Source: Patescibacteria group bacterium
Lineage (GTDB): Bacteria > Patescibacteriota > Minisyncoccia > UBA6257 > 1-14-0-10-40-38
NCBI GenBank assembly: GCA_038064975.1
Contig: JBBTRX010000002.1
Span: 128,880 to 192,879 of the forward strand
Direction: 5' to 3'
Length of the DNA: 64,000 nt
Shown: one piece after another, positions 1 through 64,000 of the stretch
How positions within the stretch are numbered: position 1 is the first letter of the stretch
How the letters are laid out: every line of letters begins with the position of its first letter
Notes under the pieces: generated by a model
The model's input: only the letters and a program-made list of their open reading frames with translations
Database searches by the model: none
What the model was told of the DNA's origin: nothing
Made by a program: the position numbers and the translations under genes

Positions 1-405
1 CTGATGGTATTCCATCGTCTTCCAGAGCGCCATAAGCGTATGAATATCTTTTGCCTCAAAAATAACCTTCTGCTTGCACCGCTCCGCTTCGTCCGCAAGA
101 ATATGATCCGAGTCTTCTAATAATAGTTGAGCAGCCTCACGCGTAGGAGCCGTGGAATACACCGTTCCACGGAAACCTTCTTTTACAATTTTTGGAAGCC
201 GCCCTGTATGGTCAATGTGCGCGTGCGTGGGGAAAATAGCCGCAACTCTGGTGACGTCGTATAAAAACGGACTCCAGTTTTCGTTTTCACAAAAACCGCC
301 GCCTTGTTCCAATCCGCAATCAATGAGAATCTCTGTTCCGCCAGACTCCAAAAGATAATTAGCTCCTGTAACTGATTTTGCTCCGCCGTGGAATGTTAGT
401 TTCAT
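1..405 (-). CDS. MBL-fold metallo-hydrolase (N-terminal part; gene continues beyond window start)
   Basis: Minus-strand translation from ATG at 405 gives MKLTFHGGAKSVTGANYLLESGG...PTHAHIDHTGRLPKIV, carrying the HxHxDH metallo-beta-lactamase motif. The ORF runs off the window edge. Confidence 0.6.
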   Translation of the reverse strand, partial: MKLTFHGGAKSVTGANYLLESGGTEILIDCGLEQGGGFCENENWSPFLYDVTRVAAIFPTHAHIDHTGRLPKIVKEGFRGTVYSTAPTREAAQLLLEDSDHILADEAERCKQKVIFEAKDIHTLMALWKTMEYHQ

Positions 406-480
406 TGCTGTAATAATTCCACTATACCAGGAAAAGAAGGAGAATTTACAATGTACAATTCTCAATTTTCAATAAATTCA

Positions 481-660
481 GGTGAGTAAAGTATTTGAAG
501 CAGATCATTCTTATAGCTTTTCAAACATTTTACGTCTAAGCGAGTCATATTGTTTCAAAAGGTCATTCTGATAGCCCTTCAAGTATTTCAAGTCCAAGCG
601 AGTCATATTGTTTGAAAGGGTCATTCTGATAGCCTTTCAAACAATATGGCGAGCGAAACC
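481..660. repeat. Three tandem ~60-bp units of intergenic palindromic repeat family R2 (conserved loop GGTCATTCTGATAGC)
   Basis: Units beginning AAGCGAGTCATATTGTTT(C/G)AAA(A/G)GGTCATTCTGATAGCC. The third unit forms a perfect 16-bp stem, catattgtttgaaagg/cctttcaaacaatatg, around the conserved loop. Confidence 0.5.
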
Positions 661-685
661 TTATCCATTGTCCATTGTTTATTGT

Positions 686-1912
686 TCATTCTTCCCGCGT
701 CTCATTAAGAGCAGAAAGTACGGTCTCTTTATCACTCCACGCAGTCTTTTCTCCCTTCGGTCCGTGAATCCACCGCTCGCTCCCCTTTCCGGTAATAATT
801 ACAGTACTTCCTCGTTTCGCGATCGTGATTGCATGACGTATCGCCTCACCACGATCTACGATTTTTAATGTTTCTACTTTTTTCCCTCCTTCGGGAACGT
901 ATCCTTGGGCAATACTTTCAATAATCGCCATAGGCGGTTCGTCATACGGATCTTCGTTCGTCGCGATAATAGTTGAACAATACGCTCCAGCAATCTTGCC
1001 GAATGCAGGGCGTTTCCATACGTCTCTTCCCCCGCCTGCGGAACCTAAGACACAAATCATTTTCTTCTTTCCATCGGGATTCAGATTTTCGTACACAGCG
1101 TGGAGGGCATCCGGGGTGTGCGCATAATCAACAATAACGCGAAACGGTTTTTCTTGAATCACTTCCATTCTGCCCGGAACTCCTTTGAACGCGAGAATTG
1201 CGGGATAGATAATGCCTTGCGGAATTCCAAATACTTCCGCAACTCTTGCCGCAGCGGATGCATCGTCCGCATTAAACGGGCGAGCAAGCCATTCGTTTTC
1301 TTTTAAGGCGCGCTGAGGAAGCTGACGAAGCAATTGCTCTCCACTGAAATAATGAACTTCACCTAAACCGTGCACGGCGCGGAGAAAAGTGTCGCGTTCC
1401 CCGTCATGCTGGTTCAAAATAAAATGTTTTGCGATTTTTTTTGAACGCGTCGCGATATCACGGAAAAATCTAACCTTCGCGTCCCGATATTTTTCATATG
1501 AACCGTGCGCCTCAATATGTTCCGGATGGAGATTTAAAAATACTCCGCAATCAAAATGGATAAATCGATGCCGGTATTGCAAAGCGCCTTGAGAAGTAAC
1601 TTCTAAAATCGCGACAGTGCACCGATCACGGACTGCATCACGTAAAAACTTTTGAATCATAAAGCGCCCGGGCATCGTGTTCTCGGTCGGGTTATCGCGT
1701 ACACTCTCCCCGATTTGCATATGAAGAGATGAAAGTGCTGCCGTCTTTTTTCCTGCCGCTTCAAAAATAGCTCGTAAAATTTCTACCGCCGTTGATTTGC
1801 CCTTCGTTCCCGTGACTCCGATAACAATGAGTCTCTTTGACGGGAAACCGTAAATAATATTGCCCAAGAACGCTAAAAGAAAATGGTACGTACGCCTTAT
1901 GAAATGCAACAT
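686..1912 (-). CDS. murE: Mur ligase family protein, MurE-like (UDP-N-acetylmuramoyl-tripeptide synthetase), N-terminally short
   Basis: P-loop GVTGTKGKST and DYAHTPDAL motif typical of MurE-type Mur ligases. Length is 408 aa. Confidence 0.6.
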   Translation of the reverse strand: MLHFIRRTYHFLLAFLGNIIYGFPSKRLIVIGVTGTKGKSTAVEILRAIFEAAGKKTAALSSLHMQIGESVRDNPTENTMPGRFMIQKFLRDAVRDRCTVAILEVTSQGALQYRHRFIHFDCGVFLNLHPEHIEAHGSYEKYRDAKVRFFRDIATRSKKIAKHFILNQHDGERDTFLRAVHGLGEVHYFSGEQLLRQLPQRALKENEWLARPFNADDASAAARVAEVFGIPQGIIYPAILAFKGVPGRMEVIQEKPFRVIVDYAHTPDALHAVYENLNPDGKKKMICVLGSAGGGRDVWKRPAFGKIAGAYCSTIIATNEDPYDEPPMAIIESIAQGYVPEGGKKVETLKIVDRGEAIRHAITIAKRGSTVIITGKGSERWIHGPKGEKTAWSDKETVLSALNETREE

Positions 1913-1993
1913 GACAGTTATATTTTTTCTACTAATTTCTAAATACTAGTTTCTAGATTCTGTATCTTGTTATTGTATCACGTCAAAAAAAAG

Positions 1994-2035
1994 ACCCCGC
2001 CTCCTGTCATATACAGGGGGCGAGGTATGAACGCT
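1994..2035 (-). terminator. Rho-independent terminator for the GC-rich 124-aa gene
   Basis: On the minus strand a GC-rich hairpin (ccccgcctcctg...cagggggcgagg) is followed by a T8 run. Confidence 0.45.
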
Positions 2036-2053
2036 CCTTCCGAAGCTATGCGA

Positions 2054-2428
2054 CTACGCCACGCAGGCGACGTCCCATGTTGTCACGATCCGCTGAAGGA
2101 CCAGGTCTGCTCGACGCTTCTCGCGCGCCTTCCGTTGCTTGAGCCGAGCCTTGAGCTCTCTCTGAGTAAGGCACTTGAGACGCGTCTTGAGAGTAGATCG
2201 CAGTTCTTCTGGAACGCGACCCCAGAAGTTCGTCTCTTCCATGTTGTTTGACGAACTTTCGGCATCGGGTGCCTGGTTGTGGAAGCTCGCGAATTCTTCG
2301 CGAGATACCAAGCCATCACACACGCCATCTTCACAGCATGAGCCGTGATTTTGAAGCTCCAAGTCGAACTCGTGATCCTCCTCTGCGTCCTTTGCGCAGT
2401 AGTAAGACTCACTTTCGTTACCTTCCAA
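2054..2428 (-). CDS. hypothetical acidic/basic small protein in a GC-rich patch
   Basis: 124-aa ORF in a locally GC-rich segment (about 1.99-2.56 kb), followed by its own terminator. No recognisable motifs. Confidence 0.35.
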   Translation of the reverse strand: MEGNESESYYCAKDAEEDHEFDLELQNHGSCCEDGVCDGLVSREEFASFHNQAPDAESSSNNMEETNFWGRVPEELRSTLKTRLKCLTQRELKARLKQRKAREKRRADLVLQRIVTTWDVACVA

Positions 2429-2676
2429 AGAACTCCTCCGTTCTCCCGTGCGAGGGCACGGGACTCTCGTAGTGGTGAATGCTCACGACATCACTCGAGG
2501 CGATTCACTTCCACTATTATACCCCAATCTACTATTTTTGCAAGCCCTCCTAACTTTTAGAAAGTTGGGGAGGCAAGCCCTCCCCAAAATAAAGTATTTA
2601 CAATACTCAATTTACAATTTTCAATATTCTCATCTCTTGCTTCTTATTCATCGTTTATTGTCCATTGTTTATTATT

Positions 2677-3252
2677 TTACCGCTTAGTATTTTTTAAGGC
2701 CTCACGAAGGCGAGCTTTGAATCCTTGCACCTCTTTAGGAACTCCTTGCAGAGCTTGTTTCGCGTCCGTGCGAGAATACCCTAAACTCACGAGTGTTTCT
2801 TCCAATTCCACGTCGGATTCCATAAGCGTCACCAAGTCCTGACTCTTTCCCCAATTCATTTTGCCCTTGAGTTCAAGCACGATGCGTTCGGCTGTTTTCT
2901 TTCCGATTCCGGATGCGCGTGTAATAAGCTCCGTATGCCCGTCGTTAATCGCCGCTATTAGTTGCTCAGTATTTGCGATACTCATCACACCGAGTGCGGA
3001 TTTTGGTCCCACACCGCTTACAGAATTTAATTGTTCAAAAAATTTAAGTTCCAACTCGGTTTGGAAACCAAAAAGCTGAAGAGCGTCTTCGCGAACATGA
3101 AGATGCGTAAAGAGTTTAACTTCCGATCCGGTTTCGGGAAGATTCGCGAGTGTGTGTGCGGAAATCGCGACGCGAAAACTTATGCCGCCCGTTTCAACGA
3201 CAATAAAATTCTCTCGCTTCGCCCGCAATGTGCCTTGAATACCGTAGAGCAT
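2677..3252 (-). CDS. ruvA: Holliday junction branch migration complex subunit RuvA
   Basis: 191 aa with domain I/II HhH motifs (LNSVSGVGPKSALGVMS) and the C-terminal RuvB-interaction domain. Typical RuvA length. Confidence 0.85.
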   Translation of the reverse strand: MLYGIQGTLRAKRENFIVVETGGISFRVAISAHTLANLPETGSEVKLFTHLHVREDALQLFGFQTELELKFFEQLNSVSGVGPKSALGVMSIANTEQLIAAINDGHTELITRASGIGKKTAERIVLELKGKMNWGKSQDLVTLMESDVELEETLVSLGYSRTDAKQALQGVPKEVQGFKARLREALKNTKR

Positions 3253-3412
3253 AAAAATAATAACTGATGAAAGTATAATGTATAACGTATAAGGTATAAA
3301 GCGGAGAGAAAACTAATGTGCTTCAGCGCAAAGAAAAACCGCTCCGTGCGTTTGCCATTATTGGCATCGTGCACGGAGCGGGCTTGGGAAGAACGTTCAG
3401 GTGGTCAGGCGG

Positions 3413-3730
3413 TCAGGCGCTCGGGAGGTACGGAATGAGATCGAGCGCCTCGTCCGCGAGAGCGCCCACCTCTTCGTCGGTGAGACTCTCCAGGAAGACC
3501 GGGAGGCCTGCACGCCGGACGATCGCCTCGTTCACGGGACGCATGATCGCGACCGGCGTGAGAGACTGGATCGTATCCGCGAGAAGAACGCTGAGATTCG
3601 AGGTGATCGCGAGTGCTAGTAGCATGAGAAGCTCCTCCGAAAATAGGGTATTTGGCTTGTGAGCATAGTTGGGCCACTCACCCAACCGCTTGCTACCCTG
3701 ATTATAGCATAGTATATACCGATTTGTCAA
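3413..3730 (-). CDS. hypothetical protein (GC-rich segment; start uncertain, may begin at an internal Met)
   Basis: 105-aa ORF spanning a GC-rich stretch (3.40-3.65 kb). The opposite strand also has open frames, so coding status is uncertain. Confidence 0.25.
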   Translation of the reverse strand: MTNRYILCYNQGSKRLGEWPNYAHKPNTLFSEELLMLLALAITSNLSVLLADTIQSLTPVAIMRPVNEAIVRRAGLPVFLESLTDEEVGALADEALDLIPYLPSA

Positions 3731-3763
3731 TACCCTAAACGAGCAGTGTATTAAGGGCTTTTC

Positions 3764-3793
3764 TTGACAAAACTATCAATAAATAGCTATAGT
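3764..3793 (+). promoter_or_regulatory. sigma70-like promoter (TTGACA-18-TATAGT) upstream of paralog A
   Basis: TTGACA at 3764-3769, an 18-nt spacer, then TATAGT at 3788-3793. This lies about 55 nt upstream of the 3851 start. Confidence 0.4.
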
Positions 3794-3850
3794 GATTATC
3801 TAATCGTTCCGGATTAGCTACGTGCACCTTCAAAACCCCTATCGGAAGTA

Positions 3851-4498
3851 GTGATGCAAGACACAACCAGAGAAATCCGCAGATTAGCTCCGGATGACGA
3901 CGAAATACCTGAAGATTCACTAATGATAATGGAAAGAGTGGTTGCCGAGCTCTACGATGAAGTTGAAAGCGACGAAAGGGCATTCTCGGACCGCCTTCAT
4001 ATATACTTACTTGAACGTTTCGTACGATCGCGCGGCTCACGGAAAATATCCGCAAAAGAAGAGCTTTTCGGATATGATGATACCGCTCCAGAAAAAGAGC
4101 GGTGTATCGTATGCGCAAAGGAATTCCTGCCAAGGTTCTACACACTCATCGTAGAAGAGTCTAAGGGCATATGGATTAAGAAACCCAGCTCGGACGATCC
4201 CAGCAAATCAGTCCGCATCGGCAACTACCTTCTTTTTGAAAGAACGGTTGGACTTGATGTGGAAACCATAATTGTGGCGGCATGCGATTCTTGCATCGGA
4301 AGACTTCGGTGCAAAGATTTCAGAAACGGCATGCTCGTAGATCGACGGAAGAGGAACAAACGGCACACTATGACATATGCTGTAGCAAAGGCAAGAAAAG
4401 AAGAACGCGATGCGTTTATCCGCGCCACAAGAGAGCGCTTTGCCAGGATGGAACAAGCCGCGACGGCACGCATCCAGAGGTCGTTTACGAGAAGCTAG
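3851..4498 (+). CDS. hypothetical protein, member A of a tandem paralog pair with a four-Cys (CxxC...CxxC) putative zinc-ribbon
   Basis: Shares LFGYDDTAPxKExCxxCxxEFxPR ... IGNYLLF ... ETIIVAACDSCIxRLRxK ... KRHxxTY with the downstream ORF. Sits in a GC-richer patch. Confidence 0.55.
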   Translation: MMQDTTREIRRLAPDDDEIPEDSLMIMERVVAELYDEVESDERAFSDRLHIYLLERFVRSRGSRKISAKEELFGYDDTAPEKERCIVCAKEFLPRFYTLIVEESKGIWIKKPSSDDPSKSVRIGNYLLFERTVGLDVETIIVAACDSCIGRLRCKDFRNGMLVDRRKRNKRHTMTYAVAKARKEERDAFIRATRERFARMEQAATARIQRSFTRS

Positions 4499-4735
4499 AT
4501 AGAAAATCACAACATTGCCGTAGATTTGGACCGCACACCCCGCACCTTACGCCCATAAGGTGCGGATTTTTATAAAGAACCATATTCATATATTGATCTG
4601 TCTCCAGTAACAATCTACGACTTTCAAGCCGAAGATTGACATATATGAAAAGAGGATGTATAATAGAACTTGTTAATCGTTCTGGACTTTCTGGATCGAT
4701 TATTCGCCCCTTTTCAACTCTTTTTGGAGACAAAA

Positions 4736-5437
4736 ATGTCTGCTCATCAGAACGGCAACGCCCGAACTAATAGTGAGTCCAAACCCCACTCCAAGTCCCC
4801 TCTCAAATCCTTGGACGTCATGGAAGAAGACGTCGCTGACCTCTATGCCGAGATTGGTATGGACGGCGGTTCGTTTGCAGGACAACAGGACCTTTTCTTG
4901 CTCGGGCATTTCGTGAAATCGCGCGGCGGAAGAAAGGTGGCAATGATAGACAATCTCTTTGGCTACGACGACACCGCTCCCGCCAAAGAGCAATGCCTCA
5001 TGTGTGAACGCGAATTCCAACCCCGGCGCTTTGCAATCATCATGCACGATGGAAGCGGCAACTGGGATGTCATGACCGACCGAGACGATTCCAGCAAGCT
5101 GATCTCCAAAGGCAACTACACCCTCTTCGTCAAATGGAGTCGGGTGCATCCGTTCCCCCCCGAAGAAGTCGTGATCGTGCCCGCATGCAATCCCTGCGCC
5201 GAGAAATTGCGCACGAAGAAGCTCGAGAACGGAAAACTCGTGGAGAGGACGGACGGCAAGAAGCGGCATCTCCTGACGTATGGCGCAGCCCTGGCCGAAA
5301 AGGCAAGATTGGAGGAGAATGCTCGTTCTGAGCAGTTGCGCCTCGAACACGAGAGGGCAGAAGCAGAAGCAGAAGCAGAATCGATGCGACGCGCCCAAGG
5401 AGCTCGCATCATAAACCTCTTCAACAAGAAGAAGTAG
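4736..5437 (+). CDS. hypothetical protein, member B of the tandem paralog pair (four-Cys motif)
   Basis: Carries the same conserved blocks as 3851-4498 (LFGYDDTAPAKEQCLMCEREFQPR, KGNYTLF, VVIVPACNPCAEKLRTK, KRHLLTY). A C-terminal EAEAEAEAE tract is encoded by (gcagaa)n. A TATAAT box lies at about 4661. Confidence 0.55.
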   Translation: MSAHQNGNARTNSESKPHSKSPLKSLDVMEEDVADLYAEIGMDGGSFAGQQDLFLLGHFVKSRGGRKVAMIDNLFGYDDTAPAKEQCLMCEREFQPRRFAIIMHDGSGNWDVMTDRDDSSKLISKGNYTLFVKWSRVHPFPPEEVVIVPACNPCAEKLRTKKLENGKLVERTDGKKRHLLTYGAALAEKARLEENARSEQLRLEHERAEAEAEAESMRRAQGARIINLFNKKK

Positions 5438-5544
5438 GCTCGCCCACTCAACTACACCCCGCATTTGCCACCAGGCAGGTGCGGGGCTTTTCTTTTGTTT
5501 AAAAACATAACTAATAAAAACCGACTCATGCGTTTGTATGAGCC

Positions 5545-5640
5545 GATTACCTTATGACGCCATAAGTGAATGTTCTTTTCTCAAAACTACTCGCAGTTGC
5601 GATAGCAACGAGGACCTAGTTTTGAAAAAGAATATGAGCG
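5545..5640. repeat. Intergenic palindromic repeat family R1 copy
   Basis: ACCTTATGACGCCATAAGTGAATGTTCTTTTCTCAAAACTACTCGCAG...TAGTTTTGAAAAAGAATATGAGCG is about 90% identical to the copy at 21848-21935 and has an internal long inverted repeat. Confidence 0.55.
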
Positions 5641-5644
5641 AACG

Positions 5645-6697
5645 TTATTTTGCAAATGGATTCTTCGCGCCGTGCACTTCAAAGTGTAAGTGACAACTCG
5701 TCGGCCCGTTAGTATTTCCAGTATTTCCAACTTCAGCGATGAGCTGGCCTTTTTCAATATAATCGCCGATAGAAGCAATATTACTTTCCGTGTGCGCGTA
5801 CCGTGTGCGCGTACCGTTTGGATGTTCTATATCAACATATCCTCCATATCCCCCATTCCAATTATTAGGACTTCCCGTTTTAACAACCAATCCTTCAGCC
5901 GCGGCATAGATAGCAGTTCCACACGCGTTCGCGATATCAACCGCATTATTGGCATGGAGCTGTCCCCAATTCCATCCCGACGCTGGGAGCGTAAAGTATC
6001 CTTTCAAATCAGGAAGGTGCGCAGTCAAACTTGAACGTTCCTGCAAGCGACCTCCTGGAATAATGAGCTTCTCCCCTTCCATGATTGTTTCTGTCGCGAG
6101 CCGCGGATTTGCTTTTACAATCTCCTGCGGAGCAATGGAATAGAAGATCGCGATAGATTCAACACTTTCTCCAGCGGCAATTTCATGCAAAATGCCGGAT
6201 ACCGGAAGAATTGTGATCTCATCGCCCGGACGAATGACGTTTTTGCGCAACGTCGGATTTGCCCAGAGTAGCGTATTTAATGAAACACCATAACTTGCTC
6301 CAATATTGGAAAGCGTCTCTCCCTTCTGGACTTTATGGAGAATAATACCGTCGCGACGCGCGAAACGAGAATCCAAGGGATTTGCATGATGTACGAGTGC
6401 GGCACCGTCAAAAGCTCCGTATTCTTCGTCTTCCATAGTAAATACGTCAGCATGAACAGTATCAATCTCCGAAACCGCCTCCAGAAAGCCAAGATCATTA
6501 CTATTTTCCGAAGTTTCTTGAAGTGGTCCCCCGAAAACTGATGCTTGTGCGGAAAAAACTGCTTGCGACTCGCTTTGGAAAGCAAAGCCCAAGGTGATAA
6601 GGATAGTCCCAAAAAGGAAAACAACCGCTACTAGGGTTGTGGGATTAGCACGTTTTAGATTTTTGAGTATAGTACTAATACCCCAAAAGCATACCAT
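5645..6697 (-). CDS. LysM domain / M23 family peptidoglycan metalloendopeptidase
   Basis: N-terminal TM/signal, two LysM-like segments (KVQKGETLSNIGASYGVSLNTLLWANP; AAGESVESIAIFY), and a C-terminal M23 domain (HxxxD region GYGGYVDIEHPNGTRTRYAHTES...CHLHFEV). Start set at the internal Met to avoid overlapping pcrA. Confidence 0.8.
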   Translation of the reverse strand: MVCFWGISTILKNLKRANPTTLVAVVFLFGTILITLGFAFQSESQAVFSAQASVFGGPLQETSENSNDLGFLEAVSEIDTVHADVFTMEDEEYGAFDGAALVHHANPLDSRFARRDGIILHKVQKGETLSNIGASYGVSLNTLLWANPTLRKNVIRPGDEITILPVSGILHEIAAGESVESIAIFYSIAPQEIVKANPRLATETIMEGEKLIIPGGRLQERSSLTAHLPDLKGYFTLPASGWNWGQLHANNAVDIANACGTAIYAAAEGLVVKTGSPNNWNGGYGGYVDIEHPNGTRTRYAHTESNIASIGDYIEKGQLIAEVGNTGNTNGPTSCHLHFEVHGAKNPFAK

Positions 6698-6706
6698 GAA
6701 CCCCAA

Positions 6707-8506
6707 ATGAACCTCAACCCCAACCAAGAGAAGGCAGTAAATCACGGAGAAGGCCCACTTCTTATCGTAGCTGGCGCCGGATCCGGAAAAACAAAGACAT
6801 TAACCGCCCGTGTACTCCGACTCATTGAACGCGGCGTCCCACCGGAGGCAATTATAGCGATAACCTTTACTAACAAGGCAGCGAAAGAAATGCGCGCCCG
6901 ACTTTTCGCCCATCCAGACTTCCCTAAGAAGGTTTTTACCGCCCTTGGTCCTGCTCCATTTGTAGGAACATTTCATTCGCTAGGCGCTCGCATCCTCCGC
7001 GAGGAAGGAAAAGCGCTCGGGAGATCTGGATCATTTTCTATCTTTGATTCCGATGACGCCTTGCGCGCGCTTCGCCACACACTCAAAGATATGAATCTGG
7101 ATGATGAGCAGTATCCACCCGCACGCATCATTCGCAGTATTGAAGCCGTCAAAAATAAACTTTTAGACCCGCAGGAATATTTCGATCCAAGAAAATATCG
7201 AGTATTCGCCGCATATGAAAACTATATTGCAAAAAATAATGCATTTGATTTTGGCGACCTTATCCAAAAAGTCGTAACACTTTTTGATACAAATCCGGAA
7301 ATCAAAAAGTGCTATAACGAACGTTACACGCATATTTTAGTTGACGAGTATCAGGACGTGAATCTTGCGCAGTACCGATTAGTAAAATTACTCGCAGGAG
7401 CGCGAGGCAACGTGAGCGTCGTGGGCGACGATGCGCAAGCAATCTACGGATGGCGCCACGCCGACTTTACGAACTTCCTTAATTTTGAAAAAGATTGGCC
7501 GACCGCTTCCGTGGTGACGCTGGAAGAAAACTATCGATCAACGGAAACCATTCTCACCGCAGCAAACGCGGTTATTAAAAATAATGCATTCCAAAAGCCT
7601 AAAAATTTGTGGACGAGCAAAGCCGGCGGGCCAATGATTGTTGTTGCATCCGCCCCAAATGCCGAAGAAGAATCGTACTGGATTACCGAACAGATTATTG
7701 AAACACTCCGTGCTATCCCGCGGGCAGAGCGAACACAGGACGGGATAGCTATCCTCTACCGCACGAACGCACAGTCCAGATCAATAGAATCTGCGCTCGT
7801 TTCCGCAGGTATTCCCTACCGCATCTTCGGCGGAGTAAAATTCTATGAACGTAAGGAAATTAAAGATATTATCGCGGGGCTCCGCATAGCAGCGAACCCG
7901 AACGATCTCGTAAGCCGCGAGCGCATTGAAAAAACATTTACCAAAAAAATAGGTGCAAGCGTCATTGAAGCACTCTCCGGACAATCCCCTCGTTTGAATA
8001 TTTTGGAACTTATCACGCTTTTCCTTTCGCGCGGAAAATATTTTGAACTGCTGGAAAAAAAATTTCCCAACCTTGAAGAGCGTAAAGAAAACGTCAATGA
8101 GCTTCTCGCTGGAGCGGCAGATTTTACTGAACTTCCAGCGTTTCTTGAGCACGCATCCCTCATGCAATCGGGAGACGCGGAAAATGAAAAAGCCGCCGGA
8201 GGTGCGAGCGTAAACCTGATGACCATTCATCTTGCGAAGGGATTGGAATTTGATACGGTCTTTATCGCCGGCGCAAACGAAGGGCTCATCCCCCATCAAA
8301 TGTCCTTCAAGACACGCGAAGAAATGGAAGAAGAGCGGCGGCTTATGTATGTCGCAATGACGCGTGCAAGAAAAAATCTCCGCATCTCGTTTTTCCATAT
8401 TCCGTCCAGATTCCTCTACGAAATACCGGCAGAACTTACGGAGTATAGAGATTTAGGAGGGAGATCTGGAGGACTCCCCGAAGAAGATATTGTTTATCTA
8501 GATTAA
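6707..8506 (+). CDS. pcrA: ATP-dependent DNA helicase PcrA/UvrD family
   Basis: N-terminus MNLNPNQEKAV...LLIVAGAGSGKTKTL (helicase motif I), VDEYQD (motif II), and UvrD-family C-terminal motifs. Confidence 0.85.
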   Translation: MNLNPNQEKAVNHGEGPLLIVAGAGSGKTKTLTARVLRLIERGVPPEAIIAITFTNKAAKEMRARLFAHPDFPKKVFTALGPAPFVGTFHSLGARILREEGKALGRSGSFSIFDSDDALRALRHTLKDMNLDDEQYPPARIIRSIEAVKNKLLDPQEYFDPRKYRVFAAYENYIAKNNAFDFGDLIQKVVTLFDTNPEIKKCYNERYTHILVDEYQDVNLAQYRLVKLLAGARGNVSVVGDDAQAIYGWRHADFTNFLNFEKDWPTASVVTLEENYRSTETILTAANAVIKNNAFQKPKNLWTSKAGGPMIVVASAPNAEEESYWITEQIIETLRAIPRAERTQDGIAILYRTNAQSRSIESALVSAGIPYRIFGGVKFYERKEIKDIIAGLRIAANPNDLVSRERIEKTFTKKIGASVIEALSGQSPRLNILELITLFLSRGKYFELLEKKFPNLEERKENVNELLAGAADFTELPAFLEHASLMQSGDAENEKAAGGASVNLMTIHLAKGLEFDTVFIAGANEGLIPHQMSFKTREEMEEERRLMYVAMTRARKNLRISFFHIPSRFLYEIPAELTEYRDLGGRSGGLPEEDIVYLD

Positions 8507-8517
8507 AAAAGAAAATA

Positions 8518-8548
8518 AAAAACGAAGAATTTTTCTTCGTTTTTTATT
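8518..8548 (+). terminator. Rho-independent terminator after pcrA
   Basis: Hairpin aaaaacgaagaatttttcttcgttttt followed by a T-run. Confidence 0.55.
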
Positions 8549-8694
8549 ACCTTACGACACTATAAGTGAGTATTCTTTTCCCAAAACTAATCGTAATCTA
8601 AGCGAGTACACTCTTTAAAAAGGTCATTCTTATAGCTTTTTTAAGAGTGTACGAGCAGCTCTTATAGCTTTTTGAAAAGAATGCAAGCGACTAT
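8548..8694. repeat. Mosaic intergenic repeats (R1-like fragment plus R2 hairpin with GGTCATTCTTATAGC loop)
   Basis: ACCTTACGACACTATAAGTGAGTATTCTTTTCCCAAAACTA (R1-like), then AAGCGAGTACACTCTTTAAAAAGGTCATTCTTATAGCTTTTTTAAGAGTGTACGAGC, which has a covarying stem around the conserved R2 loop. Confidence 0.55.
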
Positions 8695-9531
8695 TCATCC
8701 GCATCCGCAAATAAAAGTTGTTTGATCAAAAATCGCAGGACGCCCTAAGCATATCAAGTTTAAGCATCCAATAGGAACACCGACAACAGAGCAAGCGCAA
8801 CACGGCGCAACAAGATTAATACCAAACGGAATCGTTGGATCTCCAGACATAAAACAGGTCTGAGCATTCGCCTCGCTCACAAACGCTCCCGCGAGCGCTG
8901 AGCCAAACTCAGTGAAAATCCCAAGAGGATTTTTCAGCTCAAAATTGGATGGCACGCTTGCCTGCCCTCGTAGAATCACGGCTTCTTGAAGATGAAGCGC
9001 TCGCACGATTCCTATTCCCTGCAAGAATCCTGGGCGATCGTTTTCCGTGACAATCCCCTTTTCCCGCAAAAATTCAAACGTTTTTCCACCCCAAAACCCG
9101 AGAACTTTATCTTCATTATCAAAAACTTTCTTCTCCGCGACGGTAAGTACCCCCTCTTCTACCATAATATTCTGCAATGTATTCAAGGCAGAAAGATATT
9201 CCAGCGGATGCTGGATAGAAAAAATCTCAGCGTCAGTGGCATTCGTTGCGATAAGAGGACCAAGAAGCGCGTTGGGGTCGATCTTTGGGATTTTCGTCGT
9301 GTATTTATTTTCAGGAACAGTTTTTTGCGGATCGTTTACTTCTGTATTGCGATTACCGAAAAAAAGAGAGAATTCTTTTCCTTGTGGAATGTATGAATAT
9401 ATTTCTTTTTTTGTTTCTTCCACGCGAACAACGGGTGTCTCGCTTTGCTTTTCATTATTCCAAAGCAACACCACGAAAACCAATCCCAAAGTAAGAACTG
9501 TAGTAAAAATGGTTGCGAGAGTTATCTTCAT
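8695..9531 (-). CDS. hypothetical membrane-anchored/secreted protein with Cys/Gly-rich C-terminus
   Basis: N-terminal hydrophobic segment (MKITLATIFTTVLTLGLVFVVLL). The C-terminal 45 aa contain 9 Cys (CFMSGDP...APCCACSVVGVPIGCLNLICLGRP...FICGCG). Confidence 0.5.
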   Translation of the reverse strand: MKITLATIFTTVLTLGLVFVVLLWNNEKQSETPVVRVEETKKEIYSYIPQGKEFSLFFGNRNTEVNDPQKTVPENKYTTKIPKIDPNALLGPLIATNATDAEIFSIQHPLEYLSALNTLQNIMVEEGVLTVAEKKVFDNEDKVLGFWGGKTFEFLREKGIVTENDRPGFLQGIGIVRALHLQEAVILRGQASVPSNFELKNPLGIFTEFGSALAGAFVSEANAQTCFMSGDPTIPFGINLVAPCCACSVVGVPIGCLNLICLGRPAIFDQTTFICGCG

Positions 9532-9630
9532 AGCACAATAGACAATAAACAATAGACAATGAATAATGAGGGATAAATAACCCCTTTCGCATCATTCGCA
9601 TTATACATTTCGCATCGGCATCATACAAAC

Positions 9631-10440
9631 ATGGAACGACTTGGACAACATTTTTTAAACGATCAAAAAGCCGTAAACGCAACGCTAAAAGCCACGCGCC
9701 CCGAGAAAGGAGATGCTGTTATTGAGATTGGTCCCGGCAAAGGCGCCCTCACGCTCCCACTCGCAGAACTATGCAAAAAAACGCAATGTGATTTTTTTGC
9801 TATTGAAAAAGACACCAAGCTTGCGGTGCTCGTTGCGCGCGATCTCACCAAGAAATCAATACCTGGAGTTATTATCCAAGGGGACGCATTGCGCGTTCTA
9901 CCCGAACTTTACGAACGTTATCCCGCCCTTCGTGGAAAGAAACTCATCATCGTCGGGAATATTCCCTACTACATCACAGGACACCTCTTGAGAATCTTGA
10001 GCGAACTTGAACAAAGGCCAAAACGCACTGTTCTTATGGTTCAAGATGAAGTAGCAGAACGCATCGCCGCAGAGCCGGGGCATATGAATCTCCTAGCTGC
10101 AGCGACTCAGCTGTGGGCAACTCCAACAGTAATTCTCCGCGTACCAAAAACCTCATTCAAGCCAAAACCCAAGGTAGATTCAGCAATTATTGTACTCACC
10201 ACTAAGGATATTCCCGACAGTTTTCCAAAAAACCAGTACTATGCAGCGATAAAAATCTTATTCCGACAGCCCCGTAAGACATTATTTAACAATCTGCGTG
10301 CTCACAAAGCCTTATCTCCTGACAAGGCACGAGAAATGATGGATCGTTTCAAGATTAGAGAGACAACGCGTCCCCAAGATCTCTCATTAGAGCTGTTAAT
10401 AAAGATAGTGCGCGCGTTAGACGACTTTCGTGTGATATAA
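9631..10440 (+). CDS. rsmA: 16S rRNA (adenine1518/1519-N6)-dimethyltransferase RsmA/KsgA
   Basis: MERLGQHFLNDQ start with SAM-binding VIEIGPGKGALT. Length is 269 aa. Confidence 0.85.
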   Translation: MERLGQHFLNDQKAVNATLKATRPEKGDAVIEIGPGKGALTLPLAELCKKTQCDFFAIEKDTKLAVLVARDLTKKSIPGVIIQGDALRVLPELYERYPALRGKKLIIVGNIPYYITGHLLRILSELEQRPKRTVLMVQDEVAERIAAEPGHMNLLAAATQLWATPTVILRVPKTSFKPKPKVDSAIIVLTTKDIPDSFPKNQYYAAIKILFRQPRKTLFNNLRAHKALSPDKAREMMDRFKIRETTRPQDLSLELLIKIVRALDDFRVI

Positions 10441-10467
10441 TTGCTATAGCAAACGTGCGTTTTTGTT

Positions 10468-11214
10468 ATGGCAAAAAAAATCTTTTCACTATTTCTTATT
10501 GTGGGCGCAGGTATGGGCGCCGTTGTTCTTGTCGGTAGTGCTTCTCTTTCAGCGAAAGTCGCCTCTCCCAAGACTGCAATTCTTACTGAAGCCATTCCAA
10601 ATACGCCCGGGGCTACCGCCTCCACCCGCGCACGCAATGAAACCTTAAAGCTACTAGAGGGTACTCTTACAAAAATCAGAGAAGAGGCAAACAAATCTCC
10701 CGATCAGCAAATCAGCGGCGCTATTCCTAATATTAATCCTGAAGAAATCGCTGAAAGCATTTTAAGCGAAGGGCAAGCAGCGTTTGATCCTGAAACGTTT
10801 AGAGTTTCCGTGTCTCTAGAGTCGCTCATTATCACACCGAGCAAAGACAAGACGGCAATAGAATCCTATTTCAAAGGAGTACAAGCAATTCTCCAGAGCG
10901 CGAGCGCCATTACGCAGGAATTTACAAAAACAGATCCTTCCCCGAAAGCCTTCGGTGAAGTTGCAAAAACGGTCCACGACACTGCCACGAATCTTTACAC
11001 GCTTCCCGTCCCCGCTCCCGCGGCACATCTTCACGCGCGCCAAATCGGACTCATGCAAACACAGGCGAATATTTTTAGTGCCCTTGCGAAAGCCGACCAG
11101 GATCCTGTACTCGCGCTTTTTGCGCTTCAAACCCTGGAAGCATTACAGCCTGAATTTGATGCCGTAGGGAAAGATTTTTCCAATCTCTTAAGCCAATACG
11201 GCATTACCTATTAA
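10468..11214 (+). CDS. hypothetical secreted protein (first gene of T4SS-like cluster)
   Basis: N-terminal signal/TM (LFLIVGAGMGAVVLVGSASLSA). No catalytic motifs. Confidence 0.45.
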   Translation: MAKKIFSLFLIVGAGMGAVVLVGSASLSAKVASPKTAILTEAIPNTPGATASTRARNETLKLLEGTLTKIREEANKSPDQQISGAIPNINPEEIAESILSEGQAAFDPETFRVSVSLESLIITPSKDKTAIESYFKGVQAILQSASAITQEFTKTDPSPKAFGEVAKTVHDTATNLYTLPVPAPAAHLHARQIGLMQTQANIFSALAKADQDPVLALFALQTLEALQPEFDAVGKDFSNLLSQYGITY

Positions 11215-12717
11215 ATGAACCGAAGCATAGCCATAACGCTTGCGCTTGTAACCATACTCACGGTTTTTGGTCAGCCGCTTCTTTTCCCTCGCACTGTTCA
11301 AAAAGCTGAGGCAGCCGTTCCTGTTTGGGATATTACCGGTGCTCCAGTCCAAAGCTTCACGCAATCACTTCTTGAGTGGGCCTGGCGCTTTGCTCGAGAG
11401 ACGCTCCGCAGAAGAATTTTGGACATGATGGTTGATCAAATCATTCAGTGGATTAACGGGGGTGGAAAACCCCAATTTGTAAGTGATTGGGGAGGGTTTT
11501 TGGACGATGCCGCGAATATTGCGATTGGAGATTTTGCAGAAGAGATCGGTGCCGGATGGCTGTGCGATCCATTTAATTTTCAAATCCAAATAGCCCTATT
11601 GCCTGTTCCGCGATTCTCCCAGCAAGTTACCTGTACCCTAGATCAAATCGTTGGCAATATTGATAATTTTTATAACGACTTCAGAAATGGAAACTGGATT
11701 GCGTATACGGGATCACTAGAGCCGCAAAACAATTACTTTGGAGCAACGATCCTTGCAATATCAGAACGTGACAGAAGGATTTCACAAGCTCAGCAATCTG
11801 CACAAAACGAGGCGCTTGCCGGAGGAGGATTCTTAAGCTCAAAATCATGCAATGAAAGTGGCGGGAGCGGACCGGATTTGGACGGCGACGGAACCCCGGG
11901 AGACATTTCATCAACATGTGTCGTTACGACACCAGGAAGCACTGTGGGAGGGATTGTGAGTAAAGCCATCGGATCCGATATTGATTATCTCGTAAACGCC
12001 GAGGAGATTGAGGCATATGTAGGCGCAATCGCAAACGCTATTGTGAACCGACTCATCGTATCCGGAGTAAACGGCTTGAAGGGAGTTTCCACTCCGAACG
12101 CTCCCGCCGGAGGAACCATAGGAGGAGGATCCGGCCCATGCGCAGGACTTGTGGGAGTTCAGCTCACCGCATGCCAAGATTACGTTACTACTTCAAATAA
12201 TAATCTTGATTTTGCAAAATCAAGCACAATCAGCAATATCAATCAGGTCCTCTCCCCACTGCAGGGAGTAACAACTGCGCATGCATCCTCGCTTCAAGCA
12301 CTCAATCAATACGTCGCTGATCTGAATACCTTCCTCTCACAATTCAATGCACTTCCCAGCAATCCATTTATGGGAAAAGCATGCACGAATTTTGATACGT
12401 ATATCGCGAATATCAACGCCGAACTTGGATATGCGACAAGCACGATTGCGATCGTAACAAGTAAACAGAGCGCAAACCAAGCATGGATGGGGCAACTCAA
12501 TACTTCGGTACAAGGATTAAACGCACTCGCTCCGGACGATTGGGCAGGATTTAGCGCTATCGTTGCTCCGCTTCAAAACTCCGGTCTTCTAGATCAAAAT
12601 GCCGCAATTACCGCAGAGAATAATGCCGCTACCGAACTGCAAACCATTCAGACACATATTCAACAGGCAAAGACCGCAATTCAAAACAATTACACAAGTT
12701 GTCAGAATGGTAACTAG
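11215..12717 (+). CDS. hypothetical secreted protein, 500 aa
   Basis: Signal peptide (ITLALVTILTVFGQ). Long ORF immediately following the previous gene. Confidence 0.45.
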   Translation: MNRSIAITLALVTILTVFGQPLLFPRTVQKAEAAVPVWDITGAPVQSFTQSLLEWAWRFARETLRRRILDMMVDQIIQWINGGGKPQFVSDWGGFLDDAANIAIGDFAEEIGAGWLCDPFNFQIQIALLPVPRFSQQVTCTLDQIVGNIDNFYNDFRNGNWIAYTGSLEPQNNYFGATILAISERDRRISQAQQSAQNEALAGGGFLSSKSCNESGGSGPDLDGDGTPGDISSTCVVTTPGSTVGGIVSKAIGSDIDYLVNAEEIEAYVGAIANAIVNRLIVSGVNGLKGVSTPNAPAGGTIGGGSGPCAGLVGVQLTACQDYVTTSNNNLDFAKSSTISNINQVLSPLQGVTTAHASSLQALNQYVADLNTFLSQFNALPSNPFMGKACTNFDTYIANINAELGYATSTIAIVTSKQSANQAWMGQLNTSVQGLNALAPDDWAGFSAIVAPLQNSGLLDQNAAITAENNAATELQTIQTHIQQAKTAIQNNYTSCQNGN

Positions 12718-12720
12718 ACT

Positions 12721-14916
12721 ATGTTCGTAAAAATTGGAATAAGAAAAAAACACTGGATAACAATCTTTCTCTTCATGATCCTTGCCGGATCATTGCTAAG
12801 CGCATCTCCTTTTGCCCTCGCACAACAGCAAGGTCCTCCACCTGCAACTCAAGATCCGATAGGTCCGCCAGCTCCATCGCCTACGGACAATGAATCTAAG
12901 AACAATCCTACATGCAGTCTTTGGAGCGGCTTTTCTCTGGCTGATTGTATTTCCTTGGGCTTGAGTACTCTTTTCTATGTTATCTATTCCGCAATTGGCT
13001 CGCTTATAAACTTCCTCGCAGTTGTTATTGAATTCATTATTGATCTTAGTAAAGATATCGTTGGAAGTTCTCTCGTTCGCATTGGATTCTCTATCACGCT
13101 TGGAATCGCTAATCTCGGATTTGTTCTTGCGATTATTGTTATCGCATTTGCTACAATCCTCCGCATAGAAAAATACGCACTAAAACAAACGCTTTGGAAG
13201 CTTATCGTCGCTGCAGTGCTTATCAATTTCAGTCTCGGACTTGCCGGACTCATTATTGATTTTACAAACGTCTTCTCATATTTCTTTATAGAAGAAATCC
13301 AAAAGGCAGGAGATCTCGGCGGACAACTTGCGAATGCAATGCAGATACAGAATCTTGTAAAAGTTGACGGTGCTAAAGGACTCGCGGAAGCGGGAGGGCA
13401 GAGTCTTATCAACTTTGGTGGGGCACTTTTGGGATTCATCATATCTCTTCTTATCGCAGTTCTTTTTTCCGCAATCATTGTGATTGTATTTGGAGCACTC
13501 GCTTTTATGCTTGTTGTCCGTTACGTTTACATCGTTTTCCTTCTCATACTTATGCCTATCGCATGGCTCTGTTGGGTTGTCCCCGACCTTTCAAAGCATT
13601 GGCGTAATTGGTGGGACACCTTTATCCAATGGACGTTTTTCTTGCCTGCTATGACGTTCTTTATGTATCTCGGCATCGTAGCCATTGCGGGAACCGCAAC
13701 ACAGCCTGGCCTTAATAAAACGGTTTCCGATAGCGTAGCTTTGGATAGTGTTTCCGCTAAAGCACTAGATGGATTTGTAATACAAACTGGCGGCGCTGAA
13801 CAATTTCTCCAAATCTTAATAGCAATCGGTATCTTTGTCGGAGGTTTAATAGCCGCCCAAAAAATGAGTATCGCCGGAGCTGCGAGCGCAGTAGGTTTCG
13901 TGAAGAGTGCAAAAGATAAAGCCATAGGAGCTCTGGGATACACCGCTCGCTTACCATACCGTGCCGCAGGAGCAGCTAAAAGAGCGGCGATTGGCGAAGA
14001 TGTTACGAGGAGAGCCGCAACTCACCTCACCAGATCAGAACCATTTAAAAAATGGACGGAAAATCGCCAAAAAAGTAACAGTTTCCTTGTTCGAAGCGTT
14101 GGGAATGTCGCCGCAAAATTAGGAACTCTCCAAGGGGAACAACTAGCGTCTCAAGCGAGCGAGCGAGTCAAGAATATTCCAAAAAGCCAGCTCGCATTTC
14201 AAATACGAGATTTAAAAGGAGCTGATTATGCCCAAGGATTGGCGCGCGCCGTTAAAGAAGGGGTTGCGGATAAAATCCCTAACCTTGGCGAAATCATCGG
14301 GAATGAAAAAACAAAGGAAATTTTTAAAAGCTTTGGGATGGAGAAGGATTATGGCAATCTTGAAAATGCATTTGGCGCAGATACTGCCATGGTTCAGGCC
14401 GCACGGAAAGATGATGGAGCAGCGTTAACAAAAGCCTCTCTAGAATTCCATAATAAAAAGAGTCTAGAAGACTATAAAAAATTCCCATCGGAATGGTTAA
14501 AGGAATTTGATCCGAAGAAGCGCTTTGCCGGCATGGACCAATCGCTGTTTGAAAAATTAAGTAGCGCAAATTTAAGAACTATCGGAAATACAAATCCAGG
14601 CGCTTTAGGAAAAATGATGCCAAAATTTTCAGGTAAAGATTTTGCTGAATTTCAAAAGAAGCTTTTCCAAGAATTTAGAAATGACTTTGATATGATTATC
14701 GAACACGAGGGGAAAAAATTTGCTCGCGATTCGGTTTTTGATGATTTACAATCCTTAGATCAAAAAATTGCCTTTGAAGCGCGCAGTATTCTCACAAGTG
14801 GTTTGGAAAAGATAAATAAAAATCTCCATCGATCGCTTACAAAAAATATGGGGGATCGCATAACTGGTGCCACAGCTGAAACTCCGCCGCCAGGCACACC
14901 TCCACAAACCCCATAA
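12721..14916 (+). CDS. polytopic membrane protein, putative VirB6/TrbL-like T4SS component with large C-terminal soluble domain
   Basis: At least 6 hydrophobic helices in the N-terminal 400 aa, then a charged C-terminal domain ending in PPPGTPPQTP. It sits beside the VirB4-like ATPase. Confidence 0.45.
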   Translation: MFVKIGIRKKHWITIFLFMILAGSLLSASPFALAQQQGPPPATQDPIGPPAPSPTDNESKNNPTCSLWSGFSLADCISLGLSTLFYVIYSAIGSLINFLAVVIEFIIDLSKDIVGSSLVRIGFSITLGIANLGFVLAIIVIAFATILRIEKYALKQTLWKLIVAAVLINFSLGLAGLIIDFTNVFSYFFIEEIQKAGDLGGQLANAMQIQNLVKVDGAKGLAEAGGQSLINFGGALLGFIISLLIAVLFSAIIVIVFGALAFMLVVRYVYIVFLLILMPIAWLCWVVPDLSKHWRNWWDTFIQWTFFLPAMTFFMYLGIVAIAGTATQPGLNKTVSDSVALDSVSAKALDGFVIQTGGAEQFLQILIAIGIFVGGLIAAQKMSIAGAASAVGFVKSAKDKAIGALGYTARLPYRAAGAAKRAAIGEDVTRRAATHLTRSEPFKKWTENRQKSNSFLVRSVGNVAAKLGTLQGEQLASQASERVKNIPKSQLAFQIRDLKGADYAQGLARAVKEGVADKIPNLGEIIGNEKTKEIFKSFGMEKDYGNLENAFGADTAMVQAARKDDGAALTKASLEFHNKKSLEDYKKFPSEWLKEFDPKKRFAGMDQSLFEKLSSANLRTIGNTNPGALGKMMPKFSGKDFAEFQKKLFQEFRNDFDMIIEHEGKKFARDSVFDDLQSLDQKIAFEARSILTSGLEKINKNLHRSLTKNMGDRITGATAETPPPGTPPQTP

Positions 14917-14923
14917 ACCATTT

Positions 14924-15607
14924 ATGATAACTATCTCTCAAAAACAAGCATTAGATAGATGGGATACTCTTACCGAAAAGCTTCGGGAGGCTTTGTTTTC
15001 TTCTGAATATGCGGATATTGTTTGGTCCATCGCTGAAAAAAGAAAAATGGAAGAAAACCAAATACACATCCTTGCGACAGCCGCAGGAGATGTTGTAATG
15101 GGCTTTATCCCCTCCAGCCCGTCGGAATTTGCGAAAGAACTTATGACTCGTCTCTCCATTAAAGAGAGCGATGCGTTGGAGATGGCACGTGAGCTTGATG
15201 TAAAAATATTCGCCAATCTAAAACAAGATATAGATAAAGTCTTCTCTGTACCCAAAGACCACAAAGAACCTCCTCCATTTAATCCTCAAATGAGACCAGC
15301 GGAGCCTGTCCCCGTTATGAACGATATCGTTGCAGGGAATGGAAATGGTGAAACAAAACAAAATCACGTCGCACCAAGCCAAGAAGAAACGCATATAGAT
15401 GAGCCGTTTATTCTCCATCGCGAAGATGCTGGAGTAGCACGTGAAATTCCCGCAGAAGAACCCTTTGTACGCTTTGAGGCACAAAGATTTTCCGGCACCC
15501 AACCAACCGCAAAACCAGCAACCGCTCGCATCGAAGGATTAAACAACGAACCCAAGAAAGAGCGCGTAGTACATTATAGTAGTGAGAGAACACCGCTAGA
15601 AGACTAG
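14924..15607 (+). CDS. hypothetical protein
   Basis: ORF of about 228 aa from the internal Met (MITISQKQALDRW). No recognisable motifs. Confidence 0.4.
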   Translation: MITISQKQALDRWDTLTEKLREALFSSEYADIVWSIAEKRKMEENQIHILATAAGDVVMGFIPSSPSEFAKELMTRLSIKESDALEMARELDVKIFANLKQDIDKVFSVPKDHKEPPPFNPQMRPAEPVPVMNDIVAGNGNGETKQNHVAPSQEETHIDEPFILHREDAGVAREIPAEEPFVRFEAQRFSGTQPTAKPATARIEGLNNEPKKERVVHYSSERTPLED

Positions 15608-15685
15608 CTTAAAGTTAATGAGTTACTCCCCTTTCGGGGATACAGTTGATCGGTTGATGAGTTAAGAGGTAATCCATAAGAATGT

Positions 15686-16081
15686 ATGGCAACAGGAATA
15701 GAAAACCTAAAGATTTATACTCTCGCCAAAGACCTGGAAATTGAGGTGCATATAGCCGTAAAAAATTTCCCTAGAGAAGAGCGATTTAGGAGCATTGATC
15801 AGCTCAAGCGATCATCCGCATCAGTTGCGAATAATATTGCCGAAGCTTATTACAAGAAGTCTCCAAAAGAGAAGATTAGAATATTAAGAGGTATCGCAAT
15901 TTCTGAAGCGGAAGAGACAAGAACGAATCTTACGCGATGTGCTGAAAAGGAATTTATCACACCAGAGGCAATTTCGGGTATTATAGGAAGGTATATTGAA
16001 CTTCGGATGGCGATTTTTGGATATATCAAGTTCTTAGAGCAATACAAGAAAGACCAAGTTAAAAACTCTTCAACTCATTAA
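15686..16081 (+). CDS. four-helix-bundle protein (family often found in 23S rRNA intervening sequences)
   Basis: 131 aa with the characteristic LAKDLEIEVHIAVKNFPREERFRSIDQLKRSSASVANNIAEAY signature of the four-helix-bundle family. Confidence 0.6.
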   Translation: MATGIENLKIYTLAKDLEIEVHIAVKNFPREERFRSIDQLKRSSASVANNIAEAYYKKSPKEKIRILRGIAISEAEETRTNLTRCAEKEFITPEAISGIIGRYIELRMAIFGYIKFLEQYKKDQVKNSSTH

Positions 16082-16102
16082 CTCATCACCTGATTAACTA
16101 TT

Positions 16103-16615
16103 GTGCAATTCCAAGTTCCTCAATTTATTGATTTCTCTCCGAAGATCGTGGGGCCCCTCTCCATTAAGCAATTTCTGTATCTTGCTGGAGCCGCAGTACC
16201 GACGTTTATCTTTTACTTTATGTTTAATTTCTGGCTTTGGATTATCGTGAGCGCGATTCTTTGGGTCATAGCCCTGCCGCTCGCATTCGCTAAGTACAAT
16301 GGCCAGCCAATCCCCCGTATTATGGGCGCAGCACTCCTCTACTTTTGGAAACCGCGTTTTTATCTGTGGAAACGAGAGGAAGCCCATCTCAATCTGCCCA
16401 GTATGCCAAGATTGCCGCGTGAATCATTTATTGAAACACAGAAGAAAACACTAAAAGACCTTATCTTAAAGATAACGACTACGACACATCCTATTGAAAA
16501 ACGCGAGAAACCTCTGCAATTTCTACAAGCATTCGGCACAACAAAAGACAATTTTGAGCGCGTCCGCAAGAATACGGGAGAACGCCGTGTCGCAAAGCGC
16601 GTTGACTACCGGTAG
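16103..16615 (+). CDS. PrgI/VirB3-like small membrane protein (putative)
   Basis: 170 aa with two adjacent TM helices near the N-terminus (FLYLAGAAVPTFIFYFMFNFWLWIIVSAILWVIALPLAF), immediately upstream of the VirB4 genes. Confidence 0.4.
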   Translation: MQFQVPQFIDFSPKIVGPLSIKQFLYLAGAAVPTFIFYFMFNFWLWIIVSAILWVIALPLAFAKYNGQPIPRIMGAALLYFWKPRFYLWKREEAHLNLPSMPRLPRESFIETQKKTLKDLILKITTTTHPIEKREKPLQFLQAFGTTKDNFERVRKNTGERRVAKRVDYR

Positions 16616-16769
16616 TGCTGAAACTTACGACTTACAACTAACTACAAAGAAAAACAGATGGTCGGATAGAGTGTTATAAGTTATTTGTTGTCAGTTATTA
16701 GTTGTCTGTTGTCGGTCAAGGTTATTTACTGTTTTCTCCGCTTTATACTTTATACTTTGTGCCTTATAC

Positions 16770-17465
16770 TTGAATGGTATGCCGGATAAAACAGCAGCAT
16801 TCCCCACGCAGGAATTTATTGAAGCCGAATCCGTTCAGGACGGAACGGTCATTTTAAAAAACGGTGGTATCCGCCAGATTCTTGTTGTATCTGGAGTCAA
16901 TTTTGATTTGAAGTCTGAAGAAGAGCAGGGAATGATCATTAACGGGTTTCAAAACTTTTTTAATTCCCTGGACTTTACCGTCCAGATTTTTATCCATTCT
17001 CGCAAACTGAATATTGATGCTTATTTGGAGTCCGTCTCTATGAGAGAGACTCAAGAGCCGAACGAACTATTACGTAATCTCATTGGAGAATATCGTGAAT
17101 TCATTAAGGCATTCATTACGGAGAACGCGATTATGAGTAAATCGTTTTTTGTCATCGTCCCCTACAATCCGGTTTCTTTATCCGAAGGGGGCGAAGCTAT
17201 TACTGGCAAGATTTTTGGATTTCTCAAGAGCAAGGGAATTCAAAAGCCAATTGACCGCCTTCCCGAAGGGCAAAATAAAGACGAGCAATTGCGGCACAAT
17301 ATTGATCAGCTTTCAGAGCGCGTGAATGAAATTGTGAATGGACTAAATCAAATGGATCTTCGCGCTATTCCTTTAAACACCGATGAAGTTATTGAGCTGC
17401 TCTATAACCTTTATAATCCAGATGCCATAGAAAAAAAGGGTATCGGAGCCGAACCAAAATCATGA
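16770..17465 (+). CDS. VirB4/TrbE-like protein, N-terminal domain (split gene)
   Basis: 231-aa ORF whose TGA stop overlaps the ATG of the ATPase ORF by 4 nt. Position and length match a VirB4 N-terminal domain. Confidence 0.5.
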   Translation: MNGMPDKTAAFPTQEFIEAESVQDGTVILKNGGIRQILVVSGVNFDLKSEEEQGMIINGFQNFFNSLDFTVQIFIHSRKLNIDAYLESVSMRETQEPNELLRNLIGEYREFIKAFITENAIMSKSFFVIVPYNPVSLSEGGEAITGKIFGFLKSKGIQKPIDRLPEGQNKDEQLRHNIDQLSERVNEIVNGLNQMDLRAIPLNTDEVIELLYNLYNPDAIEKKGIGAEPKS

Positions 17466-19159
17466 ACAAAGAAATTAAGGATCTTATCGCACCTTCCGCT
17501 CTTGAAATCGGAGCGAACTATATCCGACTCGGCAATAAGATTGCAAAAACAATTTTCATATTCACCTATCCTCGATATCTTTCCACCGGCTGGTTTTCTC
17601 CCATCATTAATATGCCGGATCTCTTGGATATCTCTATTTTTGTAAATCCCGTAGAGACTTCGCTCGCGCTTAAAAATCTCCGTAAAAAAGCTGCACAAGT
17701 TCAGGCACAAATTAATGAATCCGAAGAAAAGGGCCTTGTTCGCAATCCCCAGCTTGAAACCGCGATCCAAGACATTGAAAATCTCCGGGACTCGCTCCAA
17801 CAAGCGCAGGAAAATCTTTTTAGCGTCGCAGTCTATATCACAATGTACGCTCCGGATGAAAAATCCCTTTCAAAATTGGAGAGTCAAGTGACGTCCCTCC
17901 TAGAAAGTCGCCTTGTCTATGCAAAACCAACAACATTCCAGCAACTGGAGGGATTTACCTCATGTCTTCCATTAGGGCTTGATAAACTTGGCATTACAAC
18001 AACGCTCAATTCCAGCCCACTCTCTTCGCTCTTTCCATTTGTATCAGTAAATCTTACCTCAGACGAAGGGATTCTCTACGGCGTAAATCGCCACGATAAT
18101 ACGCTCATTATCTTTGACCGATTCTCTTTAGAGAATTCCAATATGGTTATCTTCGCAAAATCCGGAGCCGGAAAATCATACACTACTAAACTGGAAGCGA
18201 TTCGCCTCCTTATGATGGGTACAGACGTTATTATTGTGGATCCGGAAAATGAATATGAGCGCCTTGCGGAAGCGGTAGGTGGCAGTTTTTTCCGCATTTC
18301 CCTTACCTCGGGACACCACATCAATCCGTTTGATCTCCCCAAAATACCGAAAGATGAAAATCCGGATGACGCACTCCGCTCCCATATTATTACGCTCACG
18401 GGACTTCTCAAGATTATGTTGGGCAAAATGAGGCCGAGCGAAGAAGCTCTTTTAGATCGCGCTATCACCGAAACCTATGCATCGCGCGAAATCGTGCCCG
18501 GTAAAGATTTCTCCAACGCTACGTCTCCTCTTTTGGAAGACTTAGAGTCCGTGCTTAAAAACATGGAGGGTGGACAGAGCATCGCAGAGCGACTCTATAA
18601 ATTTACGAAAGGTAGTTATTCCGGCTTTATGAATAGCGCAACGAATATTGATATTGATAACCGCCTCATTGTGTTTTCTATTCGAGACCTTGAAGATGAA
18701 CTCCGTCCGGTAGCGATGTACATTATATTGAACTTTATCTGGAGCTTGGTACGCGCGGAACTTAAAAAACGGATTATGATCGTGGACGAAGCATGGTGGA
18801 TGATGAAACACGAAGATGGTGCATCATTCCTCTTCGGACTCGTAAAGCGCGCGCGCAAGTATTTCCTAGGCGTTACGACCATAACGCAAGACGTAGAAGA
18901 TTTTCTCCGCTCCCCTTATGGCAAACCGATTATCACCAACTCCTCCCTTCAAATCCTCTTAAAACAAGCTCCTGCCGCAATAGACGTCGTTGCAAAGACA
19001 TTCAGCCTTACTGAAGGCGAAAAAAATCTTCTTCTTGAAGCGGAGGTTGGCCAAGGACTTTTCTTTGCAGGGTTAAATCGCGCTGCAATTCAGATTGTCG
19101 CTTCATACCTGGAAGATAAAATTATTACCACGAAGCCAGAGGATATTCTTAAGGCATAG
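17462..19159 (+). CDS. VirB4/TrbE/CagE-family T4SS ATPase (C-terminal ATPase part)
   Basis: Walker A IFAKSGAGKSYTTK, Walker B IMIVDEAWWMM, and conserved VirB4 C-terminal blocks (ITQDVEDF). Confidence 0.75.
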   Translation: MNKEIKDLIAPSALEIGANYIRLGNKIAKTIFIFTYPRYLSTGWFSPIINMPDLLDISIFVNPVETSLALKNLRKKAAQVQAQINESEEKGLVRNPQLETAIQDIENLRDSLQQAQENLFSVAVYITMYAPDEKSLSKLESQVTSLLESRLVYAKPTTFQQLEGFTSCLPLGLDKLGITTTLNSSPLSSLFPFVSVNLTSDEGILYGVNRHDNTLIIFDRFSLENSNMVIFAKSGAGKSYTTKLEAIRLLMMGTDVIIVDPENEYERLAEAVGGSFFRISLTSGHHINPFDLPKIPKDENPDDALRSHIITLTGLLKIMLGKMRPSEEALLDRAITETYASREIVPGKDFSNATSPLLEDLESVLKNMEGGQSIAERLYKFTKGSYSGFMNSATNIDIDNRLIVFSIRDLEDELRPVAMYIILNFIWSLVRAELKKRIMIVDEAWWMMKHEDGASFLFGLVKRARKYFLGVTTITQDVEDFLRSPYGKPIITNSSLQILLKQAPAAIDVVAKTFSLTEGEKNLLLEAEVGQGLFFAGLNRAAIQIVASYLEDKIITTKPEDILKA

Positions 19160-19177
19160 TGCGATATACTAATAGGT

Positions 19178-19504
19178 ATGGAGCATGAACCTAAAATATC
19201 TTTCCTAGAGGCATTCTTTTTGATCGCCTATATCGCAATTACAGATATTATTGGAATTCTCTTAGTATTGGTTGGTTTAGACGATTTCTTTATTATTGAC
19301 GCCCTCACCTTTCCTGTTACGCAACTCTACTTTAGAATGAAAGGAGTGCGAGGGACGTGGAGTTTATGGATGAATATCGCAGAGCTCATTCCGTACATTG
19401 GAGCACTCCCCCTAAGAACTATTGGGGTCATCGCTGTCGTATATCTTGATCATCATCCAGAAAAGATGAAAGTGCTTGAAAAAATTACACATTTAAAGAA
19501 ATGA
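19178..19504 (+). CDS. small integral membrane protein, hypothetical
   Basis: 108 aa with 2-3 hydrophobic helices. Confidence 0.4.
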   Translation: MEHEPKISFLEAFFLIAYIAITDIIGILLVLVGLDDFFIIDALTFPVTQLYFRMKGVRGTWSLWMNIAELIPYIGALPLRTIGVIAVVYLDHHPEKMKVLEKITHLKK

Positions 19505-20175
19505 GATCAGTAAAGAAATATAGTATTATCGCCATTGCTCTTACTGTCCTTTTTATTTTTCATAACGTTGAAGCACAGACTGCTCCTGAAGCACTATTAA
19601 GTTGGAGCGCAAATACATCCGCTCCATCCTTCTATCATGCAAAGCGTCTTCCAACACGGGGATCGTCCATACAAGCTCATATTGAACTCATTCATCAAAA
19701 TAAAATAGTTTCTTTGAGCGGCAAAAAAATCACATGGCTTGTTGAGAATCAGCTTTATGCTTCAAAAATAGGGCAGAAGGATTTTAGTTTTGAGATTCCG
19801 ACGGGAGCAGGAGATGCGATCCGAGTAACCGCAGTCATTTTAAATTACAACGGAAAAGATGTGAGAAAGACTATTGAGATTCCCGTCACAAACCCTCGTG
19901 TTTCAATTAACGCACCATTCCCCTTCGGTACTGTATCGGTGTCTCAAATTACACTCAAAGCATTTACCTTCTTTTTCTCTTCCAATAACCTTTCGTATAC
20001 GTGGGAAGTAAATGGAGTCACTCCCACTGAAGGAGCGGGTAATCCTTCCGAACTCAATCTTTCACTTTCTCCTGAAGGGAGCGGAGATATTAGCGTTTCA
20101 CTTTCTGTAAACAATCCACAAAACCCCCTTGAGTTTGGAGATGCTTCCCAACTACTCCGCTATATCCATGAATAA
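19501..20175 (+). CDS. hypothetical secreted protein
   Basis: Signal peptide (IIAIALTVLFIFHNVEA). Confidence 0.4.
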   Translation: MRSVKKYSIIAIALTVLFIFHNVEAQTAPEALLSWSANTSAPSFYHAKRLPTRGSSIQAHIELIHQNKIVSLSGKKITWLVENQLYASKIGQKDFSFEIPTGAGDAIRVTAVILNYNGKDVRKTIEIPVTNPRVSINAPFPFGTVSVSQITLKAFTFFFSSNNLSYTWEVNGVTPTEGAGNPSELNLSLSPEGSGDISVSLSVNNPQNPLEFGDASQLLRYIHE

Positions 20176-20677
20176 AATTCTATATCGTATATTGATCGGA
20201 GTCGCAGTGTATGCCCCATCATTTGCTGTGGCATACGAACTTGTAACGCCAATTGGCGACAAAACATCGGTTTCAAGCCCGGGACAATATATTGAAATCT
20301 TTTATACCTACGGATTGGGCTTTGGAGCGCTCATTGCAGTCGCCATGATTACTTGGGGCGGAGTGGAATATACGGTTTCAGAATCGGTTGGCAGCAAAGA
20401 AGATGCAAAAGACAGAATAACCAACGCTATTCTCGGCCTTGCACTTTTACTTGTTGCAGCCCTTATTTTACAAACCATCAATCCTAATCTTTTAGAATTA
20501 AAGCTTCCAACATTTGAACGACCCTTGATTCAGCCTCGCCCCGAAGAAACATCGCTTTGCGGAACAGAAAATGAACAGTGCTCTCCTCCAAACTCGAATT
20601 TTTTCCTTCCACCAAGCGGACCCAACCTATGGTGTAACGCTAATTGCGAACGAGAGCCTCTAAATAACGATGAATAA
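20168..20677 (+). CDS. putative T4SS pilin-like protein (VirB2/TrbC-like topology)
   Basis: Signal peptide followed by two hydrophobic helices (GFGALIAVAMITWGG; ILGLALLLVAALILQTI) and a Cys-containing tail. Start set at the internal Met. Confidence 0.35.
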   Translation: MNKILYRILIGVAVYAPSFAVAYELVTPIGDKTSVSSPGQYIEIFYTYGLGFGALIAVAMITWGGVEYTVSESVGSKEDAKDRITNAILGLALLLVAALILQTINPNLLELKLPTFERPLIQPRPEETSLCGTENEQCSPPNSNFFLPPSGPNLWCNANCEREPLNNDE

Positions 20678-20686
20678 TAATCATAT

Positions 20687-21763
20687 ATGCGCAGATTTCT
20701 CCTCATTGTTTCAATAATAATAATTATCGTCGTAGGCGGTTTTTTTGGATGGCAATTTTGGAAAAATAGAGCATCTCTCCAAGAGAATACCGTAACTAAT
20801 CTTCCGCCCATAGAGAGTATTTTCACTAAAGAATCGGCAAGTGCTCTTCTAAGCTACGCCACACTTGAGTCAGGCGCTCTATTTGGCGTAAAAGAAAATG
20901 GATCCGTGGTGAGTATGACGGAAAATGGAGAAGAAGAACTTTTCTCCCAAAACCTTAATAATGTAGTGAGTGCCACGTTTTCTCCAACAGGGGCTTACAT
21001 TCTCTTTGAGACGGCGGTAAATGGCCTCACTTCCCTTTCGGTGCTTGATGTTACAAATAAGACATGGAATCCCCTCCCAGGAGCCATATCTCTCGGAGCA
21101 TGGCATCCTAGTCAAGATCGTGTAGCGTACCTTAAAGGATCGCCCTCTCCAGCACTCGTTACTTTTGATATAAAAACGAAAAAAACGGCCGAAGTTATGC
21201 CGTTTTCCCTTCATGACGCAGTTCTCGCATGGAAAACTGCACAAGAAATATATATCACCGGACGACCAGCATCTTCCGTAACACAGGCTGCGTGGAGCGC
21301 CCGTATCGCGGATAAAACCATTCGCAAAATTATTCCCGAAACCCCTGCGCTGGATACGCTATGGAGCAAGGATGGAGTGCGTGCGCTCTTTATGGGAAAA
21401 TCTGGACGGAATCACACGCTCTTCCTAACGAATCTCGCAGAAGAAACCGCCCTAGAAAATTTTGCAAACACGCTTCCTTCAAAGTGTGTGATTGAAGGCA
21501 CTACTGTTTTTTGTGGAATACCCAACAGCATTCCTTCCGGTTCGCTTCTCCCCGATGACTATGAAGCGAGAATGTTTTATACCGAAGACGCGATATTTTC
21601 TTGGGATATTATTTCGGGCACGGTTACTCGCATAGACACGCCGGACATAATCTCCGTAGACGTTTACAAACCTACACTACGAGGTGATCGATTATTTTTC
21701 TTGAATCGTTACGACCGTCTCCTCTACTCTCTTCCGATAAAAGAACTAGAATCTAGTAATTAG
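20687..21763 (+). CDS. membrane-anchored hypothetical protein (possible beta-propeller/TolB-like)
   Basis: N-terminal TM (LLIVSIIIIIVVGGFFGW) followed by a 330-aa soluble domain. Confidence 0.4.
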   Translation: MRRFLLIVSIIIIIVVGGFFGWQFWKNRASLQENTVTNLPPIESIFTKESASALLSYATLESGALFGVKENGSVVSMTENGEEELFSQNLNNVVSATFSPTGAYILFETAVNGLTSLSVLDVTNKTWNPLPGAISLGAWHPSQDRVAYLKGSPSPALVTFDIKTKKTAEVMPFSLHDAVLAWKTAQEIYITGRPASSVTQAAWSARIADKTIRKIIPETPALDTLWSKDGVRALFMGKSGRNHTLFLTNLAEETALENFANTLPSKCVIEGTTVFCGIPNSIPSGSLLPDDYEARMFYTEDAIFSWDIISGTVTRIDTPDIISVDVYKPTLRGDRLFFLNRYDRLLYSLPIKELESSN

Positions 21764-21789
21764 CATCTAGAAATTAGTAGTGCTGAATT

Positions 21790-21935
21790 TATTTTAAAAA
21801 ATTATCGCAACTCAAGCGAGTATTCTTTTTTGAAACTACTCGCATACCTTATGACGCCGTAAAGTGAGTATTCTTTTTCAAAACTACTCGCAGTCGCGAT
21901 AGCGGCGAGGACCTAGTTTTGAAAAAGAATGCGAG
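21790..21935. repeat. Intergenic palindromic repeat family R1 (one partial plus one full copy)
   Basis: The full copy at 21848-21935 is near-identical to 5545-5640. The partial copy at 21790-21847 carries the hairpin gcgagta...tactcgc. Confidence 0.55.
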
Positions 21936-22367
21936 CTACGCTATAGGCCGAATAACAACGCATCGTTCTTTTCCTTCGCCTTCGCTTTCAGTTTTTACGT
22001 CGGGCCGCACTGCAAGCTCTACATGGATGAGACGGCGTTCGTATGCATTCATTGCTGGAAGCCGTATCTCTTTGCTTTCAGTCACCACCTTCCGTGCCGC
22101 GGCTTTCGCGAGCTCCACGATAATCTGTTCGCGATCTTTCCGATAATTATTAATATCTACGTAAAAATAATCCGCACTTTCCTTTTTAGCAAACAACCGA
22201 ACGATGTGCTCAAGATTGCCGACAAGTGTGGGGATCCATTTTTTAATCCACTCCCCTTCGTTTAAAAAAACATCTATCTTTCTATTATCTAAATCAAAAT
22301 GAACCGCCGGATCGCGAAATCCTCCAAATTCAAACAATTTTTTTATCTGGTCCTGAAAGTGATCCAT
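21936..22367 (-). CDS. jag: Jag/KhpB-like RNA-binding protein (R3H domain)
   Basis: C-terminal R3H motif (LPAMNAYERRLIHVELA), and its position after yidC in the rnpA-yidC-jag array. Confidence 0.65.
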   Translation of the reverse strand: MDHFQDQIKKLFEFGGFRDPAVHFDLDNRKIDVFLNEGEWIKKWIPTLVGNLEHIVRLFAKKESADYFYVDINNYRKDREQIIVELAKAAARKVVTESKEIRLPAMNAYERRLIHVELAVRPDVKTESEGEGKERCVVIRPIA

Positions 22368-23064
22368 AGTTAAGAGTCCGATTGATAAGCATCTGCTGGA
22401 ATATAGAAAATGCCGATGTCGCTATCCAGTAGAGGCCGATTGCCGCAGGAAGTGATTGAAGGATTATAACAGTAATTACGGGGCCAATAAAGACCATATT
22501 CCTCGCAATCTTCTCCGCCGGAGAAAGCTCTTTTTTAGGATCGCGCTGCGAAAGTGAGAGCTTACCCTGGATATATTGAGCGACTGCCGCCAAGCCGACG
22601 ATGAGTATATTAGATTCGCTTATATTTATCAAGCCAATAAACATGTCATGAATTGCTTCCGGACGGTGAATAAAACTATATAAACCTTGGAACGCTACTT
22701 CTGAAAATCCTGTTAGAAAAACTTTATAAAGTGCGATGAGAATTGGAAGTTGGAGAAAAAGAAGGAAGAAGCCGGAAAAAGGATTTACGTTGTGAAGCTT
22801 ATAGAGCGCAAGAAGCGCCTGCGCTTGGGACTCACGATTATGCTTGTGATCGTCCTGTATTTTTTTTATTTCCGGCTGAATGCGCTGTAAAATAATTTGA
22901 TTCTTAAAGCTTTTATAGAAAATGGGATAGAGTATTATCCGGATAATTACCGTAAGGAGAATAATCGCAATACCGATGTCTTCTATCGCTACAGTGTTAT
23001 ATAAAAAAACGAGCCCGTTAAAAAGCGGCCGCGTTAAAAATTCATGGAAAAGAGTTGAGATCAT
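22330..23064 (-). CDS. yidC: membrane protein insertase YidC (short form)
   Basis: 244 aa, multi-TM, with conserved YidC/Oxa1 blocks (ILLTVIIRIILYP; NPFSGFFLLFLQLPILIALY). Confidence 0.8.
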   Translation of the reverse strand: MISTLFHEFLTRPLFNGLVFLYNTVAIEDIGIAIILLTVIIRIILYPIFYKSFKNQIILQRIQPEIKKIQDDHKHNRESQAQALLALYKLHNVNPFSGFFLLFLQLPILIALYKVFLTGFSEVAFQGLYSFIHRPEAIHDMFIGLINISESNILIVGLAAVAQYIQGKLSLSQRDPKKELSPAEKIARNMVFIGPVITVIILQSLPAAIGLYWIATSAFSIFQQMLINRTLNYGSLSGPDKKIV

Positions 23065-23067
23065 ACG

Positions 23068-23385
23068 TTAGAGTGTTTTTAATATCTGCCCCAATTCTCC
23101 GTCAACTTCCTCTTGAGTGAGTTTCTCGGACCCAGCAAGCGCAAGAACGATAATATCTAATGGCTCGCTCAAATACAAAAAGGATCGAAGCGATTCATAT
23201 ATTTTTCTTTTCAAAATATTTCTCTCTACTGCCTTCTTAGAAATTTTTTTACTCACAATAACACCGAATTTTGTATCCCCCTCTTTCCGCTCGTACGCTT
23301 TCACTAAAAAATGAGGAAGTTTTTTGGATTTCCCCGGTTTTTTTGGAATTGATTGGATACTCGCCTTCCTTTTCTTGGGTATCAC
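23068..23385 (-). CDS. rnpA: ribonuclease P protein component RnpA
   Basis: 105 aa, basic, with RnpA-like blocks (RNILKRKIYESLR), located between rpmH and yidC. Confidence 0.7.
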   Translation of the reverse strand: MIPKKRKASIQSIPKKPGKSKKLPHFLVKAYERKEGDTKFGVIVSKKISKKAVERNILKRKIYESLRSFLYLSEPLDIIVLALAGSEKLTQEEVDGELGQILKTL

Positions 23386-23397
23386 AAGCGTGCGCGG

Positions 23398-23532
23398 TTA
23401 CACCGTTACCCGAGCTCTTCCCTTTTTCCGCCTCCGTGCAAGCACTTTCTTTCCGCTCGCAGAGCGGGAACGCTTCAAATACCCGTGAGTTCTTGCCCGT
23501 TTGCGCTTTTTTGGCTGATAGGTTCTTGACAT
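23398..23532 (-). CDS. rpmH: 50S ribosomal protein L34
   Basis: Manual minus-strand translation gives [44 protein letters not shown], the canonical L34 sequence. It is not in the >=60-aa ORF track. Confidence 0.85.
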
Positions 23533-23753
23533 AGATCCTGTTAAGATTTTTTATTTCGTTTTTACTAGACCAATCATACGCCTTTGATGTATTTTTATCA
23601 ATATGAGAGAAAAAAGCTCTTATGATTCCAGGTGTAGATGAGTTGTCCACAGGAAATCCACATGTTCACCACATTTGCGTTTTTGCTTGCTGTCACGAAC
23701 AGGAATACAATGAGTCATAACCTGAAAGGGTTGCAGGAATTCCATCCTGTACA
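23533..23753. promoter_or_regulatory. oriC-type region with three phased DnaA-box-like 9-mers
   Basis: TTGTCCACA (23643-51), AAATCCACA (23654-62) and TTCACCACA (23666-74) lie at 11-bp spacing, in the divergent rpmH/dnaA intergenic region. Confidence 0.5.
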
Positions 23754-25142
23754 ATGCGAGTTACAACAACCCCATCTATGAATCTCGAACAAGTCTGGCA
23801 AAATGCGCTCGCTGAAATAGAATTGCAAATTTCCCGTCCAAATTTCGTTACTTGGTTTACACATAGCCAGCTCATAGAGAAAGAAGCGGGGGTTGCGCTC
23901 GTTGCCTTACCAAATCATTTTTCAAAAGAATGGATAGAGAATAGATATTACAATGTAATCTTGGGAGCGCTCCGGAATCACGACGATTCTACAAAGAAAA
24001 TTGAGTTTATTGTTGCTTCTCACAATGATTCTGCAATAAAAAAGTCTCTTGCAGCGAAAAAAGAGAAAAAAGAAGACTCTGCGGGCCAATTAAGCTTCAC
24101 GGAATTCAAAATTGACCCTGATACCAATCTTAATCCTCGATATACCTTCGAAACATTCGTTGTGGGGAAATCGAACGAGCTTGCCCACGCTGCGGCGCAG
24201 GCAGTTATCACGGAGGTTGGGTCAAAATACAATCCCCTCTTCGTCTATGGGGGCGTGGGGCTCGGTAAGACGCATCTCATGCAAGCCGTCGGCAATGAAA
24301 TTAAACGCGTATATAGTAATAAGTATAAAGTAAAATATGTTTCGTCTGAAAAATTCACGAACGACGTTATTTGGGCAATCCGTAATAAGCGGATGGAAAC
24401 TATTAAAGAGAAATATCGACTTGTTGATGTTTTAATTATTGATGATATTCAGTTCATTGCAGGAAAGCCCGCAACCGAAGAGGAATTCTTCTATACGTTT
24501 AACGCGCTCTATGAGCAAAATAAGCAAATTGTTATTTCTTCCGATCGACCGCCGAAATTCATTCCAACCCTAGAAGATCGTTTAAGTTCAAGATTCCAGG
24601 GGGGTATGCAGGTGGATATCAGCTTCCCCGACTATGAGCTTAGATCGGCTATTGTTCGTACAAAACTGCAGGAAAAAGCGGTGTTATTAGGGGATGAGGT
24701 GATTAACACTATTGCCGAGAAAATACAGAAGAATATAAGGGAATTAGAGGGTATTTTGAATAAAATCATCTTTTATCAGAGTAGAGGTGAAGAAATAACT
24801 CCGAAATTCGCCGAGAAGATAATCAACGAAAGCATCCAAGAACCTACTAAAAACATCAATCCAAATCAGATCCTTAAGGCAGTCGCAGACTTTTATGAGA
24901 TTTCTCCAAACGACCTTATTAATCGCTCCAGAAAGAAAGAAATAGCTGAATCGCGACAGATTGCTATGTATCTCCTCCGCGAAGTATTAAGCCTCTCGTA
25001 TCCGTTTATTGGGAATAAATTAGGAAAGCGCGATCATACAACAGCAATCTATGCGTACGAAAAGATTGCCCAAGAAATGCAAAAGAATCAGAATTTAAAC
25101 CAAAAAATTCTCACAATTAAGGAAATGATTAATAGAGAATAG
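23754..25142 (+). CDS. dnaA: chromosomal replication initiator DnaA (alternative start at 23778, MNLEQVW)
   Basis: AAA+ Walker A GGVGLGKTHL, Walker B LIIDDIQF, and the C-terminal DNA-binding domain (ESRQIAMYLLRE). Confidence 0.9.
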   Translation: MRVTTTPSMNLEQVWQNALAEIELQISRPNFVTWFTHSQLIEKEAGVALVALPNHFSKEWIENRYYNVILGALRNHDDSTKKIEFIVASHNDSAIKKSLAAKKEKKEDSAGQLSFTEFKIDPDTNLNPRYTFETFVVGKSNELAHAAAQAVITEVGSKYNPLFVYGGVGLGKTHLMQAVGNEIKRVYSNKYKVKYVSSEKFTNDVIWAIRNKRMETIKEKYRLVDVLIIDDIQFIAGKPATEEEFFYTFNALYEQNKQIVISSDRPPKFIPTLEDRLSSRFQGGMQVDISFPDYELRSAIVRTKLQEKAVLLGDEVINTIAEKIQKNIRELEGILNKIIFYQSRGEEITPKFAEKIINESIQEPTKNINPNQILKAVADFYEISPNDLINRSRKKEIAESRQIAMYLLREVLSLSYPFIGNKLGKRDHTTAIYAYEKIAQEMQKNQNLNQKILTIKEMINRE

Positions 25143-25338
25143 GCTGTGGAAACAATAAGGATTAAAAGATGAATAATATGTGAATAATCTAGTCATTTAG
25201 AAAACACCTAAAAGTTATACGCTTTCTCTTCCAACATCTCTCACTAACTATCCACAAGCATCCAACCCGAAATTCTCTATACTCTACTTCACTTAAATTC
25301 ACATCATCCACATATTCACTCCCTCTACTGCTACTGCT
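25143..25338. promoter_or_regulatory. dnaA-dnaN intergenic region with DnaA-box-like 9-mers
   Basis: CTATCCACA (25248-56), TCATCCACA (25304-12) and TGTGGAAAC (25145-53). Confidence 0.4.
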
Positions 25339-26454
25339 ATGAAATTAATTATATTAAGAAATAACATAAGAGAAGGGCTCTCTATAATAGAACGGGCTGT
25401 GGGGGACGATGCGAATCTTCCAATACTTAAGAATGTTTTAATTAAAGCCGAGTCGGGAAATAAACTTTCTCTTTCCGCGACAAATCTTGAAATAGGGATT
25501 GATGCGTGGATAACGGGAAAAATTATTGAGGAGGGAAACATAACCGTTCCATTCGCAACACTTCATACTGTTATTGGGAATAGCGATAGCGATAGAATTA
25601 ATATGGAAACGAAAGGCGATAATTTAATGATTAAGACGGATAATTATGACGCGACAATACAAGGCCTTCCTCCTGAAGATTTTCCAATTATTCCAAAAAT
25701 AGAAAATAAAGAACTTTCTATAGAAATCAAAGCTTTTACGTTTAAAGATGCATTACAAGAAATTATTAGTGCGGCACAGATTTCTGAAATACGCCCGGAA
25801 ATAAGTGGTATTTTATTTGATTTCCAACTTACGGCTATTAAACTCGTTGCAACTGATAGCTTCCGCCTTGCTGAGAAAACGTTGTTTAATAATCAATTTC
25901 AAACCAATATTAAGCATGGGTATAAAATTATTATCCCTCTTAAAACAGTTCATGAAGTTATTCGATCATTTAAAGATGATGATATTTTAACGATTCAAAT
26001 TGATCCTCATCAGATTCTTTTTAAGACGCAAGCGCACCAAATTATTTCACGATTAATTAACGGAACATATCCGGATTACGAACAAATTATTCCCAAAGTT
26101 ATCGAAAATGAGATTGTAGTAAATCGTGAAAAACTTTTAAATGCTGTAAAGCTTGTTGGGAATTTTTCCGGAAAATCAAACGATATCCAGATGCGAGTAA
26201 AAAATGGAATAAGCACATTAGAAGTTTTTTCTATCCATCAGCATCTCGGTGAAAATTCCTATCTTATTCCTATTAAAGCAAAAAAAGAAATTAATGAATT
26301 AAGTTTTAATTGGAAATATTTATTTGACGGACTTAAAGCTTTAAAAGGAGAAATTATTATCTTAGGTATTAATGGGGATGCAAAGCCGGCGATATTAAAA
26401 CCACAAGAAGATGCTTCGTATTTCTATCTCGCAATGCCGATTAAATCTACTTAA
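25339..26454 (+). CDS. dnaN: DNA polymerase III beta subunit (sliding clamp)
   Basis: 371 aa immediately after dnaA, with conserved clamp N-terminus (MKLIILRNNIREGLSIIERAV). Confidence 0.85.
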   Translation: MKLIILRNNIREGLSIIERAVGDDANLPILKNVLIKAESGNKLSLSATNLEIGIDAWITGKIIEEGNITVPFATLHTVIGNSDSDRINMETKGDNLMIKTDNYDATIQGLPPEDFPIIPKIENKELSIEIKAFTFKDALQEIISAAQISEIRPEISGILFDFQLTAIKLVATDSFRLAEKTLFNNQFQTNIKHGYKIIIPLKTVHEVIRSFKDDDILTIQIDPHQILFKTQAHQIISRLINGTYPDYEQIIPKVIENEIVVNREKLLNAVKLVGNFSGKSNDIQMRVKNGISTLEVFSIHQHLGENSYLIPIKAKKEINELSFNWKYLFDGLKALKGEIIILGINGDAKPAILKPQEDASYFYLAMPIKST

Positions 26455-28888
26455 AGAGAATAACTTGATCACTAAGTACGGTATTCCCTTCTAGAGTTAT
26501 AGTAATCTTAAGTAGGTTTTGGAGTTCAATGTTTTGAGGAGTAAAGGTATAGGTGAATATGTTTTGTTGAGGTAAAGATCCTGAAACAGAATACACAAGT
26601 TGATTGTTGAAATATAATTCACTTTTTAGAATATTTTTCTGAGTTGTAACTGCGGCCTGTACTGATACTTGGTTTGAAATAAATGATCCAGATTGTGGGC
26701 TCGTTATACTAATACTAGAATCACTGTTTTCTATAAAATTAGTTTCCCCGGTTCCCACAAGTACACTATTAGAAGGTAATGGCTCATTGATATTATTTTT
26801 ATCTCCAGGGTATGAATTGTATATCCATTGCATAACCGGAGCCTCCCAATTCTTAAATTGGGAATCAGTACTCTTCTCTCTTGGTTCTCTCCCTTCCGGA
26901 TTTTCTTTATCTACATAAAAGAGAATGTCGTGTATTTGAGGAAATAGTTTATTTTCTGATTGATATGTAACGACATACTCCCCTTTTAACATAGGTTTAA
27001 GGGTATTTGTACTTAGTGGTTTAGGAAATGATTCTGACGGAACTTTCGTGAATGCGTCGACTGCAAAGGAGTGCCACATCGGCAAGGCAGCGAGAATGCT
27101 TCCTCCCTGTTGTTGCATAGGGGTATTATCGTTATTACCTGCCCAGACGCCAACCACGAGGCCGGGCGTATATCCAATCGTCCATGCGTCGCGATAATCG
27201 TTCGTAGTTCCGGTTTTTAACGCTACATCATGATTAGGAAGTGTTGTAAGAGAAAAACTACTTACAAAAAGTCCGCGCCGTGCGTCAGGATCGGATAATA
27301 TGTCATTTACCATCCGGATGTATTGTTCATCCATTACTCGCGTTTCTTCAGGAGTGAATTTTTCCAATATCTTATTTTTAGTTGAGATTTCAAGAATCAT
27401 ACTTTGCCTTGTTTTTATTCCATTGTGCGCAAAAACAGAATATGCGCCTACGAGATCAATGAGGCGTACTTCCCCGCCTCCCAGGACGAGGGAGAGGCCA
27501 TAGCGGTTATTCTCTGTAAGTGTAGTTAGTCCAAAATCCCGCGCATTATTAAGCGCGTTATTCATTCCTGAAAGATATAATGTTTTTACTGCCGGTACGT
27601 TAATGGATTGGGCAAGCGCTGTACGGAGAGTAACAGGTCCTCGAAAGGTGCCGTCGTAGTTATTCGGCGAATAGCTTTTCTCGGGAACACCCGTCGTGTC
27701 AAATTCTGTAGGCAGATCAAAGACTACTGTACTCGGTGTATATCCTCGCTCAAATGCTGTTGCATAGACTAACGGTTTAATCGCTGATCCTGGTTGGCGG
27801 AGACCTTGTATAGCAACATTAAAATTTCCATCATTATCTACATCAAAATAATTTCTAGATCCTACAAGCGCTAAAATTTCTCCTGTTTTAGGATCTTGAG
27901 CAACTAGAGCCCCGTTTTTTCCTTGATACAAATCCTCATTCCGTTTTACCCCCTCCTCAATGACGCGCTCAGCGGTTTGTTGAAGGTCCCAATCAAGAGT
28001 GGTAATGACTTTGAGCCCGTTTACGCGCACGAAATCCTCGCCGTAAGTTTTATTAAGATACTCCTGAACGGTGATAACGAAGTGTGGCGCTTTAATACCG
28101 AGCGATGGTTTTTTAAACGCAAGTACTTCTACCTGGGCGTCGCGAGCTTCTTCTTGAGTTATAAAACCAAGCTGTGCCATGCGATCTAAAACGGTATTTT
28201 TCCGTTCAGTGAGATCGTCAATATGAGAGCCCCATGGAGAATAATACGAGGGAGCTTGAGGAAGACTTACGAGGAGTGCTATTTCCGCAAGCGTAAGATT
28301 TTCCACGTCTTTTTCAAAGAAAGTCTGACTCGCTGCCTGGATTCCATATGCATTAGATCCATAGGGGATTTGGTTGAGATAGGATGCAAGAATCTGGTCT
28401 TTGGTAAAACGCTTTTCTAAACGGATGGCAAGAAATAACTCTTTTATTTTTCTTGTAATAATTTTGTCGTCAGAGAGAAAGGCCTTTTTTGCGAGCTGTT
28501 GAGTTATGGTTGAACCGCCCTGTGCGAATCTTCCTTCTTTAATATTAACGAAAAAAGCTCGGATGATTGATGATACATCAATTGCGCCGTGTTCATAAAA
28601 GCCAGCATCTTCAATGGCTATAGTGGCTTGTTTGATGTGTTCCGGAATCCTAGCAGAAGGGATGATTGTTCTCCGTTCTTCCCCGTGAATTTCATAGAGG
28701 AGAACTTCTCCTGTTCGATCATATATTTTTGTTGATTCCGCGATAATCCTGTTTTCTAAAAGATCTGGTGAGGGTAAGGAGATATAAAGGATGCCTATCC
28801 AGAGAACAACGCCGAGAGCAAAAACCCCGGCGATGCCAGTTGTTGAGAGGAGAAACTTTTTTACTTCTTTACGTGAAGGGCGTCTCAT
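26447..28888 (-). CDS. class A penicillin-binding protein (transglycosylase/transpeptidase, PBP1A-type)
   Basis: GT51 motifs (EDAGFYEHGAID; RFAQGGSTITQQLAK), and transpeptidase SxxK/KTG (GSAIKP; KTGTTND). Start set at the internal Met MRRPSRK; the ORF extends to 28930. Confidence 0.8.
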   Translation of the reverse strand: MRRPSRKEVKKFLLSTTGIAGVFALGVVLWIGILYISLPSPDLLENRIIAESTKIYDRTGEVLLYEIHGEERRTIIPSARIPEHIKQATIAIEDAGFYEHGAIDVSSIIRAFFVNIKEGRFAQGGSTITQQLAKKAFLSDDKIITRKIKELFLAIRLEKRFTKDQILASYLNQIPYGSNAYGIQAASQTFFEKDVENLTLAEIALLVSLPQAPSYYSPWGSHIDDLTERKNTVLDRMAQLGFITQEEARDAQVEVLAFKKPSLGIKAPHFVITVQEYLNKTYGEDFVRVNGLKVITTLDWDLQQTAERVIEEGVKRNEDLYQGKNGALVAQDPKTGEILALVGSRNYFDVDNDGNFNVAIQGLRQPGSAIKPLVYATAFERGYTPSTVVFDLPTEFDTTGVPEKSYSPNNYDGTFRGPVTLRTALAQSINVPAVKTLYLSGMNNALNNARDFGLTTLTENNRYGLSLVLGGGEVRLIDLVGAYSVFAHNGIKTRQSMILEISTKNKILEKFTPEETRVMDEQYIRMVNDILSDPDARRGLFVSSFSLTTLPNHDVALKTGTTNDYRDAWTIGYTPGLVVGVWAGNNDNTPMQQQGGSILAALPMWHSFAVDAFTKVPSESFPKPLSTNTLKPMLKGEYVVTYQSENKLFPQIHDILFYVDKENPEGREPREKSTDSQFKNWEAPVMQWIYNSYPGDKNNINEPLPSNSVLVGTGETNFIENSDSSISITSPQSGSFISNQVSVQAAVTTQKNILKSELYFNNQLVYSVSGSLPQQNIFTYTFTPQNIELQNLLKITITLEGNTVLSDQVILFK

Positions 28889-28980
28889 TGAAATACTCAA
28901 CATATTAAACCAGAAATTGTAACAAAGCAAAACCCCCAGAGAGCTGGGGGCGCTGCATATATACTGGAGAAACTTAGCTT

Positions 28981-29181
28981 CTAATACTCCGGATCGTTTA
29001 ATCCTAATCCTAATCCATCCTCTTTTTCCTCTTCTTCATCAAGATCTTCTCCGAGTTCTCCTTCTTCGTCCTCCTCTTCCTCGTCTGCATCTTCATCTAA
29101 ATCGTCATCATCTGCCATCTTGAGCGTTTCGTCTAAGACGAGTTCTTCTCCCAAGAGGCGGCGTTGTAATACTTTTTCCAT
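28981..29181 (-). CDS. hypothetical highly acidic small protein
   Basis: 66-aa ORF dominated by D/E runs, between ruvC and PBP1A on the same strand. Could be a non-coding low-complexity frame. Confidence 0.3.
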   Translation of the reverse strand: MEKVLQRRLLGEELVLDETLKMADDDDLDEDADEEEEDEEGELGEDLDEEEEKEDGLGLGLNDPEY

Positions 29182-29269
29182 GGTGTCTGCAAGGTGTAAA
29201 CGACCTTTTGTTTTTATTATTCAACTCATTATAGAAATGTATTTTCCTTTGTCAATTGTGAACAGGTAT

Positions 29270-29755
29270 TCACAGTTGGCCAAGGCGTTCCCGTTTGAGG
29301 AGCGATGAAGTCGCAATCGCGATTGCAAGCGCATCGCTTGCATCATCATGGCCTTTAACCTCGTCCATAGTTAATATCTTTTTTACCATCTTTGCAACCA
29401 TGAGCTTATCCGCAGCTCCGTAGCCTGCAACGGAAAGCTTTACATCCCCCGGTCGTATTTCATAAATAGGGAGGCCAGCCTCTTGGGCGATAAAGAGCAT
29501 TGCTCCTCTCGCCTCAGAAACAGAAAGGGCGGTTTTTTGATTTTTTGCGAAATAAATAGTTTCAATACCGATGACTTCAGGATTATGCCTTTTAATAAGT
29601 TCGCGGAGTGCAACGCCCAGTTCGTAAATTCTTGCGATTCCTTTAGATGTTGTTTCAATTACGCCATACGTTATCGGCGAAAGAACTCCTTTTGTATCAT
29701 CTACAAGGCCATAGCCGATGCGGACTGTTCCCGGATCAATGCCGAGAATTCTCAT
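29270..29755 (-). CDS. ruvC: crossover junction endodeoxyribonuclease RuvC
   Basis: MRILGIDPGTVRIGYGL start with the catalytic D7 and conserved RuvC blocks. Length is 161 aa. Confidence 0.85.
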   Translation of the reverse strand: MRILGIDPGTVRIGYGLVDDTKGVLSPITYGVIETTSKGIARIYELGVALRELIKRHNPEVIGIETIYFAKNQKTALSVSEARGAMLFIAQEAGLPIYEIRPGDVKLSVAGYGAADKLMVAKMVKKILTMDEVKGHDDASDALAIAIATSSLLKRERLGQL

Positions 29756-30279
29756 AATGATGCGTTCGTGGTTACGCGCTGAATGTCATCGTGGTCTTCT
29801 AGCGCCTCTATTGCCTCGGTAATCTGTGTATGGGCTTCGGGAGATATGGATTGCGAGAATTGCGGTTTCCAACCCGAGTCTGTTTTTTCAAAAGACCACA
29901 GCACGCTCCCCTGCCCAGCCATTTTCATATCGTGATCGCCGAGTATTTGTTTAATCTCCGCAATCGTGCGATTCGTGTTGTCGGTAATTCCTTCTATAAT
30001 GAATGCTGATTTTTCCGGACCGTACGCCTCAATAACTACTTCACTTAACTTTTCAGTGTCAGAGCTTTTATGGATCGCCCGTTCAATATTTTCATTCGGC
30101 ACATTATTCTCTCGTGCTTTTTCAATTGCGCTCCGAAGTCGAGGATTAGCGTCCGGTTTTGGATTATCGCGTGCGGCAACTGATATAGCTTTAATAAGCT
30201 TTGAAAACAAAGCCCCGCGTTTTTGGTCAGTAACGCCCTTTTTATGTTTTATTTGACTCCACTTTGAGTGTCCTGACAT
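29752..30279 (-). CDS. yebC: YebC/PmpR family DNA-binding transcriptional regulator
   Basis: MSGHSKWSQIKHKKG start. The N-terminal extension in the ORF track is spurious, so the start is set at 30279. Confidence 0.85.
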   Translation of the reverse strand: MSGHSKWSQIKHKKGVTDQKRGALFSKLIKAISVAARDNPKPDANPRLRSAIEKARENNVPNENIERAIHKSSDTEKLSEVVIEAYGPEKSAFIIEGITDNTNRTIAEIKQILGDHDMKMAGQGSVLWSFEKTDSGWKPQFSQSISPEAHTQITEAIEALEDHDDIQRVTTNASL

Positions 30280-30285
30280 GAGTCT

Positions 30286-30560
30286 AGTGCCCTGTTTACA
30301 AAATAGCTTATCATGGCAGGCGTTATTTTTCATTATATTCAAGGCGTGAGGAGCGACGCGTACCTGAAGGTACGCTAGTGAACGAATAACGCGGAAGATG
30401 ATGAAAAAGAGCGTCTGCCCAAAGGGAAAGAGAATTTTCGGCAACATTCTTCGTCATTTCTCCTCGCGGCACTTTTCAAGCGCGGCTTCGTCGTCATTTC
30501 TTGAATCTTATCCGAAAATTCTCTTTCCATGGCAAGTTATTTTGTAAACAGGGCACTGGT
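30286..30560. repeat. about 275-bp long imperfect palindrome (MITE-like element) in yebC leader
   Basis: Outer 30-bp inverted repeat agtgccctgtttacaaaatagcttatcatg / catggcaagttattttgtaaacagggcact. Inner inverted repeat gggaaagagaattttcgg / ccgaaaattctctttcc. A central palindrome cgcgtacctgaaggtacgc and a tandem cttcgtcatttct x2. Confidence 0.5.
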
Positions 30561-30589
30561 GTAGGAAAAGGCAGATATAAAAACAAGAA

Positions 30590-30633
30590 ACCCCCGAGCG
30601 CCTGAAATGGCGCCGGGGGGCTTTCGCTCATGA
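30590..30633 (-). terminator. Rho-independent terminator after lipoprotein gene
   Basis: Minus-strand hairpin ccccccggcgcc-atttca-ggcgctcggggg followed by a T-rich tail. Confidence 0.45.
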
Positions 30634-31092
30634 TCATGATGAACAGTTGTAAGAACAGTTATGGGAATGATGAGTTCCGCCTTTCCACCCGCTCACAATC
30701 CAATTGCCATTGTTTCCATCTTGCAGCCCTTTTTCTGTGAAGATAAAGAACTGCTGGCGGGTTTGGTTGTAGGGAACATAAATCGGATGCGAGAGTGCTC
30801 CCAGATACTGCCTCCCTCGCCATGCATGTGCGGAGAGAGAGATATGCATTGTTTGAGTGGAATGGTTGGGTTGATGGAGAAACTCCTGCTCTCGGGAGTA
30901 AAGAATCCCATCACTCTTCCTCGGGATGTATCCTCCGATCCGAAAGTGTACGACTAGATCTTCGGGTCCGGCATTTGTGAGCCCAAACTCATTGTCGTAG
31001 AAGAAGGGCAGATTGGTCATGAGAGCAATGTGCGGCATGACGCATCCGACAGAAAATAAGGCCAAAACGGACGCTAGAAAAACGCGCTTCAT
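30634..31092 (-). CDS. hypothetical lipoprotein
   Basis: Signal peptide with a lipobox-like LFSVGC. 152 aa. Confidence 0.45.
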   Translation of the reverse strand: MKRVFLASVLALFSVGCVMPHIALMTNLPFFYDNEFGLTNAGPEDLVVHFRIGGYIPRKSDGILYSREQEFLHQPNHSTQTMHISLSAHAWRGRQYLGALSHPIYVPYNQTRQQFFIFTEKGLQDGNNGNWIVSGWKGGTHHSHNCSYNCSS

Positions 31093-31201
31093 GAGTTGTG
31101 TCTCCAGGGTTGTGAACGGTAAGGATCTTCATTCATTATACACCATTATTATCTCTATGTCAAATAAGGATCAACATGCCCTACAATAGTCATTTCTTTT
31201 C

Positions 31202-32974
31202 TTGTTTTGCGGTATCTCTTGGGATACGATTAAAGGCACGATGGCTCTTCAGAACAACAATCTCAACGAACAGCTTTTGAAAATTAGAGCGAAATCAGAG
31301 GAACGCGAAACTCATCGCGTTGCCGAGAGCACTGGTGTCCCCTATTTTGATGCAACAAAGACGCCCGTCAAAGTTGATGCACTGCGTATGATTCCCGAGG
31401 CTGATGCGCGCAAAGCACGCATTGCAGTTTTTGAATCAGGGGCGGGAATAGTCGCTGTCGCAGCATTGAATCCGAAATCACCGGAGACATTGCGTGCAGT
31501 ACAAGAATTACAAAAGCAAAACGATGTGCGCGTAAAGCTGTTCGCCGCATCGCAGAAAAGCCTTGAGCATTTATGGAGTTTTTATAAATTTGTCGCAGCA
31601 GAAAAAGCTCCGGTTACAAGTCGGGTCAATATTGAAGAGAAGCGGATTATTGAGCTCACAAAAAATCTCCAAACCGTTCCGCAGGTTGAAGCGGAAGTGA
31701 AAGATTTTGATTTTGTAAATCTCTCGGTTACCGATTTTTTGGAAATTATAATCGCGGGAGCGTTGGCGAATCGGGCATCCGACATTCATTTTGAGCCGGA
31801 AGAGGGATTCATAAAACTTCGTTATCGCATAGACGGGGTTCTCCATGACGCGAGTAATGCGGTGCAAAAAAGTTTTTATCCCACAATAGTTTCCCGCATA
31901 AAATTACTTTCTAATTTAAAAATTAACGTTTCCGATAAGCCCCAAGACGGCAGGTTTACTATTCGACTCCCCGCAAAAGACATTGAAATCCGGGTCGCAA
32001 TCGCTCCTTCTGAATTTGGGGAAATTATTGTGCTCCGCGTTTTGGATCCCGCAGCGATTAATCTTTCACTTTCTGATCTTGGATTTAGGGATGACGATTT
32101 GGAAATTGTCGCCACGGAATTAAAGCGCCCGCACGGCATGATTTTAAATACTGGACCCACGGGATCCGGTAAAACGACAACGCTCTATGCGTTTTTAAAA
32201 GCGAAGCACAGCTCTGAAATTAAAATCATTACCATTGAAGATCCGATTGAATATCATTTAGAAGGCATTGAACAAACACAAATTAACGCCCAAGCGGGAT
32301 ATACGTTTGGAAATGGATTGCGCTCAATTATGCGGCAGGATCCGGACGCAATTCTTGTAGGCGAAGTACGAGACAAAGAAACGGCGGAGATAGCGATTCA
32401 AGCGGCGCTTACCGGCCATCTTGTTTTCTCAACCGTCCACGCGAACGATGCAGCCGGCGCAGTTCCCCGATTCCTTGACCTTGGAGTAAAACCGACAAGC
32501 CTTGCTCCCGCATTAAACCTCTTGATTGCCCAGCGTTTAGTTCGCCGCTTATGCGAAGCGTGCAAAAAAGAAAAGCCAATTACTGCGGACTTGAAAACGC
32601 GCATTGATATTTTTATCAAAAAACTTCCCGCACGAGTAAACCGCGAAAATCTGAAAAAGATTGCGCTATTTGATCCTCAGGGATGTGAAAAATGCGCCGG
32701 TACCGGGTTCCGAGGGCGCGTCGCTATCTTTGAACTTCTCTTAAATGATCCAGGGTATACACGACTCAAAGAAAAAGGAGAGGTGGAAGAACTGGCTACG
32801 GAACGAGAATTCGAAGAACTTATTTTGAAAAGCGCGGGTGAAAATGAAATCCAAGAATATGCAGTGAAGCAAGGTATGGTAACTATGCAGGAGGATGGTA
32901 TAGTAAAAGTGTTAGGCGGAGTAACAACTTTTGAAGAAGTGGCGGAAGTCACGGGAGTAATCCACTGGCTTTAA
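31202..32974 (+). CDS. pilB: type II/IV secretion system ATPase GspE/PilB family
   Basis: Walker A GPTGSGKTTTL, Asp box, Walker B ILVGEVRD, His box, and the C-terminal CxxC...CxxC tetracysteine (CEACKKE...CEKCAGTG). Confidence 0.8.
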   Translation: MFCGISWDTIKGTMALQNNNLNEQLLKIRAKSEERETHRVAESTGVPYFDATKTPVKVDALRMIPEADARKARIAVFESGAGIVAVAALNPKSPETLRAVQELQKQNDVRVKLFAASQKSLEHLWSFYKFVAAEKAPVTSRVNIEEKRIIELTKNLQTVPQVEAEVKDFDFVNLSVTDFLEIIIAGALANRASDIHFEPEEGFIKLRYRIDGVLHDASNAVQKSFYPTIVSRIKLLSNLKINVSDKPQDGRFTIRLPAKDIEIRVAIAPSEFGEIIVLRVLDPAAINLSLSDLGFRDDDLEIVATELKRPHGMILNTGPTGSGKTTTLYAFLKAKHSSEIKIITIEDPIEYHLEGIEQTQINAQAGYTFGNGLRSIMRQDPDAILVGEVRDKETAEIAIQAALTGHLVFSTVHANDAAGAVPRFLDLGVKPTSLAPALNLLIAQRLVRRLCEACKKEKPITADLKTRIDIFIKKLPARVNRENLKKIALFDPQGCEKCAGTGFRGRVAIFELLLNDPGYTRLKEKGEVEELATEREFEELILKSAGENEIQEYAVKQGMVTMQEDGIVKVLGGVTTFEEVAEVTGVIHWL

Positions 32975-32981
32975 GCGCATT

Positions 32982-33090
32982 GATCTGGGGGCGAAATGTT
33001 TCGTGGGAGAAACAGAACTAGAGTTACTCCGAGGATAGAGTCAGTCGGAACCGAATCGTCCTGGGCTAAGAGTAAATCCTAGCCCCCAGG
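32982..33090 (+). ncRNA. candidate structured RNA element upstream of ruvB (unidentified)
   Basis: An 11-bp perfect outer inverted repeat gatctgggggc...gcccccaggtc encloses about 85 nt with an inner hairpin gggcta...tagccc. It is GC-rich relative to its flanks. Strand is unknown. Confidence 0.25.
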
Positions 33091-33171
33091 TCAATATGCT
33101 TGAAGAGAGCTATTGTAGCATATTAAATATTAGAAGTCAATACCCAGCGAATTAACCGCCGGGAGTCCCCT

Positions 33172-34173
33172 ATGGAGCCAAAATTAGAGCATAATAATGA
33201 AGAGCAGGTCATTGACGTAATGCTCCGTCCGCAGAAGTGGGATGAGTACGTAGGACAGGAGCGCGTTAAAGACCAATTGCATGTTATTTTGACCGCGGCA
33301 AAGCAACGCGGTGAACCGTGTGACCATCTTTTATTTTACGGCCAGGCAGGTTTGGGAAAAACTACACTTGCTCATCTTGTTGCTCAGGAACTCGGTGCAA
33401 ATTGTAAAGTGACTTCCGGTCCTACTCTGGAGCGTGTCGCGGATCTCGCGGCAGTGCTTACGAATTTGGATTCCGGCGATGTCTTGTTTATTGATGAGGC
33501 TCACCGTTTGAATCGCATGATTGAAGAAGTGCTCTACCCAGCAATGGAGGCGCGGAAGCTTAATATTATGGTTGGCAAAGGCCCGGGTGCACGAAGCGTC
33601 GCGCTTGATCTCCCGCCGTTTACCCTAGTTGCCGCGACGACGCGAGCGAATTTACTCTCCGGTCCGCTTCGTTCCCGTTTTGGAGCATCGTTTAAATTAG
33701 ATTATTATGAACTCCCAGATATTGAAAAGATCCTTTTCCGATCCGCGGATATTTTAGGAATGAGTATTGATGCGGAAGCGACTAAGATACTTGCTGCGGC
33801 ATCGCGGTTCACTCCCCGATCGGCAAATCGTTTGCTTCGCAGATCGCGTGACTACGCACAAGTCAGTAATGAAACACGTATTACGGCCTCACTCGCGCAG
33901 AAAACATTAGATCTTCTTGAAATTGATTCGCTGGGACTTGATACCTACGATCGTCGACTTCTCCGAACCATTATTGAAAAATTCCACGGAGGGCCCGTGG
34001 GGCTGGGAACGCTTGCTGCGGCCTTAAATGACGACAAGGGTAATATTGAAGAGGTGTATGAGCCATATTTAATGAGTATCGGCCTTTTAGTACGGACCTC
34101 TTCGGGACGGATGGTTGCTGACGAAGCATACACTCATCTTAAAAAAGAACTTCCAGATTCTCGTTTGTTGTAA
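33172..34173 (+). CDS. ruvB: Holliday junction branch migration DNA helicase RuvB
   Basis: Walker A GQAGLGKTTLA, Walker B FIDEAHRL, and the C-terminal winged-helix domain. Confidence 0.9.
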   Translation: MEPKLEHNNEEQVIDVMLRPQKWDEYVGQERVKDQLHVILTAAKQRGEPCDHLLFYGQAGLGKTTLAHLVAQELGANCKVTSGPTLERVADLAAVLTNLDSGDVLFIDEAHRLNRMIEEVLYPAMEARKLNIMVGKGPGARSVALDLPPFTLVAATTRANLLSGPLRSRFGASFKLDYYELPDIEKILFRSADILGMSIDAEATKILAAASRFTPRSANRLLRRSRDYAQVSNETRITASLAQKTLDLLEIDSLGLDTYDRRLLRTIIEKFHGGPVGLGTLAAALNDDKGNIEEVYEPYLMSIGLLVRTSSGRMVADEAYTHLKKELPDSRLL

Positions 34174-34176
34174 CTC

Positions 34177-34644
34177 GTGAAACCAATAGGAACACAACAT
34201 ATTAACGGTGTGCGCGCGATGGAATCTTTCGCGCGCGATTTTGTGCGCGATGCTATAGGGTTGCACAAAAAATCTCACGCACTTATATTCGCGCTCTCGG
34301 GAAATTTAGGTTCGGGGAAGACCGCATTCGTGCGCGGAGCTGCCGAATCGCTAAAAGCCAAGGGGGCAGTAACAAGTCCAACATTTATCATCGTGCGTCG
34401 ACTCTCGCTTAAAGAAGCAGACGAATATAACAATCTTTTTCATGTTGATTTGTATAGGATTAAAACCGTGGAGGAGTTAAAGCAGTTAGAGCTTGAAGAT
34501 GCAATGCGGAACCATCGCAATATCATTTTCATTGAATGGCCGGAGAAGGCAGAGTATATAATTCCTCCCGGGTCATTTCTTCTTTCGTTTGAATATGGAG
34601 AGGGCGAAGACGATCGCACCGTTGCTTGGTCTCGTAAAGCATGA
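34177..34644 (+). CDS. tsaE: tRNA threonylcarbamoyladenosine biosynthesis ATPase TsaE (YjeE)
   Basis: P-loop LSGNLGSGKTAFVRG and conserved HVDLYR. GTG start (alternative ATG at 34219). Confidence 0.65.
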   Translation: MKPIGTQHINGVRAMESFARDFVRDAIGLHKKSHALIFALSGNLGSGKTAFVRGAAESLKAKGAVTSPTFIIVRRLSLKEADEYNNLFHVDLYRIKTVEELKQLELEDAMRNHRNIIFIEWPEKAEYIIPPGSFLLSFEYGEGEDDRTVAWSRKA

Positions 34645-34671
34645 TATATAACTTCAATAGAATCTAGAAAT

Positions 34672-35922
34672 ATGAACGTAAAAACAAAAAAACTTCCTGC
34701 ATCGCAATACACGCTTATCGTTGAGCTTTCTCAGGAAGAATTCCATGCATATTGGGAGACATCATATACTCGCGCTATGGGGAGCGTTGAGTTAAAAGGC
34801 TTCAGAAAAGGAACAGCTCCGCGTGAACTCGTAGATTCCGCACTCAATAAAGAAGCGATTTTTCAGGATGCAGTAGATCACGCAGTGCGTGACACTCTAC
34901 ACAATATTTCGGAAGATAATCATTGGGGTTTTGTTGATTCTCCTAAGATAGAAGTAAAAAGCTCGGCACCGCTGTTTTCTAAAGAAAAATTAAAGGACAA
35001 GAGTCCGGGTCTCGTATATACGGCGGATATTACGATATTTCCCGAAGTGAAGCTCGGTGATTATAAAAAAATTGCGGCACAGGCATTGAAAGAAAAGAAC
35101 GAGGCGCCCGTCTCCAATGAGGAGATCGATCAAGCGATAAAATGGCTACAAAGCTCTCGTGCGACGGAAGTGCGGATGCTTCGTGAGACCAAGAAAGGCG
35201 ACGCAATTGAAGTAAGTATTGAGAGTACGGTGGACGGCAACCCTATTCCTGGCGGATCGCTTGAATACGATAAGTTTGTTGTCGGCGAAAGCAAATTTCT
35301 TCCTGGGTTTGATGATGCGCTTCTCGGCGTAAAAGAAGGAGAGATAAAAAAATTCACACTTACTGCGCCAACTGATTATTGGCAAAAAGATCTGCAAGGT
35401 AAGGATATTTCTTTCTCCGTTGTTGTGAAGGGCGTATTTGAGCGGACGCTCCCCGAAATAAACGATGCGTTTGCGGAATCCCTCGGCGGAACATTTAAAA
35501 CAGTTGAGGATATTAAAAAGAATATTCGCGAAGGCATTGCTACCGAAAAGGAAGCAAAAGAATCAGAACGAATTCACGCGAAAATGCTTGAAGAGTTGGT
35601 GAAACAGTCTGAGAGCGATCCTCCTACGATTATGATTGAGAAATCTGTCGATAATCTGGTACAGGAAGTGAAACAGTTAAATCCGGATGCGAAAGAAGAC
35701 GAAACAGCGCGAGAGACGTTACGGGGCAAAGCAAAAGAACGCTTGATGGCGCACCTTGTTCTCCACGCGCTCGCTGAGCGGGAAAGTCTGAATCCTAGCG
35801 AGGAAGAAGTGAGCGAAGAATTACGCCGGCGCAGTCTTGACCGAGATACCTACTACGACTATATTTATGGCATATTACGGCACAGAAATATCTTCGCCTT
35901 TTTGGAGAGATCGTCACAATAA
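34672..35922 (+). CDS. tig: trigger factor
   Basis: 416 aa with an N-terminal ribosome-binding motif (GFRKGTAP), a central FKBP-like domain and a C-terminal arm domain. Confidence 0.85.
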
Positions 35923-35927
35923 CTACT

Positions 35928-36527
35928 ATGAACGAATACAACCAATACCTCATCCCGACTGTTATTGAAAAATCACAATATGGAGAACGGGCGTACGACA
36001 TTTTTTCCCGTCTTCTTAAAGAGCGCATTATTTTTTTAAGCGGCCCCGTGAGTGATCAGATGGCAAGTTTGGTAATTGCCCAGCTACTGCTCTTAGAGCA
36101 CGAAGATCCTAAAAAAGATATCAAGCTCTACATTAATAGTCCCGGAGGTTCGGTGACTGCAGGTCTCGCGATTTATGATGCAATGCAATACGTAAAACCA
36201 GATGTTTCTACGATCTGCGTAGGAATGGCAGCTTCCATGGGTGCGGTGCTTCTCGCGGCTGGTGCAAAAGGAAAACGTCTCGTGCTTCCTAATTCGGAAA
36301 TATTACTTCACCAGGTTATGGGCGGTGCTCAAGGTCAAGCGGTAGAAATTGAAATTACGGCAAAGCACATCATTAATATTAAAAATAAGTTGAATCAGAT
36401 TCTCGCGAAGCATACGAAGCAATCCCTTTCCCGTATTGAGAAAGATACTGATCGCGATTTCTACTTGAATGCGGAAGACGCGAAAGAGTATGGTCTTATT
36501 GATCAAGTAATTAATCCGAAGCGATAA
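35928..36527 (+). CDS. clpP: ATP-dependent Clp protease proteolytic subunit ClpP
   Basis: Catalytic Ser in GMAASMGA and conserved [16 protein letters not shown]. 199 aa. Confidence 0.9.
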
Positions 36528-36552
36528 TTGGTATTGCGCTTAAGTGAGGCAA

Positions 36553-36590
36553 ACAAAGAGGCGAGGTAAACTCGCTTCTTTTGTTGTCTT
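36553..36590 (+). terminator. Rho-independent terminator after clpP
   Basis: Hairpin acaaagaggcgag-gtaaa-ctcgcttcttttgt followed by a T-rich tail. Confidence 0.5.
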
Positions 36591-36609
36591 TAGGTAGAAT
36601 AAAAACCAT

Positions 36610-37788
36610 ATGCAGACGCAAAATAATGATTTTCGGAGTGTTCTCACGCGTGGCGTGGAAGACGTTATTGTAAAAGAAGATTTAGAGCGCGCGCTTGCTT
36701 CCGGTAAAAAACTGCGCATTAAGTTAGGAATTGATCCTACGGGTCCCAATATCCACTTAGGGCGTGCAATCCCCCTTCGCAAGCTTCGTGCATTTCAGGA
36801 TTTAGGGCATACCGCAGTTTTAATTGTCGGAGACTTCACAGCGTTAATTGGAGACCCGTCCGATAAGCTCGCTAAGCGCCCTATGCTTACGCCTGGAGAC
36901 GTGAAAACGAACATGAAGCGGTATAAGGAGCAGCTCGGGAGTATTGTTGACCTTAGGCGGGCAGAATTGCACTACAACAGTAAATGGCTAAAAAAGATGA
37001 ATCTTGGCGATATGGCGCGGCTTGCGGAGAGTTTCTCCGTTCAACAGATGGTTGCGCGCAGAAACTTTAAAGATCGTTGGGATCGAAATGAAGAGATAAG
37101 TTTGCGGGAATTTCTCTATCCCCTAATGCAGGGGTACGACAGTGTTGCTGTTCATGCCGATGTTGAAATCGGAGGGTTTGACCAACTTTTTAATTTAAAA
37201 GCAGGACGTATCGTGCAAAAGCATTACGGAGAGCCGGAGCAAAACATTTTGACCACAAAAATGCTATTAGGCCTTGATGGAAGAAAGATGACTACGACAT
37301 GGGGAAATACTGTGGCTATTAACGATGAGCCGAATGATATGTTTGGAAAAATCATGTCGTTGGATGATTCGCTCATGAGTGATTACTTCTTGCTCTGTAC
37401 GGACATGGAGGAAGCGGAAATCGCGGCTGAACTCGCTCGCAGTCCTCGCGACACTAAAATGCGCCTTGCAAGAGAGATTGTTTCTATTTACCACAGCAAA
37501 CAGATCGGCGAGAAAGCTGAAGCGGAGTTTAAGCGTATTTTTTCCGAAAAGAAAATCAATGAAGCTGAACTGCCAATCTTACGCATGGGGAGTGAAAAGA
37601 GTATAAATGCGGATGATATCGTATTAAAAAGCGGAGTTGTGCTTAGCCGAAATGCCGCCCGTCGGATTATTGAACAAGGAGGGTTTGAAATTAACGGTAA
37701 GAAGATCATGAATCCGCAGGACGCAGTCTCCTTACATGCGGGAGATGTCGTAAAGATTGGAAAGAAAGATTTCTTCCGAATTGGGTAA
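36610..37788 (+). CDS. tyrS: tyrosine--tRNA ligase (class I aaRS with C-terminal S4 domain)
   Basis: HIGH-region (PTGPNIHLGRA), KMSKS-like (KMTTTWGNT) and a C-terminal S4 RNA-binding domain (VLSRNAARRIIEQGGFEINGKKI). Confidence 0.75.
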   Translation: MQTQNNDFRSVLTRGVEDVIVKEDLERALASGKKLRIKLGIDPTGPNIHLGRAIPLRKLRAFQDLGHTAVLIVGDFTALIGDPSDKLAKRPMLTPGDVKTNMKRYKEQLGSIVDLRRAELHYNSKWLKKMNLGDMARLAESFSVQQMVARRNFKDRWDRNEEISLREFLYPLMQGYDSVAVHADVEIGGFDQLFNLKAGRIVQKHYGEPEQNILTTKMLLGLDGRKMTTTWGNTVAINDEPNDMFGKIMSLDDSLMSDYFLLCTDMEEAEIAAELARSPRDTKMRLAREIVSIYHSKQIGEKAEAEFKRIFSEKKINEAELPILRMGSEKSINADDIVLKSGVVLSRNAARRIIEQGGFEINGKKIMNPQDAVSLHAGDVVKIGKKDFFRIG

Positions 37789-37935
37789 TCTTGATAAAAA
37801 TTTAACATTCTATAATATATAGATATGCTTCTCAACAAAAAGATTTCTACGTGGTCTAGCTTTACTTCCAATTCCTCTCATCTTTATCAAGGGGAAGTTT
37901 AAATACTAAACAATAATTTCTGGTATACATTCGTT

Positions 37936-37968
37936 AACAAACTTCCCTTTGAGGAAGTTTGTTTTTAT
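37936..37968 (+). terminator. Rho-independent terminator after tyrS
   Basis: Hairpin aacaaacttccctttgaggaagtttgtt followed by a T-run. Confidence 0.5.
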
Positions 37969-37994
37969 TTATTACATTAATGTATTAAACGAAC

Positions 37995-38945
37995 ATGGAA
38001 ATTCTTATAGAAAATTTAATCTTTAAAGGCATTCATGGTTATACACAAAAAGAAAAGATTAACCCGCAGCGTTTTATTCTCAATATTAATGTCGAGGGAG
38101 ATTTCGATGGGGCGGCTGCAAAAGATGATCTTCAAAAAACTGCCGATTATCGGCAGTTAAAAGAAGTTGCAAGGAAAGTCATAGAAACTGAACGCTATGA
38201 TCTTTTAGAAACAATTGCCGACAAAATTGCTAATACGATTATAAAGGATCCAATTATTCGGAGGGTCACGGTTTCAGTGAGCAAGCCGGATATTTGGGGA
38301 AATGGAGTTCCAACTGTTACGGTGAGCAAGAATCAGCTGCTGCCTAATCTGAATCTAATTGATTTTGATTGCCATCGCCTTATCCAAGAACTTTGGTCGC
38401 ACGGCGGGGTTTCTTTACCGATCCTGCCGATTGAGAGGCGACTATCCTTATTAACAGAAGCAGAAAAATATCAATTTATTAAGCAGCCCGAAATGGCAGA
38501 ATCGCCTCTGGTGCGGGAACAGCTTTCTTCGTGCAGTGAATTTCCGGCTCATAGCCCCTTTTATACATTAGTCGATGATTTTTTTGAAATGCTTTCCAAA
38601 AAAATTCCAGCGGATGAATGGAATTCAATTTTTCCCACTCCACTAAGATTCAATGAAATGTCGCTTCAGTTTTATGAGAAGGGATCAATCGGTATTACTC
38701 CACATAAGGATGGAAAATCTAGAATTAATTTAATATGCGTTTTTATTTTAAAAGGAATTGGAAAATATGCACTGGTTGATAATCGGTCTGGCGCTAATCC
38801 TCACTATTTAGACGCTCGTCCGGGCAACGTACTTATTCTGCGAGGTCCGGGGTTTCTGGGGTCTGGATATCAGCCGTTTCATGTAGTAACTGATATTACT
38901 GAAGATCGGATGGTTTTTGGACTTCGCCAACGGATAAATAAATAA
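37995..38945 (+). CDS. folB: dihydroneopterin aldolase (FolB) N-terminal domain fused to about 190-aa C-terminal domain of unknown function (HxD...H, possible 2OG-Fe(II)/cupin-like)
   Basis: N-terminal 120 aa match FolB (MEILIENLIFKGIHGYTQKEK...RYDLLETIADKIA). The C-terminal part contains TPHKDG ... PFHVV, with no obvious family. Confidence 0.55.
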   Translation: MEILIENLIFKGIHGYTQKEKINPQRFILNINVEGDFDGAAAKDDLQKTADYRQLKEVARKVIETERYDLLETIADKIANTIIKDPIIRRVTVSVSKPDIWGNGVPTVTVSKNQLLPNLNLIDFDCHRLIQELWSHGGVSLPILPIERRLSLLTEAEKYQFIKQPEMAESPLVREQLSSCSEFPAHSPFYTLVDDFFEMLSKKIPADEWNSIFPTPLRFNEMSLQFYEKGSIGITPHKDGKSRINLICVFILKGIGKYALVDNRSGANPHYLDARPGNVLILRGPGFLGSGYQPFHVVTDITEDRMVFGLRQRINK

Positions 38946-38953
38946 AAACCGCC

Positions 38954-39430
38954 ATGAATAGAAAAATATCTTACCTATCTCTTGGCTCTAATCTTGGAGA
39001 TCGTGAAAATTATTTATTAAGAGCTATAAAGAAAATTATTACTTACCCCAATAATCTGCTTTTAAAAGTATCCTCTATTTATGAAACAGAGCCATGGGGT
39101 ATGAAAAATACGAAATACGCGCCGAGGTTTTTGAATCAATGCATTAAGATGGAAACTACTCTAACGCCATTTGAGTTGCTGGAATTTTTGGAGTCAATCG
39201 AAAAAGATTTGGGCCGAGTTAAAAAAAATAATTGTGAGTCGCGAACAATTGATCTCGATATCTTATTATACGGAGATGAAATCGTGTGTGCACCAAAGTT
39301 GCAAATACCTCATCGCCATATGCATAAGCGAAAATTTGTTCTGTTGCCGCTTTTAGAGATTGAGCCTTCTTTGCAAGATCCGGTTTCTGGTAAGCGATAT
39401 GCTTCTATCTTGGAAGTACTTAAAGATTGA
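38954..39430 (+). CDS. folK: 2-amino-4-hydroxy-6-hydroxymethyldihydropteridine pyrophosphokinase (HPPK)
   Basis: SLGSNLGDR and ETEPWG HPPK signature motifs. 158 aa. Confidence 0.8.
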   Translation: MNRKISYLSLGSNLGDRENYLLRAIKKIITYPNNLLLKVSSIYETEPWGMKNTKYAPRFLNQCIKMETTLTPFELLEFLESIEKDLGRVKKNNCESRTIDLDILLYGDEIVCAPKLQIPHRHMHKRKFVLLPLLEIEPSLQDPVSGKRYASILEVLKD

Positions 39431-39500
39431 GCGGGTAAGGGGAATCGGACCCCTGTCATCAGCTTGGAAAGCTGAGGTAATGCCATTATACGATACCCGC
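39428..39500 (-). tRNA. tRNA-Gly (anticodon TCC)
   Basis: The minus-strand sequence GCGGGTATCGTATAATGGCATTACCTCAGCTTTCCAAGCTGATGACAGGGGTCCGATTCCCCTTACCCGCT folds as a cloverleaf with a TCC anticodon. Confidence 0.8.
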
Positions 39501-39545
39501 AAATTCTATTTGCCTTTTAGTGTAGCGTTTTCTATAATACTTCCA

Positions 39546-40139
39546 ATGAAAGAAAGCATCAAGGTCGCGCTAGTTATTGTAATAGTATCTGTAGGTATAG
39601 TATTTGCGGCAACGTATCTCGTTGCTAGCGAGACTTTTATGCCCCCAGAGTTCACGAGTGCGAGAATAGAAGGAGCGCGCCTTGCCGGGGAGATTGTGGC
39701 GCTTGCAGACAGTTCCCTTGCAAACCTTGAAGCGGTCTATCGTTACAATGCGAATAAAGATACGCAGGCAGCACTTGTTGTCGTTTCTCAAGAGATTTTA
39801 AAAATGAAAGAGATGCAAACTAAGGCCATTGGTCTTTCTACCGAGCTTGAAAAAATGGCCCGCTCGCTTGAACAAATCAAGCCGAATAAGGCAAAGATTC
39901 TTGCCACTGAGGCAGTAAGTTCGGAAATTGCGCTGGTAAGTCACTTAATTTCATACAACGATTATCTCTCACAGCTTTTTCACTCACTGAAAAATAGCAT
40001 AGAGGCGCCGCATCTTGGTCCCGGACAGAACATTGAAGTTCTCGTTGCTAAAATCAATGAAGAAACTGCGACTATCAACGAGCTTGATCGCCGCTTCAAT
40101 GCTACACTTGTTGAGTTTGATCAGGTCTTCAGTAATTAA
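39546..40139 (+). CDS. hypothetical membrane-anchored protein
   Basis: Start MKESIKVALVIVIVSVGIVFAATYL gives an N-terminal TM. The upstream part of the listed ORF overlaps tRNA-Gly and is not coding. Confidence 0.4.
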   Translation: MKESIKVALVIVIVSVGIVFAATYLVASETFMPPEFTSARIEGARLAGEIVALADSSLANLEAVYRYNANKDTQAALVVVSQEILKMKEMQTKAIGLSTELEKMARSLEQIKPNKAKILATEAVSSEIALVSHLISYNDYLSQLFHSLKNSIEAPHLGPGQNIEVLVAKINEETATINELDRRFNATLVEFDQVFSN

Positions 40140-40148
40140 CTTGTTTTC

Positions 40149-40222
40149 CGGAGTGTAGTATAGCGGTAGTACGCGTGCTTTGGGAGCACGTAGCCCGGGT
40201 TCGATTCCCGGCACTCCGACCA
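40149..40222 (+). tRNA. tRNA-Pro (anticodon TGG), CCA encoded
   Basis: CGGAGTGTAGTATAGCGGTAGTACGCGTGCTTTGGGAGCACGTAGCCCGGGTTCGATTCCCGGCACTCCGACCA. Acceptor stem CGGAGTG/CACTCCG and anticodon loop TTTGGGA. Confidence 0.8.
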
Positions 40223-40236
40223 ATTAAAATCTTTTC

Positions 40237-40316
40237 GGGAATAGAACGGGAAAGGGGTCGGGAAAATCGGGAGTTTTCCCGAAGCGGAAGTTATTGAACC
40301 GCTGGGTTTCAAAGAG
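40237..40316 (+). repeat. tRNA-linked about 80-nt repeat, copy 1 (after tRNA-Pro)
   Basis: GAACGGGAAAGGGGTCGGGAAAATCGGGAGTTTTCCCGAAGCGGAAGTTATTGAACCGCTGGGTTTCAAA is identical over 56 nt to the copy after tRNA-Arg. It contains hairpins TCGGGAAAA/TTTTCCCGA and AGCGG/CCGCT. Confidence 0.55.
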
Positions 40317-40339
40317 TCCGGCTCTGCCGGACGATGTGA

Positions 40340-40360
40340 GACCTCCCGGCACTCCGACAT
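40340..40360 (+). repeat. partial duplicate of tRNA-Pro 3' end (att-like remnant)
   Basis: CCTCCCGGCACTCCGACATCG matches the tRNA-Pro 3' end TTCCCGGCACTCCGACCA over 14 contiguous nt. Confidence 0.4.
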
Positions 40361-40433
40361 CGTAAGTAATCTCAGGGCTCTTTTCTTTTCTTGAACAAGA
40401 GCTGAAATAACGCTACTCTTGAAACTGTTATCT

Positions 40434-40505
40434 GTCCTCGTAGCTTAATGGATAAAGCAGGACTCTTCTAAGGTCTTGATGGGGGTTCGATTCCCTCCGA
40501 GGACA
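40434..40505 (+). tRNA. tRNA-Arg (anticodon TCT)
   Basis: GTCCTCGTAGCTTAATGGATAAAGCAGGACTCTTCTAAGGTCTTGATGGGGGTTCGATTCCCTCCGAGGACA. Anticodon loop CTTCTAA. Confidence 0.8.
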
Positions 40506-40512
40506 CAATCAA

Positions 40513-40593
40513 GGAATCGAACGGGAAAGGGGTCGGGAAAATCGGGAGTTTTCCCGAAGCGGAAGTTATTGAAACCGCTGGGTTTCAAAAGGA
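40513..40593 (+). repeat. tRNA-linked about 80-nt repeat, copy 2 (after tRNA-Arg)
   Basis: Near-identical to the 40237-40316 copy. Confidence 0.55.
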
Positions 40594-40651
40594 GCAAAGC
40601 GCCGCGTGAGCTTCTCTCCGAGGAAACAACGATTAAAATCTCACCTCTATT

Positions 40652-41266
40652 ATGCATAAGAAACAAAACATAACGAAAAAATATTACGAAAAGAACGCCT
40701 TGCGTTGGGCGGAAGTCAAAACAAATTCTTTTGTTCATGAAAAGCAATTTAAGGAATTTATTAAATATCTTCCCAATGAGGGCAATGTTTTAGATATCGG
40801 CTGTGCTTATGGCATTCATATCCCTCTTTTTCTCGGCATTGGCAGAAAACTCAAATATGAAGGTATGGATATAACTCAGGCAATGCTTAAACTCGCTCGT
40901 TCTCGGTATCCACAGCTATCATTTCAATACGGCGACATAGCCGATAGTAAAACCCTTCCTCATAAGAAATATGATGGATTCTGGGCTGCGTCGGTATTAA
41001 TGCATGTCCCGCTTGAATTATGGAGTGATATGTTTGGGAATCTTGAATCAATTACTAAAAAAGGCGGCATTGGATATTTCAATGTTCCGCTTATTCATCC
41101 TAATCTTTCTCCGGAAGAAGACGTACGGCATTTTACTATTCTTAGTAAAAAGAAAATTCAAGAATTACTAGCAGAACGAGGATGGAATATCTTAAAATCA
41201 GGAATGATGGATGGATTCTCAAAGAAAAATACATGGATTTGGTTCATCGTTCGGCTGCCTAAGTAG
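40652..41266 (+). CDS. class I SAM-dependent methyltransferase
   Basis: Motif I VLDIGCAYG and motif post I/II (YGDIAD). 204 aa. Confidence 0.6.
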   Translation: MHKKQNITKKYYEKNALRWAEVKTNSFVHEKQFKEFIKYLPNEGNVLDIGCAYGIHIPLFLGIGRKLKYEGMDITQAMLKLARSRYPQLSFQYGDIADSKTLPHKKYDGFWAASVLMHVPLELWSDMFGNLESITKKGGIGYFNVPLIHPNLSPEEDVRHFTILSKKKIQELLAERGWNILKSGMMDGFSKKNTWIWFIVRLPK

Positions 41267-41297
41267 CTCGGTATTTTCGTTTTCTTCATAACTAAAA

Positions 41298-41326
41298 TCC
41301 GCTCTTTCGAGCGGATTTTGATTCTT
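41298..41326. terminator. bidirectional Rho-independent terminator between methyltransferase and nrdJ
   Basis: Hairpin aaaatccgctc-tttcg-agcggatttt, flanked by T/A runs on both sides. Confidence 0.45.
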
Positions 41327-41378
41327 GGTTGTTAGTTATCAGTTTTGTACATTATTTATTGCACATTGTTAATTACCG

Positions 41379-43856
41379 TTACGTACACCTCGAGAACCCG
41401 CAGGAGCGGCAGGAAAGGCACCCCTCGCCGAGCGTAAGCTGGTTTCCACAGTCGGGACATCCTGGCATAAGCCCATAGTCTGCAATCGCCATTTTTGCTG
41501 CTGGTGCAGGTGCTATCGTTTCTTTCTTTTCTACCTGTTTTTGAGCAACAGGGACAAAGTCCTTGATCCCCTCTTCATAAGAGAACGTTCCCTGAATGTG
41601 TTCTTCGATAAGCTTGCCGATTGCGTCAGGTAGTGAGAGTACTGTACCTTTACTCGTCATAACAGGCATTGGCCCGCGAATACCCTTCAATTGCTCAATA
41701 ATGCTCTCCACTTTAATACTTGATCGAAGCGCGAGAGAAATCATTCTGCAGATTGCTTCACTCTGTTCTTGGAAGAATCCTCCGCTTTTGCCAATCGTTG
41801 CGAAGACTTCAAATGGTGCGCCGTGCTCATCGTCATTGATCGTGATATAGAGATTTCCATATCCGGTCTTGATTTGATACGTTCGTCCCACAAGAGATGC
41901 TGGCCGTTTCTTTGGTTCTAAACGATTTTCATCAATGCGAAGTTCCTGTAACGGTGCGTCTATTTTTTTTGTGCTTTCTACGCGCCCCTTACCGGATCCC
42001 AATTCGCTTGGCGCTTGTAGTCCCTCTCCGGTTCCCAAATTCAAAATCTGAATGTTGCGTGATCCATCACGGTACACCGTTGCGCTCTTGCACTTTAATT
42101 TCCACGCCATAATATAACCGTTCAATACGTCTTCTTTCGTTGCGCTGTTCGGGAAGTTGATGGTCTTGGAAATTGAATTGTCTACATGCTTTTGGAATGC
42201 CGCTTGCATGCGCATGTGATCTTCCGCGGAGAGATCCATGGATACGATAAAGATTTTTTTCAAATCTTCTGGGATATCTTGAATGCTCTGAATGCTTCCA
42301 CTGCGGATAATTTCATCTTTGATAGATTGAATTTTTTCTTTGGAATATTTCTGGCGAGAAAGTTCAGCTTCGAAATAAGGATTGAAGTAGTGATACTGGA
42401 GTCCGTCCTTATCTTGTTTAACGTATGAAAGCGCAAAGTTCGGTTCAATGCCGGATGAGCAGTCGTACATCATAGAGATGGATCCGGTTGGCGCTACGGT
42501 TGTAAGCGCAGCGTTGCGGTGGGCATCTTTTTTCTTGCCATATTTCTTTCCATAGATACTCTCTTCAATGTTCGGAAAGGATCCTTTTTGAACTGCAAGT
42601 TCTCGAGAAGCTTTATGTGCGGCTTCATTGATAGTTTTCATAACACGCTCCCCCATCTTTCTTCCTTCTTCGGAATTATACGCAATGCCAAGTTGAAAGA
42701 GCATATCGGCAAAGCCCATGATTCCAAGCCCAATGCGGCGATTTTTTTGAGCAAGGTCCGTAACGGCCTGGACAGGGAAATCAAAGAGATCAATAACGTT
42801 GTCCATAAGGCGCGTTGCGGTGCGCGTTACGTGGCGGAGGCGGTTCCAATCCATAACTCCGTCATTCACGAACACGGCAAGGTTAATGGAGCCCAAGTTG
42901 CAATTGTCGTAGTGATGAAGGAATTGCTCTCCGCATGGATTGGAGCAATCAATAGCGCCAAGTCCCGGAAGCGGATTTGTTCGATTAACTTCGTCAATAA
43001 AGACGATGCCCGGTTCACCGTTCAACCACGCGTAATTTACAATCTCGTCAAAAAGTTCTTTTACCGTGAGCGTGACTTCTTCAACGCCGATGACACTTCC
43101 GTTATTCGCGCGAAGTACTTTGTGCGGCTTTGTCTTTTTTCCGTTCCATTCGCAATACCACTGCGTGTCTGGTTTCTCCACGAGCTGGCGCATAAATGAA
43201 TCAGTGACTTTCACTGAAATATTGAAATTGCGAATTTCTCCTTCAACTTCTTTTGATCGGATGAAATCCAAAACATCGGGATGATCAATTTGCATCATTG
43301 CCATGTTTGCTCCGTGGCGTCCTTGTTGTTTAATGACGCTAAATGCTTCGTTGTAAACCTTTAAAAAAGAAACTGGTCCCGACGCAACGCCATTAGATTT
43401 TTTTGTTGGCGTAAATGCTGGGCGAAGATGCGAAAAATCAAAACCCAATCCTGATCCTGCTTGTTGAAGCAATGATGCATCCTTCAGTGTAGTGAAAATA
43501 CTCTCCATAGAGTCCATGACGGGGAGCACGATGCAGTTTGCGATGAGCGGTGTAGCGCCGCCGGCGTTCGTAAGCGTGCGTCCTGCAGGCGTATATTCTT
43601 TGCGTCCCATGATTTCAAAGAATTCACGTTCGTATTTTGTGATTTCGGCTTTGTTCGCGCCGTAATTTTTTTCTACATGAGCAAGCGTGCTTGCTACACG
43701 GCGAAACATGTCCGCAGGAGTCTCTTGTGATCCGTCTGCGCGCTTTGCTAAGTAGCGCTTACGCATCATTTTGATCGCGTTCTCGGAAAAATTTGAATTT
43801 ACTTTTGCATCTGCTGACCGAGTTGCTGCTTTTGTTGAACGCGCCTGTTTCGCCAT
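41379..43856 (-). CDS. nrdJ: adenosylcobalamin-dependent (class II) ribonucleoside-diphosphate/triphosphate reductase NrdJ
   Basis: 826 aa from MAKQARSTK. It has conserved class II RNR blocks (NPCGEQFL active-site Cys; TVAPTGSIS) and a C-terminal CxxC...CxxC tail. The listed ORF extension to 44258 is untranslated leader. Confidence 0.85.
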   Translation of the reverse strand: MAKQARSTKAATRSADAKVNSNFSENAIKMMRKRYLAKRADGSQETPADMFRRVASTLAHVEKNYGANKAEITKYEREFFEIMGRKEYTPAGRTLTNAGGATPLIANCIVLPVMDSMESIFTTLKDASLLQQAGSGLGFDFSHLRPAFTPTKKSNGVASGPVSFLKVYNEAFSVIKQQGRHGANMAMMQIDHPDVLDFIRSKEVEGEIRNFNISVKVTDSFMRQLVEKPDTQWYCEWNGKKTKPHKVLRANNGSVIGVEEVTLTVKELFDEIVNYAWLNGEPGIVFIDEVNRTNPLPGLGAIDCSNPCGEQFLHHYDNCNLGSINLAVFVNDGVMDWNRLRHVTRTATRLMDNVIDLFDFPVQAVTDLAQKNRRIGLGIMGFADMLFQLGIAYNSEEGRKMGERVMKTINEAAHKASRELAVQKGSFPNIEESIYGKKYGKKKDAHRNAALTTVAPTGSISMMYDCSSGIEPNFALSYVKQDKDGLQYHYFNPYFEAELSRQKYSKEKIQSIKDEIIRSGSIQSIQDIPEDLKKIFIVSMDLSAEDHMRMQAAFQKHVDNSISKTINFPNSATKEDVLNGYIMAWKLKCKSATVYRDGSRNIQILNLGTGEGLQAPSELGSGKGRVESTKKIDAPLQELRIDENRLEPKKRPASLVGRTYQIKTGYGNLYITINDDEHGAPFEVFATIGKSGGFFQEQSEAICRMISLALRSSIKVESIIEQLKGIRGPMPVMTSKGTVLSLPDAIGKLIEEHIQGTFSYEEGIKDFVPVAQKQVEKKETIAPAPAAKMAIADYGLMPGCPDCGNQLTLGEGCLSCRSCGFSRCT

Positions 43857-44095
43857 GGGGTTAATAATGATTGAGGTTGATATTCGCCGAGACCTTTTTG
43901 TTGTTCTCCCATTGTACTCCTCCCAATCACTATCTGCATTGTGCATAACCTGTAGAAAAGTGAAAAAATTGACCTTTAAAATTTCTGTGTTGTATGGAGG
44001 TTCTTTTTTAAAGAAAAAACACGGACTTATGTGCATATTTTGATACTTTCTCTTGAATTTAATACATAAATTCGCTATGCTTTCCCTTACGATAA

Positions 44096-44115
44096 GCCGC
44101 GGTAGCTCAATGGTA
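44096..44115 (+). repeat. duplicate of tRNA-Phe 5' 20 nt (GCCGCGGTAGCTCAATGGTA)
   Basis: Exact 20-nt match to positions 1-20 of tRNA-Phe at 44411, located about 50 nt upstream of the GIY-YIG ORF. Confidence 0.55.
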
Positions 44116-44171
44116 CCTGCCCGACTGAACGAGGTCAGTCGTTCGGGCGGGGAGCGTCCCTTTTGCTGAAT

Positions 44172-44420
44172 ATGTATACTGTCTACGTACTTCAGGATAA
44201 AAATGATAAAATCTACAAGGGATTTACTAATAATCTTGCGCGTCGCTTGAAAGAGCATCGATCTGGAATGTCTCGAACGACCTCAAGAATGGAAGAGTTG
44301 GTGGTGGTTTATACGGAAACGTATAAGACGCTTGCTGAAGCGAGAAAAAGAGAACTCTATTTGAAATCAGCAGCTGGAAGAAGATTTCTAAAAAATAAGA
44401 TAGCAATAATGCCGCGGTAG
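44172..44420 (+). CDS. GIY-YIG nuclease family small protein
   Basis: YTVYVLQDKNDKIYKGFTNNLARRLKEHRSG is a canonical GIY-YIG motif. About 82 aa. The stop codon lies inside the 5' end of tRNA-Phe. Confidence 0.65.
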   Translation: MYTVYVLQDKNDKIYKGFTNNLARRLKEHRSGMSRTTSRMEELVVVYTETYKTLAEARKRELYLKSAAGRRFLKNKIAIMPR

Positions 44421-44482
44421 CTCAATGGTAGAGCGTCCGCCTGAAGAGCGGTAGGTTGTCAGTTCGATTCTGACCCGCGGCA
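44411..44482 (+). tRNA. tRNA-Phe (anticodon GAA)
   Basis: GCCGCGGTAGCTCAATGGTAGAGCGTCCGCCTGAAGAGCGGTAGGTTGTCAGTTCGATTCTGACCCGCGGCA. Anticodon loop CTGAAGA. Confidence 0.8.
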
Positions 44483-44554
44483 CAAGAGAAATGGACGAAA
44501 AAAATGACCTGTATTTCTCTTATGCGTGAGTTACTATATAGTAAGCAGATTTAT

Positions 44555-44629
44555 GGTGCCTGTAGCTTAATGGTAAAGCTCCGCTCTGTGGCAGCGGCGA
44601 CGTGGGTCCGATTCCCATCAGGCACCCCA
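44555..44629 (+). tRNA. tRNA-His (anticodon GTG) with G-1 and encoded CCA
   Basis: GGTGCCTGTAGCTTAATGGTAAAGCTCCGCTCTGTGGCAGCGGCGACGTGGGTCCGATTCCCATCAGGCACCCCA. Acceptor stem GTGCCTG/CAGGCAC with an extra 5' G. Confidence 0.8.
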
Positions 44630-46096
44630 TTTGTGAGTTTCGTGCGCTTTTATGATCCCAGCGAACACAGGTTTCATTGTAAATACTGGCGTTCTCGCAT
44701 TTAGTACCGAGTTCTGAAGTACGAAATTCAAAAATACTCGTTTTTCCTGCGGTTCAGAACTTTCGAAGATTTCAAAAGCGCGCTTACAAATATCAAGCAA
44801 TCTGCTCGCTGTAAGGTGATATTCCTTATCTGCTGAGCTATGTTCTTGCATCTGCTGTAATAAATCTGCCTGTTTCGCTTTATACTCTTTCAATTTCTTG
44901 TCGTACATTTCGGGAGTAATACTGCCATCGTACTTGTCATCAGTCATTTTGCTGATCCGGCTCTCTATGCGGTCATACTCCGTTTTAAGACCGTCCATCG
45001 CGTTACTGTGAAATTCTTGCTCGGCTTCAGTGCTTACGCGTAAGCCACTTACTACGTAGTCAATTCCCTCTTTCGGCAGTCTAAGCTTCTTTATATGGGC
45101 GTAAATGGGCTTTAATAGTTCTTCTTCGGGTACATAGAGTTTTTGGCACTTACCTCGGTAGTTGGTGCAGTGATAGTAGATATACTTACCCTTGCTGATT
45201 TCTGGTGTAATAGTGCAACCGCATACGCCGCATGTCATAAGCCCTCGGAAAATGAAGGGCTTAGCGGCATGCTGAAACGGCTTCTTATTCCAGCTCTCAC
45301 AAACTTTTTGACATTTCAAGAAGAGACTCATCGAAATAAGTGACTCATAATGGTGCGGGTACTGTTTACCTTTCACATCCATCACGCCGTAGTAGAATCG
45401 AGTTTTGAGGATCATGGCGAGTCTACTCATGGCAATCGGGTTGCCATTCCTACTCCCTTTAAATCCTTCTTCTCTCATTCGCTTTGATAGCGTGATTAGC
45501 GAAAAGTTGCCGGTTGAATAGAGTTCGAAAGCTTTAATAACAAATGGTGCTGTTTTTGGATCAACTTCAATCGCTGATTTGTTCTCACTGGTTCTCGTGT
45601 TCAAGTATCCAATCGGGGCTTTAGCAATCCATTCGCCGTTTTTTAATTTCTGTTCATTGCTACGTTTCACGTTGTCGCTCAATTGCAAAACATAGCTGCG
45701 AGCAAACATAACGGCCATATCCCATTGCAAAAGCTGTGAGCTGTTGGCACTTGCCGTTAAAACCAAATTTTCTCGCACAAAGTGAATTTCGATTTTGCCT
45801 TGTTTTCGTAAATCATCTAAAACCACGCTTTCTTTAAAACTTCTTTGAAGGCGATCTACAGTTTCAACCACAAGGGCAATCGGTTCGCCGAATTTTGATT
45901 GCTTAATAACATCTAGGACTGCTTCAAATTTCTTTCGGCTATCCGTTGTCGAACTTTCTGCTATCTCAAAGACTTTCCAAAAATCGAGTTCTCTTTTCTC
46001 GACATATTCGGTAAGTCGCCTTGTTTGCGCTGATATGGATTGGCCCTCTTCGGCTTGTTCCTTTGTTGAAACTCTGGAAAGAATTATCGCCTTCAT
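44618..46096 (-). CDS. large serine recombinase (resolvase/invertase N-terminal domain plus recombinase and zinc-ribbon domains)
   Basis: N-terminal catalytic ILSRVSTKEQ (Ser nucleophile), a central recombinase domain and a C-terminal Cys cluster (CGVCGC...HC). 492 aa. Confidence 0.8.
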   Translation of the reverse strand: MKAIILSRVSTKEQAEEGQSISAQTRRLTEYVEKRELDFWKVFEIAESSTTDSRKKFEAVLDVIKQSKFGEPIALVVETVDRLQRSFKESVVLDDLRKQGKIEIHFVRENLVLTASANSSQLLQWDMAVMFARSYVLQLSDNVKRSNEQKLKNGEWIAKAPIGYLNTRTSENKSAIEVDPKTAPFVIKAFELYSTGNFSLITLSKRMREEGFKGSRNGNPIAMSRLAMILKTRFYYGVMDVKGKQYPHHYESLISMSLFLKCQKVCESWNKKPFQHAAKPFIFRGLMTCGVCGCTITPEISKGKYIYYHCTNYRGKCQKLYVPEEELLKPIYAHIKKLRLPKEGIDYVVSGLRVSTEAEQEFHSNAMDGLKTEYDRIESRISKMTDDKYDGSITPEMYDKKLKEYKAKQADLLQQMQEHSSADKEYHLTASRLLDICKRAFEIFESSEPQEKRVFLNFVLQNSVLNARTPVFTMKPVFAGIIKAHETHKWGA

Positions 46097-48702
46097 ATTT
46101 TCAATTTTTCTCTAAAGACCTTATCAAATTCCTGCTTAGTGGTTGCTTCGTTATAAAACGGAAGCCCAATAAGTTTTAGCCTACCTCTCTCAAATAAGGT
46201 TCTAATCTCAAATTCCGATTCTATTTCCTTTAGAAAATCTTCTTTCCATTTATCCTCAATCAACCCTCTATTGCCTTTTGGTTCGACAAAGAGCTGGTAT
46301 GACAAGGCCTTCTTGCCACCCTTTTCTTTTAGAAACAGGACAAAATCCGGCTCGATTGCTTGCCCATCGCTAAAACGATAGATTTTAAACAGACGTTCGT
46401 TCCTCAATAAATAAACATCTCGGTATTTTTTGCGTAATTCATCCATAGCCTGTCGTACGAACTGGATCAAATACTTTTCTTCAGAAGTCCCATAATTTTC
46501 GTCATACATGTACCAGTCTTGCGTGCTCAAATCGAGCCTCAACTCATCATTCAAGGTTTCGCTCATTGCCTTACCAAATTCAGCATCCTCACCTCTTATT
46601 AAGAATTCTAAAGTTTTTGTTTTGGCTAATATCTTAACTTTTTCGCCATGAAATTCTTTAGTTCCAATATATTCTTTATTACCTGCCTGAATTTTTTCTG
46701 CTAGCTCCTTCAAGACGTTTAGGGCAATATCAAATTTGTCGTAATTAGTTAGAGCATCCAGTCTACCGTTTTTTGCATACACTTCAATTTCAACTAATCC
46801 AGTAAAGTCTTTTGACGTAATAAATTCATCAATGGATTTCAAGTTTGGGAAAAAGAAACGCAAACTTACAAAACGATAAAAATCAATCTTATCTGCGGCT
46901 TTTCTTAAAATATGTTTTTCAATGTTATTTAGTTTGATCGTTTTCTTCTTAAGTTCCTCGGTTATGAGTGAGTCGGATTGATCGTCAAAAACACCGGATT
47001 CGGAAGATTGCCCACTTTTTATTTTATGCTTAAAAAGCGTATCTTGAATTATATCTTTTAAATTCTTTACGCTGGAATAATCTTTTTTTATCTGTTTATT
47101 AAGAAAAATTAGGCCGTCATTCCAAAAAGGTGTTTTAGTAATGTCATTCTTTATGGAAACAGTCTTATTTATTCGATTGTCCGGCGTAATACCAATGTTA
47201 ACTAATTCATTCCGCAATTCGGCAATGTATCGAGAATCGGTCAGGCTGTGATAATGTAACTCTTCTAAGACTCGCAATTCACTATTTAAATCCTTGTCAT
47301 ATTTACGTTTGTCTTTCTCTTCTTGAGCCTCCGTTGAAAACGGGAAATATCTTGCGCCTCGGCCTATGAGTTGTGCTTCAGATATGGTTATACTTCCGGC
47401 CTTACCGTATTTAGCGTCCCTTGTTTCGTAAAGTCGTACGATGTCAAACAAATTCAAAACATCCCAACCCTCGTTGAGCATATTCGTTGTAAAAATAGCT
47501 CTGGTTTCGTTGTTGTAGTCTTCTAAGGTATTTACCGTGATCTGTTTTGCTTCGCTGTCGGCTTTGCTGTTTATGATTAAGCATTTTTCCTTAGCAAAAT
47601 CTTCCTGAATTTCTTTTATTAAATGTGTTGGACTAATTTTGTTGGCTTTAAAAAAATCAACGGCTTGTTTCATTATTCCTCCTACATTACTTCTCTGTAT
47701 TCTAACCATATCTTCGGAATTTAAACCCTTGATCATCTTGTAAAATTCCTGTTCAAATTCTTCAGAATCCTTTATTTGTCTAGACTTGAACAAGATCACC
47801 GGCTTGAGCTGAATTTTGTATTTCTCGGCCACTTTGCGGCGATACTGGCTCAATATCACGGCCTGCAAAGCCCTGCTTCGTACTTCTAAATCAGATTGTA
47901 GCAACTGCACATCTTTAGAGTAACCATCCTCCCTAAAGCTTTTTAAAGCATATTGATAGATGATTTTATCGGCATATTTTTTAGCTACGGCCGGATGGCT
48001 AAGCTCGATGGTCGCCGTATATTCGAGTAGTATATTTTGGCTATTAGCTTTGAAAATTCTATCTACTGTTCTTTCCCAGCTAGTCGCTTCTTCTTGTTCT
48101 TCTTTATCTAATTTTGACTTTGTTAGAGTATTTATATGGTGCGCCTCATCCGATAAAAAAACTACTTTCAGATTTTTGAAATCTTCATATGTGATTGAAT
48201 TTTCCTGCGGTGTATTTAATTTACTGTGCAAGCCTTGAATAGTCGTAAAAAGTATATTTATGTTGTCTGTGTTTGTGGCTTCAAAATTCTCAACGTCCTT
48301 AATCTCAATTTCTCTATCGTAAAAAGTAATTTTTTCAGCAAAAAGATATTTACTAGAGGCCTTATCCAAAAAATTACTTTTGGTTTTTTGTATTATATTC
48401 GTACTGTTCACAAAAAAGATAAAATTTCGATAACCTATGGAATATGAATATAAAATGTCAGCTGCCATTAAAAGGGTTTTGCCGCTACCAGTTGCCATAT
48501 GAAAAAGCAGATGAGCTGGAGCTTTCCGGCCTTCATAGGTAGCTAAATAATACCGAAAACGGGCTATAGCTTCTTTTTGATATTCCCGTATGGAGAATTT
48601 CGGATTCAGATTCTTTGAAACAAAATCAGGCACGTCTTTCGCAATGACCTTTTGTTTGGAAAGAATATTTAACTCATCTACTAGCTTGATACTAGTTTCC
48701 AT
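46093..48702 (-). CDS. res: Type III restriction enzyme Res subunit (SF2 helicase-nuclease)
   Basis: Helicase motif I MATGSGKT and motif II LSDEAHH. 869 aa, immediately downstream of the DPPY methyltransferase, overlapping it by 11 nt. Confidence 0.75.
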   Translation of the reverse strand: METSIKLVDELNILSKQKVIAKDVPDFVSKNLNPKFSIREYQKEAIARFRYYLATYEGRKAPAHLLFHMATGSGKTLLMAADILYSYSIGYRNFIFFVNSTNIIQKTKSNFLDKASSKYLFAEKITFYDREIEIKDVENFEATNTDNINILFTTIQGLHSKLNTPQENSITYEDFKNLKVVFLSDEAHHINTLTKSKLDKEEQEEATSWERTVDRIFKANSQNILLEYTATIELSHPAVAKKYADKIIYQYALKSFREDGYSKDVQLLQSDLEVRSRALQAVILSQYRRKVAEKYKIQLKPVILFKSRQIKDSEEFEQEFYKMIKGLNSEDMVRIQRSNVGGIMKQAVDFFKANKISPTHLIKEIQEDFAKEKCLIINSKADSEAKQITVNTLEDYNNETRAIFTTNMLNEGWDVLNLFDIVRLYETRDAKYGKAGSITISEAQLIGRGARYFPFSTEAQEEKDKRKYDKDLNSELRVLEELHYHSLTDSRYIAELRNELVNIGITPDNRINKTVSIKNDITKTPFWNDGLIFLNKQIKKDYSSVKNLKDIIQDTLFKHKIKSGQSSESGVFDDQSDSLITEELKKKTIKLNNIEKHILRKAADKIDFYRFVSLRFFFPNLKSIDEFITSKDFTGLVEIEVYAKNGRLDALTNYDKFDIALNVLKELAEKIQAGNKEYIGTKEFHGEKVKILAKTKTLEFLIRGEDAEFGKAMSETLNDELRLDLSTQDWYMYDENYGTSEEKYLIQFVRQAMDELRKKYRDVYLLRNERLFKIYRFSDGQAIEPDFVLFLKEKGGKKALSYQLFVEPKGNRGLIEDKWKEDFLKEIESEFEIRTLFERGRLKLIGLPFYNEATTKQEFDKVFREKLKI

Positions 48703-50392
48703 AGAACGCTTTGTTTATTTTCTTTTTTTCTGCGGGAACTTTATATGTAGCGTCTTCCATTTCGCTATAGTTCACATATAGATGGTTTTTATCCAAACTT
48801 TCAATCAATATCTGCTTCTGATCTTTTAACTCAAGCTCGCCGAATTTCTTTTCATCGAATTTATTTAGGTCTATTTCGTATCTGAAAAATGCCTCCATTT
48901 GCATTTTTTTATAGATATTCAATAACTCTTTGCTCGTCTTACCTCCTCTAATTGCCTGCTCATATTCTTCATTCCATTTCTTAAGTTCCATATAAACGAA
49001 CGATCCGCCGCCTTTCCAATGAACTGCTTTAGAAATTCCGGCCTGATCGCCCTTAACCACTTCTTTTAGGCGTGCAACACTGCCATTATCACCATAATCC
49101 AGTTGCTCGATGCCAATATATTGCCTACCCATTTTATGGGCTACGGCGGCTGTCGTACCACTACCTAAGTGGTAATCTAAAACAATATCTCCCTCATCGG
49201 TCGCCGATTTTATAATTCTCTCCAATAAATTTTCTGGTTTTTGCCCACTAAAATCCTTGATTCTTTCTTTCGCAGTAGCGGCTTGTTGAAATGAAATTAT
49301 ATCACCCCAAACATCACCTATGGCCTTCCCTCTCTCAATAACTTCGTCCAAATAAATCTTTTCGCCCCTTCCGTCAAAATACATTCTTCCAGTTTTCTCA
49401 TCTTTTTTATTAAATCTCGCGAGATATTTTTCGCTATGTTCAGTTTTTACTTTATTAAACTTAAGTGATTTATTATTTTTTGAATAAAACAATATTGAAT
49501 CATGTCCTCTAATCCAATTATTGGCAATTGTTTTATATCCTGACAAAACTGAAATATCCCAAATTATTTCTCTTTGGAAATTCTCTTTGCCGAAAATATC
49601 GTCCATTAAAACCTTACAATAGTGAACCTCATTGTAATCTAATTGAATATAAATACTTCCATCATCTCTTAATAATTGTCGTGCGACCTCTAACCTATTT
49701 TTCATGAAAGTCAGCCAAGTGGAATGATTGAAGCTATCATTGTAATTAAATCCATCCCCGTTGCCGGTATTGTATGGCGGATCAATGTATATGAGTTTAA
49801 CTTCACCTCTATACTTCTTTTTTAGCGAGTGTAAGGCCAAAAGATTATTACCTTTTATTATTAGATTATCCTGCTCGGTTATCCGTTCAATTTCATGTTC
49901 TCCTGTTTTGTCTATTTTCTTTATATTTGTTAACACTTTTGGTTCAAATAGCCGATCAATTTCGTCTGGCGCAAGAATTTCATTATAAAAAATTTCATTT
50001 CGTTTTGAATCTTCTTTGTCTTGCCCGCCCTCCAAAACACAATCTTTATATGGCCAAGCTAAAACCACTTTGCCGCTGTCCTTCAGATAATCATCATTCT
50101 CAACCAATCCAATATGATTTTTAAAAGCAGTAAAAGAATTCGGTAAAAATTCTTTGTTGTTTATGAATCTTACAAATTTATCCTGATTAAAAACAAAAAC
50201 TGCCTTAGTATTTATTTTGCTCTCTGTAAAAAAATGCTCTTTGGTTAGACCATTATTCAGTAATAATTCTAAGAGTTCTTTATCCTGCTTTATCGCCAAT
50301 TCAGTGATCTTGTTCTTTAAGATTTTTCCTTCAGCAAACAATCGTTCGTCTTTTTTTAAAATTTTAGCTAAATCGTTGAATAAATTTTGCAT
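48692..50392 (-). CDS. mod: Type III R-M Mod subunit (N6-adenine/N4-cytosine beta-class DNA methyltransferase)
   Basis: Catalytic IYIDPPYN before the SAM motif DYHLGSGTTAAVA (beta-class motif order). 566 aa. Confidence 0.8.
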   Translation of the reverse strand: MQNLFNDLAKILKKDERLFAEGKILKNKITELAIKQDKELLELLLNNGLTKEHFFTESKINTKAVFVFNQDKFVRFINNKEFLPNSFTAFKNHIGLVENDDYLKDSGKVVLAWPYKDCVLEGGQDKEDSKRNEIFYNEILAPDEIDRLFEPKVLTNIKKIDKTGEHEIERITEQDNLIIKGNNLLALHSLKKKYRGEVKLIYIDPPYNTGNGDGFNYNDSFNHSTWLTFMKNRLEVARQLLRDDGSIYIQLDYNEVHYCKVLMDDIFGKENFQREIIWDISVLSGYKTIANNWIRGHDSILFYSKNNKSLKFNKVKTEHSEKYLARFNKKDEKTGRMYFDGRGEKIYLDEVIERGKAIGDVWGDIISFQQAATAKERIKDFSGQKPENLLERIIKSATDEGDIVLDYHLGSGTTAAVAHKMGRQYIGIEQLDYGDNGSVARLKEVVKGDQAGISKAVHWKGGGSFVYMELKKWNEEYEQAIRGGKTSKELLNIYKKMQMEAFFRYEIDLNKFDEKKFGELELKDQKQILIESLDKNHLYVNYSEMEDATYKVPAEKKKINKAFYGN

Positions 50393-50393
50393 A

Positions 50394-50600
50394 TTATTTG
50401 GTTTGAGTTTTATTTAAAAACTGCTCAAATTCTGCCTGATCAATTCTAAACTCCTTACCAATCTTATGCGCCTTCAGCTTGCCCGATCTTATATTTCGAT
50501 AAATGGTTACTACGTCTAACTTGAGAATTGTGGCTAACTCCTTAGCTGTGTAAAACCTTTCTTGCTTCATACTCTTATGATACTGGACTATTGTATACAT
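50394..50600 (-). CDS. helix-turn-helix DNA-binding protein (excisionase/MerR-like)
   Basis: 68 aa with YTAKELATILKLDVVTIYRNIRSGKL, matching the HTH_17/Xis signature. Confidence 0.6.
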   Translation of the reverse strand: MYTIVQYHKSMKQERFYTAKELATILKLDVVTIYRNIRSGKLKAHKIGKEFRIDQAEFEQFLNKTQTK

Positions 50601-50616
50601 TGCCAGCGCATAGCCT

Positions 50617-51732
50617 CTAATCTATTTCTGGCTTATAGGGCTTAAATCTTTGGAGCGCCTGCTTAATTTCTTTAATATAGCCATGACAGGATTTAAGAGA
50701 GATTCGCCTATTTAACGTCTTTAGCTTCGAACTAATCCTATCCCACTCTCTTGTGCTTGCTCTCTCCTCGATAATCCTTCTTAATCCTTTCGCGCCGCCT
50801 TCGTCCTTACAGAATATCTTTAGAGTGGCGAGCTTCATAGCCTCGCCAATTTTCATTTTTCGGTTTTTTCTCAATATGCTCCTCAATATGCCCTGTGGGC
50901 TCTCGTCTAAAGTGAAGATAAAAAAGTTGGGTTCAATATATGTTTCGAAATAGTTAAGCAATATTTTCCGACATACTTCTTCCTTAAAAATGTCTGCGAA
51001 GGTTGGATTTATACCGAAACCAAGCTGTTTTAAAACGCTGTTCATTTTTGTTTTTTCACATAAGCGAACTTCCACGCGCATTACCTCTGGCTTTTTCTTT
51101 TGTTGTATAAAATCGAGCAAGCTCGCTTGCTGTATTTTTTGATCGCTACTATAGGCCTTCTTCTCGCTCTTTTCTAAATCTTTAATTTTGTCATAGAAGG
51201 TTAAGGCGTGTGATGTAGCATAGAATTGTACTCCGTGGCCGCCATTCTTAAAATCCTTATAATCCATCTCCATTTTCTCGGTAAGATTTATCTTTGTAAA
51301 ATCCCTTATAATCCCCATCGTAGGATAACCGCCAGTTATGCGTATGTTTTTTGCTGGATGAAAAGACATAGCACTCGCATATTTTAAAAACTCTTTTTCT
51401 GTGCGAACCCCCATTTCGGAAAGCGATTTCTTTAAAACATCAAGCTCATCCCCGAAATTCGCTTCACTTACTTCTTGTAAGTTGTTGCCGAGAAGGATTG
51501 TCTGCGCCGAAAATTGAATTTTAAGATGCTCTCCTCTGCCAAGTCGATCTATGAGCGTTAATTGTGGCCGATAGATGAGAGCTTTCTTTTCCGCCGCCGT
51601 GGCATTGTTGGCGTATAACCGATAGATGCTACCTCCGTATAGGTTCGGCTTTGAGCCAATCAAATGAAACCGATCTTTTTTTAAGATAGTGAATTGGCTT
51701 TTCGGGATGTTTAAAATCACGGTGTCTAGCAT
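50617..51732 (-). CDS. hypothetical protein, possible replication initiation protein of the island
   Basis: 371-aa basic protein between the HTH gene and SpoVG. The Rep assignment is a weak guess from size and context only. Confidence 0.3.
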   Translation of the reverse strand: MLDTVILNIPKSQFTILKKDRFHLIGSKPNLYGGSIYRLYANNATAAEKKALIYRPQLTLIDRLGRGEHLKIQFSAQTILLGNNLQEVSEANFGDELDVLKKSLSEMGVRTEKEFLKYASAMSFHPAKNIRITGGYPTMGIIRDFTKINLTEKMEMDYKDFKNGGHGVQFYATSHALTFYDKIKDLEKSEKKAYSSDQKIQQASLLDFIQQKKKPEVMRVEVRLCEKTKMNSVLKQLGFGINPTFADIFKEEVCRKILLNYFETYIEPNFFIFTLDESPQGILRSILRKNRKMKIGEAMKLATLKIFCKDEGGAKGLRRIIEERASTREWDRISSKLKTLNRRISLKSCHGYIKEIKQALQRFKPYKPEID

Positions 51733-51758
51733 TTCATTACTTCTTTAGCTTTTAATTC

Positions 51759-52019
51759 CTAGATGAATATCTCTCGTGCTTTGTCGGTAATAGCCTCTTC
51801 AATGGCCTTACCCAGATCACGGTTTATGGGGTGGTAAATGTTTATGTCTTTATCGCTCACCTTCTTCGTGGGATAGGTTATGCGGTATCCTGTGCCGTCC
51901 AATCGGCTATAAATGCCCATAGAGCCTAGATAAAGGCAGTTATCGAGCACTACGCTCGCAAAGCCAATAAGGCCTTCTTTGGGCTTAATAGGGATGATAT
52001 TAATCTCGGTTATTTTCAT
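51759..52019 (-). CDS. spoVG: SpoVG family protein
   Basis: MKITEINIIPIKPKEGLIGFASVVLDNCLYLGSMGIYSRLDG...ITYPTKK...NIYHPINRDLGKAIEEAI aligns with the SpoVG consensus. Confidence 0.7.
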   Translation of the reverse strand: MKITEINIIPIKPKEGLIGFASVVLDNCLYLGSMGIYSRLDGTGYRITYPTKKVSDKDINIYHPINRDLGKAIEEAITDKAREIFI

Positions 52020-52179
52020 AGAGGTGAGGGTTTTGTTTTTTATCCATCTCTAAAAGCCAGCCAAAAGCGCCGAGCAAATCCTGCTTGGCTTCAAAGGCTT
52101 CTTGCTCGGAAAGTTCTCTGCCGGATAGCTTTTCAAGCAATGCCTTTTCGTCTTTTTTGGATGCAAAAAAATCTGGCAT
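52000..52179 (-). CDS. small hypothetical protein (59 aa)
   Basis: Manual translation gives MPDFFASKKDEKALLEKLSGRELSEQEAFEAKQDLLGAFGWLLEMDKKQNPHLYENNRD. It overlaps the SpoVG start by 20 nt and is below the ORF-track cutoff. Confidence 0.3.
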   Translation of the reverse strand: MPDFFASKKDEKALLEKLSGRELSEQEAFEAKQDLLGAFGWLLEMDKKQNPHLYENNRD

Positions 52180-52226
52180 TAGAGCCAGTCTATTCTTTAC
52201 TTAATTTAAGTTGCCTTAAAAAAGAC

Positions 52227-53405
52227 TTAAGTCTTCCCTTTATATTTTTGATTAAAAATAACAGAGCGTTTTTTTACCTCCATCACGTCTCTTAGTCCTG
52301 TCTCACGAATTATTTTGCTATTTAATTGATAAGCGGCATTTTCGAATCTTTTTTCATTTGGTTCTTGATTGGGCTCATATTCTTCTGCAATTTCAGAGTA
52401 GAACCACTCTCTAAAGGCATCATCCGGATTTTTAAAAGCTATTTTTAATAGTTCATATTGATTACTATGATTTCTTAACATAACTTTTACTGACCCAACA
52501 AACAGCAGAGATTTGATAGGATCAAACTTTAATTGAGGGATTATCTCTTGCTTTGGAAGAAATAGTTTGCTCACGAGAGAAGAGTAGTCATTCTTTTCGG
52601 CCTCGCTAAGAAAGGTTTCTTTGATTGTTATATTAGCTTTAGCATTTTTTAAATCTTTCGATGACAAACTATTCGGATTCTTATCCGAATCAACAACCCA
52701 AAAATAGTCCAATTTTATAAATCCTTCATACTCCAATGCTAATACAGTATGGATGAATTGATATTCATTGTTGAAATGAAAATCCATAATCTTACCTTTA
52801 TCAATAATAAAATCATCTCCATACTTTTTATATAGGTCCAATAAGCCACTAAGCATGGATTTCTTCATCTCTTTATAAAGAACATAATTTTTAGTTTCTG
52901 ATTTCAACTTATCTTCCATAAAAAGCTTTATATAGCCGTTTAGGTATTTTTCTATTTTCTTTTCAGTTTTCTTGTCTAGGGCAGTCTCAAACTCAATAAA
53001 TTCGAAGATTCTTTCGAAATGCCTTGTTAAAACACGATCGGCAAAATCAATTATAGTAAACCTATCTTCCAGAATATTCTTAAAGAATTTTACACTCCCG
53101 GCTTCAGGATTTTTCTCAATATACTCTTGCAGCTCCTTAAAATTCGCAGGATTATATTTCTCATAAATATCCCTATGAAATTTGCCGTTGAAAGTGAAAT
53201 CAAGTTGCTTAGCGATCCTGCCTAGCCAAACGTAAGTCGTAGCGTAGTCAAAATTTGGTGGAAGGAGATAGTAGGCGTTTGAAACGGCTTTCTTTGCTGC
53301 TTGTTGGCCAAGCAACAAGTTTTTTAGAATATATAGGTATTCTTCACGCCAATAGGGAAGTTTTTTAACATCGCTTACTTCTTTCATTACATCTTTAGGA
53401 AGCAT
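52227..53405 (-). CDS. hypothetical protein (392 aa), partner of AAA+ ATPase
   Basis: Lys/Glu-rich, predicted helical, no motifs. Its start lies 12 nt after the ATPase stop on the same strand. Confidence 0.45.
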   Translation of the reverse strand: MLPKDVMKEVSDVKKLPYWREEYLYILKNLLLGQQAAKKAVSNAYYLLPPNFDYATTYVWLGRIAKQLDFTFNGKFHRDIYEKYNPANFKELQEYIEKNPEAGSVKFFKNILEDRFTIIDFADRVLTRHFERIFEFIEFETALDKKTEKKIEKYLNGYIKLFMEDKLKSETKNYVLYKEMKKSMLSGLLDLYKKYGDDFIIDKGKIMDFHFNNEYQFIHTVLALEYEGFIKLDYFWVVDSDKNPNSLSSKDLKNAKANITIKETFLSEAEKNDYSSLVSKLFLPKQEIIPQLKFDPIKSLLFVGSVKVMLRNHSNQYELLKIAFKNPDDAFREWFYSEIAEEYEPNQEPNEKRFENAAYQLNSKIIRETGLRDVMEVKKRSVIFNQKYKGKT

Positions 53406-53417
53406 AAAATATTCGAT

Positions 53418-54857
53418 TTACATCGTTAAGAAATATGGAATAGGTACCTTAACAATATTCAATCTTTCGTGAAGTTCTAACTCATCAGAGCTAATAACCA
53501 CACCAAAATCACAACTCACCATTTCCATTGTTTTCACGACTTGGCTAACATTTTTTGAACCCGAACCTATCTCAACTGCTATTCTTAGTTTGTCTGGAAT
53601 TTGAAAGATAAAATCGGCCGTTTCTGCCGCGCTGTGATGAGTAAGAATGCCTACGCCAGTGGTGAGAAACTCGCGATAGAAATGGAGGCCAACAACATCT
53701 TCTAGAAGTATGCCCCTCTTTGCAGAGAAAGCTCCTTTTATTCCGGCAACGCTAACTAAAGCCATTCGTATTGCCGGACTCATAAAGAGATATTTAGCTG
53801 GTTTTCTAGCTGTAGCTGCGCCTGAGCCATGAGCTGGCACACGAATGATTAACTCGGCCTTCTCTAATGCCTCTAGTACATTTACAAGGGTTACATTAGT
53901 AAATCCTAGAATAGAGCTAACCTTGTTAATGCTGAGTGAATCAGCATCTGCCATTACAAAGAGTAGTCTCTTGATAGAGCTTAGGGTTTTTATATCAAAT
54001 TTCCCTAATCCTGTAAGATCCTTTGTTATCATTCGATCAAGTAATTGAGAAATGGCTTCGTAGGCTTGAGGTTGAGTCATTGTTTTTATGGCGAATGGGA
54101 GAGTTCCAACCGTAAGAAATTTATCTACATCATTACTATCTATTTTTTTCCAGTATTCATTTATTTTTGGTTCAATCTTCTTAAGTTCTTCAAAAACATC
54201 CTTAGCAGTCTTTTTGCTATATAATGCATTTTTAATCTCTTGCTTCAATTGAGGTGTCGGAAATACATTACTTTCGATCATCTTAAATTCTCCAAAGCTT
54301 AATGGATACAATTTTTCTATGACCGCTCGTCTGGCAATATCAGGATTTGTTTGTAGAAGTACGGCGGATGAGCCGGTACAGACAATGAAAATATTTCTAG
54401 CTCTATCATGCAAAGCTTTCAGGTAAAGAGCCCAATTTACATCAAGCTGAATTTCGTCTATTAGAAGACAAACAGGATGTTTAACTTGTTCTAGGGGACT
54501 ACCCAGTATTTTTTCATAAGCTTCCAATACTTCCCGCAATGAAATCCCAATCGTAGACATAACGTCATCAATGGAGATATAAATGATATGATTGGCAATC
54601 AGTTGCTCTCTAAATTTATAGTAGATTTGTGCGAGTATGGTTGTTTTGCCAACGCCACGAAGTCCAGGCATAACGACCCAGCGTTGGTCTCTACCGCCAG
54701 ATAAAAATCCCTTTATTAGTTTTTCTATTCTAAAAAACGCATAACGTTTCGGATAGGAAAAATTAGGCGTTGGCCTTGTGTAAGGGAGTAATCGGTCTGA
54801 GTTTTGTTGGATTTGATTCTTGACGTATGCTATAGCTTTTTCGTCCATATTATTCAC
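53418..54857 (-). CDS. AAA+ superfamily ATPase (COG1373-like, DUF4143-type C-terminal domain)
   Basis: Walker A VMPGLRGVGKTT, Walker B CLLIDEIQ and sensor TGSS. 479 aa. Confidence 0.7.
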   Translation of the reverse strand: MNNMDEKAIAYVKNQIQQNSDRLLPYTRPTPNFSYPKRYAFFRIEKLIKGFLSGGRDQRWVVMPGLRGVGKTTILAQIYYKFREQLIANHIIYISIDDVMSTIGISLREVLEAYEKILGSPLEQVKHPVCLLIDEIQLDVNWALYLKALHDRARNIFIVCTGSSAVLLQTNPDIARRAVIEKLYPLSFGEFKMIESNVFPTPQLKQEIKNALYSKKTAKDVFEELKKIEPKINEYWKKIDSNDVDKFLTVGTLPFAIKTMTQPQAYEAISQLLDRMITKDLTGLGKFDIKTLSSIKRLLFVMADADSLSINKVSSILGFTNVTLVNVLEALEKAELIIRVPAHGSGAATARKPAKYLFMSPAIRMALVSVAGIKGAFSAKRGILLEDVVGLHFYREFLTTGVGILTHHSAAETADFIFQIPDKLRIAVEIGSGSKNVSQVVKTMEMVSCDFGVVISSDELELHERLNIVKVPIPYFLTM

Positions 54858-55103
54858 AAGGGTGTTTATTTCACTTTAATATCTCTTGTATATCATACTA
54901 TATAAGTAATTACAAGCACCTGTTTTGCATAGCCTTTATATAACACTTTGATCAGTTTTTCTTATTCGAAACACTTAAAGTTAGACACTTTTTAGCCCTA
55001 TTAAGGTGTGAATAAGATTTATTCTTGGCTTCAATAGTAAGGGAAATAGCACCTCGGGTGACGTAACTTCACTATTGAACGAACGTTCACTATACATAAG
55101 AGT

Positions 55104-55220
55104 ATGCCCAACGATTACTTAAAAGTGATTGTCGGATTTTATCGGAAATTTAAGCGTATGCCTAGCTATGCGGAATTAAAGAAAATATGTTCCGAGACGA
55201 AACTAAAAGGAAAAGACTAG
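55104..55220 (+). pseudogene. LexA-like N-terminal fragment (38 codons)
   Basis: MPNDYLKVIVGFYRKFKRMPSYAELKKICSETKLKGKD resembles the LexA N-terminal winged-helix (xxLKxIxxFYxKxGxxPSYxEL) but stops after 38 aa. Confidence 0.25.
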
Positions 55221-55246
55221 GCTTTCCAATGTTTAGTGGAGAGTAG

Positions 55247-55334
55247 ACGTATGTGAGACTTCAAGAAAACTCAAATCCTCGCTTATTTTCTTCCAATCTA
55301 CGGTTCTAAACACATCCAGTAAGGCCGCCAATCT
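55247..55334. repeat. about 85-bp direct repeat, copy A (downstream end of RHS cassette)
   Basis: ACTTCAAGAAAACTCAAATCCTCGCTTATTTTCTTCCAATCTACGGTTCTAAACACATCCAGTAAGGC matches 62204-62274 with 1 mismatch. Confidence 0.55.
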
Positions 55335-55387
55335 ATTACTGCGCCACTAGGAGTGGTATAAAGTTTGGTAGTGTAATCACCATTCAT
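55298..55387 (-). pseudogene. orphan copy of RHS C-terminal tail coding fragment (MNGDYTTKLYTTPSGAVIDW...) fused to repeat copy A
   Basis: Minus-strand mini-ORF MNGDYTTKLYTTPSGAVIDWRPYWMCLEP. Its first 20 aa are identical to residues near the RHS C-terminus, and the end reads into the 85-bp repeat. Confidence 0.4.
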
Positions 55388-55405
55388 TACTATATTTTAA
55401 TATCA

Positions 55406-55678
55406 CTATTTCTTTCTAAAATTCCTAAATGCAATTTTTAAAACAAATAAGATGAGTATAACTAAGGCAATCATTGAAACAATACTTTCAGTCATGAGTA
55501 TTTTTGCTGATGATTCAAAAATAGTTTCTATTATTAAATCTATTGTTTTAAGAATAAAACTTATTCCAGCAACGATACCAAGCCACAAATAATCTTTATC
55601 TTGATATTTTTTCCAAGCCCAATAACTAGCAACAATGAGGATTAATGGGACTATATATCTTAATATTTCTATGCTCAT
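55406..55678 (-). CDS. small 3-TM membrane protein, immunity-like (paralog 2)
   Basis: 90 aa sharing YWAWKKYQDKDYLWLG with the adjacent paralog (YAWSKKQGKDFFWLG). Located immediately downstream of the RHS toxin. Confidence 0.5.
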   Translation of the reverse strand: MSIEILRYIVPLILIVASYWAWKKYQDKDYLWLGIVAGISFILKTIDLIIETIFESSAKILMTESIVSMIALVILILFVLKIAFRNFRKK

Positions 55679-55690
55679 AAAATTTAATAA

Positions 55691-55759
55691 TTAGTTTGTA
55701 GATCCTGAGATAATATTACCCCACCAATCTATAACTGCCCCGGTTAGTGATGATTCGGT
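55691..55759 (-). pseudogene. orphan RHS C-terminal tail fragment (TESSLTGAVIDWWGNIISGSTN*) directly after paralog-1 stop
   Basis: In frame after the TAA of 55760-56029, it encodes ...GAVIDWWGNIISGSTN, matching the RHS C-terminus ...GAVIDWWGNIISGPKN. The underlying motif is CCCCACCAATCTAT(A/C)ACTGCCCC. Confidence 0.4.
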
Positions 55760-56029
55760 TTATTTTTTTAAATATTCCAAAAATATTCTTATTATAAAGA
55801 AAAAAGTTATTAGCAAAAGAATTGAAGATATTAAATATATAGGCAATTCATATCCTGCAGAAAAATTAGAAAAGGTACGTAATATATATTTAGTCACATT
55901 TAGGATGATAAAACCTATACCTACCCAACCAAGCCAAAAAAAATCTTTTCCTTGTTTTTTTGACCATGCGTAAAAACAAATACTCGTTCCTACTAAATAA
56001 AAAATTATATAGAAAATTATTGAATTCAT
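55760..56029 (-). CDS. small 3-TM membrane protein, immunity-like (paralog 1)
   Basis: 89 aa with three hydrophobic helices, 12 nt downstream of the RHS stop. Confidence 0.5.
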   Translation of the reverse strand: MNSIIFYIIFYLVGTSICFYAWSKKQGKDFFWLGWVGIGFIILNVTKYILRTFSNFSAGYELPIYLISSILLLITFFFIIRIFLEYLKK

Positions 56030-56041
56030 AAATATTAAAGA

Positions 56042-59000
56042 TTAATTTTTTGGTCCTGAAATGATGTTGCCCCACCAATCTATCACTGCCCCACTAGGAG
56101 TGGTATAAAGTTTAGTAGTGTAATCGCCGTTCATCATTATATTTTGTTGATTTGTATTATTTTGAGCGTTCCCTTGAGGAGTTTGAGTTCCTTCCTTAAA
56201 ATTTTGTATTCCCTCATTAAATTTCTTATAATCTTCAATCTGTTGAGCTATTGCTGGGCAAGCAACGCTACACACAGCGCCTATAATCTTCCATAAAGGC
56301 CACTTTGGATCAAATTTTGGAGGTTCATTGTTAAAAATTTTTGCCTGTTCAGGACCCCTCACAAGTCGACTCTGTTCAAATGGTCTCTGACTCAATCCAT
56401 CATTGTTTCGAAGTAGTGCCGCAGTACCGACCACAAGCGCACCGACACCCACAACGGCTACGCCTATCAAGAATGCTTGAGGTGCTACAAAGAAGACTGG
56501 CAATGCGAAAGGAATGGCAATTTCACCATCTGGGTCAATTAGATTTATCGGATTATTTTTTACGTAAGAGTATGAATTTAAGCTCTGGGGATCGCTAAGC
56601 ACGCTCTCTAAAGATTGGCCATATCTATCTTCAAAGTTTATATCACCGATCGCAAGATACGATGGATCTTCACTTAAAAACCTTCCCCAATTAGTATTCA
56701 AATACCTCGCTTTCGCATACGTATAGTCTAGAGCATCTGCATCGTATTCGTGTCCAGTATACTTCCTTTTTTCAATCGTTGTACCAACATCATTCTTGAG
56801 TGATCCAAACGCAGTGTACCCCACTTCTTCCGTAATGTTAGCAGAGTCATCGGTTACTAACGATGTTGAACGGAGATGATCGGAGCTATTCCATAGGATA
56901 GTAGGATCTCCTGTCCCTATGACCACCGTAGCTACCGGTATGCCGTTTACAAAGATATGTTCTGTGGTTGTGGCACTTCCTTCTTCGTTAAAGTAGATAG
57001 ATGGGTATGTGGTCGTGGCAAGGTTTGTTACGTGGGAATAAACCCTTTGGCCGCTTGTATCATATCCATACGTTGCATATTTTGTTTGTTGCCCAGGTCC
57101 TCCGAAGGATTGAGAGGAGAATCCTCCAGTTTGTTGAGATGGGAGTTTGATTTTTACTAATCTATTATTCCAATCCCAGGTGTGGGTAAGATTGCCGGTA
57201 CGATTTACGAGATTACCGTTTTTGTCGTAGGTCAAGGTTTCTGCGCCTACCCTCGTAGCCGCATGTGGGTTTGCAAAATTAGCTGTAGTTGTCCCTTGAT
57301 ACCAATACACGCCTTCGGGAGAAGTGAGGATATTACCAACGGGAGTGTAGGTGAAAATTTCAGAAAAGATGTTTGTAGACGAAGCGTTTACGGTTGAGCT
57401 TGCGAGACGATAGAGACTGTCGTATTCATAATCGGTCACACGATTCGGCAATGTTGCCGTGTCAGAAAAGACAGCGATTTTTGTAATATTCCCAACAGCA
57501 TCATAGGTATAGAGAAATTGCTGGAGCGTATTACTTCCATCATCTATGATTTTCCTTTTCAGACGATAGAGTTCATTCTCATCATAGGCATTCTCTATCG
57601 TTGTGCCATTCGCGTTTGTTTGGAACGTCACGTCCCCAGTCGGCGCATAGTCAAAATCAGAAACAATCGTAGTAGTCGCTACCCCACTTTCTTTCCAGTA
57701 CACCGCTTCAGGATGCCCTGCATTGTTGTATTCGTACGTAATCAAGGCATCATTCGGATTCTTGATCGTGAGCGGGTTACCAAGATAGTCGTAGGTATAA
57801 TCCGTAAGATATACATTACCGTCTATTATTTTGGTTTCCTTACCGATATTCCCCGCATAGTCATAGCGGTTGTTCAAAACCATCTTTCCCGCCGTAATAG
57901 TTGTTGTCGTTGCGATACAGAGGCGACCCACACCTTGGGAGCAGGCGTCGTAAGTGTATTCTGCTTCCAAACCCGACGTAAGCGATGCGTTTTCGCTTGT
58001 TATTCTGTTTAATGTGTCATATGCGTACGTTACGGTAGAAAAATCTGGTTTCTTTTTTTCCGTAAGATTACCGGCAAAGTCATACGCGTACGTTGTTGTT
58101 CCAAAATAAATATCGGATAGTTCATGCATATCTTCGGCAAAGGTTCTCCTCCCAAGCATGTCATATTCAAAATTGCGGACATTACCTTCAGCATCGATGA
58201 TTTTTATGAGGTTACCGAGAGTATCGTATTCATAGCGAGTGACATACGGAGAGGTTGTGGCATATTCATCCACACGATTCAGACGCCCAAAAGCATCGCG
58301 ACTAAAAACTTTTTTATTATTGTTTGAATCGGTAGTAGTGGCGTACCAGTTGTCGTATGTTGTTGCCGTATCACCAAACACCTGATCAACGTTCACTACT
58401 CTATCCAATGCATCGTATGTATATGAAGCATACAGCGAAGCAGTTGTTGTCGCAGATGTTTTATTTACGCCAGAACTGAAATACGGCAATGACTCTTTTT
58501 CTACACGACCTTGTTCGTCATATACCGTGTCTTGTACCGCATAGATTGTGCCACCATTATCCTCTGCGCGAGAGCGGGTCTGGATAGCACGCCCGAAGCC
58601 GTCAAAGTATGTTTTTATATCAGTTGAAAGAGCGGGTAAAAGATTGTTCGTTTCTTGAACAGCATATTGATTTGCTGTGTCGGTATAGGTAATAGTCTTT
58701 ATCGTTACGAGTGCACCTGTAAGAGGGTCGGGAGATTTTTGGGTCTTTATGCGATCCAGTGAATCATAGACGGTTTCATATATTTCTCCATTGGGAGTAA
58801 TAGTCTGCGTAGGTTGCCCAGAAGAATAGTCATACAAGCGTTCCGTCTCGTGGCCTAAAGCATTTGTTGTCGTTTCTGGATAAAGATTTAATGAGTCATA
58901 TACGTACGTTGTTTCGTTGTAGTTTGGATCACGATCGGAGAGCATAAGTCCAAAACTGTTATACACATGCGTAGTAGAGGCATAGGTTGTGCCTTCTATC

Positions 59001-62000
59001 AAAAATTCTTTTTTAGTTGGATTGCCCACTGATACTTCGCCAAACGATAAATCGTCGTATGTTATCTTTTGATCTGCAACAGTAGTATTGGCATAATCTT
59101 TAACGGTTTGTTGTGATAATAACTTTATATAATCCGTACTACTTTCTGCATAATCATAGTCGGTGGTACGAACATCATCCCCTATGTCGCTAAAGGTTAA
59201 TGGATCAGATGCGGTTACTTCACCCCATTCTTTTTCTTGAGTAAGATTTCCTGTTGTAGTTGCAAATGAAAAAGTTTTTGCCACGTCTCTATGCGTTCCA
59301 TTCCCGTCATAAGTCTCTGTGATAATTTGCGATGGATATACTAAAAAAGCAGTGTCAATGGAAGTTGTTGCTGCATTCCATTTCGTAGTTGTTCGTGTCA
59401 TCAAATTTCCATTTGAATCCAAGCGATCTATGCGATAAGCTTTTCCGATTTTTGCATGATGATCTAAATCTTCATACAACGTTGTACTCGCGGTGTCACC
59501 TTGATGGAAATAGGTTATCTCCTCAGTTCCATCTGGTTTGATCTTGGTAACGGTTTCAAAACCTGCAAACCTGCGATCGAAAGAGTCTTTGAAGAAATAA
59601 TGTCCACCTGCATAACTATATGTTGTTGTACTGACCGTACCCGTCACTGAGTCTGTCTCTCCCACCGCTTGAATTGTCTGAGTAGTAAAGGGAAGTTCTG
59701 GATTTAAGAGATTACCCCCTGCGTCTTTGTATTGAGATGAAGCCTCATATGAGGTTGTTATGACGCCACCCGTAGGAAGAGTAATTTTTGAAAGTAAGTC
59801 TGGGGTGTTGCCAGTATTGAAGAAAATATCAGCAACACAATCAGGATTGCAAACGCTGTGAATAATATCTAGAAGTCCATCGCCATTAATATCACCAACC
59901 TGGCGAACAATAGTATCGCTTGATATTCCAACTTGTAAATCTCCTGCATTAAGATAGTGATCCCATCGATGAAGAAATATTTTACCAATACTTGAAAACA
60001 TATCGGGAAGATCATCGCCGTTCATATCAGCAATAAACGTTCCCGTGGGTCCGGTTGTAAAATCTTCAAACATATTCGAATCCCCTGATCGTAAATTTGT
60101 AAACCCTGAATCATATGTGAAGCCAGTAGAAGAAGTCACTACTGAAGACGTTGCTCCTTGGTTGATATATATTTTTGCATCATATGAACCACCAAATGTT
60201 TTAAGCGCCCTAAAAATATCAGTCAATCCATCGTGGTTCATATCAACTGCACGAATACCAAGTTGATCCGGTACTTCAGATGGCATCGTAAAGAAAGAAA
60301 AATCGATTCCATTATTTCGATCTATTTCAAATGGGAGAGGACCAATAGTACGAAGTCGATCGAAAAGTCCATCGCCATTTATATCTCCTACCATGGGACG
60401 ATCAAGACTATCAGGATCAAGCTTCGGCACAGCACCAGTCCAGGAAGAGTCATACTGCCAATTTGTACCACTATTTATATGAACTTCTGACGTAAATGGG
60501 GGTGATACAGGGCCATAGACGTAATCACTTTCTGCATCACCATTAATATCCGCAACAATCGTACCATCTGCGTTACAAAAACTTCCTGCATCCAATCGCG
60601 TGCAAATTCGAATAAGCACAACACCACCTTGTTTGTGTGGTATTTGCCAACTTGTGGATGTAGCAAATGTATTATCGTGTTGATTAATCCAAACATATTC
60701 TTTGTCAATGGTTGATGGATTCTCAATACGAGTTGATTGCAAGACATCAGCATAACCATCACCATCTACATCGGTAACAATGACGCCATTAGTATAATCA
60801 AGACTTCTAATCGTTATATCTGCTGTGCTTGAAGCAAACGAGAAATTACTCGAGGTATATTGAAAATTTGTAGTAAGTTCAATAAGAGTTCCAAAAGGAT
60901 CGCCCTGATCTCGGATAGAACTGACACGTGAACGCCCTGTAAGAGAATTGTCATCGTAAGTAACGACATAGCGTCGCACTAAAACACCATTTTCTCTAAT
61001 ATCGATATTATTTAAGCGGTTCCTTGTTTCAACTTTAAATCCAGCAAAATAAGACTTTTGATCATCCTGTCTTCCAACCCAACCAAAACTGATTGAAAAG
61101 ATTGGAGTAGTGGTTGCTGGAGCGTCTGTGTACGCATATTCAATTTTAGATGGATATATTTGACCTTGATTAGCGGTATAGGTATATAAAATCTCATTAC
61201 CGTTTGCGTCTTTTATTCGATCAAGCATCCATTTGTATCCGGTTGAAGTTGCGTAGGGAGAAGCAATGCGCGTAGTTGAAGCACTCCCAAAAAAATACAT
61301 TACACCATCCTTAGTCTCGACCTTCCAATGATCATCTTCCGTTGAAGAAGTGGTGTATGTATATTTATTAAAAGCACCAGTATCTGTTTTTGCTATGAAT
61401 TGATCATTTGAAATATACGCGAGAGATCCATCAAGAGATGATAAGAAACTCTCGTATGGAGTATCATACATTCGTTCGTTTCCATATTTATTCTCACGAA
61501 TAATATAAGGAACATCGAGATTCCATCCATATCCAATATAGGTACCATCTGAACGATCCTGTGAGTTATATACTATCGCAAGATCAGGAGTAAAATCATT
61601 GCGACCAGGAGGTAGTTGAATTGGATAGCGGTATACATATGCGCCCGAAGAAAGATTAGCCTGTGGTTTTATTTGCCGTATTGTGTTTATGGGCTGAACC
61701 GTTGAGTATGGAATGTCTGAGGCAGATTTTGTAGTCCCGCGACTATCTCCCGAATTACTACTTCCGCCAGAAGACCTTTCTTCAACGCTTGGCATTGCCG
61801 CAGTTCGAGAAGAAACGTTTGCCACATTGCCGGATATATCTGAATCAGTACTAATCGTATCTGTAGTATTACTATTATCTAAAGACGGCACATCAATAGA
61901 AAACGCCGATTTTTGAATCGGCGCCTGTATTACTTCGGGAGATGCATCAATAATTTGACCAAATATCTGAGAAGGAAAAACCAAAGAAAAAGCGGTTATT

Positions 62001-62065
62001 CCTACGAGGAAGGAGGTACTTATTCTACTCATCCGTTTATTTAACCTCTTCATATTTTTCTTCAT
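56042..62065 (-). CDS. RHS/YD-repeat polymorphic toxin (2007 aa) with N-terminal signal peptide, FG-GAP-like repeats, RHS core and C-terminal variable toxin domain
   Basis: Many YD repeats (YTYDALDRV, YEYDTLGNL, YAYDTLNRI, YTYDAVGNI, YEYDSLYRL), an RHS core ending in LIDPDGE, N-terminal D-x-[DN]-G-D-G repeats (DVDGDGYADV, GDINGDGLFD), and an about 170-aa C-terminal region containing a hydrophobic segment. Confidence 0.85.
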   Translation of the reverse strand: MKKNMKRLNKRMSRISTSFLVGITAFSLVFPSQIFGQIIDASPEVIQAPIQKSAFSIDVPSLDNSNTTDTISTDSDISGNVANVSSRTAAMPSVEERSSGGSSNSGDSRGTTKSASDIPYSTVQPINTIRQIKPQANLSSGAYVYRYPIQLPPGRNDFTPDLAIVYNSQDRSDGTYIGYGWNLDVPYIIRENKYGNERMYDTPYESFLSSLDGSLAYISNDQFIAKTDTGAFNKYTYTTSSTEDDHWKVETKDGVMYFFGSASTTRIASPYATSTGYKWMLDRIKDANGNEILYTYTANQGQIYPSKIEYAYTDAPATTTPIFSISFGWVGRQDDQKSYFAGFKVETRNRLNNIDIRENGVLVRRYVVTYDDNSLTGRSRVSSIRDQGDPFGTLIELTTNFQYTSSNFSFASSTADITIRSLDYTNGVIVTDVDGDGYADVLQSTRIENPSTIDKEYVWINQHDNTFATSTSWQIPHKQGGVVLIRICTRLDAGSFCNADGTIVADINGDAESDYVYGPVSPPFTSEVHINSGTNWQYDSSWTGAVPKLDPDSLDRPMVGDINGDGLFDRLRTIGPLPFEIDRNNGIDFSFFTMPSEVPDQLGIRAVDMNHDGLTDIFRALKTFGGSYDAKIYINQGATSSVVTSSTGFTYDSGFTNLRSGDSNMFEDFTTGPTGTFIADMNGDDLPDMFSSIGKIFLHRWDHYLNAGDLQVGISSDTIVRQVGDINGDGLLDIIHSVCNPDCVADIFFNTGNTPDLLSKITLPTGGVITTSYEASSQYKDAGGNLLNPELPFTTQTIQAVGETDSVTGTVSTTTYSYAGGHYFFKDSFDRRFAGFETVTKIKPDGTEEITYFHQGDTASTTLYEDLDHHAKIGKAYRIDRLDSNGNLMTRTTTKWNAATTSIDTAFLVYPSQIITETYDGNGTHRDVAKTFSFATTTGNLTQEKEWGEVTASDPLTFSDIGDDVRTTDYDYAESSTDYIKLLSQQTVKDYANTTVADQKITYDDLSFGEVSVGNPTKKEFLIEGTTYASTTHVYNSFGLMLSDRDPNYNETTYVYDSLNLYPETTTNALGHETERLYDYSSGQPTQTITPNGEIYETVYDSLDRIKTQKSPDPLTGALVTIKTITYTDTANQYAVQETNNLLPALSTDIKTYFDGFGRAIQTRSRAEDNGGTIYAVQDTVYDEQGRVEKESLPYFSSGVNKTSATTTASLYASYTYDALDRVVNVDQVFGDTATTYDNWYATTTDSNNNKKVFSRDAFGRLNRVDEYATTSPYVTRYEYDTLGNLIKIIDAEGNVRNFEYDMLGRRTFAEDMHELSDIYFGTTTYAYDFAGNLTEKKKPDFSTVTYAYDTLNRITSENASLTSGLEAEYTYDACSQGVGRLCIATTTTITAGKMVLNNRYDYAGNIGKETKIIDGNVYLTDYTYDYLGNPLTIKNPNDALITYEYNNAGHPEAVYWKESGVATTTIVSDFDYAPTGDVTFQTNANGTTIENAYDENELYRLKRKIIDDGSNTLQQFLYTYDAVGNITKIAVFSDTATLPNRVTDYEYDSLYRLASSTVNASSTNIFSEIFTYTPVGNILTSPEGVYWYQGTTTANFANPHAATRVGAETLTYDKNGNLVNRTGNLTHTWDWNNRLVKIKLPSQQTGGFSSQSFGGPGQQTKYATYGYDTSGQRVYSHVTNLATTTYPSIYFNEEGSATTTEHIFVNGIPVATVVIGTGDPTILWNSSDHLRSTSLVTDDSANITEEVGYTAFGSLKNDVGTTIEKRKYTGHEYDADALDYTYAKARYLNTNWGRFLSEDPSYLAIGDINFEDRYGQSLESVLSDPQSLNSYSYVKNNPINLIDPDGEIAIPFALPVFFVAPQAFLIGVAVVGVGALVVGTAALLRNNDGLSQRPFEQSRLVRGPEQAKIFNNEPPKFDPKWPLWKIIGAVCSVACPAIAQQIEDYKKFNEGIQNFKEGTQTPQGNAQNNTNQQNIMMNGDYTTKLYTTPSGAVIDWWGNIISGPKN

Positions 62066-62195
62066 TATCGCAAACCCAATTCCCCTCTGTCAATTAAGAT
62101 TGTCAATCCTCAAAACAATAAAGAGTGTTAAGGGTATGGTGAAATAATCCTTTATTCTAAATTAAGTCATAGGTTTAGCGGAGAATAGATACATG

Positions 62196-62278
62196 TGGAA
62201 CTTCAAGAAAATTCAAATCCTCGCTTATTTTCTTCCAATCTACGGTTCTAAACACATCCAGTAAGGCACCCACAGAAA
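62196..62278. repeat. about 85-bp direct repeat, copy B (upstream of RHS gene)
   Basis: Matches copy A. It lies about 140 nt upstream of the RHS start codon. Confidence 0.55.
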
Positions 62279-62394
62279 TAAAAACGACCTGGTTTATCCC
62301 GGTCATTTTTATTTCTATAGAGATGCTTAATGGCGTGTCGGATCGCGGGCCGCAGACCCCGAAGAGGGGTCGAAGGTTTCGAGGTCAGTAGGCC

Positions 62395-62413
62395 GAGAGG
62401 CGATTCCCATCAG
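62395..62413 (+). repeat. 19-nt duplicate of tRNA-His 3' end (putative attR of island)
   Basis: CGATTCCCATCAGGCACCC is identical to 44607-44625 within tRNA-His. Confidence 0.55.
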
Positions 62414-62444
62414 GCACCCAATAAACAACCCCCTACCTATATGG

Positions 62445-62765
62445 TTAGGGGGTTTTAATTTTGTCGTGGCAATACTCACGGAGACTTCCATAGGTTCTGA
62501 TTTCTTTCGGAATCATGATACGGAGCTCACAGAGGGCGCAGACAATAATGTCGTAAGGAGCAATGGTGACGGTGTGGCGAAAAATGAGGGCGCTATAAGG
62601 CTTCTTTTCGTTTGGACAGTTTTCATGAACCCCTAGCGGATTCTTGAGATCGGCGTAGTCATTGAGTAACGGTCCCTGCATTTCGTCGTTGCGACTAAAT
62701 ATTCTTCGTTCTTGGGGCGGCACAAGCATATCGCCCCATGCAGTTAGCATGATGGGTGTGAACAT
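62445..62765 (-). CDS. hypothetical protein
   Basis: 106-aa ORF just outside the island repeat, with moderate GC and no motifs. Confidence 0.3.
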   Translation of the reverse strand: MFTPIMLTAWGDMLVPPQERRIFSRNDEMQGPLLNDYADLKNPLGVHENCPNEKKPYSALIFRHTVTIAPYDIIVCALCELRIMIPKEIRTYGSLREYCHDKIKTP

Positions 62766-63060
62766 GGCTCGGCCCTTTCTCTAGTTATCTTGGGAATGAA
62801 CACGGCTCTTACTGTATGCCTAGGAGGGGTGTTTTGCAAATACTCATATAAAAAAAGAACCGACGCTGCGGGTGGCAGCGTCGTTGATTGGTTGAAGGTC
62901 TCTCGCGTAAGCTTGAGCCTTAGTGATGGGGTTGGAACATATCGTTCCTACGTAGTTCCCTCGCGTGGCGAAGGGAGTTGGGTAAAGGTATTTAGTTGGG
63001 AAACAACTAACCTTAGTATCGGGAATATTCGCCGAACCGTCAACTCAAGTTATCCACACT

Positions 63061-63960
63061 CTAGAAGAACGGGATAATTTCCTTAATATCAAAATCTTTT
63101 TCCCCATTTACTTGTACCTCACACACACCGTTTACTTCTTCTCCCGTAGAGTCAGTAACCATAACATCGGCGGTTTTTGTTCCTATAGAGTTATATTCCG
63201 TATTTATTGACGGTCCAGAACCACTATTAGGAGAACCACCGCCAAGAGAATTCCATATATATGTATATGGCTGAACGCCGTTGCTCGCAAACGCAGTCCA
63301 TGCGACGGATGCTAATCCGTTTGAGAGTGTTACAGGGTTTGGAGATCCTGAACAGGTAAGGGTAAGTCCTGGGGGAGGAATGTTGCCAAGAGAAACAATG
63401 CCAAGAGGGGGATTTGTGGAAGCGTCATTGCCAAAAGATATCCATCCTAATTCGTTTGACCACGCATGTCCTTGAAATCGGTTATCAAAAGGAGAGATTT
63501 GATTCGCATCAGTCACAAGCGTTACCCCATAAGGAGTTAAATCTCCTGCATTACCCTTTAGTTTTATCCATCCGTCCCATCCTCCAGAATTACCAACGGT
63601 TTTTGCATCAGCAATGCTCATAATACGAGCCCATCCTCTGAGATTATCTCCATTGCGTATCGCTCCCGTATTGGGCGGTGCAGGATAGGGACCTGTCGGA
63701 TTAAAATCAATCCAGCCAAGATTAGATGACCATGCGTATCCTGTCACAGGTCCATCGCTTGTTGGAATAGTAACGCCATATTCAATGGATGAGCCGGTAG
63801 GATTGTTGCTCGTAAGACTTATCCATCCAACACCTGTTGCTGTTTCAAGGCTGGGGCCTCCTTGTAGATCGTTTGTGCTTCCTCCCCAGAGCCAATGAAG
63901 GGTATTAGAGTGAGTACCATAAGCAACGGATATGGCGCTAAAAAATAGTAGTAGCATCAC
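63061..63960 (-). CDS. secreted repeat protein, hypothetical
   Basis: Signal peptide MMLLLFFSAISVAYG, recurring about 40-aa repeats containing GW(I/D)(S/D)F and AWS(S/N)(N/E)LGW, and Gly/Asn/Pro-rich composition. Confidence 0.45.
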   Translation of the reverse strand: MMLLLFFSAISVAYGTHSNTLHWLWGGSTNDLQGGPSLETATGVGWISLTSNNPTGSSIEYGVTIPTSDGPVTGYAWSSNLGWIDFNPTGPYPAPPNTGAIRNGDNLRGWARIMSIADAKTVGNSGGWDGWIKLKGNAGDLTPYGVTLVTDANQISPFDNRFQGHAWSNELGWISFGNDASTNPPLGIVSLGNIPPPGLTLTCSGSPNPVTLSNGLASVAWTAFASNGVQPYTYIWNSLGGGSPNSGSGPSINTEYNSIGTKTADVMVTDSTGEEVNGVCEVQVNGEKDFDIKEIIPFF

Positions 63961-64000
63961 GAGTTGAACGATTCTTCTCCCGCTATGTCTTAAGAGAAAT

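What the first reader, a model, noticed from the sequence alone, without database searches (positions are those of the whole stretch)
44555..62413. Integrated island at tRNA-His bounded by a 19-nt direct repeat, carrying recombinase, Type III R-M, a defence-like module and an RHS toxin
- The tRNA-His 3' end CGATTCCCATCAGGCACCC is exactly duplicated 17.8 kb away at 62395-62413.
- A large serine recombinase starts next to the tRNA.
- All island genes are on the minus strand and more AT-rich than the flanking housekeeping genes.
- The cargo (mod-res, HTH/Xis-like, Rep-like, SpoVG, AAA ATPase pair, RHS toxin) is typical of integrative and mobilisable elements.

Such elements are rarely characterised in reduced, CPR-like genomes.
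Basis: partly seen in the sequence, partly recalled or inferred. Interest (0 to 1): 0.7.

Follow-up and report, generated by a model that had tools for sequence, protein, structure and literature searches.

The report
Split-recombinase integrative plasmid at tRNA-His
The island is real, but it is a stack of mobile DNA at a tRNA-His gene whose core is a roughly 10.7-kb integrating mini-plasmid, one of a large and apparently undescribed family in ultra-small (Patescibacteria) bacteria whose serine recombinase gene is cut, losing its last ~29 codons, each time the element inserts into a tRNA gene.

Summary
None are expected by chance, and there is no second tRNA-like gene there. The gene calls are mostly right: LSR, Type III R-M, Xis-like HTH, SpoVG, AAA_14, RHS.

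The 19-nt repeat is probably not the recombinase's site pair. Relatives show a large Patescibacteria family of 8.5-10.8-kb elements: LSR, HTH_17, a Rep_trans-like rolling-circle initiator, usually SpoVG, and variable defence cargo. They sit at the extreme 3' end of tRNA-Asn, -His, -Gln, -Arg or -Ile.

The LSR gene spans attP. One complete 9,734-bp circle, assembled in two samples, and one circularly permuted ~10.8-kb contig carry a longer LSR with a conserved tail (LLDxFRTxDW..I..EL). In integrated copies this tail exon lies at the far end of the element, in frame.

The window has two tail exons, at 55233-55322 and 62175-62264. The locus therefore reads as a canonical 10.7-kb element, then a 6.9-kb RHS toxin module ending in a second, family-typical attR, then a 127-nt remnant, then the 19-nt tRNA fragment.

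No empty site or excised form of this exact element was found. The function of the tail is inferred.

The parts
44556..44629 (+). tRNA-His(gtg), the integration target. Its last ~10 nt, including an encoded CCA, are supplied by the element (attL).
   Evidence: ARAGORN, Rfam at 63 bits and the sequence itself.
44609..44627 (+). The 19-nt repeat, copy 1, inside the tRNA. The 8-nt AGGCACCC at 44620-44627 is the core shared with the family-typical attR at 62264-62271.
44618..46096 (-). Large serine recombinase in its integrated, truncated form (492 aa, ending ...HETHKWGA*). The stop codon is antisense within the tRNA acceptor stem.
   Evidence: Pfam PF00239, PF07508 and PF13408. Invariant R8 and S10. 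Sequence read.
46093..48702 (-). Type III restriction subunit (Res); variable cargo.
   Evidence: Pfam ResIII. PADLOC REase_III, E 2e-131.
48692..50392 (-). Type III methyltransferase (Mod).
   Evidence: Pfam N6_N4_Mtase and TypeIII_RM_meth. PADLOC MTase_III, E 2e-180.
50394..50600 (-). HTH_17 / excisionase-like DNA-binding protein. A family backbone gene and the candidate recombination directionality factor or regulator.
   Evidence: Pfam HTH_17. PHROG excisionase families. Conserved in about 25 related loci.
50617..51732 (-). A 371-aa Rep_trans-like rolling-circle initiator, or a MOBT-like relaxase. A family backbone gene.
51759..52019 (-). SpoVG-like protein, a frequent backbone gene.
   Evidence: Pfam SpoVG. 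Conserved in about a dozen related loci.
52000..52179 (-). A 59-aa conserved small protein of unknown function.
   Evidence: Called in L019. Conserved in about ten related loci.
52227..53405 (-). A 392-aa conserved protein of unknown function, with no family hit. No P-loop or transmembrane segment is seen on reading the sequence.
   Evidence: Homologues at 26-34% identity in related elements.
53418..54857 (-). AAA_14 + DUF4143 ATPase, a candidate single-gene defence system. Cargo unique to this element.
   Evidence: Pfam. PADLOC PDC-S01, E 2e-32. Absent from the other family loci.
55233..55322 (-). LSR tail exon, copy 1 (LLDVFRTVDWKKISEDLSFLEVSHTSTLH*), the terminus of the canonical 10.7-kb element. 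The junction at 55322-55331 is aberrant: its core reads GGCGGCCT and it abuts an RHS orphan.
   Evidence: 100-nt repeat D1, 90% identical. Translations. Span of 10,702 nt.
55325..55398 (-). Orphan copy of the RHS C-terminal tail (MNGDYTTKLYTTPSGAVIDW...), truncated at the junction with tail exon 1.
   Evidence: Repeat D3, 89% identical to 56072-56145. Sequence.
55406..55678 (-). A 90-aa hydrophobic protein, inferred to be an RHS immunity protein.
   Evidence: ORF list and sequence. The role is inferred from its position after a toxin tail.
55675..55741 (-). A second orphan RHS tail fragment.
   Evidence: Repeat D4, 81% identical to 56026-56092.
55760..56029 (-). An 89-aa hydrophobic protein, inferred to be the cognate RHS immunity protein.
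   Evidence: the role is inferred.
56042..62065 (-). A 2007-aa RHS/YD polymorphic toxin with SpvB, FG-GAP, TcdB_midN, RHS repeats and Rhs_assc_core (1750-1847). A 160-aa C-terminal tip follows, with hydrophobic stretches seen on reading.
   Evidence: Pfam, NCBIfam and the sequence.
62175..62264 (-). LSR tail exon, copy 2 (LLDVFRTVDWKKISEDLNFLEVPHVSILR*). With the core AGGCACCC at 62264-62271 it forms the family-typical attR.
   Evidence: The exact 8-nt core lies 17,644 nt from attL.
62274..62316 (+). A long hairpin directly after a tRNA-His 3'-end remnant (GGCACCC-ACA). It looks like the tRNA terminator that was in place when the outer element integrated.
   Evidence: Fold of -18.0 kcal/mol, z -6.0. 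The same arrangement is seen in L100, L126 and L084.
62317..62400 (+). An 84-nt G+C-rich remnant of unknown origin ('X').
   Evidence: No Rfam family. No homologue in the held loci. Fold z of only -2.5.
62401..62419 (+). The 19-nt displaced tRNA-His 3' fragment, the outer boundary of the whole array.
62427..62454 (+). A hairpin followed by TTTTAATTTT, probably the original terminator of the tRNA-Phe/His unit.
   Evidence: Fold of -17.9 kcal/mol, z -2.7. The simple terminator scan did not call it, because the stem is bulged.

Best explanation
The region is an array of mobile DNA that has accreted at the 3' end of tRNA-His in a groundwater Patescibacteria genome.

**The canonical element.** The tRNA-proximal 10.7 kb (44.63-55.33 kb) is a complete member of a large family of small (8.5-10.8 kb) integrative elements. 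The family backbone is a Rep_trans-like rolling-circle initiator, an HTH_17 protein and a large serine recombinase. SpoVG, a 59-aa protein and a 392-aa protein are frequent. Defence cargo is variable: here it is a Type III R-M and an AAA_14/DUF4143 ATPase.

**The split recombinase gene.** The element's attP lies inside the 3' end of the recombinase gene. In the free circle the LSR is about 520 aa and ends in a conserved tail of roughly 27-29 aa (LLDxFRTxDW..I..EL). Recombination takes place within a few nucleotides of the discriminator/CCA end of a tRNA gene. It joins the LSR body to the tRNA, giving a 492-aa protein whose stop codon is antisense in the acceptor stem, while the element supplies a new tRNA 3' end with an encoded CCA. 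It also moves the tail exon to the opposite end of the element. Excision rebuilds the full-length gene.

**The rest of the array.** Beyond the first tail exon lies a 6.9-kb RHS toxin/immunity module. It ends in a second tail exon with an intact, family-typical attR: an 8-nt core followed by a terminator hairpin. Most likely this is what remains of a second, older tandem element whose recombinase-proximal half was deleted. Beyond that lie a 127-nt remnant and the 19-nt tRNA-His fragment, left by a still older insertion of another kind.

**Shown versus inferred.** Shown here: the architecture, the free circular relatives, the tRNA targeting and the in-frame split gene. Inferred: that the tail exchange changes LSR activity, for example full activity for integration only in the free form and a stabilised integrated state, as proposed for Mx8 IntP/IntX. 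Also inferred: that HTH_17 acts as the directionality factor, that Rep replicates the circle, and the order of the insertions.

**What the confidence covers.** The figure of 0.75 applies to the architecture and family assignment. I put the tail-as-switch hypothesis at about 0.35.
For: **Free forms exist.**
- L045 (ENA) has a 141-nt exact terminal overlap. L046 (JGI, an independent sample) is the same 9,734-bp circle at 100% identity.
- That circle has no tRNA. Its LSR (78% identical to the window's) reads ...HQTRKW-LPLLVAFRTIDWRALSTEMAQMSFT*.
- L051 (LSR 77% identical, 10,682 nt) is circularly permuted. LSR residues 1-411 lie at one contig end. Residues 460-492 lie at the other, fused to ...NWGA-LRDVFRTVDWEEM.... 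Its size matches the window's 10,702-nt unit.

**tRNA targeting.**
- Of 80 JGI loci, 45 LSR genes overlap the 3' end of a called antisense tRNA: Asn 31, His 11, and Gln, Arg and Ile 1 each.
- The closest relatives do the same in tRNA-His (L024-L027) and tRNA-Gln (L028, L044).
- Relatives at 34-37% identity lie at tRNA-Leu and tRNA-Glu.

**The split gene.**
- In 11 integrated loci the tail motif lies 8.5-10.7 kb upstream on the same strand.
- By my reading of the translations, the tail frame lines up with the LSR end at the spacing seen in free forms (F = W+7). One or both of the residues at F-7/F-6 are shared, except at the window's attR1, which shares neither.
- The automatic core finder confirmed the frame in seven of eleven junctions and picked spurious short matches in the rest. 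Exact shared cores include L100 TTGGCTCC, L028 GTGGCTG, L084 TATGGGT and window GGGTGCCT.

**The tail is coding.**
- F, T and W are invariant, and R is invariant but for one G; F and T show third-position wobble.
- Differences by codon position 1/2/3 are 355/199/394 and 480/411/692.
- Among L095, L100 and L119, 7-8 codon differences are synonymous against 3-5 nonsynonymous.
- Nine of 120 database homologues carry the motif.

**Backbone and cargo.**
- p371, HTH_17, SpoVG, p59 and p392 recur across loci. RHS and AAA_14 are found only here.

**Composite structure.**
- A 100-nt repeat (55231-55330 and 62173-62272, 90% identical) covers the tail exon almost exactly.
- attR2 is followed by a hairpin, as in L100, L126 and L084.
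- L102 shows an LSR followed by another tail-like exon, consistent with tandem arrays in this family.
- Both parts are compositionally foreign.
Against: - No empty tRNA-His site and no excised form of this exact element was found. All contigs carrying the identical LSR or RNR show the integrated state. The predicted attP and attB/attR junctions are absent from the collections that could be scanned. The right-flank gene has no close relative.
- The crossover dinucleotide is not determined, and no clear dyad symmetry was found in the attP sites.
- Conservation of the first ~26 nt of the tail exon could partly reflect its role as the P half-site of attP rather than peptide function; for example, Arg is always AGA.
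- The AF2 model gives the tail only about pLDDT 60 and no informative contacts.
- The A/B junction does not look like a simple tandem attP-type junction. A deletion has to be assumed.
- p371 does not reach the Pfam thresholds and has no plasmid homologue in PLSDB. It could be a relaxase rather than a replicase.
Confidence: 0.75

Rival explanations
1. A single 17.8-kb island moves as one unit, and the 19-nt direct repeat is the recombinase's common core, so the attL and attR crossover lies within it.
For: The 19-nt identity is exact and not due to chance. It brackets every foreign gene. The outer copy is followed by a terminator-like hairpin, as expected for the original tRNA end. Both halves of the interval are compositionally foreign.
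Against: In eleven related integrated elements, and in the free attP sites, the identity between attP and attB is only about 5-10 nt and does not extend into the T-loop. A complete family-typical attR, made of an 8-nt core, a tail exon and a hairpin, lies 129 nt inside the 19-nt copy. Excision at the 19-mer would not rebuild the conserved full-length LSR ORF, because the stop codon lies inside the repeat. Free relatives are 9.7-10.8 kb, not 17.8 kb.
Confidence: 0.1
2. The functional element today is the whole 17.6-kb unit from attL to attR2, with RHS as genuine cargo. The inner tail exon (copy 1) is merely an internal duplication left by recombination between two related elements.
For: attR2 has the exact 8-nt core and a family-typical flank. 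attR1 has 2-3 core mismatches and is the only junction whose F-7/F-6 residues do not match the LSR end (my reading; cores). Both tail ORFs are intact.
Against: RHS is not found in any other family locus. The other complete elements are 8.5-10.8 kb. The inner unit of 10,702 nt matches the free relative L051 in size and gene order.
Confidence: 0.3
3. The element is a decayed, immobile relic. The recombinase no longer excises it, and the genes are simply retained as defence and toxin cargo.
For: Only integrated copies are seen, in all seven contigs from several Hainich samples. The locus carries rearrangement scars: orphan RHS tails, a duplicated terminus and the X remnant.
Against: The LSR ORF is intact with its catalytic residues. 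Both tail exons are open. Rep, HTH and the other backbone genes are full length and 59-100% identical to those of free circles.
Confidence: 0.2
4. The family consists of small ssDNA (inovirus-like) prophages or phage satellites rather than plasmid-like elements.
For: Three members of the Rep family weakly match Phage_CRI, the inovirus gpII N-terminal domain. GenBank holds two distant relatives labelled 'Bacteriophage sp.'. Inoviruses using serine recombinases and infecting CPR hosts have been proposed (PMC6813254).
Against: No Zot/pI-type morphogenesis ATPase, coat-like or other virion protein family was detected in any island ORF by Pfam, PHROGs or NCBIfam. On reading its sequence, p392 has no P-loop or transmembrane segment. 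The IMG/VR scan with the LSR found nothing. The two GenBank 'phage' records are unverified, unannotated scaffolds in which the LSR abuts a tRNA, so they are integrated copies.
Confidence: 0.08

Closest known systems
Myxococcus phage Mx8 IntP/IntX, where attP lies inside the integrase gene and the target is a tRNA gene
   Same: The integrase ORF extends across attP, so integration rewrites the recombinase's C-terminus and excision restores it (Tojo et al. 1996, cited in PMC4383910). That the target is the 3' end of a tRNA gene is from memory. The regulatory idea, from memory of Magrini et al. 1999, is that the prophage form is less active.
   Different: Mx8 Int is a tyrosine recombinase and this is a large serine recombinase. 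Mx8 is a 49-kb tailed phage, whereas these are 9-11-kb elements with a rolling-circle Rep and no virion genes. Here the swapped part is a short conserved tail of roughly 27-29 aa.
SSV-type ('suicidal') integrases of archaeal viruses and plasmids
   Same: attP lies within the integrase ORF, and integration splits the gene (PMC7253208; PMC4383910). That the target is a tRNA gene and that the elements are small circular replicons is from memory.
   Different: These are archaeal tyrosine recombinases. The split falls mid-gene and inactivates the enzyme. Here only the extreme C-terminus is exchanged and the catalytic, DNA-binding and coiled-coil domains stay intact.
Classical serine integrases and LSR elements (phiC31, Bxb1, A118, CcrAB of SCCmec)
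   Same: The domain architecture is Resolvase, Recombinase and Zn ribbon with a coiled coil. The nearest curated family is CcrB. Short att sites with little attP/attB identity are expected.
   Different: The targets of those enzymes are protein-coding genes or intergenic sites. [quoted passage not shown] The 6,207-LSR survey of Durrant et al. does not mention tRNA in its main text (PMC10083194). None is described with attP inside its own gene. The score against CcrB is 67 bits, against a cut-off of 900.
Tycheposons and other tRNA-associated small integrative elements with replication genes (Prochlorococcus)
   Same: [quoted passage not shown] A minority (27 of 937) carry an LSR (10.1101/2020.12.28.424599).
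   Different: They occur in a different host phylum, mostly use tyrosine recombinases, and have different replication proteins. No split recombinase gene is reported in the text read.
Integrative and mobilisable elements of Firmicutes with a serine recombinase plus a Rep_trans/MOBT protein
   Same: An LSR is combined with a Rep_trans-fold protein in a small integrated element. The Rep_trans fold is shown. The link between MOBT relaxases and Rep_trans is from memory and from the review PMC5704250, which was listed but not read.
   Different: No conjugative helper is known in Patescibacteria. The target sites and the split gene also differ. Whether p371 acts as a replicase or a relaxase was not tested.
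Integration-dependent immunity of cluster G/P mycobacteriophages
   Same: attP lies inside a regulatory gene, so integration truncates the product and changes its activity (abstract of PMC4557955).
   Different: There the truncated gene is the repressor, the integrase is a tyrosine recombinase, and the removed tail is a degradation tag (the last two points from memory). Here it is the recombinase itself, and the tail's function is unknown.

Membership tests
tRNA-gene genomic island (Islander-type signature) | An intact tRNA gene at one end. | tested here: met
   tRNA-His at 44556-44629.
tRNA-gene genomic island (Islander-type signature) | A displaced tRNA 3' fragment in direct orientation at the other end. 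| tested here: met
   An exact 19-nt copy at 62401-62419. In addition, an 8-nt remnant at 62264-71.
tRNA-gene genomic island (Islander-type signature) | An integrase gene inside the island; in the classical definition, a tyrosine recombinase. | tested here: not met
   An integrase is present next to the tRNA, but it is a serine recombinase. No tyrosine recombinase was found in the island ORFs.
tRNA-gene genomic island (Islander-type signature) | An empty site in related genomes. | not testable with these tools
   No close relative lacking the island is held.
Large serine recombinase / serine integrase | An N-terminal resolvase catalytic domain with a Ser nucleophile. | tested here: met
   PF00239 at E 2.8e-15. 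R8 and S10 are invariant in 27 sequences.
Large serine recombinase / serine integrase | A Recombinase domain, a zinc ribbon and a coiled coil. | tested here: met
   PF07508 and PF13408. Long helices at 346-425 in the model of P0004.
Large serine recombinase / serine integrase | Short att sites with imperfect dyad symmetry around a 2-bp crossover. | tested here: inconclusive
   The shared cores are 5-10 nt. The symmetry scan gave no consistent centre.
Large serine recombinase / serine integrase | Demonstrated attP x attB recombination. | not testable with these tools
   This needs an experiment. The support here is indirect: free circles and integrated copies of close relatives.
attP-within-integrase-gene systems (Mx8 IntP/IntX, SSV-type) | The recombinase ORF extends across attP, and integration alters or splits it. 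| tested here: met
   Continuous ORFs in free forms. The tail exon lies at the far end, in frame, in integrated forms.
attP-within-integrase-gene systems (Mx8 IntP/IntX, SSV-type) | A tyrosine recombinase. | tested here: not met
   The domains are those of a serine recombinase. The system works like these families but is not a member.
Rep_trans (pT181-type) rolling-circle initiators (p371) | The Rep_trans fold. | tested here: met
Rep_trans (pT181-type) rolling-circle initiators (p371) | A sequence match above the Pfam threshold. | tested here: not met
   No family for the window protein at E<=0.01. Among 44 homologues, Rep_trans matches once (E 0.096) and Phage_CRI three times (best E 4.3e-5).
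Rep_trans (pT181-type) rolling-circle initiators (p371) | A catalytic Tyr, and a double-strand origin or nick site. | tested here: inconclusive
   Y180 (YDK) and E221/R223 are invariant and resemble the RepC motifs as I recall them. No residue-level superposition was made, and no origin was sought.
Type III restriction-modification | Adjacent Mod (N6/N4 MTase with the TypeIII_RM_meth domain) and Res (ResIII helicase-nuclease) genes. | tested here: met
RHS/YD polymorphic toxin | YD/RHS repeats and an Rhs-associated core, followed by a variable C-terminal tip and a downstream immunity gene. | tested here: met
   RHS_repeat, YD_repeat_2x and Rhs_assc_core at 1750-1847. A 160-aa tip. Two small hydrophobic ORFs and orphan tails. 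Immunity is inferred.
Inovirus (rival) | A pI/Zot-like morphogenesis ATPase and coat proteins. | tested here: not met
   No such family was found in any island ORF. On reading its sequence, p392 lacks a P-loop.

The most novel reading that the evidence does not exclude
Patescibacteria harbour a very large, undescribed family of self-replicating (rolling-circle) integrative mini-plasmids, driven by the first clade of large serine recombinases that is specific for tRNA genes. In these elements the recombination event itself edits the recombinase. The free form carries a conserved C-terminal peptide that is removed on integration and restored on excision. This gives a built-in, factor-independent memory of integration state that biases directionality or stability. 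Because close LSR relatives (74-79% identical) have switched between tRNA-His, tRNA-Gln and tRNA-Asn, the family would also be a natural series of retargeted serine integrases, and a ready-made vector and integration toolkit for the largely genetically intractable CPR bacteria.
Probability: 0.35. Interest if true: 0.8.

Novelty: new variant of a known kind. Interest (0 to 1): 0.66.

Why it matters
**For mobile-element biology.** tRNA-gene targeting has been treated as a hallmark of tyrosine integrases. A large clade of serine integrases doing the same, with its own gene straddling attP, shows convergent evolution of the Mx8/SSV 'self-editing integrase' design in the other recombinase superfamily. 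At least 468 loci were found in one metagenome collection, and 1,585 homologous proteins in the protein database.

**For Patescibacteria.** These reduced, episymbiotic bacteria have very few described plasmids or integrative elements. These 9-11-kb circles carry restriction-modification systems, toxin-antitoxin genes and candidate defence genes. They appear to be a main vehicle of defence-gene exchange in the group.

**For biotechnology.** Close relatives that target different tRNAs offer a natural experiment in LSR retargeting. They also offer candidate integration vectors for CPR bacteria.

**For annotation.** The recombinase gene is called with arbitrary C-termini that read into tRNA genes. 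Island finders keyed to long tRNA-fragment repeats and tyrosine integrases are likely to miss or mis-delimit these elements.

Tried and rejected
- **A second tRNA-like or other RNA gene at 62.3-62.4 kb.** Rejected. ARAGORN and Rfam, at gathering and at E<=10, find nothing credible. The 84-nt G+C-rich stretch folds only modestly better than shuffles, z -2.5.
- **Empty site or excised form of this element.** Nothing was found.
  - The identical RNR and LSR occur only on island-bearing contigs.
  - My first ORF boundaries were not on record.
  - The attB/attR 26-mer is absent from the JGI metagenomes.
  - The 19-mer and the predicted attP 27-mer are absent from IMG/VR.
  - GTDB relatives of the RNR (74% identity or less) are not syntenic on the tRNA-His side.
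  - The right-flank protein has no homologue above 42% identity.
- **Short Logan contigs ending just after the LSR (L020-L022).** L020 and L021 continue into tRNA-His, so they are attL, not attP.
- **Long direct repeats in relatives.** None is present. This is what led me to the short cores.
- **IMG/VR scan with the 16-mer TGGATGTGTTTAGAAC.** It gave 15 hits. None has an LSR or extended similarity, so they are chance matches.
- **Dyad symmetry of attP, to locate the crossover.** No consistent centre emerged.
- **Automatic longest-common-substring frame test.** It picked spurious short matches in four loci because the LSR window was set from the BLAST end. I relied instead on the codon-by-codon comparison and on the exact cores where they were unambiguous.
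- **p392.** No Pfam, PHROG, NCBIfam, PADLOC or PDB match.
- **The idea that the 371-aa ORF at 25339-26454 is a second Rep.** Rejected. It is DnaN.
- **Type-2 tail exons upstream of the tRNA-Asn 'NWLPG' clade.** None was found within 10 kb.
- **The AF2 model of the full-length LSR.** It did not reveal where the tail docks.

Full report
**1. The observation**

ARAGORN and Rfam place tRNA-Phe at 44411-44483 and tRNA-His(gtg) at 44556-44629 on the plus strand. The 19-mer CGATTCCCATCAGGCACCC covers part of the T-loop, the 3' T-stem, the acceptor strand, the discriminator and the first C of CCA. It occurs exactly twice, at 44609-44627 and 62401-62419, and no copy appeared in any of 100 shuffles. The identity stops at 19 nt.

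Nothing resembling a tRNA, tmRNA or other Rfam family lies at 62.3-62.4 kb, even at E<=10.

All large ORFs between 44.6 and 62.1 kb are on the minus strand. The region is compositionally foreign. GC is 0.37-0.39 against 0.438 for the rest of the window. The tetranucleotide distance to the host profile is 0.28, against 0.151 +/- 0.030 for host windows.

**2. Gene content**

| Coordinates (-) | Product |
|---|---|
| 44618-46096 | Large serine recombinase (Resolvase + Recombinase + Zn ribbon) |
| 46093-50392 | Type III Res and Mod |
| 50394-50600 | HTH_17 / excisionase-like |
| 50617-51732 | 371-aa protein, no family by sequence |
| 51759-52019 | SpoVG |
| 52000-52179 | 59-aa ORF |
| 52227-53405 | 392-aa protein of unknown function |
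| 53418-54857 | AAA_14 + DUF4143 (PADLOC candidate PDC-S01) |
| 55406-55678, 55760-56029 | Two small hydrophobic ORFs |
| 56042-62065 | 2007-aa RHS protein (SpvB, TcdB_midN, YD repeats, Rhs_assc_core 1750-1847, 160-aa tip) |

The flanks are housekeeping genes: RNR, a methyltransferase and tRNAs. The organism is a groundwater Patescibacterium. The same locus lies on a 228-kb Hainich contig.

**3. What the relatives show**

The LSR has more than 1,500 homologues, almost all unnamed proteins from metagenomes. I fetched the contigs of the closest ones.
- LSRs 74-76% identical end inside tRNA-His (L024-L027).
- LSRs 67-79% identical end inside tRNA-Gln (L028, L044).
- In each case the last codons of the LSR are antisense to the tRNA acceptor stem.

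A scan of JGI metagenomes with an LSR alignment returned 80 loci, out of at least 468 relatives. In 45 of them the LSR overlaps the 3' end of a called tRNA: Asn 31, His 11, and Gln, Arg and Ile 1 each. Two relatives at 34-37% identity, deposited in GenBank as 'Bacteriophage sp.', abut tRNA-Leu and tRNA-Glu.

The gene order p392, p59, SpoVG, p371 (Rep), HTH_17, variable R-M, LSR recurs across these loci. RHS and AAA_14 occur only in the window and its twin contig.

**4. The recombinase gene spans attP**

The relatives have no long direct repeat. The window, however, has a 100-nt repeat, 55231-55330 against 62173-62272, at 90% identity. Similar sequence lies at the LSR-distal end of L024 and L028.

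Read on the LSR strand, this repeat is an ORF: LLDVFRTVDWKKISEDL...*. It is preceded by a few nucleotides identical to the tRNA's 3' end. Joining it to the LSR at that shared core is in frame, giving ...HETHKWGA-LLDVFRTVDW....

The joined form exists in nature.
- L045 has a 141-nt terminal overlap. L046, an independent JGI assembly, is the same 9,734-bp circle. It has no tRNA, and its 519-aa LSR reads straight through...HQTRKW-LPLLVAFRTIDWRALSTEMAQMSFT*.
- L051 (LSR 77% identical, 10,682 nt) is a circularly permuted contig broken inside the LSR. Residues 460-492 are fused to ...NWGA-LRDVFRTVDWEEM...*.
- L115, L116 and L119, and nine of 120 database proteins, show the same tail.

In eleven integrated loci the tail exon lies 8.5-10.7 kb upstream on the same strand. 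By my reading of those translations, the frame and spacing match the free forms. The exact cores are short: TTGGCTCC, GTGGCTG, TATGGGT and, in the window, GGGTGCCT.

Codon-position statistics indicate that the tail is translated. F, T and W are invariant, and R is invariant but for one G; F and T show third-position wobble. Position 2 is the least variable. Among close relatives, synonymous codon differences outnumber nonsynonymous ones. Part of the conservation may also reflect recognition of the P arm at the DNA level.

The cores overlap at the last G of TGG, which is the complement of CCA, plus about 2 nt. The crossover is therefore probably at the discriminator/CCA end. The element supplies an encoded CCA, while the displaced host ends read CAC and CAA.

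**5. Anatomy of the window's locus**

The 8-nt core AGGCACCC occurs at 44620-44627 (attL) and again at 62264-62271, followed inward by tail exon 2 (62175-62264). Outward of it lies a strong hairpin, 62274-62316, with -18 kcal/mol and z -6. This is the arrangement seen at the attR of L100, L126 and L084: host terminator, then the tRNA remnant, then the tail exon. So 62264-62271 is a bona fide attR for this family, 17,644 nt from attL.

Tail exon 1 (55233-55322) lies 10,702 nt from attL. That is the size and gene order of the free relative L051. Its junction is aberrant, though. The core reads GGCGGCCT, and it abuts a truncated orphan copy of the RHS C-terminal tail. It is the only junction whose frame-aligned residues do not match the LSR end.

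Between the two tail exons lies the RHS gene. With it are two immunity-like ORFs, each preceded by an orphan tail fragment, which is a typical RHS toxin/immunity array. A good promoter-like site lies at 62064-62093.

Beyond attR2 come 127 nt with no homologue. The 19-nt tRNA-His fragment follows, and then a second terminator-like hairpin.

The most economical reading is serial accretion at the tRNA:
- first, an unknown element that left the 19-nt fragment and the remnant X;
- then an LSR-family element carrying RHS, of which only the distal 6.9 kb survives;
- then the present 10.7-kb element.

A contig in which an LSR is followed directly by another tail-like exon (L102) suggests that tandem arrays occur in this family. 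The alternative is that the 17.6-kb unit is today's element and tail exon 1 is an internal scar. That cannot be excluded.

**6. Mechanism**

Shown:
- the family exists both as circles and as integrated copies;
- it targets the extreme 3' ends of tRNA genes;
- the LSR ORF crosses attP, and integration exchanges its last ~27-29 residues.

Inferred:
- Rep_trans-type rolling-circle replication of the circle. A MOBT-like relaxase role is the alternative.
- HTH_17 as the directionality factor or regulator.
- The tail exchange modulating LSR activity. This is by analogy with Mx8 IntP/IntX and with integration-dependent immunity (PMC4383910; PMC4557955).

The AF2 model of the full-length LSR shows a canonical LSR plus two short tail helices at about pLDDT 60. 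That gives no further information.

**7. Comparison with what is known**

[quoted passage not shown] The 6,207-LSR survey of isolate genomes does not mention tRNA in its main text. Tycheposons include a minority with LSRs. SSV-type 'suicidal' integrases are tyrosine recombinases (PMC7253208).

My searches of the held library found no description of this family. That is absence of evidence within a limited library.

I class the finding as a new variant of known kinds. It is a tRNA-integrating element of known general type, with an unusual combination: a serine integrase, attP inside the integrase gene, a rolling-circle Rep, and a CPR host.

**8. Limits**

- No empty site and no excised form of this particular element was found.
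- The crossover position is not determined.
- The order of the insertions, the activity of attR1 against attR2, and the tail's function are all inferred.

Noticed in passing
window 44096-44430: An 82-aa GIY-YIG ORF (44172-44420, +) sits directly upstream of tRNA-Phe. It is preceded by a duplicated 5' fragment of tRNA-Phe. The 20 nt at 44096-44115 are identical to 44411-44430. A 36-nt hairpin-like insert follows, and then GAGCGTCC, which is again tRNA-Phe sequence. This looks like a second, tiny homing-endonuclease-type insertion at the 5' side of a tRNA gene. L028 also has a GIY-YIG ORF near its element.
   Followed up: partly
window 23754-26454: dnaA (23754-25142) and dnaN (25339-26454) lie here with an AT-rich spacer. 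GC is 0.33 at 25-27 kb, and the trough of the cumulative GC skew falls near 24-26 kb. This is probably the chromosomal origin, about 19 kb from the island. It explains the only other low-GC stretch in the window.
   Followed up: partly
window 55325-56145: This is an RHS 'orphan' array. The last ~35 codons of the RHS gene are repeated twice downstream (55675-55741 and 55325-55398). Each repeat is followed or preceded by a small paralogous membrane-protein gene. This suggests past swapping of toxin tips and immunity genes.
   Followed up: partly
L054, L067, L068, L083, L091, L102 (LSR 3' ends): There is a second kind of contiguous LSR tail: ...WLPRQN[DE][FY]R[TN]F[CY]M..E.EKV..KLEEV.. and ..VDEVRTYYM... 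It is found mainly in the tRNA-Asn clade. I could not find its separated exon within 10 kb upstream of integrated members. L083 has a type-1-like tail exon directly after the type-2 tail, and L102 has an LSR followed by a foreign tail. Both may be tandem arrays.
   Followed up: partly
L127 (MT837677.1) and L128 (MT836653.1): Two unannotated GenBank records labelled 'UNVERIFIED: Bacteriophage sp.', from human faeces, carry LSRs 34-37% identical to the window's. These LSRs run into tRNA-Leu(cag) and tRNA-Glu(ttc). They are probably integrated elements of this wider clade on chromosomal fragments, not phage genomes.
   Followed up: partly
L027 7942-11535: In this relative the LSR stands alone next to tRNA-His, with an IS (rve + HTH_Tnp_1) upstream and no backbone genes. 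The neighbouring tmRNA gene has its 3' end duplicated 194 nt downstream (8239-8266 against 8433-8460). This hints at another decayed island at the tmRNA.
   Followed up: no
window 44627-44629 against 62272-62274 and 62419-62422: The element-supplied tRNA-His 3' end encodes CCA, which is the complement of the LSR's conserved Trp codon. Both displaced host-type ends read CAC or CAA after the discriminator. Integration therefore converts a tRNA gene without an encoded CCA into one with it.
   Followed up: no
LSR relatives P0001-P0007, L047, L049: LSRs that are 74-85% identical to each other target three different tRNAs (His, Gln, Asn). Their last residues co-vary with the acceptor-stem sequence: ..KWGA, ..KWLR, ..NWLRR. 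This indicates rapid retargeting in which the protein's C-terminus and its own att site are the same DNA.
   Followed up: partly

Follow-up and report, generated by a model that had tools for sequence, protein, structure and literature searches.

Among described systems, the ATPase gene considered here resembles PDC-S01, a single-gene candidate in which an ATPase is fused to a PD-(D/E)XK domain and which has been surveyed in the literature as a candidate defence system (PMC12988326). The PDC set originated from genes located inside BREX, DISARM and Type I R-M systems (bioRxiv 10.1101/2024.01.29.577857), and DUF4143/COG1373 has been classed within the PD-(D/E)XK superfamily (PMC3424549). In the sole published test that we found, a PDC-S01 representative different from the ATPase of this study failed to protect E. 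coli from phages T4, T5 and T7 (bioRxiv 10.1101/2024.09.26.614923), and no experiments tying PDC-S01 to defence were found in the literature. We examined a 64,000-nucleotide stretch of DNA (the window) from a Patescibacteria (CPR) genome, in which an ATPase gene of this type lies directly upstream of a gene for a 392-aa protein. The initial annotation had interpreted these two genes as a candidate two-gene defence module with the 392-aa protein as the effector. Our analyses indicated that the two genes are very probably independent units of a tRNA-His integrative element whose juxtaposition is specific to this locus.

Much of the description on which the module had been based was correct. The ORF list confirmed two co-directional ORFs separated by 12 nt, a spacing that becomes 30 nt with the likelier start codons, which are an ATG at 54848 for the ATPase (476 aa, identical to NCBI protein P0006) and an ATG at 53387 for the 392-aa protein (386 aa, as in P0001; homologues start MKTV...). 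A transcription-signal scan detected no terminator-like hairpin between the two genes. A promoter scan was uninformative, with fewer matches than in shuffled sequence. The location in a mobile island adjoining a Type III R-M system was supported by a low GC content (0.33 to 0.39 versus ∼0.44 in the flanks), by Mod and Res genes with strong Pfam and PADLOC matches (MTase_III, 2e-180; REase_III, 2e-131) and by a serine recombinase gene at tRNA-His. The coordinates of these features are collected in Table 1.

Table 1. Features of the integrative element and its surroundings, in window coordinates
Feature	Coordinates	Strand	Basis and remarks
tRNA-His, integration site (proximal junction)	44556-44629	(+)	Abuts recombinase
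Large serine recombinase	44618-46096	(-)	Resolvase + Recombinase + Zn_ribbon_recom (Pfam); PHROG integrase, 2.8e-66
Type III R-M, inner cargo slot	46093-50392	(-)	Mod 48692-50392; Res 46093-48702
HTH_17 excisionase-like predicted DNA-binding protein	50394-50600	(-)	Pfam HTH_17, 1.2e-13; PHROG excisionase families
371-aa core protein (U371)	50617-51732	(-)	23% identity, E = 5e-11, to homologue in related locus L001
SpoVG-family protein	51759-52019	(-)	Pfam SpoVG, 2.6e-10; core gene in part of the family
Small ORF, 59 aa	52000-52179	(-)	69% identical to the equivalently placed 65-aa ORF of L001
Terminator-like hairpin	52173-52188	(-)	Directly 3' of the 392-aa gene; consensus match only
Multi-winged-helix predicted DNA-binding protein, 392 aa (ORF list)	52227-53405	(-)	AF2 model, Foldseek, synteny; first core-operon gene
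AAA_14 ATPase - winged helix - DUF4143 (PD-(D/E)XK), PDC-S01 type; 479 aa, GTG start (ORF list)	53418-54857	(-)	Pfam, PADLOC; cargo
Distal element end, repeat D1-A	55231-55330	.	100-nt repeat, 90% identical to 62173-62272
Second distal-end motif copy, D1-B	62173-62272	.	Ends GCACCCA = tRNA-His 3' terminus
Displaced tRNA-His 3' end fragment	62401-62422	(+)	21/22 nt identical to 44609-44630

The COG1373/DUF4143-like assignment of the ATPase was borne out by Pfam matches to AAA_14 (residues 58 to 191; E = 7e-24) and DUF4143 (residues 293 to 432; E = 8e-7). The protein also matched PADLOC profile PDLC04787 (PDC-S01) across most of its length, with residues 61 to 478 aligned on profile positions 30 to 407 of 412 (E = 2.4e-32), and five more PDC-S01 models were matched as well. 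An AAA+ ATPase and a PD-(D/E)XK-superfamily domain are fused in this single polypeptide, as in PDC-S01. The Walker A (VMPGLRGVGKTT) and Walker B (CLLIDEIQ) motifs reported in the initial annotation were both present, and these motifs and the C-terminal residues D412...E426-x-G-x-G-x-K432 were at least 95% conserved among 120 homologues, the conserved elements being GxxGxGKT, DE and D...ExGxGxK. In a word-index search, homologues at E ≤ 1e-10 numbered more than 1,151, and each was ∼475 aa long with AAA_14 and DUF4143 domains. This family is already catalogued as a candidate defence system (PADLOC PDC-S01), is very common and is unvalidated, and the window copy is a free-standing anti-phage candidate that the element carries as cargo. 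The protein is self-contained and consists, from the N to the C terminus, of an AAA+ (AAA_14) NTPase, a winged helix and a DUF4143 domain of the PD-(D/E)XK nuclease fold. The NTPase and winged-helix part may recognise foreign nucleic acid, and NTP-dependent activation would then license the C-terminal nuclease.

Six distinct neighbourhoods of close ATPase homologues (53 to 55% identity) were examined, and no conserved partner or common neighbour gene was present among them, as expected of a gene with no obligate partner. One neighbourhood adjoined a type II R-M system, two lay within or at the margin of serine-recombinase elements and one held the ATPase as a lone gene amid housekeeping genes. 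The gene 3' of the ATPase in locus L006 was considered as a diverged partner and was rejected, as there was no similarity. The recurrence of the ATPase beside serine-recombinase elements or their remnants (loci L007 to L010) and as a lone single-gene insertion amid housekeeping genes (L011 and L012) would also suit a mobile-DNA module with a selfish or maintenance function, such as an NTP-dependent nuclease acting in element competition, exclusion or addiction, and the failure of the tested PDC-S01 representative to protect against phage is consistent with such a function. However, one negative result with three coliphages in a foreign host carries little weight, and the origin of the PDC set within BREX, DISARM and Type I R-M systems, the survey of PDC-S01 as a candidate defence system and the presence of Abi and toxin-antitoxin cargo in the corresponding slot of related elements all argue against such a role, which we regard as unlikely.

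The 392-aa protein presented a different picture. The reported absence of recognisable motifs was true at the sequence level, with no match in Pfam, NCBIfam, PADLOC or PHROGs. The word-index search detected 5 relatives of this protein compared to the more than 1,151 of the ATPase, while a profile search defined a family of 632 relatives composed of an N module and a C module. Searches for related loci yielded 3 from a genome collection and 41 from a metagenome scan. Across 43 distinct loci, the family gene was the first of a conserved operon in the order 392-aa family gene, small ORF, (SpoVG), 371-aa protein, HTH_17, inner cargo and large serine recombinase, and it was invariably co-oriented with, and directly upstream of, this core operon. 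Among the 23 loci with enough sequence, U371 was present downstream of the family gene in 19 and SpoVG in 8. HTH_17 was detected in 17 of 18 loci, and a recombinase was found in every locus with at least 8 kb of downstream sequence (n = 10). U371 gave no Pfam or PHROG match, a search of PDB with the 371-aa family found nothing, and a proposal that the 392-aa and 371-aa proteins are paralogues was rejected because no similarity was detected.

The slot upstream of the 392-aa family genes contained varied cargo, comprising SocA_Panacea (five cases), DUF3800 (three), HEPN_AbiV (two), AbiTii, Dam with PDDEXK_11, Type III R-M and Type I R-M. This cargo was mostly divergent from the family gene, whereas the ATPase of the window lies upstream on the same strand as the 392-aa gene. 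The ATPase would occupy this slot, the outer of the two for cargo, with the core operon on one side and the distal attachment end on the other.

A first AF2 model of the 392-aa protein, built from 5 sequences, was poor (pLDDT 65), and no informative fold matches were obtained with it. A confident model from 37 sequences (pLDDT 88.9) superseded it and predicted a multi-winged-helix protein. The best Foldseek matches were the DNA-binding domains of ToxR (8b4d_B), PhoB (1qqi) and ArlR (9dlu), with a probability of 1.00 and target TM scores of 0.57 to 0.64, although the E-values for the whole-protein query were only 0.05 to 0.15. The DNA-binding domain of CtrA (BFVD) was also among the best matches, again with a probability of 1.00, and target TM scores across the top matches ranged from 0.48 to 0.64. 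The predicted secondary structure of the C-terminal part (E292-295, E300-303, E306-309, H315-323, H336-343, H351-369, E375-377 and E381-384) has the arrangement of the OmpR/PhoB fold, namely, an N-terminal beta-sheet, three helices and a C-terminal beta-hairpin wing. We place an OmpR/PhoB-type DNA-binding fold in the C-terminal domain (about residues 290 to 385) of the model, a placement that rests on secondary-structure topology because Foldseek gave no query coordinates. The N-terminal 280 residues had no significant structural match.

The 392-aa protein of the window had no match to Trans_reg_C, even with a threshold of E ≤ 10, and none was detected in any of 36 C-domain segments. One relative, P0259, passed the Pfam Trans_reg_C threshold in the C-terminal slot (27.3 bits versus a cut-off of 26.2; residues 465 to 539), and another, P0269, gave a weak match (E = 0.005). 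An hhalign comparison of the C-domain profile with P0259 was not significant. A search of PDB sequences with the C-terminal-domain profile returned nothing significant, and weak matches to I-CreI and NAMPT were judged to be spurious.

The proximal end of the element was clear and lay at the 3' terminus of tRNA-His. The neighbouring gene encodes all three domains of a large serine recombinase, with 79% DNA identity to the recombinase gene of L001, and its stop codon overlaps the 3' end of the tRNA gene. The same overlap was observed in three loci, these being the window, L001 (tRNA-His) and L003 (tRNA-Asn). At the distal side, D1-A holds a conserved ∼45-nt motif (CCAAT..AC.GTTCTAAACAC.TCCAGTAA.GC), and the elements of L001 and L005 share this core motif at their distal ends, which would place the ATPase inside the element. 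The distal boundary is complicated by the second copy of the end motif (D1-B) and by an RHS locus between D1-A and D1-B. D1-B is followed by a flank resembling that of L001, and the displaced tRNA-His fragment by a hairpin and a T-run. The two D1 copies and this third tRNA fragment suggested a composite history. The mobile unit would span 44.6 to 55.3 kb or 44.6 to 62.3 kb, and the empty site would consist of tRNA-His followed directly by CAGAAATAAAAACGACC. No direct repeats were found at the ends of L001 and L003, as is expected for serine recombinases. An Rfam search of the intergenic regions 54800-55450 and 61900-62600 returned nothing credible, and no conjugation or virion genes were seen in the element.

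Overall, these analyses indicated that the 392-aa protein belongs to the backbone of the mobile element and is not an effector, and it is probably the regulator of the element. It would bind a control region located where the cargo slot meets the core operon, and may act there as a transcription regulator of the element or as an origin-binding protein. An alternative is that it is a regulator of the BrxR/CapW kind that governs any cargo placed upstream, including the ATPase, in which case the two genes would be linked without being a dedicated pair. The predicted DNA-binding fold and the constant position of the family gene next to a slot that holds diverse defence or toxin-antitoxin genes, which for the most part are divergently oriented, would be compatible with this role. 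The orientation of the family gene, however, always follows the core operon and not the cargo, and no shared operator is apparent in the window, where the ATPase lies upstream in the same orientation as the 392-aa gene. Furthermore, no family-level likeness to BrxR/CapW was found, with no WYL match in Pfam and no PADLOC match, and no binding sites or iterons were identified for the 392-aa protein. We consider control of the cargo in this manner to be rather improbable.

Co-occurrence, the check that the initial annotation had itself suggested, was examined from the side of each gene. Of the 20 other loci of the 392-aa family for which 1.5 kb or more of sequence upstream was available, none carried the ATPase there, and a 392-aa family gene was found in none of the six distinct neighbourhoods of ATPase homologues. 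The pair was not conserved together in these loci, an outcome that the initial annotation had itself named as refuting, and the proposed module was not upheld; the role of effector partner was likewise disfavoured by the DNA-binding fold of the 392-aa protein and its synteny with the element core. A dedicated two-gene anti-phage system, with the ATPase as sensor or motor and the 392-aa protein as a novel effector, would accord with the common strand, the short gap free of terminators, the shared low-GC island beside the R-M system and the lack of sequence-level annotation of the 392-aa protein, but is highly improbable given the failure of the genes to co-occur, the very unequal sizes of the two families, the affiliation of the 392-aa protein with the recombinase-element core and the presence of a nuclease-fold domain, the predicted effector, within the ATPase polypeptide itself.

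The preferred interpretation is that of two independent units, an ATPase cargo gene and an element backbone gene, which are neighbours at this locus. As the ATPase happens to be inserted co-directionally in this element, read-through may yield a common transcript of both genes, from which functional pairing does not follow. The close spacing and the lack of an intervening terminator at this locus would permit co-expression.

With respect to significance, the ATPase adds a further copy to a very common, catalogued candidate family, and the new two-gene system proposed for this locus in all probability does not exist. There is a caution here on method, in that tight spacing within a defence island is weak evidence of partnership when one of the genes belongs to the backbone of an element. 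A by-product of the analysis, of greater use, is a recognisable conserved backbone shared by small elements of CPR bacteria that have a serine recombinase and cargo slots in which defence and toxin-antitoxin genes gather. This backbone offers a marker for defence cargo in genomes said to be defence-poor, together with a collection of large serine recombinases that are specific for tRNA genes and have identifiable attachment sequences. The family of elements may not have been described before. We tentatively suggest, with somewhat less than even confidence, that the 392-aa protein marks an undescribed family of small tRNA-targeting integrative elements of CPR/Patescibacteria, with a core of multi-winged-helix protein, small ORF, (SpoVG), 371-aa protein, HTH_17 and large serine recombinase, that two cargo slots serve to shuttle R-M, Abi, toxin-antitoxin and PDC-type defence genes in these reduced genomes and that the winged-helix protein represents a novel type of regulator or origin binder of the element, located at the outer cargo hotspot.

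The window ATPase shared with PDC-S01 the full-length HMM match, the AAA+ and PD-(D/E)XK folds in a single polypeptide, the Walker A/B and nuclease-like residues, the solitary occurrence and the defence or mobile context; no structural difference was detected, and the window copy is distinguished by its occurrence in Patescibacteria as cargo of a serine-recombinase element. The 392-aa protein resembled OmpR/PhoB-type proteins (Trans_reg_C; PhoB, ToxR, ArlR and CtrA) in the predicted topology of its C-terminal ∼100 residues. Unlike these proteins, it had no sequence-level match and no receiver domain, carried an N-terminal module of ∼280 residues with a further winged-helix-like unit and no known relatives, and belonged to a mobile element, not to a two-component system. 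With BrxR/CapW-type regulators it had in common the character of a winged-helix DNA-binding protein beside many unrelated defence sets, but it lacked a WYL domain and a PADLOC match and was linked to the core operon of the element and not to the defence genes. The element as a whole was similar to known tRNA-targeting elements of large serine recombinases with HTH_17 (excisionase/RDF-like) proteins and defence cargo, as it had the same recombinase domains, a small adjoining HTH_17 protein, an insertion site at the 3' end of a tRNA gene and variable R-M, Abi or toxin-antitoxin cargo. It differed from them in a core set (multi-winged-helix protein, small ORF, SpoVG and 371-aa protein) without annotated counterparts and in the distribution of its family, which is seemingly restricted to metagenomic contigs of the CPR/Patescibacteria type.

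The genes for the ATPase (479 aa from a GTG start) and for the 392-aa protein were located by ORF calling on the same strand and 12 nt apart, as the initial annotation had described, and the Walker motifs it had reported, VMPGLRGVGKTT and CLLIDEIQ, were both found in the ATPase translation. As the identical database proteins, both recorded for a Patescibacteria group bacterium, begin later (P0006, identical to the ATPase, 476 aa, at an ATG slightly downstream at 54848; P0001, identical to the 392-aa protein, 386 aa, at an ATG at 53387) and the closest homologues of the 392-aa protein share the starting methionine of P0001, the gap is probably 30 nt. A search of this gap for a terminator-like hairpin found none, and one was present 3' of the 392-aa gene. 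Cotranscription of the two genes at this locus is plausible.

The first contexts to be inspected were those of four close and three distant members of the 392-aa family. In these seven contexts, the family gene was followed by small ORFs and often also by SpoVG, next by a large protein, which either lacked annotation or was 731 aa long and weakly matched Toprim_2, and then by HTH_17 and a large serine recombinase. Upstream, the content differed each time and consisted of HEPN_AbiV, SocA_Panacea, DUF3800 with Dam and PDDEXK_11, or Type I R-M genes. Co-occurrence was examined in 3 genome and 41 metagenome loci (43 distinct loci after removal of near-identical ones), in which ORFs were called and searched with purpose-built HMMs for the ATPase, the two family modules, SpoVG, the 371-aa protein, HTH_17, and the recombinase. 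Among the 23 loci with at least 1.5 kb of downstream sequence, a 371-aa homologue was detected downstream of the family gene in 19 and SpoVG in 8. HTH_17 was present in 17 of 18 loci with at least 3 kb downstream, and a serine recombinase on the same strand in all 10 with at least 8 kb. An ATPase gene lay upstream in only 1 of the 21 loci with at least 1.5 kb of upstream sequence, and this was the window itself. When 69 ORFs upstream of the family gene in 23 loci were scanned, the genes detected were SocA_Panacea (n = 5), DUF3800 (n = 3), HEPN_AbiV (n = 2), AbiTii, a Dam methyltransferase, PDDEXK_11, Type III Mod/Res, an IrrE-like peptidase, and ordinary chromosomal genes but no AAA_14. These results indicated that the 392-aa gene is part of an element backbone, syntenic with the core genes of a recombinase element, and that the slot upstream of it accommodates many interchangeable cargo genes, the ATPase among them.

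Four close homologues of the ATPase (53 to 55% identity) were examined in six distinct places, and no partner gene was common to these neighborhoods. The homologue adjoined a type II R-M pair in L006, was inside a serine-recombinase element in L007 and L008 and at the edge of another in L009 and L010, and was a lone gene with housekeeping genes on either side in L011 and L012. HMM searches of loci L006 to L012 detected no 392-aa-family gene in any of them; a 325-aa gene downstream in L006, considered as a diverged partner, proved to be unrelated to the 392-aa protein. In L007/L008 (6700-8177) and L009/L010, the homologues either neighbored relics of related elements, in the form of a 105-aa resolvase fragment and a 191-aa piece of a 371-aa-family protein, or adjoined a 585-aa serine recombinase, and hence the ATPase recurs as cargo of such elements. 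The initial annotation had proposed that the ATPase and the 392-aa protein may form a two-gene defense module and had itself named a lack of joint conservation as evidence against this. The pair was not conserved together elsewhere, and the module was therefore abandoned, while the assignment of the ATPase family and the defense-island context were retained.

The ATPase matched AAA_14 (E = 7e-24) and DUF4143 (E = 8e-7) in Pfam and six PADLOC models of the candidate defense system PDC-S01, the best (E = 2.4e-32) spanning nearly the whole profile. More than 1,151 proteins were recovered at E <= 1e-10 from Patescibacteria, Planctomycetota, and Deltaproteobacteria, among others, nearly all of ∼475 aa and sharing this domain pair. 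Alignment of 120 homologues revealed at least 95% conservation of Walker A, Walker B, a TGSS/RR region, and a C-terminal D412...E426-x-G-x-G-x-K432 pattern (P0006 numbering), the last of which is consistent with an intact nuclease-like site. [quoted passage not shown] The PDC set comprises candidates only, drawn from genes located within BREX, DISARM, and Type I R-M systems (bioRxiv 10.1101/2024.01.29.577857), and one PDC-S01 representative assayed in Escherichia coli was outside the four candidates protective against T4, T5, or T7 (bioRxiv 10.1101/2024.09.26.614923). Overall, no conserved part of a PDC-S01 protein is missing from the ATPase, which stands alone elsewhere and belongs to a known and catalogued but functionally unproven kind of candidate. 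Its AAA+ and winged-helix parts may carry out an NTP-dependent recognition, which would then activate its own PD-(D/E)XK domain on nucleic acid.

A word-index search with the 392-aa protein recovered no more than five relatives, each from a Patescibacteria-type source; a profile search of a representative library detected 632 at E <= 1e-3 and 280 at E <= 1e-10. Domain mapping resolved an N module (∼residues 1 to 260) and a better-conserved C module (∼residues 290 to 390; consensus FD..S.L......I.K.S.QY.LL.IIF.....W..SEI.E..D....KK.YNAAY..N.KIA..TGI.DF..TT..S..IN.KYL.), each of which was also found with other partners. AlphaFold prediction was poor with 5 sequences (pLDDT 65) and improved with 37 (pLDDT 88.9, pTM 0.70), and the predicted C-terminal part comprised three strands, three helices, and a hairpin. 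In a Foldseek search of the PDB, the query best matched the ToxR, PhoB, and ArlR DNA-binding domains (prob 1.00, target TM 0.57-0.64, 99-102 aligned columns, E = 0.05-0.15 with the whole protein as query), and the best match among viral models was a CtrA regulator. As query coordinates were not reported, length and topology were used to place the match in the C-terminal domain. The window protein had no sequence-level match to Trans_reg_C. Two relatives carried this domain, P0259 above the Pfam threshold (residues 465-539, following an N module at 136-436) and P0269 weakly (308-382), and thus the C-terminal slot of the family can take a canonical OmpR-type domain. On our reading of the secondary structure, the N module contains a second winged-helix-like unit (H177-195 ... 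E230-236/E256-261). The protein is thus modeled with confidence as a multi-winged-helix protein with an OmpR/PhoB-type fold, and it may bind DNA in the control region separating the cargo slot from the core operon, where it would act as a regulator or an origin binder.

Features of the island, with gene order as read on the minus strand
Feature	Position	Strand	Remark
tRNA-His 3'-end fragment	62401-62422		21/22 nt identical to 44609-44630
Distal-end motif	62230-62272
100-nt direct repeat	62173-62272
RHS locus	55325-62065		RHS toxin (2007 aa), small downstream ORFs, orphan core-end fragments
Small ORFs after RHS gene	55760-56029, 55406-55678
Orphan core-end fragments	55675-55741, 55325-55398
Distal-end motif	55288-55330
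100-nt direct repeat	55231-55330
ATPase	53418-54857	-
392-aa protein	52227-53405	-
Terminator-like hairpin	52173-52188
Conserved 59-aa ORF	52000-52179	-	69% identical to L001 counterpart
SpoVG homologue	51759-52019	-
371-aa protein	50617-51732	-	No family match
HTH_17 excisionase-like protein	50394-50600	-
Type III Mod	48692-50392	-
Type III Res	46093-48702	-
Large serine recombinase	44618-46096	-
tRNA-His	44556-44629		3' end overlapped by recombinase stop codon
Ribonucleotide reductase large subunit	41379-44258	-	C-terminal TSCPD domain

The GC content was 0.31-0.42 (mostly 0.33-0.39) from 44.6 to ∼56 kb, compared to ∼0.44 in the flanks. The SpoVG homologue and the 59-aa ORF are members of the mobile-element operon. 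The 371-aa core protein, also present in L001 (8402-9580) and ∼20 other loci, had no match in Pfam, PHROGs, or PDB sequences, and its invariant motifs include an N-terminal MxDT, YDK, and R.E..L. It may be a replication protein, as its conserved YDK ... R.EVRL pattern is reminiscent of Rep_trans-type initiators. The ribonucleotide reductase gene directly adjoins the tRNA-Phe/tRNA-His pair that is the insertion site. A perfect 20-nt copy of the tRNA-Phe 5' end (44096-44115 versus 44411-44430), 315 bp upstream of the tRNA-Phe gene, falls within the annotated 5' part of this ORF and may either represent a remnant of a tRNA or indicate an overextended ORF start.

The recombinase of the related element L001, with 79% DNA identity to that of the window, likewise ends inside tRNA-His, and that of L003 ends inside tRNA-Asn; L003 also carries a tyrosine integrase (Phage_integrase; 5185-6297) besides its large serine recombinase. 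A conserved ∼45-nt motif, CCAAT..AC.GTTCTAAACAC.TCCAGTAA.GCACCCA, whose end is the last bases of tRNA-His, was found at two sites in the window, ∼1.2 kb upstream of the family gene in L001, and at the contig end of L005. We read this motif as the putative distal attachment junction of a tRNA-His-targeting subgroup. With a distal end at 55.33 kb, the ATPase would lie on the stretch from the family gene to this end, and hence in the outer cargo slot, which contains two small unannotated genes in L001 and a SocA_Panacea gene and a 153-aa gene in L005.

The two motif sites of the window each lie in one copy of a 100-nt direct repeat (90% identical, 6,942 bp apart) that flanks the RHS locus, and an L001-like flank follows the 62.27-kb copy only. 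The RHS/Tc-toxin-like protein contains SpvB, TcdB_toxin_midN, RHS repeats, and an RHS core, and the locus is a typical toxin-tip/immunity array, in a CPR genome between two element ends. A third piece of the tRNA-His 3' end, located 17.8 kb away from the intact gene and followed by a hairpin and a T-run, is probably the displaced original 3' end of an older insertion. This composite history could have arisen by tandem or successive insertion at tRNA-His.

The two-gene finding as posed is of low to moderate interest; the by-product worth following is a conserved CPR element backbone with defense-cargo slots. A description of the core set was not found in the literature searched, which is weak evidence of novelty, and a paper on Patescibacteria genomic islands makes no mention of recombinases or of the core genes (PMC12455944). 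Compared to the tRNA-targeting serine-recombinase islands, the element is a variant of these.

Follow-up and report, generated by a model that had tools for sequence, protein, structure and literature searches.

What does it mean when the closing codons of a toxin gene turn up again, twice over, behind small genes that lie downstream of it? The question is posed by a locus of a groundwater Patescibacterium, contained in a 64,000-nt stretch of DNA that was analysed as a whole and is called the window below. Here the gene for a large Rhs protein is followed by two small genes for membrane proteins, and each small gene is followed by another copy of the toxin's 3' end, the tail. Most probably the downstream tails are leftover 3' ends of related Rhs toxins that lie ahead of retained immunity genes, and the array would then be the product of sequential C-terminal displacement, the customary course of evolution at polymorphic-toxin loci.

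The toxin gene, its island and the flanking repeats

The features on which the argument turns are given in window coordinates; no strand is assigned to the copies of repeat A.

44556-44629, forward strand: tRNA-His (tRNA call), the proximal island boundary
44618-46096, reverse strand: large serine recombinase gene (Pfam Resolvase, Recombinase and Zn_ribbon_recom), its 3' end overlapping tRNA-His
55231-55330: repeat A, copy 2 (A2), from the repeat scan
55325-55398, reverse strand: tail 3, a stump of 20 codons (MNGDYTTKLYTTPSGAVIDW) with some 10 nt of preceding sequence, severed at the A2 junction
55406-55678, reverse strand: small gene 2 (P0125), 90 aa, three TM segments, putative orphan immunity gene by its likeness to P0126
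55691-55759, reverse strand: tail 2, a 16-codon stump (GAVIDWWGNIISGSTN and stop), apparently left by a second toxin gene resembling P0121; homology extends over 55675-55741, intergenic spacer included
55760-56029, reverse strand: small gene 1 (P0124), 89 aa, about three TM segments, putative cognate immunity gene by its place directly behind the toxin, its hydropathy and its paralogy
56042-56145, reverse strand: tail 1, the live toxin 3' end (MNGDYTTKLYTTPSGAVIDWWGNIISGPKN and stop), from the repeat scan and translation
56042-56521, reverse strand: C-terminal toxin tip, 159 aa and stop, after the NPINLIDPDGE boundary
56042-62065, reverse strand: Rhs/TcB-TcC-like polymorphic toxin gene, 2007 aa, from Pfam matches and homologs
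62173-62272: repeat A, copy 1 (A1), ending 108 nt before the Rhs ATG, with a hairpin (62274-62316) immediately upstream of it
62401-62419, forward strand: att-like direct repeat that reproduces the 3' end of tRNA-His exactly and marks the island's distal boundary

The description of the locus as an RHS toxin cassette, given in a first-pass annotation of the window, is borne out by Pfam matches to RHS_repeat (1.7e-18), SpvB (9.7e-18), TcdB_toxin_midN (6.3e-21), FG-GAP_3 (1.7e-6) and DUF6443, and the shell repeats, SpvB domain and TcdB mid/N-terminal domains place the protein among the Rhs/YD-repeat toxins. A total of 382 homologs were recovered, the majority in Patescibacteria. Gene callers begin the protein at Met12, giving a 1996-aa form (P0001); its N-terminus is of Sec type and its architecture fused and TcB-TcC-like. 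The end of the core is marked by the PxxxxDPxG motif, present here as NNPINLIDPDGE. In an alignment of seven proteins N1826, N1827, D1833 and G1836 are invariant and conservation ends at DPxG, and one homolog (P0002) that is 59% identical to the window toxin in the core is unrelated to it past the motif (20-35%). Autoproteolytic release of the tip, and its toxicity, are predicted for Rhs proteins of this class and would be expected here.

The cassette occupies the distal end of an island of about 17.8 kb in tRNA-His. The att-like repeat matches 44609-44627 at 19 of 19 nt (21 of 22 when extended), the recombinase gene is adjacent to the tRNA, and composition deviates, with GC at 0.33-0.37 between 46 and 51 kb and 0.31-0.39 between 52 and 56 kb, while the rest of the window lies at roughly 0.40-0.50. 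A search by way of the island's ATPase and the gene flanking attR, for islands without the Rhs cassette or an empty tRNA-His site, returned only the same arrangement or contigs that break in repeat A. There are three Rhs loci in the host genome, of which one sits on this mobile tRNA island.

Toxin and small genes are bracketed by the two copies of repeat A, which are 90% identical over 100 nt and share an exact core of 53 nt. Flanking direct repeats had already been recognized in the first-pass annotation, and this part of its claim stands; its length of 85 bp and its coordinates, 55298-55387 and 62196-62278, do not, and the upstream copy had been put at 140 nt from the Rhs start, farther than it lies. 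Repeat A gave no sign of structure when folded as RNA on both strands (Z-scores -0.3 to +1.2). Rfam searches found only five tRNAs in the whole window at the gathering threshold and nothing in 54800-63100 at E<=1, and a relaxed ARAGORN search of repeat A and the att region found no pseudo-tRNA.

Three tails and one family of toxin tips

It is clear that the end of the toxin recurs after each small gene, as had been noticed from the sequence at the outset: the last 16-30 codons are repeated, at 81% and 89% nucleotide identity, and tail 2 stands in frame right behind the TAA that ends small gene 1. Nucleotide alignment of the three tails, which the first-pass annotation had proposed as a check, reveals similarity far beyond chance, tail 1 matching tail 3 at 89% over 74 nt (56072-56145 and 55325-55398; blastn E=7e-23) and tail 2 at 81% over 67 nt (56026-56092 and 55675-55741, a period of 351 nt; blastn E=1e-10), and a degenerate tail pattern matches twice in the window and not at all in 100 shuffles. 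Tails 2 and 3 are toxin-gene fragments with no delivery part, tail 2 consisting of 16 codons with no ATG and tail 3 of 20 codons, cut short. Their 5' ends are unlike, tail 2 beginning at G14 and tail 3 some 10 nt ahead of M1, and this difference matches the outcome expected of illegitimate joins. Tail 3 adjoins A2 with an overlap of 6 nt (55325-55330) that includes TGG/CCA microhomology. The substitutions that separate the stumps from the live tail are all synonymous: five, with no non-synonymous change, across 13 codons of tail 2, and again five and none across the 20 codons of tail 3, each with a P of about 3e-4 under random substitution. The tail peptide is thus under strong purifying selection, and as neither stump has a single amino-acid change relative to the live tail, the two must have diverged within working toxins and not as junk after duplication in place. 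The synonymous-only divergence is a clean internal marker of origin from working alleles.

The tail belongs to a larger unit. The toxin tip begins with a hydrophobic TM start and continues through a variable stretch of about 80 aa and a Q/N-rich linker to the 30-aa tail, and between the tips of P0001 and P0121, an Rhs protein of the same genome, identity runs at 85-95% in the TM start, falls to 35-50% in the variable stretch and returns to about 80% in the tail, in agreement with the earlier proposal of a conserved tail behind a variable block. The family is small. An index-free search of 1.84 billion representative proteins found the tail motif in only 3-4 of them and three relatives of the tip (P0121, P0122 and, weakly, P0123); a word-indexed search with the tip returned none, and missed the window protein as well. 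In all intact homologs the tail forms the C-terminus of a long Rhs protein, and one further locus (L084) has a homologous tip without the tail, yet with a 3-TM gene downstream. A search of four tip sequences against Pfam at E<=1 yielded nothing except a spurious match at 0.14, no Pfam or Rfam profile significantly matches the tail or repeat A, and an AlphaFold model of the tip from a four-sequence alignment was unusable (mean pLDDT 36.7). On these comparisons the tail appears to be the conserved C-terminal motif, the last 30 residues or so, of one uncharacterised toxin-tip family. The TM-rich tip and its TM partner proteins suggest that tip activity is directed at membranes. Small multi-pass membrane immunity proteins are paired with hydrophobic tips in CdiA-CT/CdiI of E. 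coli EC93 and in pore-forming T6SS effectors; the pairing here is alike by description, and the tip matches no Pfam family.

The two small genes are paralogs (36% identity, E=1e-10), each encoding about three hydrophobic segments. Position and paralogy point to immunity genes, as had been suggested, and small gene 2 adds to this in a specific way, being 84% identical (74/88) to P0126 (MEK7612174) and only 33-36% to small gene 1. P0126 directly follows the tail-bearing toxin of Rhs #2 (P0121, MEK7612173), which has the same tip type and lies in the same MAG as the window; this locus was compared at the protein level. Small gene 2 is thus, as expected of an orphan immunity array, an additional immunity-type gene that is kin to the putative cognate of another toxin. 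Pfam has no match to either small gene above threshold, the nearest being DUF6442 for small gene 2 (E=0.0039, 17.8 bits against a cut-off of 25), and hhalign of a small-gene profile against the 3-TM protein of L084 detected no homology.

How the array may have arisen

Under sequential C-terminal displacement, copy 1 would be the live toxin end, followed by its cognate 3-TM immunity gene, and copy 2 a remnant of 16 codons from a related second toxin gene, a remnant that survives only through lying directly upstream of that toxin's immunity gene, itself kept as an orphan. Copy 3 would represent a third allele by 20 codons; the remainder of that allele, together with its immunity gene, may have been lost at the illegitimate junction with repeat A. 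The recombination route we infer is one in which the array grew by successive displacement or insertion of toxin-immunity modules; each event would combine homologous recombination at one end with an illegitimate join at the other, so that old toxins would be cut away and old immunity genes kept. The same architecture is found with an unrelated Rhs tip in a locus of Ca. Uhrbacteria (L005), where the Rhs gene is followed by a TM gene, a 54-codon 3' stump (81% at the nucleotide level), a paralogous TM gene (31%) and an orphan core fragment. Some observations count against displacement. Classical Rhs/CDI orphans still have some conserved core sequence on the 5' side of the tip, and L005 and L084 carry core fragments, whereas no core-derived sequence was found downstream of the main toxin gene in the window, where only extreme 3' ends, the last 16-20 toxin codons, are kept. 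The tails are more alike in nucleotide sequence (81-89%) than the small genes that adjoin them, a difference that has to be explained by functional constraint on the ancestral toxins. Neither a donor allele nor an intermediate state of the array was observed, comparison with Rhs #2 being by protein. Among 62 loci surveyed, only two others repeat the 3' end of the toxin gene downstream, so such arrays are not the prevailing form.

Other histories must be weighed against displacement. Repeats might have been mis-joined in assembly among the three Rhs loci, creating the tail 3/A2 junction or the array itself, and it is true that Rhs #2 is interrupted at a contig end and that two short-read contigs end within the 53-nt exact core of repeat A; the stretch from small gene 2 through tail 3 and A2 to the ATPase gene (53361-55528) is nonetheless 100% identical in an independent Logan assembly from a separate run (SRR32696705, L109), so the junction is not an artefact of assembly, and with Rhs and both small genes identical in run ERR3858113 and the gene order the same in several large assemblies, this explanation is exceedingly improbable. 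Tandem duplication in place of a unit of about 351 nt (toxin 3' end plus immunity gene) by unequal crossing-over, after which the small genes diverged and gene conversion kept the tails alike, would account for the regular 351-nt period, the head-to-tail order and the paralogy of the small genes. We nevertheless judge it unlikely, for small gene 2 is nearer to P0126 elsewhere than to its own neighbour, tail 1 has its nearer match in tail 3 and not in tail 2, contrary to simple serial duplication, and the exclusively synonymous tail differences are explained by neither neutral decay nor conversion. It is very improbable that the tails are separately expressed small peptides, for instance a bacteriocin-like 30-mer from an internal ATG, each with its membrane immunity gene: the peptide sequence is conserved and tail 3 does open with an ATG in the same AAAATATA context as an internal Met of Rhs, but tail 2 lacks a start codon, tail 3 is cut short and runs into repeat A as MNGDY...IDWRPYWMCLEP and a stop, neither tail 1 nor tail 2 is preceded by a consensus promoter-like site, and in every intact homolog the tail closes a long Rhs protein.

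The first-pass annotation had offered a different reading, the tail as a novel cassette-exchange handle. In this form the tail would be a dedicated downstream homology arm for double-crossover swaps of modules, and possibly a translocation or processing signal too. Tail sequence does lie on both sides of every small gene, the variable stretch of the tip is enclosed between two conserved ones, and the tail peptide is strongly selected. The longest identical runs between tails, at 14-23 nt, are however poor substrates for recombination, stump boundaries are irregular, and the tail ends only homologous tips, being confined to one tip family and missing even from the homologous tip of L084; the unrelated tip in L005 has the same stump pattern, which makes a special tail unnecessary. 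Arrays in which the tail follows non-homologous ORFs, another expectation of the handle, did not appear: the genes preceded by the tail are all of one family, and the degenerate tail pattern had no match in the collections of genome and metagenome contigs (neither of which holds the window's own contig) and in viral contigs a single chance match, which lies out of frame in a GC-rich phage. No recombinant junctions were found in the assemblies examined. A dedicated arm is accordingly doubtful, and we would give little credence also to the related proposal of two-sided exchange, between Rhs loci and strains, of modules comprising variable segment, tail and immunity gene, with the tail doubling as leading end or export signal. 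The grounds for that proposal are that each immunity gene has tail sequence behind it and that core and TM start are conserved on the upstream side. If true, two-sided exchange would constitute a second recombination register at the extreme 3' end, apart from the classical core/tip junction. A tail acting as recombination arm or export signal would matter more widely, though nothing in the present data calls for either.

Relation to known systems

Displacement of Rhs C-termini with orphan toxin/immunity modules has reportedly been described by Poole and colleagues in 2011 and by Koskiniemi and colleagues in 2014. Jackson et al. (2009; PMC2935791) likewise treat Rhs C-terminal displacement and orphan toxin/immunity modules. 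The window shares with classical Rhs orphans a conserved core, a variable tip past a DPxG-type motif, an immunity gene immediately behind the toxin, and further promoter-less toxin fragments and immunity genes stacked behind the main gene. It differs in its host, a Patescibacterium, and in its Sec-type, fused toxin, which is not a T6SS PAAR-Rhs protein. In the T6SS of Vibrio cholerae, sequential effector displacement gives rise to orphan immunity arrays, in a model in which immunity genes are retained, effector 3' ends are shifted and homology-facilitated illegitimate recombination is proposed (Kirchberger et al., 2017; PMC5361080). A toxin stump with a retained immunity gene is the arrangement that this model predicts. 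In both cases old effectors appear to be removed while immunity genes stay downstream, the effector 3' end can be shifted back with the array, and orphan immunity genes resemble cognate ones elsewhere; delivery system and effector families differ, the array in the window is short (one orphan and one bare stump), and the closest relative of its orphan lies in the same genome, not in another strain.

An integron cassette array was also considered and rejected. Short ORFs do alternate with a repeated element of about 70 nt, and a recombinase lies within 10 kb, but the repeat is coding sequence with synonymous-only divergence, with no attC hairpin, and there is no IntI-type enzyme: no tyrosine integrase was seen among the genes called at the locus, the recombinase nearby being the large serine enzyme. 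The repeat scan found no inverted-repeat partners of the tails, which evolve as coding sequence.

The locus is of an ordinary kind, and it is the toxin-tip family that is new. Dynamics of toxin displacement and immunity hoarding known from Proteobacteria are now documented in a Patescibacterium (CPR), and the locus defines a small uncharacterised tip family, probably membrane-acting and paired with 3-TM putative immunity proteins; between the tip's conserved TM start and its strongly constrained 30-residue tail lie a fast-evolving middle and a low-complexity linker.

An Rhs toxin gene at the distal end of a tRNA-His island

The locus under study is a polymorphic toxin locus of the Rhs class in which toxin stumps accompany a probable orphan immunity gene, an arrangement of a known kind, and its principal features are as follows.

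Features of the island and its Rhs cassette (window coordinates)
44556 onward: tRNA-His, proximal island boundary
44618-46096: large serine recombinase gene, overlapping the tRNA-His end by 12 nt
46093-48702: type III R-M res gene, island cargo
48692-50392: type III R-M mod gene, island cargo
55231-55330: repeat A, copy 2 (A2)
55406-55678, minus strand: small2, 90 aa, about three hydrophobic segments
55760-56029, minus strand: small1, 89 aa, about three hydrophobic segments
56042-56521 including the stop, minus strand: C-terminal toxin tip, 159 aa, beginning after the core-end motif NNPINLIDPDGE
56042-62065, minus strand: Rhs toxin gene, 2007 aa, with SpvB, TcdB mid/N, FG-GAP and RHS-repeat domains (Pfam)
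62173-62272: repeat A, copy 1 (A1); the copies are 100 nt long and 90% identical, with a 53-nt exact core

A 19-nt segment at the tRNA-His 3' end (44609-44627) recurs exactly at 62401-62419 (21 of 22 nt when extended), and this distal repeat, attR, adjoins the flanking chromosomal gene at its terminator. The interval from the recombinase to the Rhs gene holds the type III R-M genes, an HTH_17 gene, SpoVG and an AAA_14/DUF4143 ATPase. GC content is 0.33-0.37 at 46-51 kb and 0.31-0.39 at 52-56 kb, as against about 0.40-0.50 for the rest of the window. The tRNA 3'-end repeat, the recombinase and the low GC content together place the Rhs cassette as the distal 7 kb of an integrated island of about 17.8 kb. 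At 25000-27000 a second patch of low GC (0.33) falls around a 371-aa ORF and the 3' portion of a minus-strand ORF of 827 aa (26447-28930). The stretch between A1 and attR (62320-62400) is GC-rich and contains hairpins (e.g. GACCCCGAAGAGGGGTC); neither Rfam nor tRNA prediction gave a match there.

The Rhs gene encodes a shell protein with a recognizable tip boundary and a Sec-signal-like N-terminus as read from the translation (MKKNMKRLNKRMSRISTSFLVGITAFSLVFPSQIFG). It is of the fused TcB-TcC-like type common in Patescibacteria, and 382 homologs were recovered in a protein search, with many in MAGs of Paceibacteria, Saccharibacteria and Uhrbacteria. Internal repeats of 18-34 nt at 59861-60801, spaced 135-357 nt apart, correspond to FG-GAP/VCBS-type 'D-x-N-G-D-G' calcium-binding motifs. 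The window is 100% identical to the ENA contig Hain_H51_01um_R2_6 (227,827 bp, Hainich groundwater), and NCBI names its proteins from a MAG (locus tags AAB407_) of a 'Patescibacteria group bacterium'. At least three large Rhs genes are present in this MAG: the window gene (P0001/P0128) and a second, P0121 (here Rhs #2), which have a tip family in common, and a third (P0002/P0127, 59% identical) with an unrelated tip. Rhs #2 is interrupted at a contig end, probably because of repeats between the copies.

The toxin tip and its conserved tail

The tip begins with a hydrophobic stretch (IAIPFALPVFFVAPQAFLIGVAVVGVGALVVGTAALL) and continues through some 80 residues and a Q/N-rich linker to the terminal tail MNGDYTTKLYTTPSGAVIDWWGNIISGPKN; the structure model of the tip has a pLDDT of only 36.7, too low to be of use. 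Queried with the 159-aa tip, a word-indexed protein search missed the parent protein, and negatives from that tool with short or low-complexity queries do not equate to absence. An index-free phmmer search of 1.84 billion representatives with the last 124 aa gave three matches: Rhs #2 (MEK7612173), a contig-edge fragment whose tip is 58% identical and ends in KLYTTPSGAVIDWWGNIISEPTN; P0122, from a JGI metagenome, an Rhs tip of orphan type that has a long linker of low complexity and the C-terminus RLYVTPNGAVINWFGGIIAP...; and the weaker P0123. At a further locus, from a metagenome scan (L084), a homologous tip ends ahead of the linker and tail and is followed by an 83-aa 3-TM gene. Among the best 120 of the 382 Rhs homologs the tail occurs in none besides the window protein itself. 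These matches, with the tail-less homolog, identify the tail as a conserved C-terminal motif, optional within a single uncharacterised tip family, and not as a sequence common to unrelated toxins.

A sliding comparison of P0001 with Rhs #2 gives 85-95% identity across the TM start and the core end before it, 35-50% for the next 80 or so residues and about 80% in the tail, so that the conserved tail after a variable segment described by the first-pass annotation is correct within this tip family. The family combines a TM start with a tail under constraint, and the strength of that constraint indicates a putative role for the tail in toxin action or export.

Stumps, an orphan immunity gene and flanking repeats

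The toxin tail (tail 1) recurs, as first noticed, downstream of small1 (tail 2) and of small2 (tail 3). Tails 1 and 3 (56072-56145 and 55325-55398) are 89% identical over 74 nt (blastn E=7e-23), and tails 1 and 2 (56026-56092 and 55675-55741, period 351 nt) 81% over 67 nt (E=1e-10). Tail 2 does follow the small1 TAA in frame but without a start codon, and its 5' end, 18 nt past that stop, is the G of GAVIDWW; tail 3 has an ATG whose context matches that of the Rhs gene's internal Met, starts about 10 nt ahead of this ATG and 8 nt past the small2 stop, and enters repeat A after codon 20. Such irregular stump 5' ends are what illegitimate joins would produce.

The paired 3-TM genes small1 and small2 are paralogs (36% identity, E=1e-10), and a profile search with both across 5.8 billion clusters found only these two and P0126 (MEK7612174), all of this MAG. 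P0126 lies directly 3' of Rhs #2; it shares 84% identity with small2 and only about 32% with small1. The unit formed by tail 2 and small2 therefore appears to be copied from the 3' end of a toxin-immunity module of the Rhs #2 type. That would make small2, an orphan copy akin to the second toxin's partner, an orphan immunity gene and leave tail 2 as the remnant stump of the toxin once paired with it. Small2 has a sub-threshold Pfam match to DUF6442 (E=0.0039), and residues 1128-1216 of the Rhs protein are DUF6443; the adjacent numbers suggest that these families were defined from neighbouring genes, a possible pointer to a broader immunity family.

The array might instead have arisen by simple duplication in situ followed by decay, or as an artefact of assembly. 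Against the former, tail 1 differs from tail 3 (20 codons) and from tail 2 (13 codons) by five synonymous and no non-synonymous changes in each case, an outcome with P of about 3e-4 for each pair under random substitution. This pattern points to tails that diverged under selection within working toxins and were afterwards brought together; it supports the reading of tail 2 and small2 as toxin stump and orphan immunity gene, and such divergence would explain why the tails are far more alike than the adjacent small genes. The arrangement is not an assembly artefact, since 53361-55528, including the tail 3/A2 junction, is exact in an independent Logan contig (run SRR32696705) and a further run carries the sequence from the 3' end of the Rhs gene through small1 into the beginning of small2. 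The repeats and array first reported are thus real, and their interpretation holds in part. The suggestion that the tail is a dedicated recombination handle is improbable: perfect identity between tails reaches no further than 14-23 nt, the boundaries are irregular and the same pattern accompanies an unrelated tip at another locus (L005), so that such a role is not needed.

The direct repeats first described as 85 bp long do bracket the cassette, although their coordinates required correction and part of tail 3 had been mixed in. The Rhs gene, the array and tail 3 are exactly what the copies of repeat A enclose. A1 is situated 129 nt inside attR and immediately follows a hairpin (62274-62316); tail 3 overlaps A2 by 6 nt with TGG/CCA microhomology. 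Repeat A has no Rfam match, no unusual fold and no third copy in the 72 kb covered. We infer, as the preferred reading, that the cassette would have entered beside a resident A through one homologous crossover in A and an illegitimate join at the tail 3 TGG, which would duplicate A and make the 10% divergence of A1 and A2 that of donor versus recipient. The alternative, accretion of two related elements, draws on the outer end of A (TCCAGTAAGGCACCC in A1, 62258-62272; 55316-55330 in A2), which agrees with the tRNA-His 3' end (TCCCATCAGGCACCC) in 12 of 15 positions, nine of them consecutive, and may be a decayed att site, with A an island-end arm.

Recurrence of 3' stumps and function of the locus

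In T6SS loci incoming effector-immunity modules oust the old effector and keep the old immunity gene, and an effector 3' end is sometimes shifted along with it; homology-facilitated illegitimate recombination was proposed (Kirchberger et al., PMC5361080) and tied to Rhs C-terminal displacement (Jackson et al., 2009). This is exactly the logic read in the window locus, where an old immunity gene would be kept and a toxin 3' end left. From GTDB genomes 79 Rhs loci were fetched, and the last 150 or so nt of the Rhs gene were sought downstream in 62 of these loci. At L005 (Ca. Uhrbacteria, JADZFU010000004.1, 11842-13144) an Rhs gene with an unrelated tip has the same architecture: a 98-aa TM immunity-like gene, a 54-codon 3' stump (81% nucleotide identity), a paralogous TM gene (31% identity) and then a classical orphan core fragment. 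In a Nitrospirota MAG (L049, 8560-11916) the Rhs tip and a 150-aa TM immunity gene are duplicated at 100% identity around a 543-aa ORF, which we guess to be an IS transposase; that would make this a recent toxin-immunity module duplication. These two cases among the 62 loci suggest that the 3' stump is an infrequent yet recurring form of the known orphan phenomenon.

Because the tip and its protectors are both membrane proteins, the tip would be released from the Rhs shell and act on a membrane. Small1 would protect against the resident tip and small2 against tips of the Rhs #2 type, those delivered by neighbours among them, and the stumps would be inert. The novelties are modest: the tip family, stumps of the extreme 3' end only, and the setting in a CPR bacterium and an integrated island.
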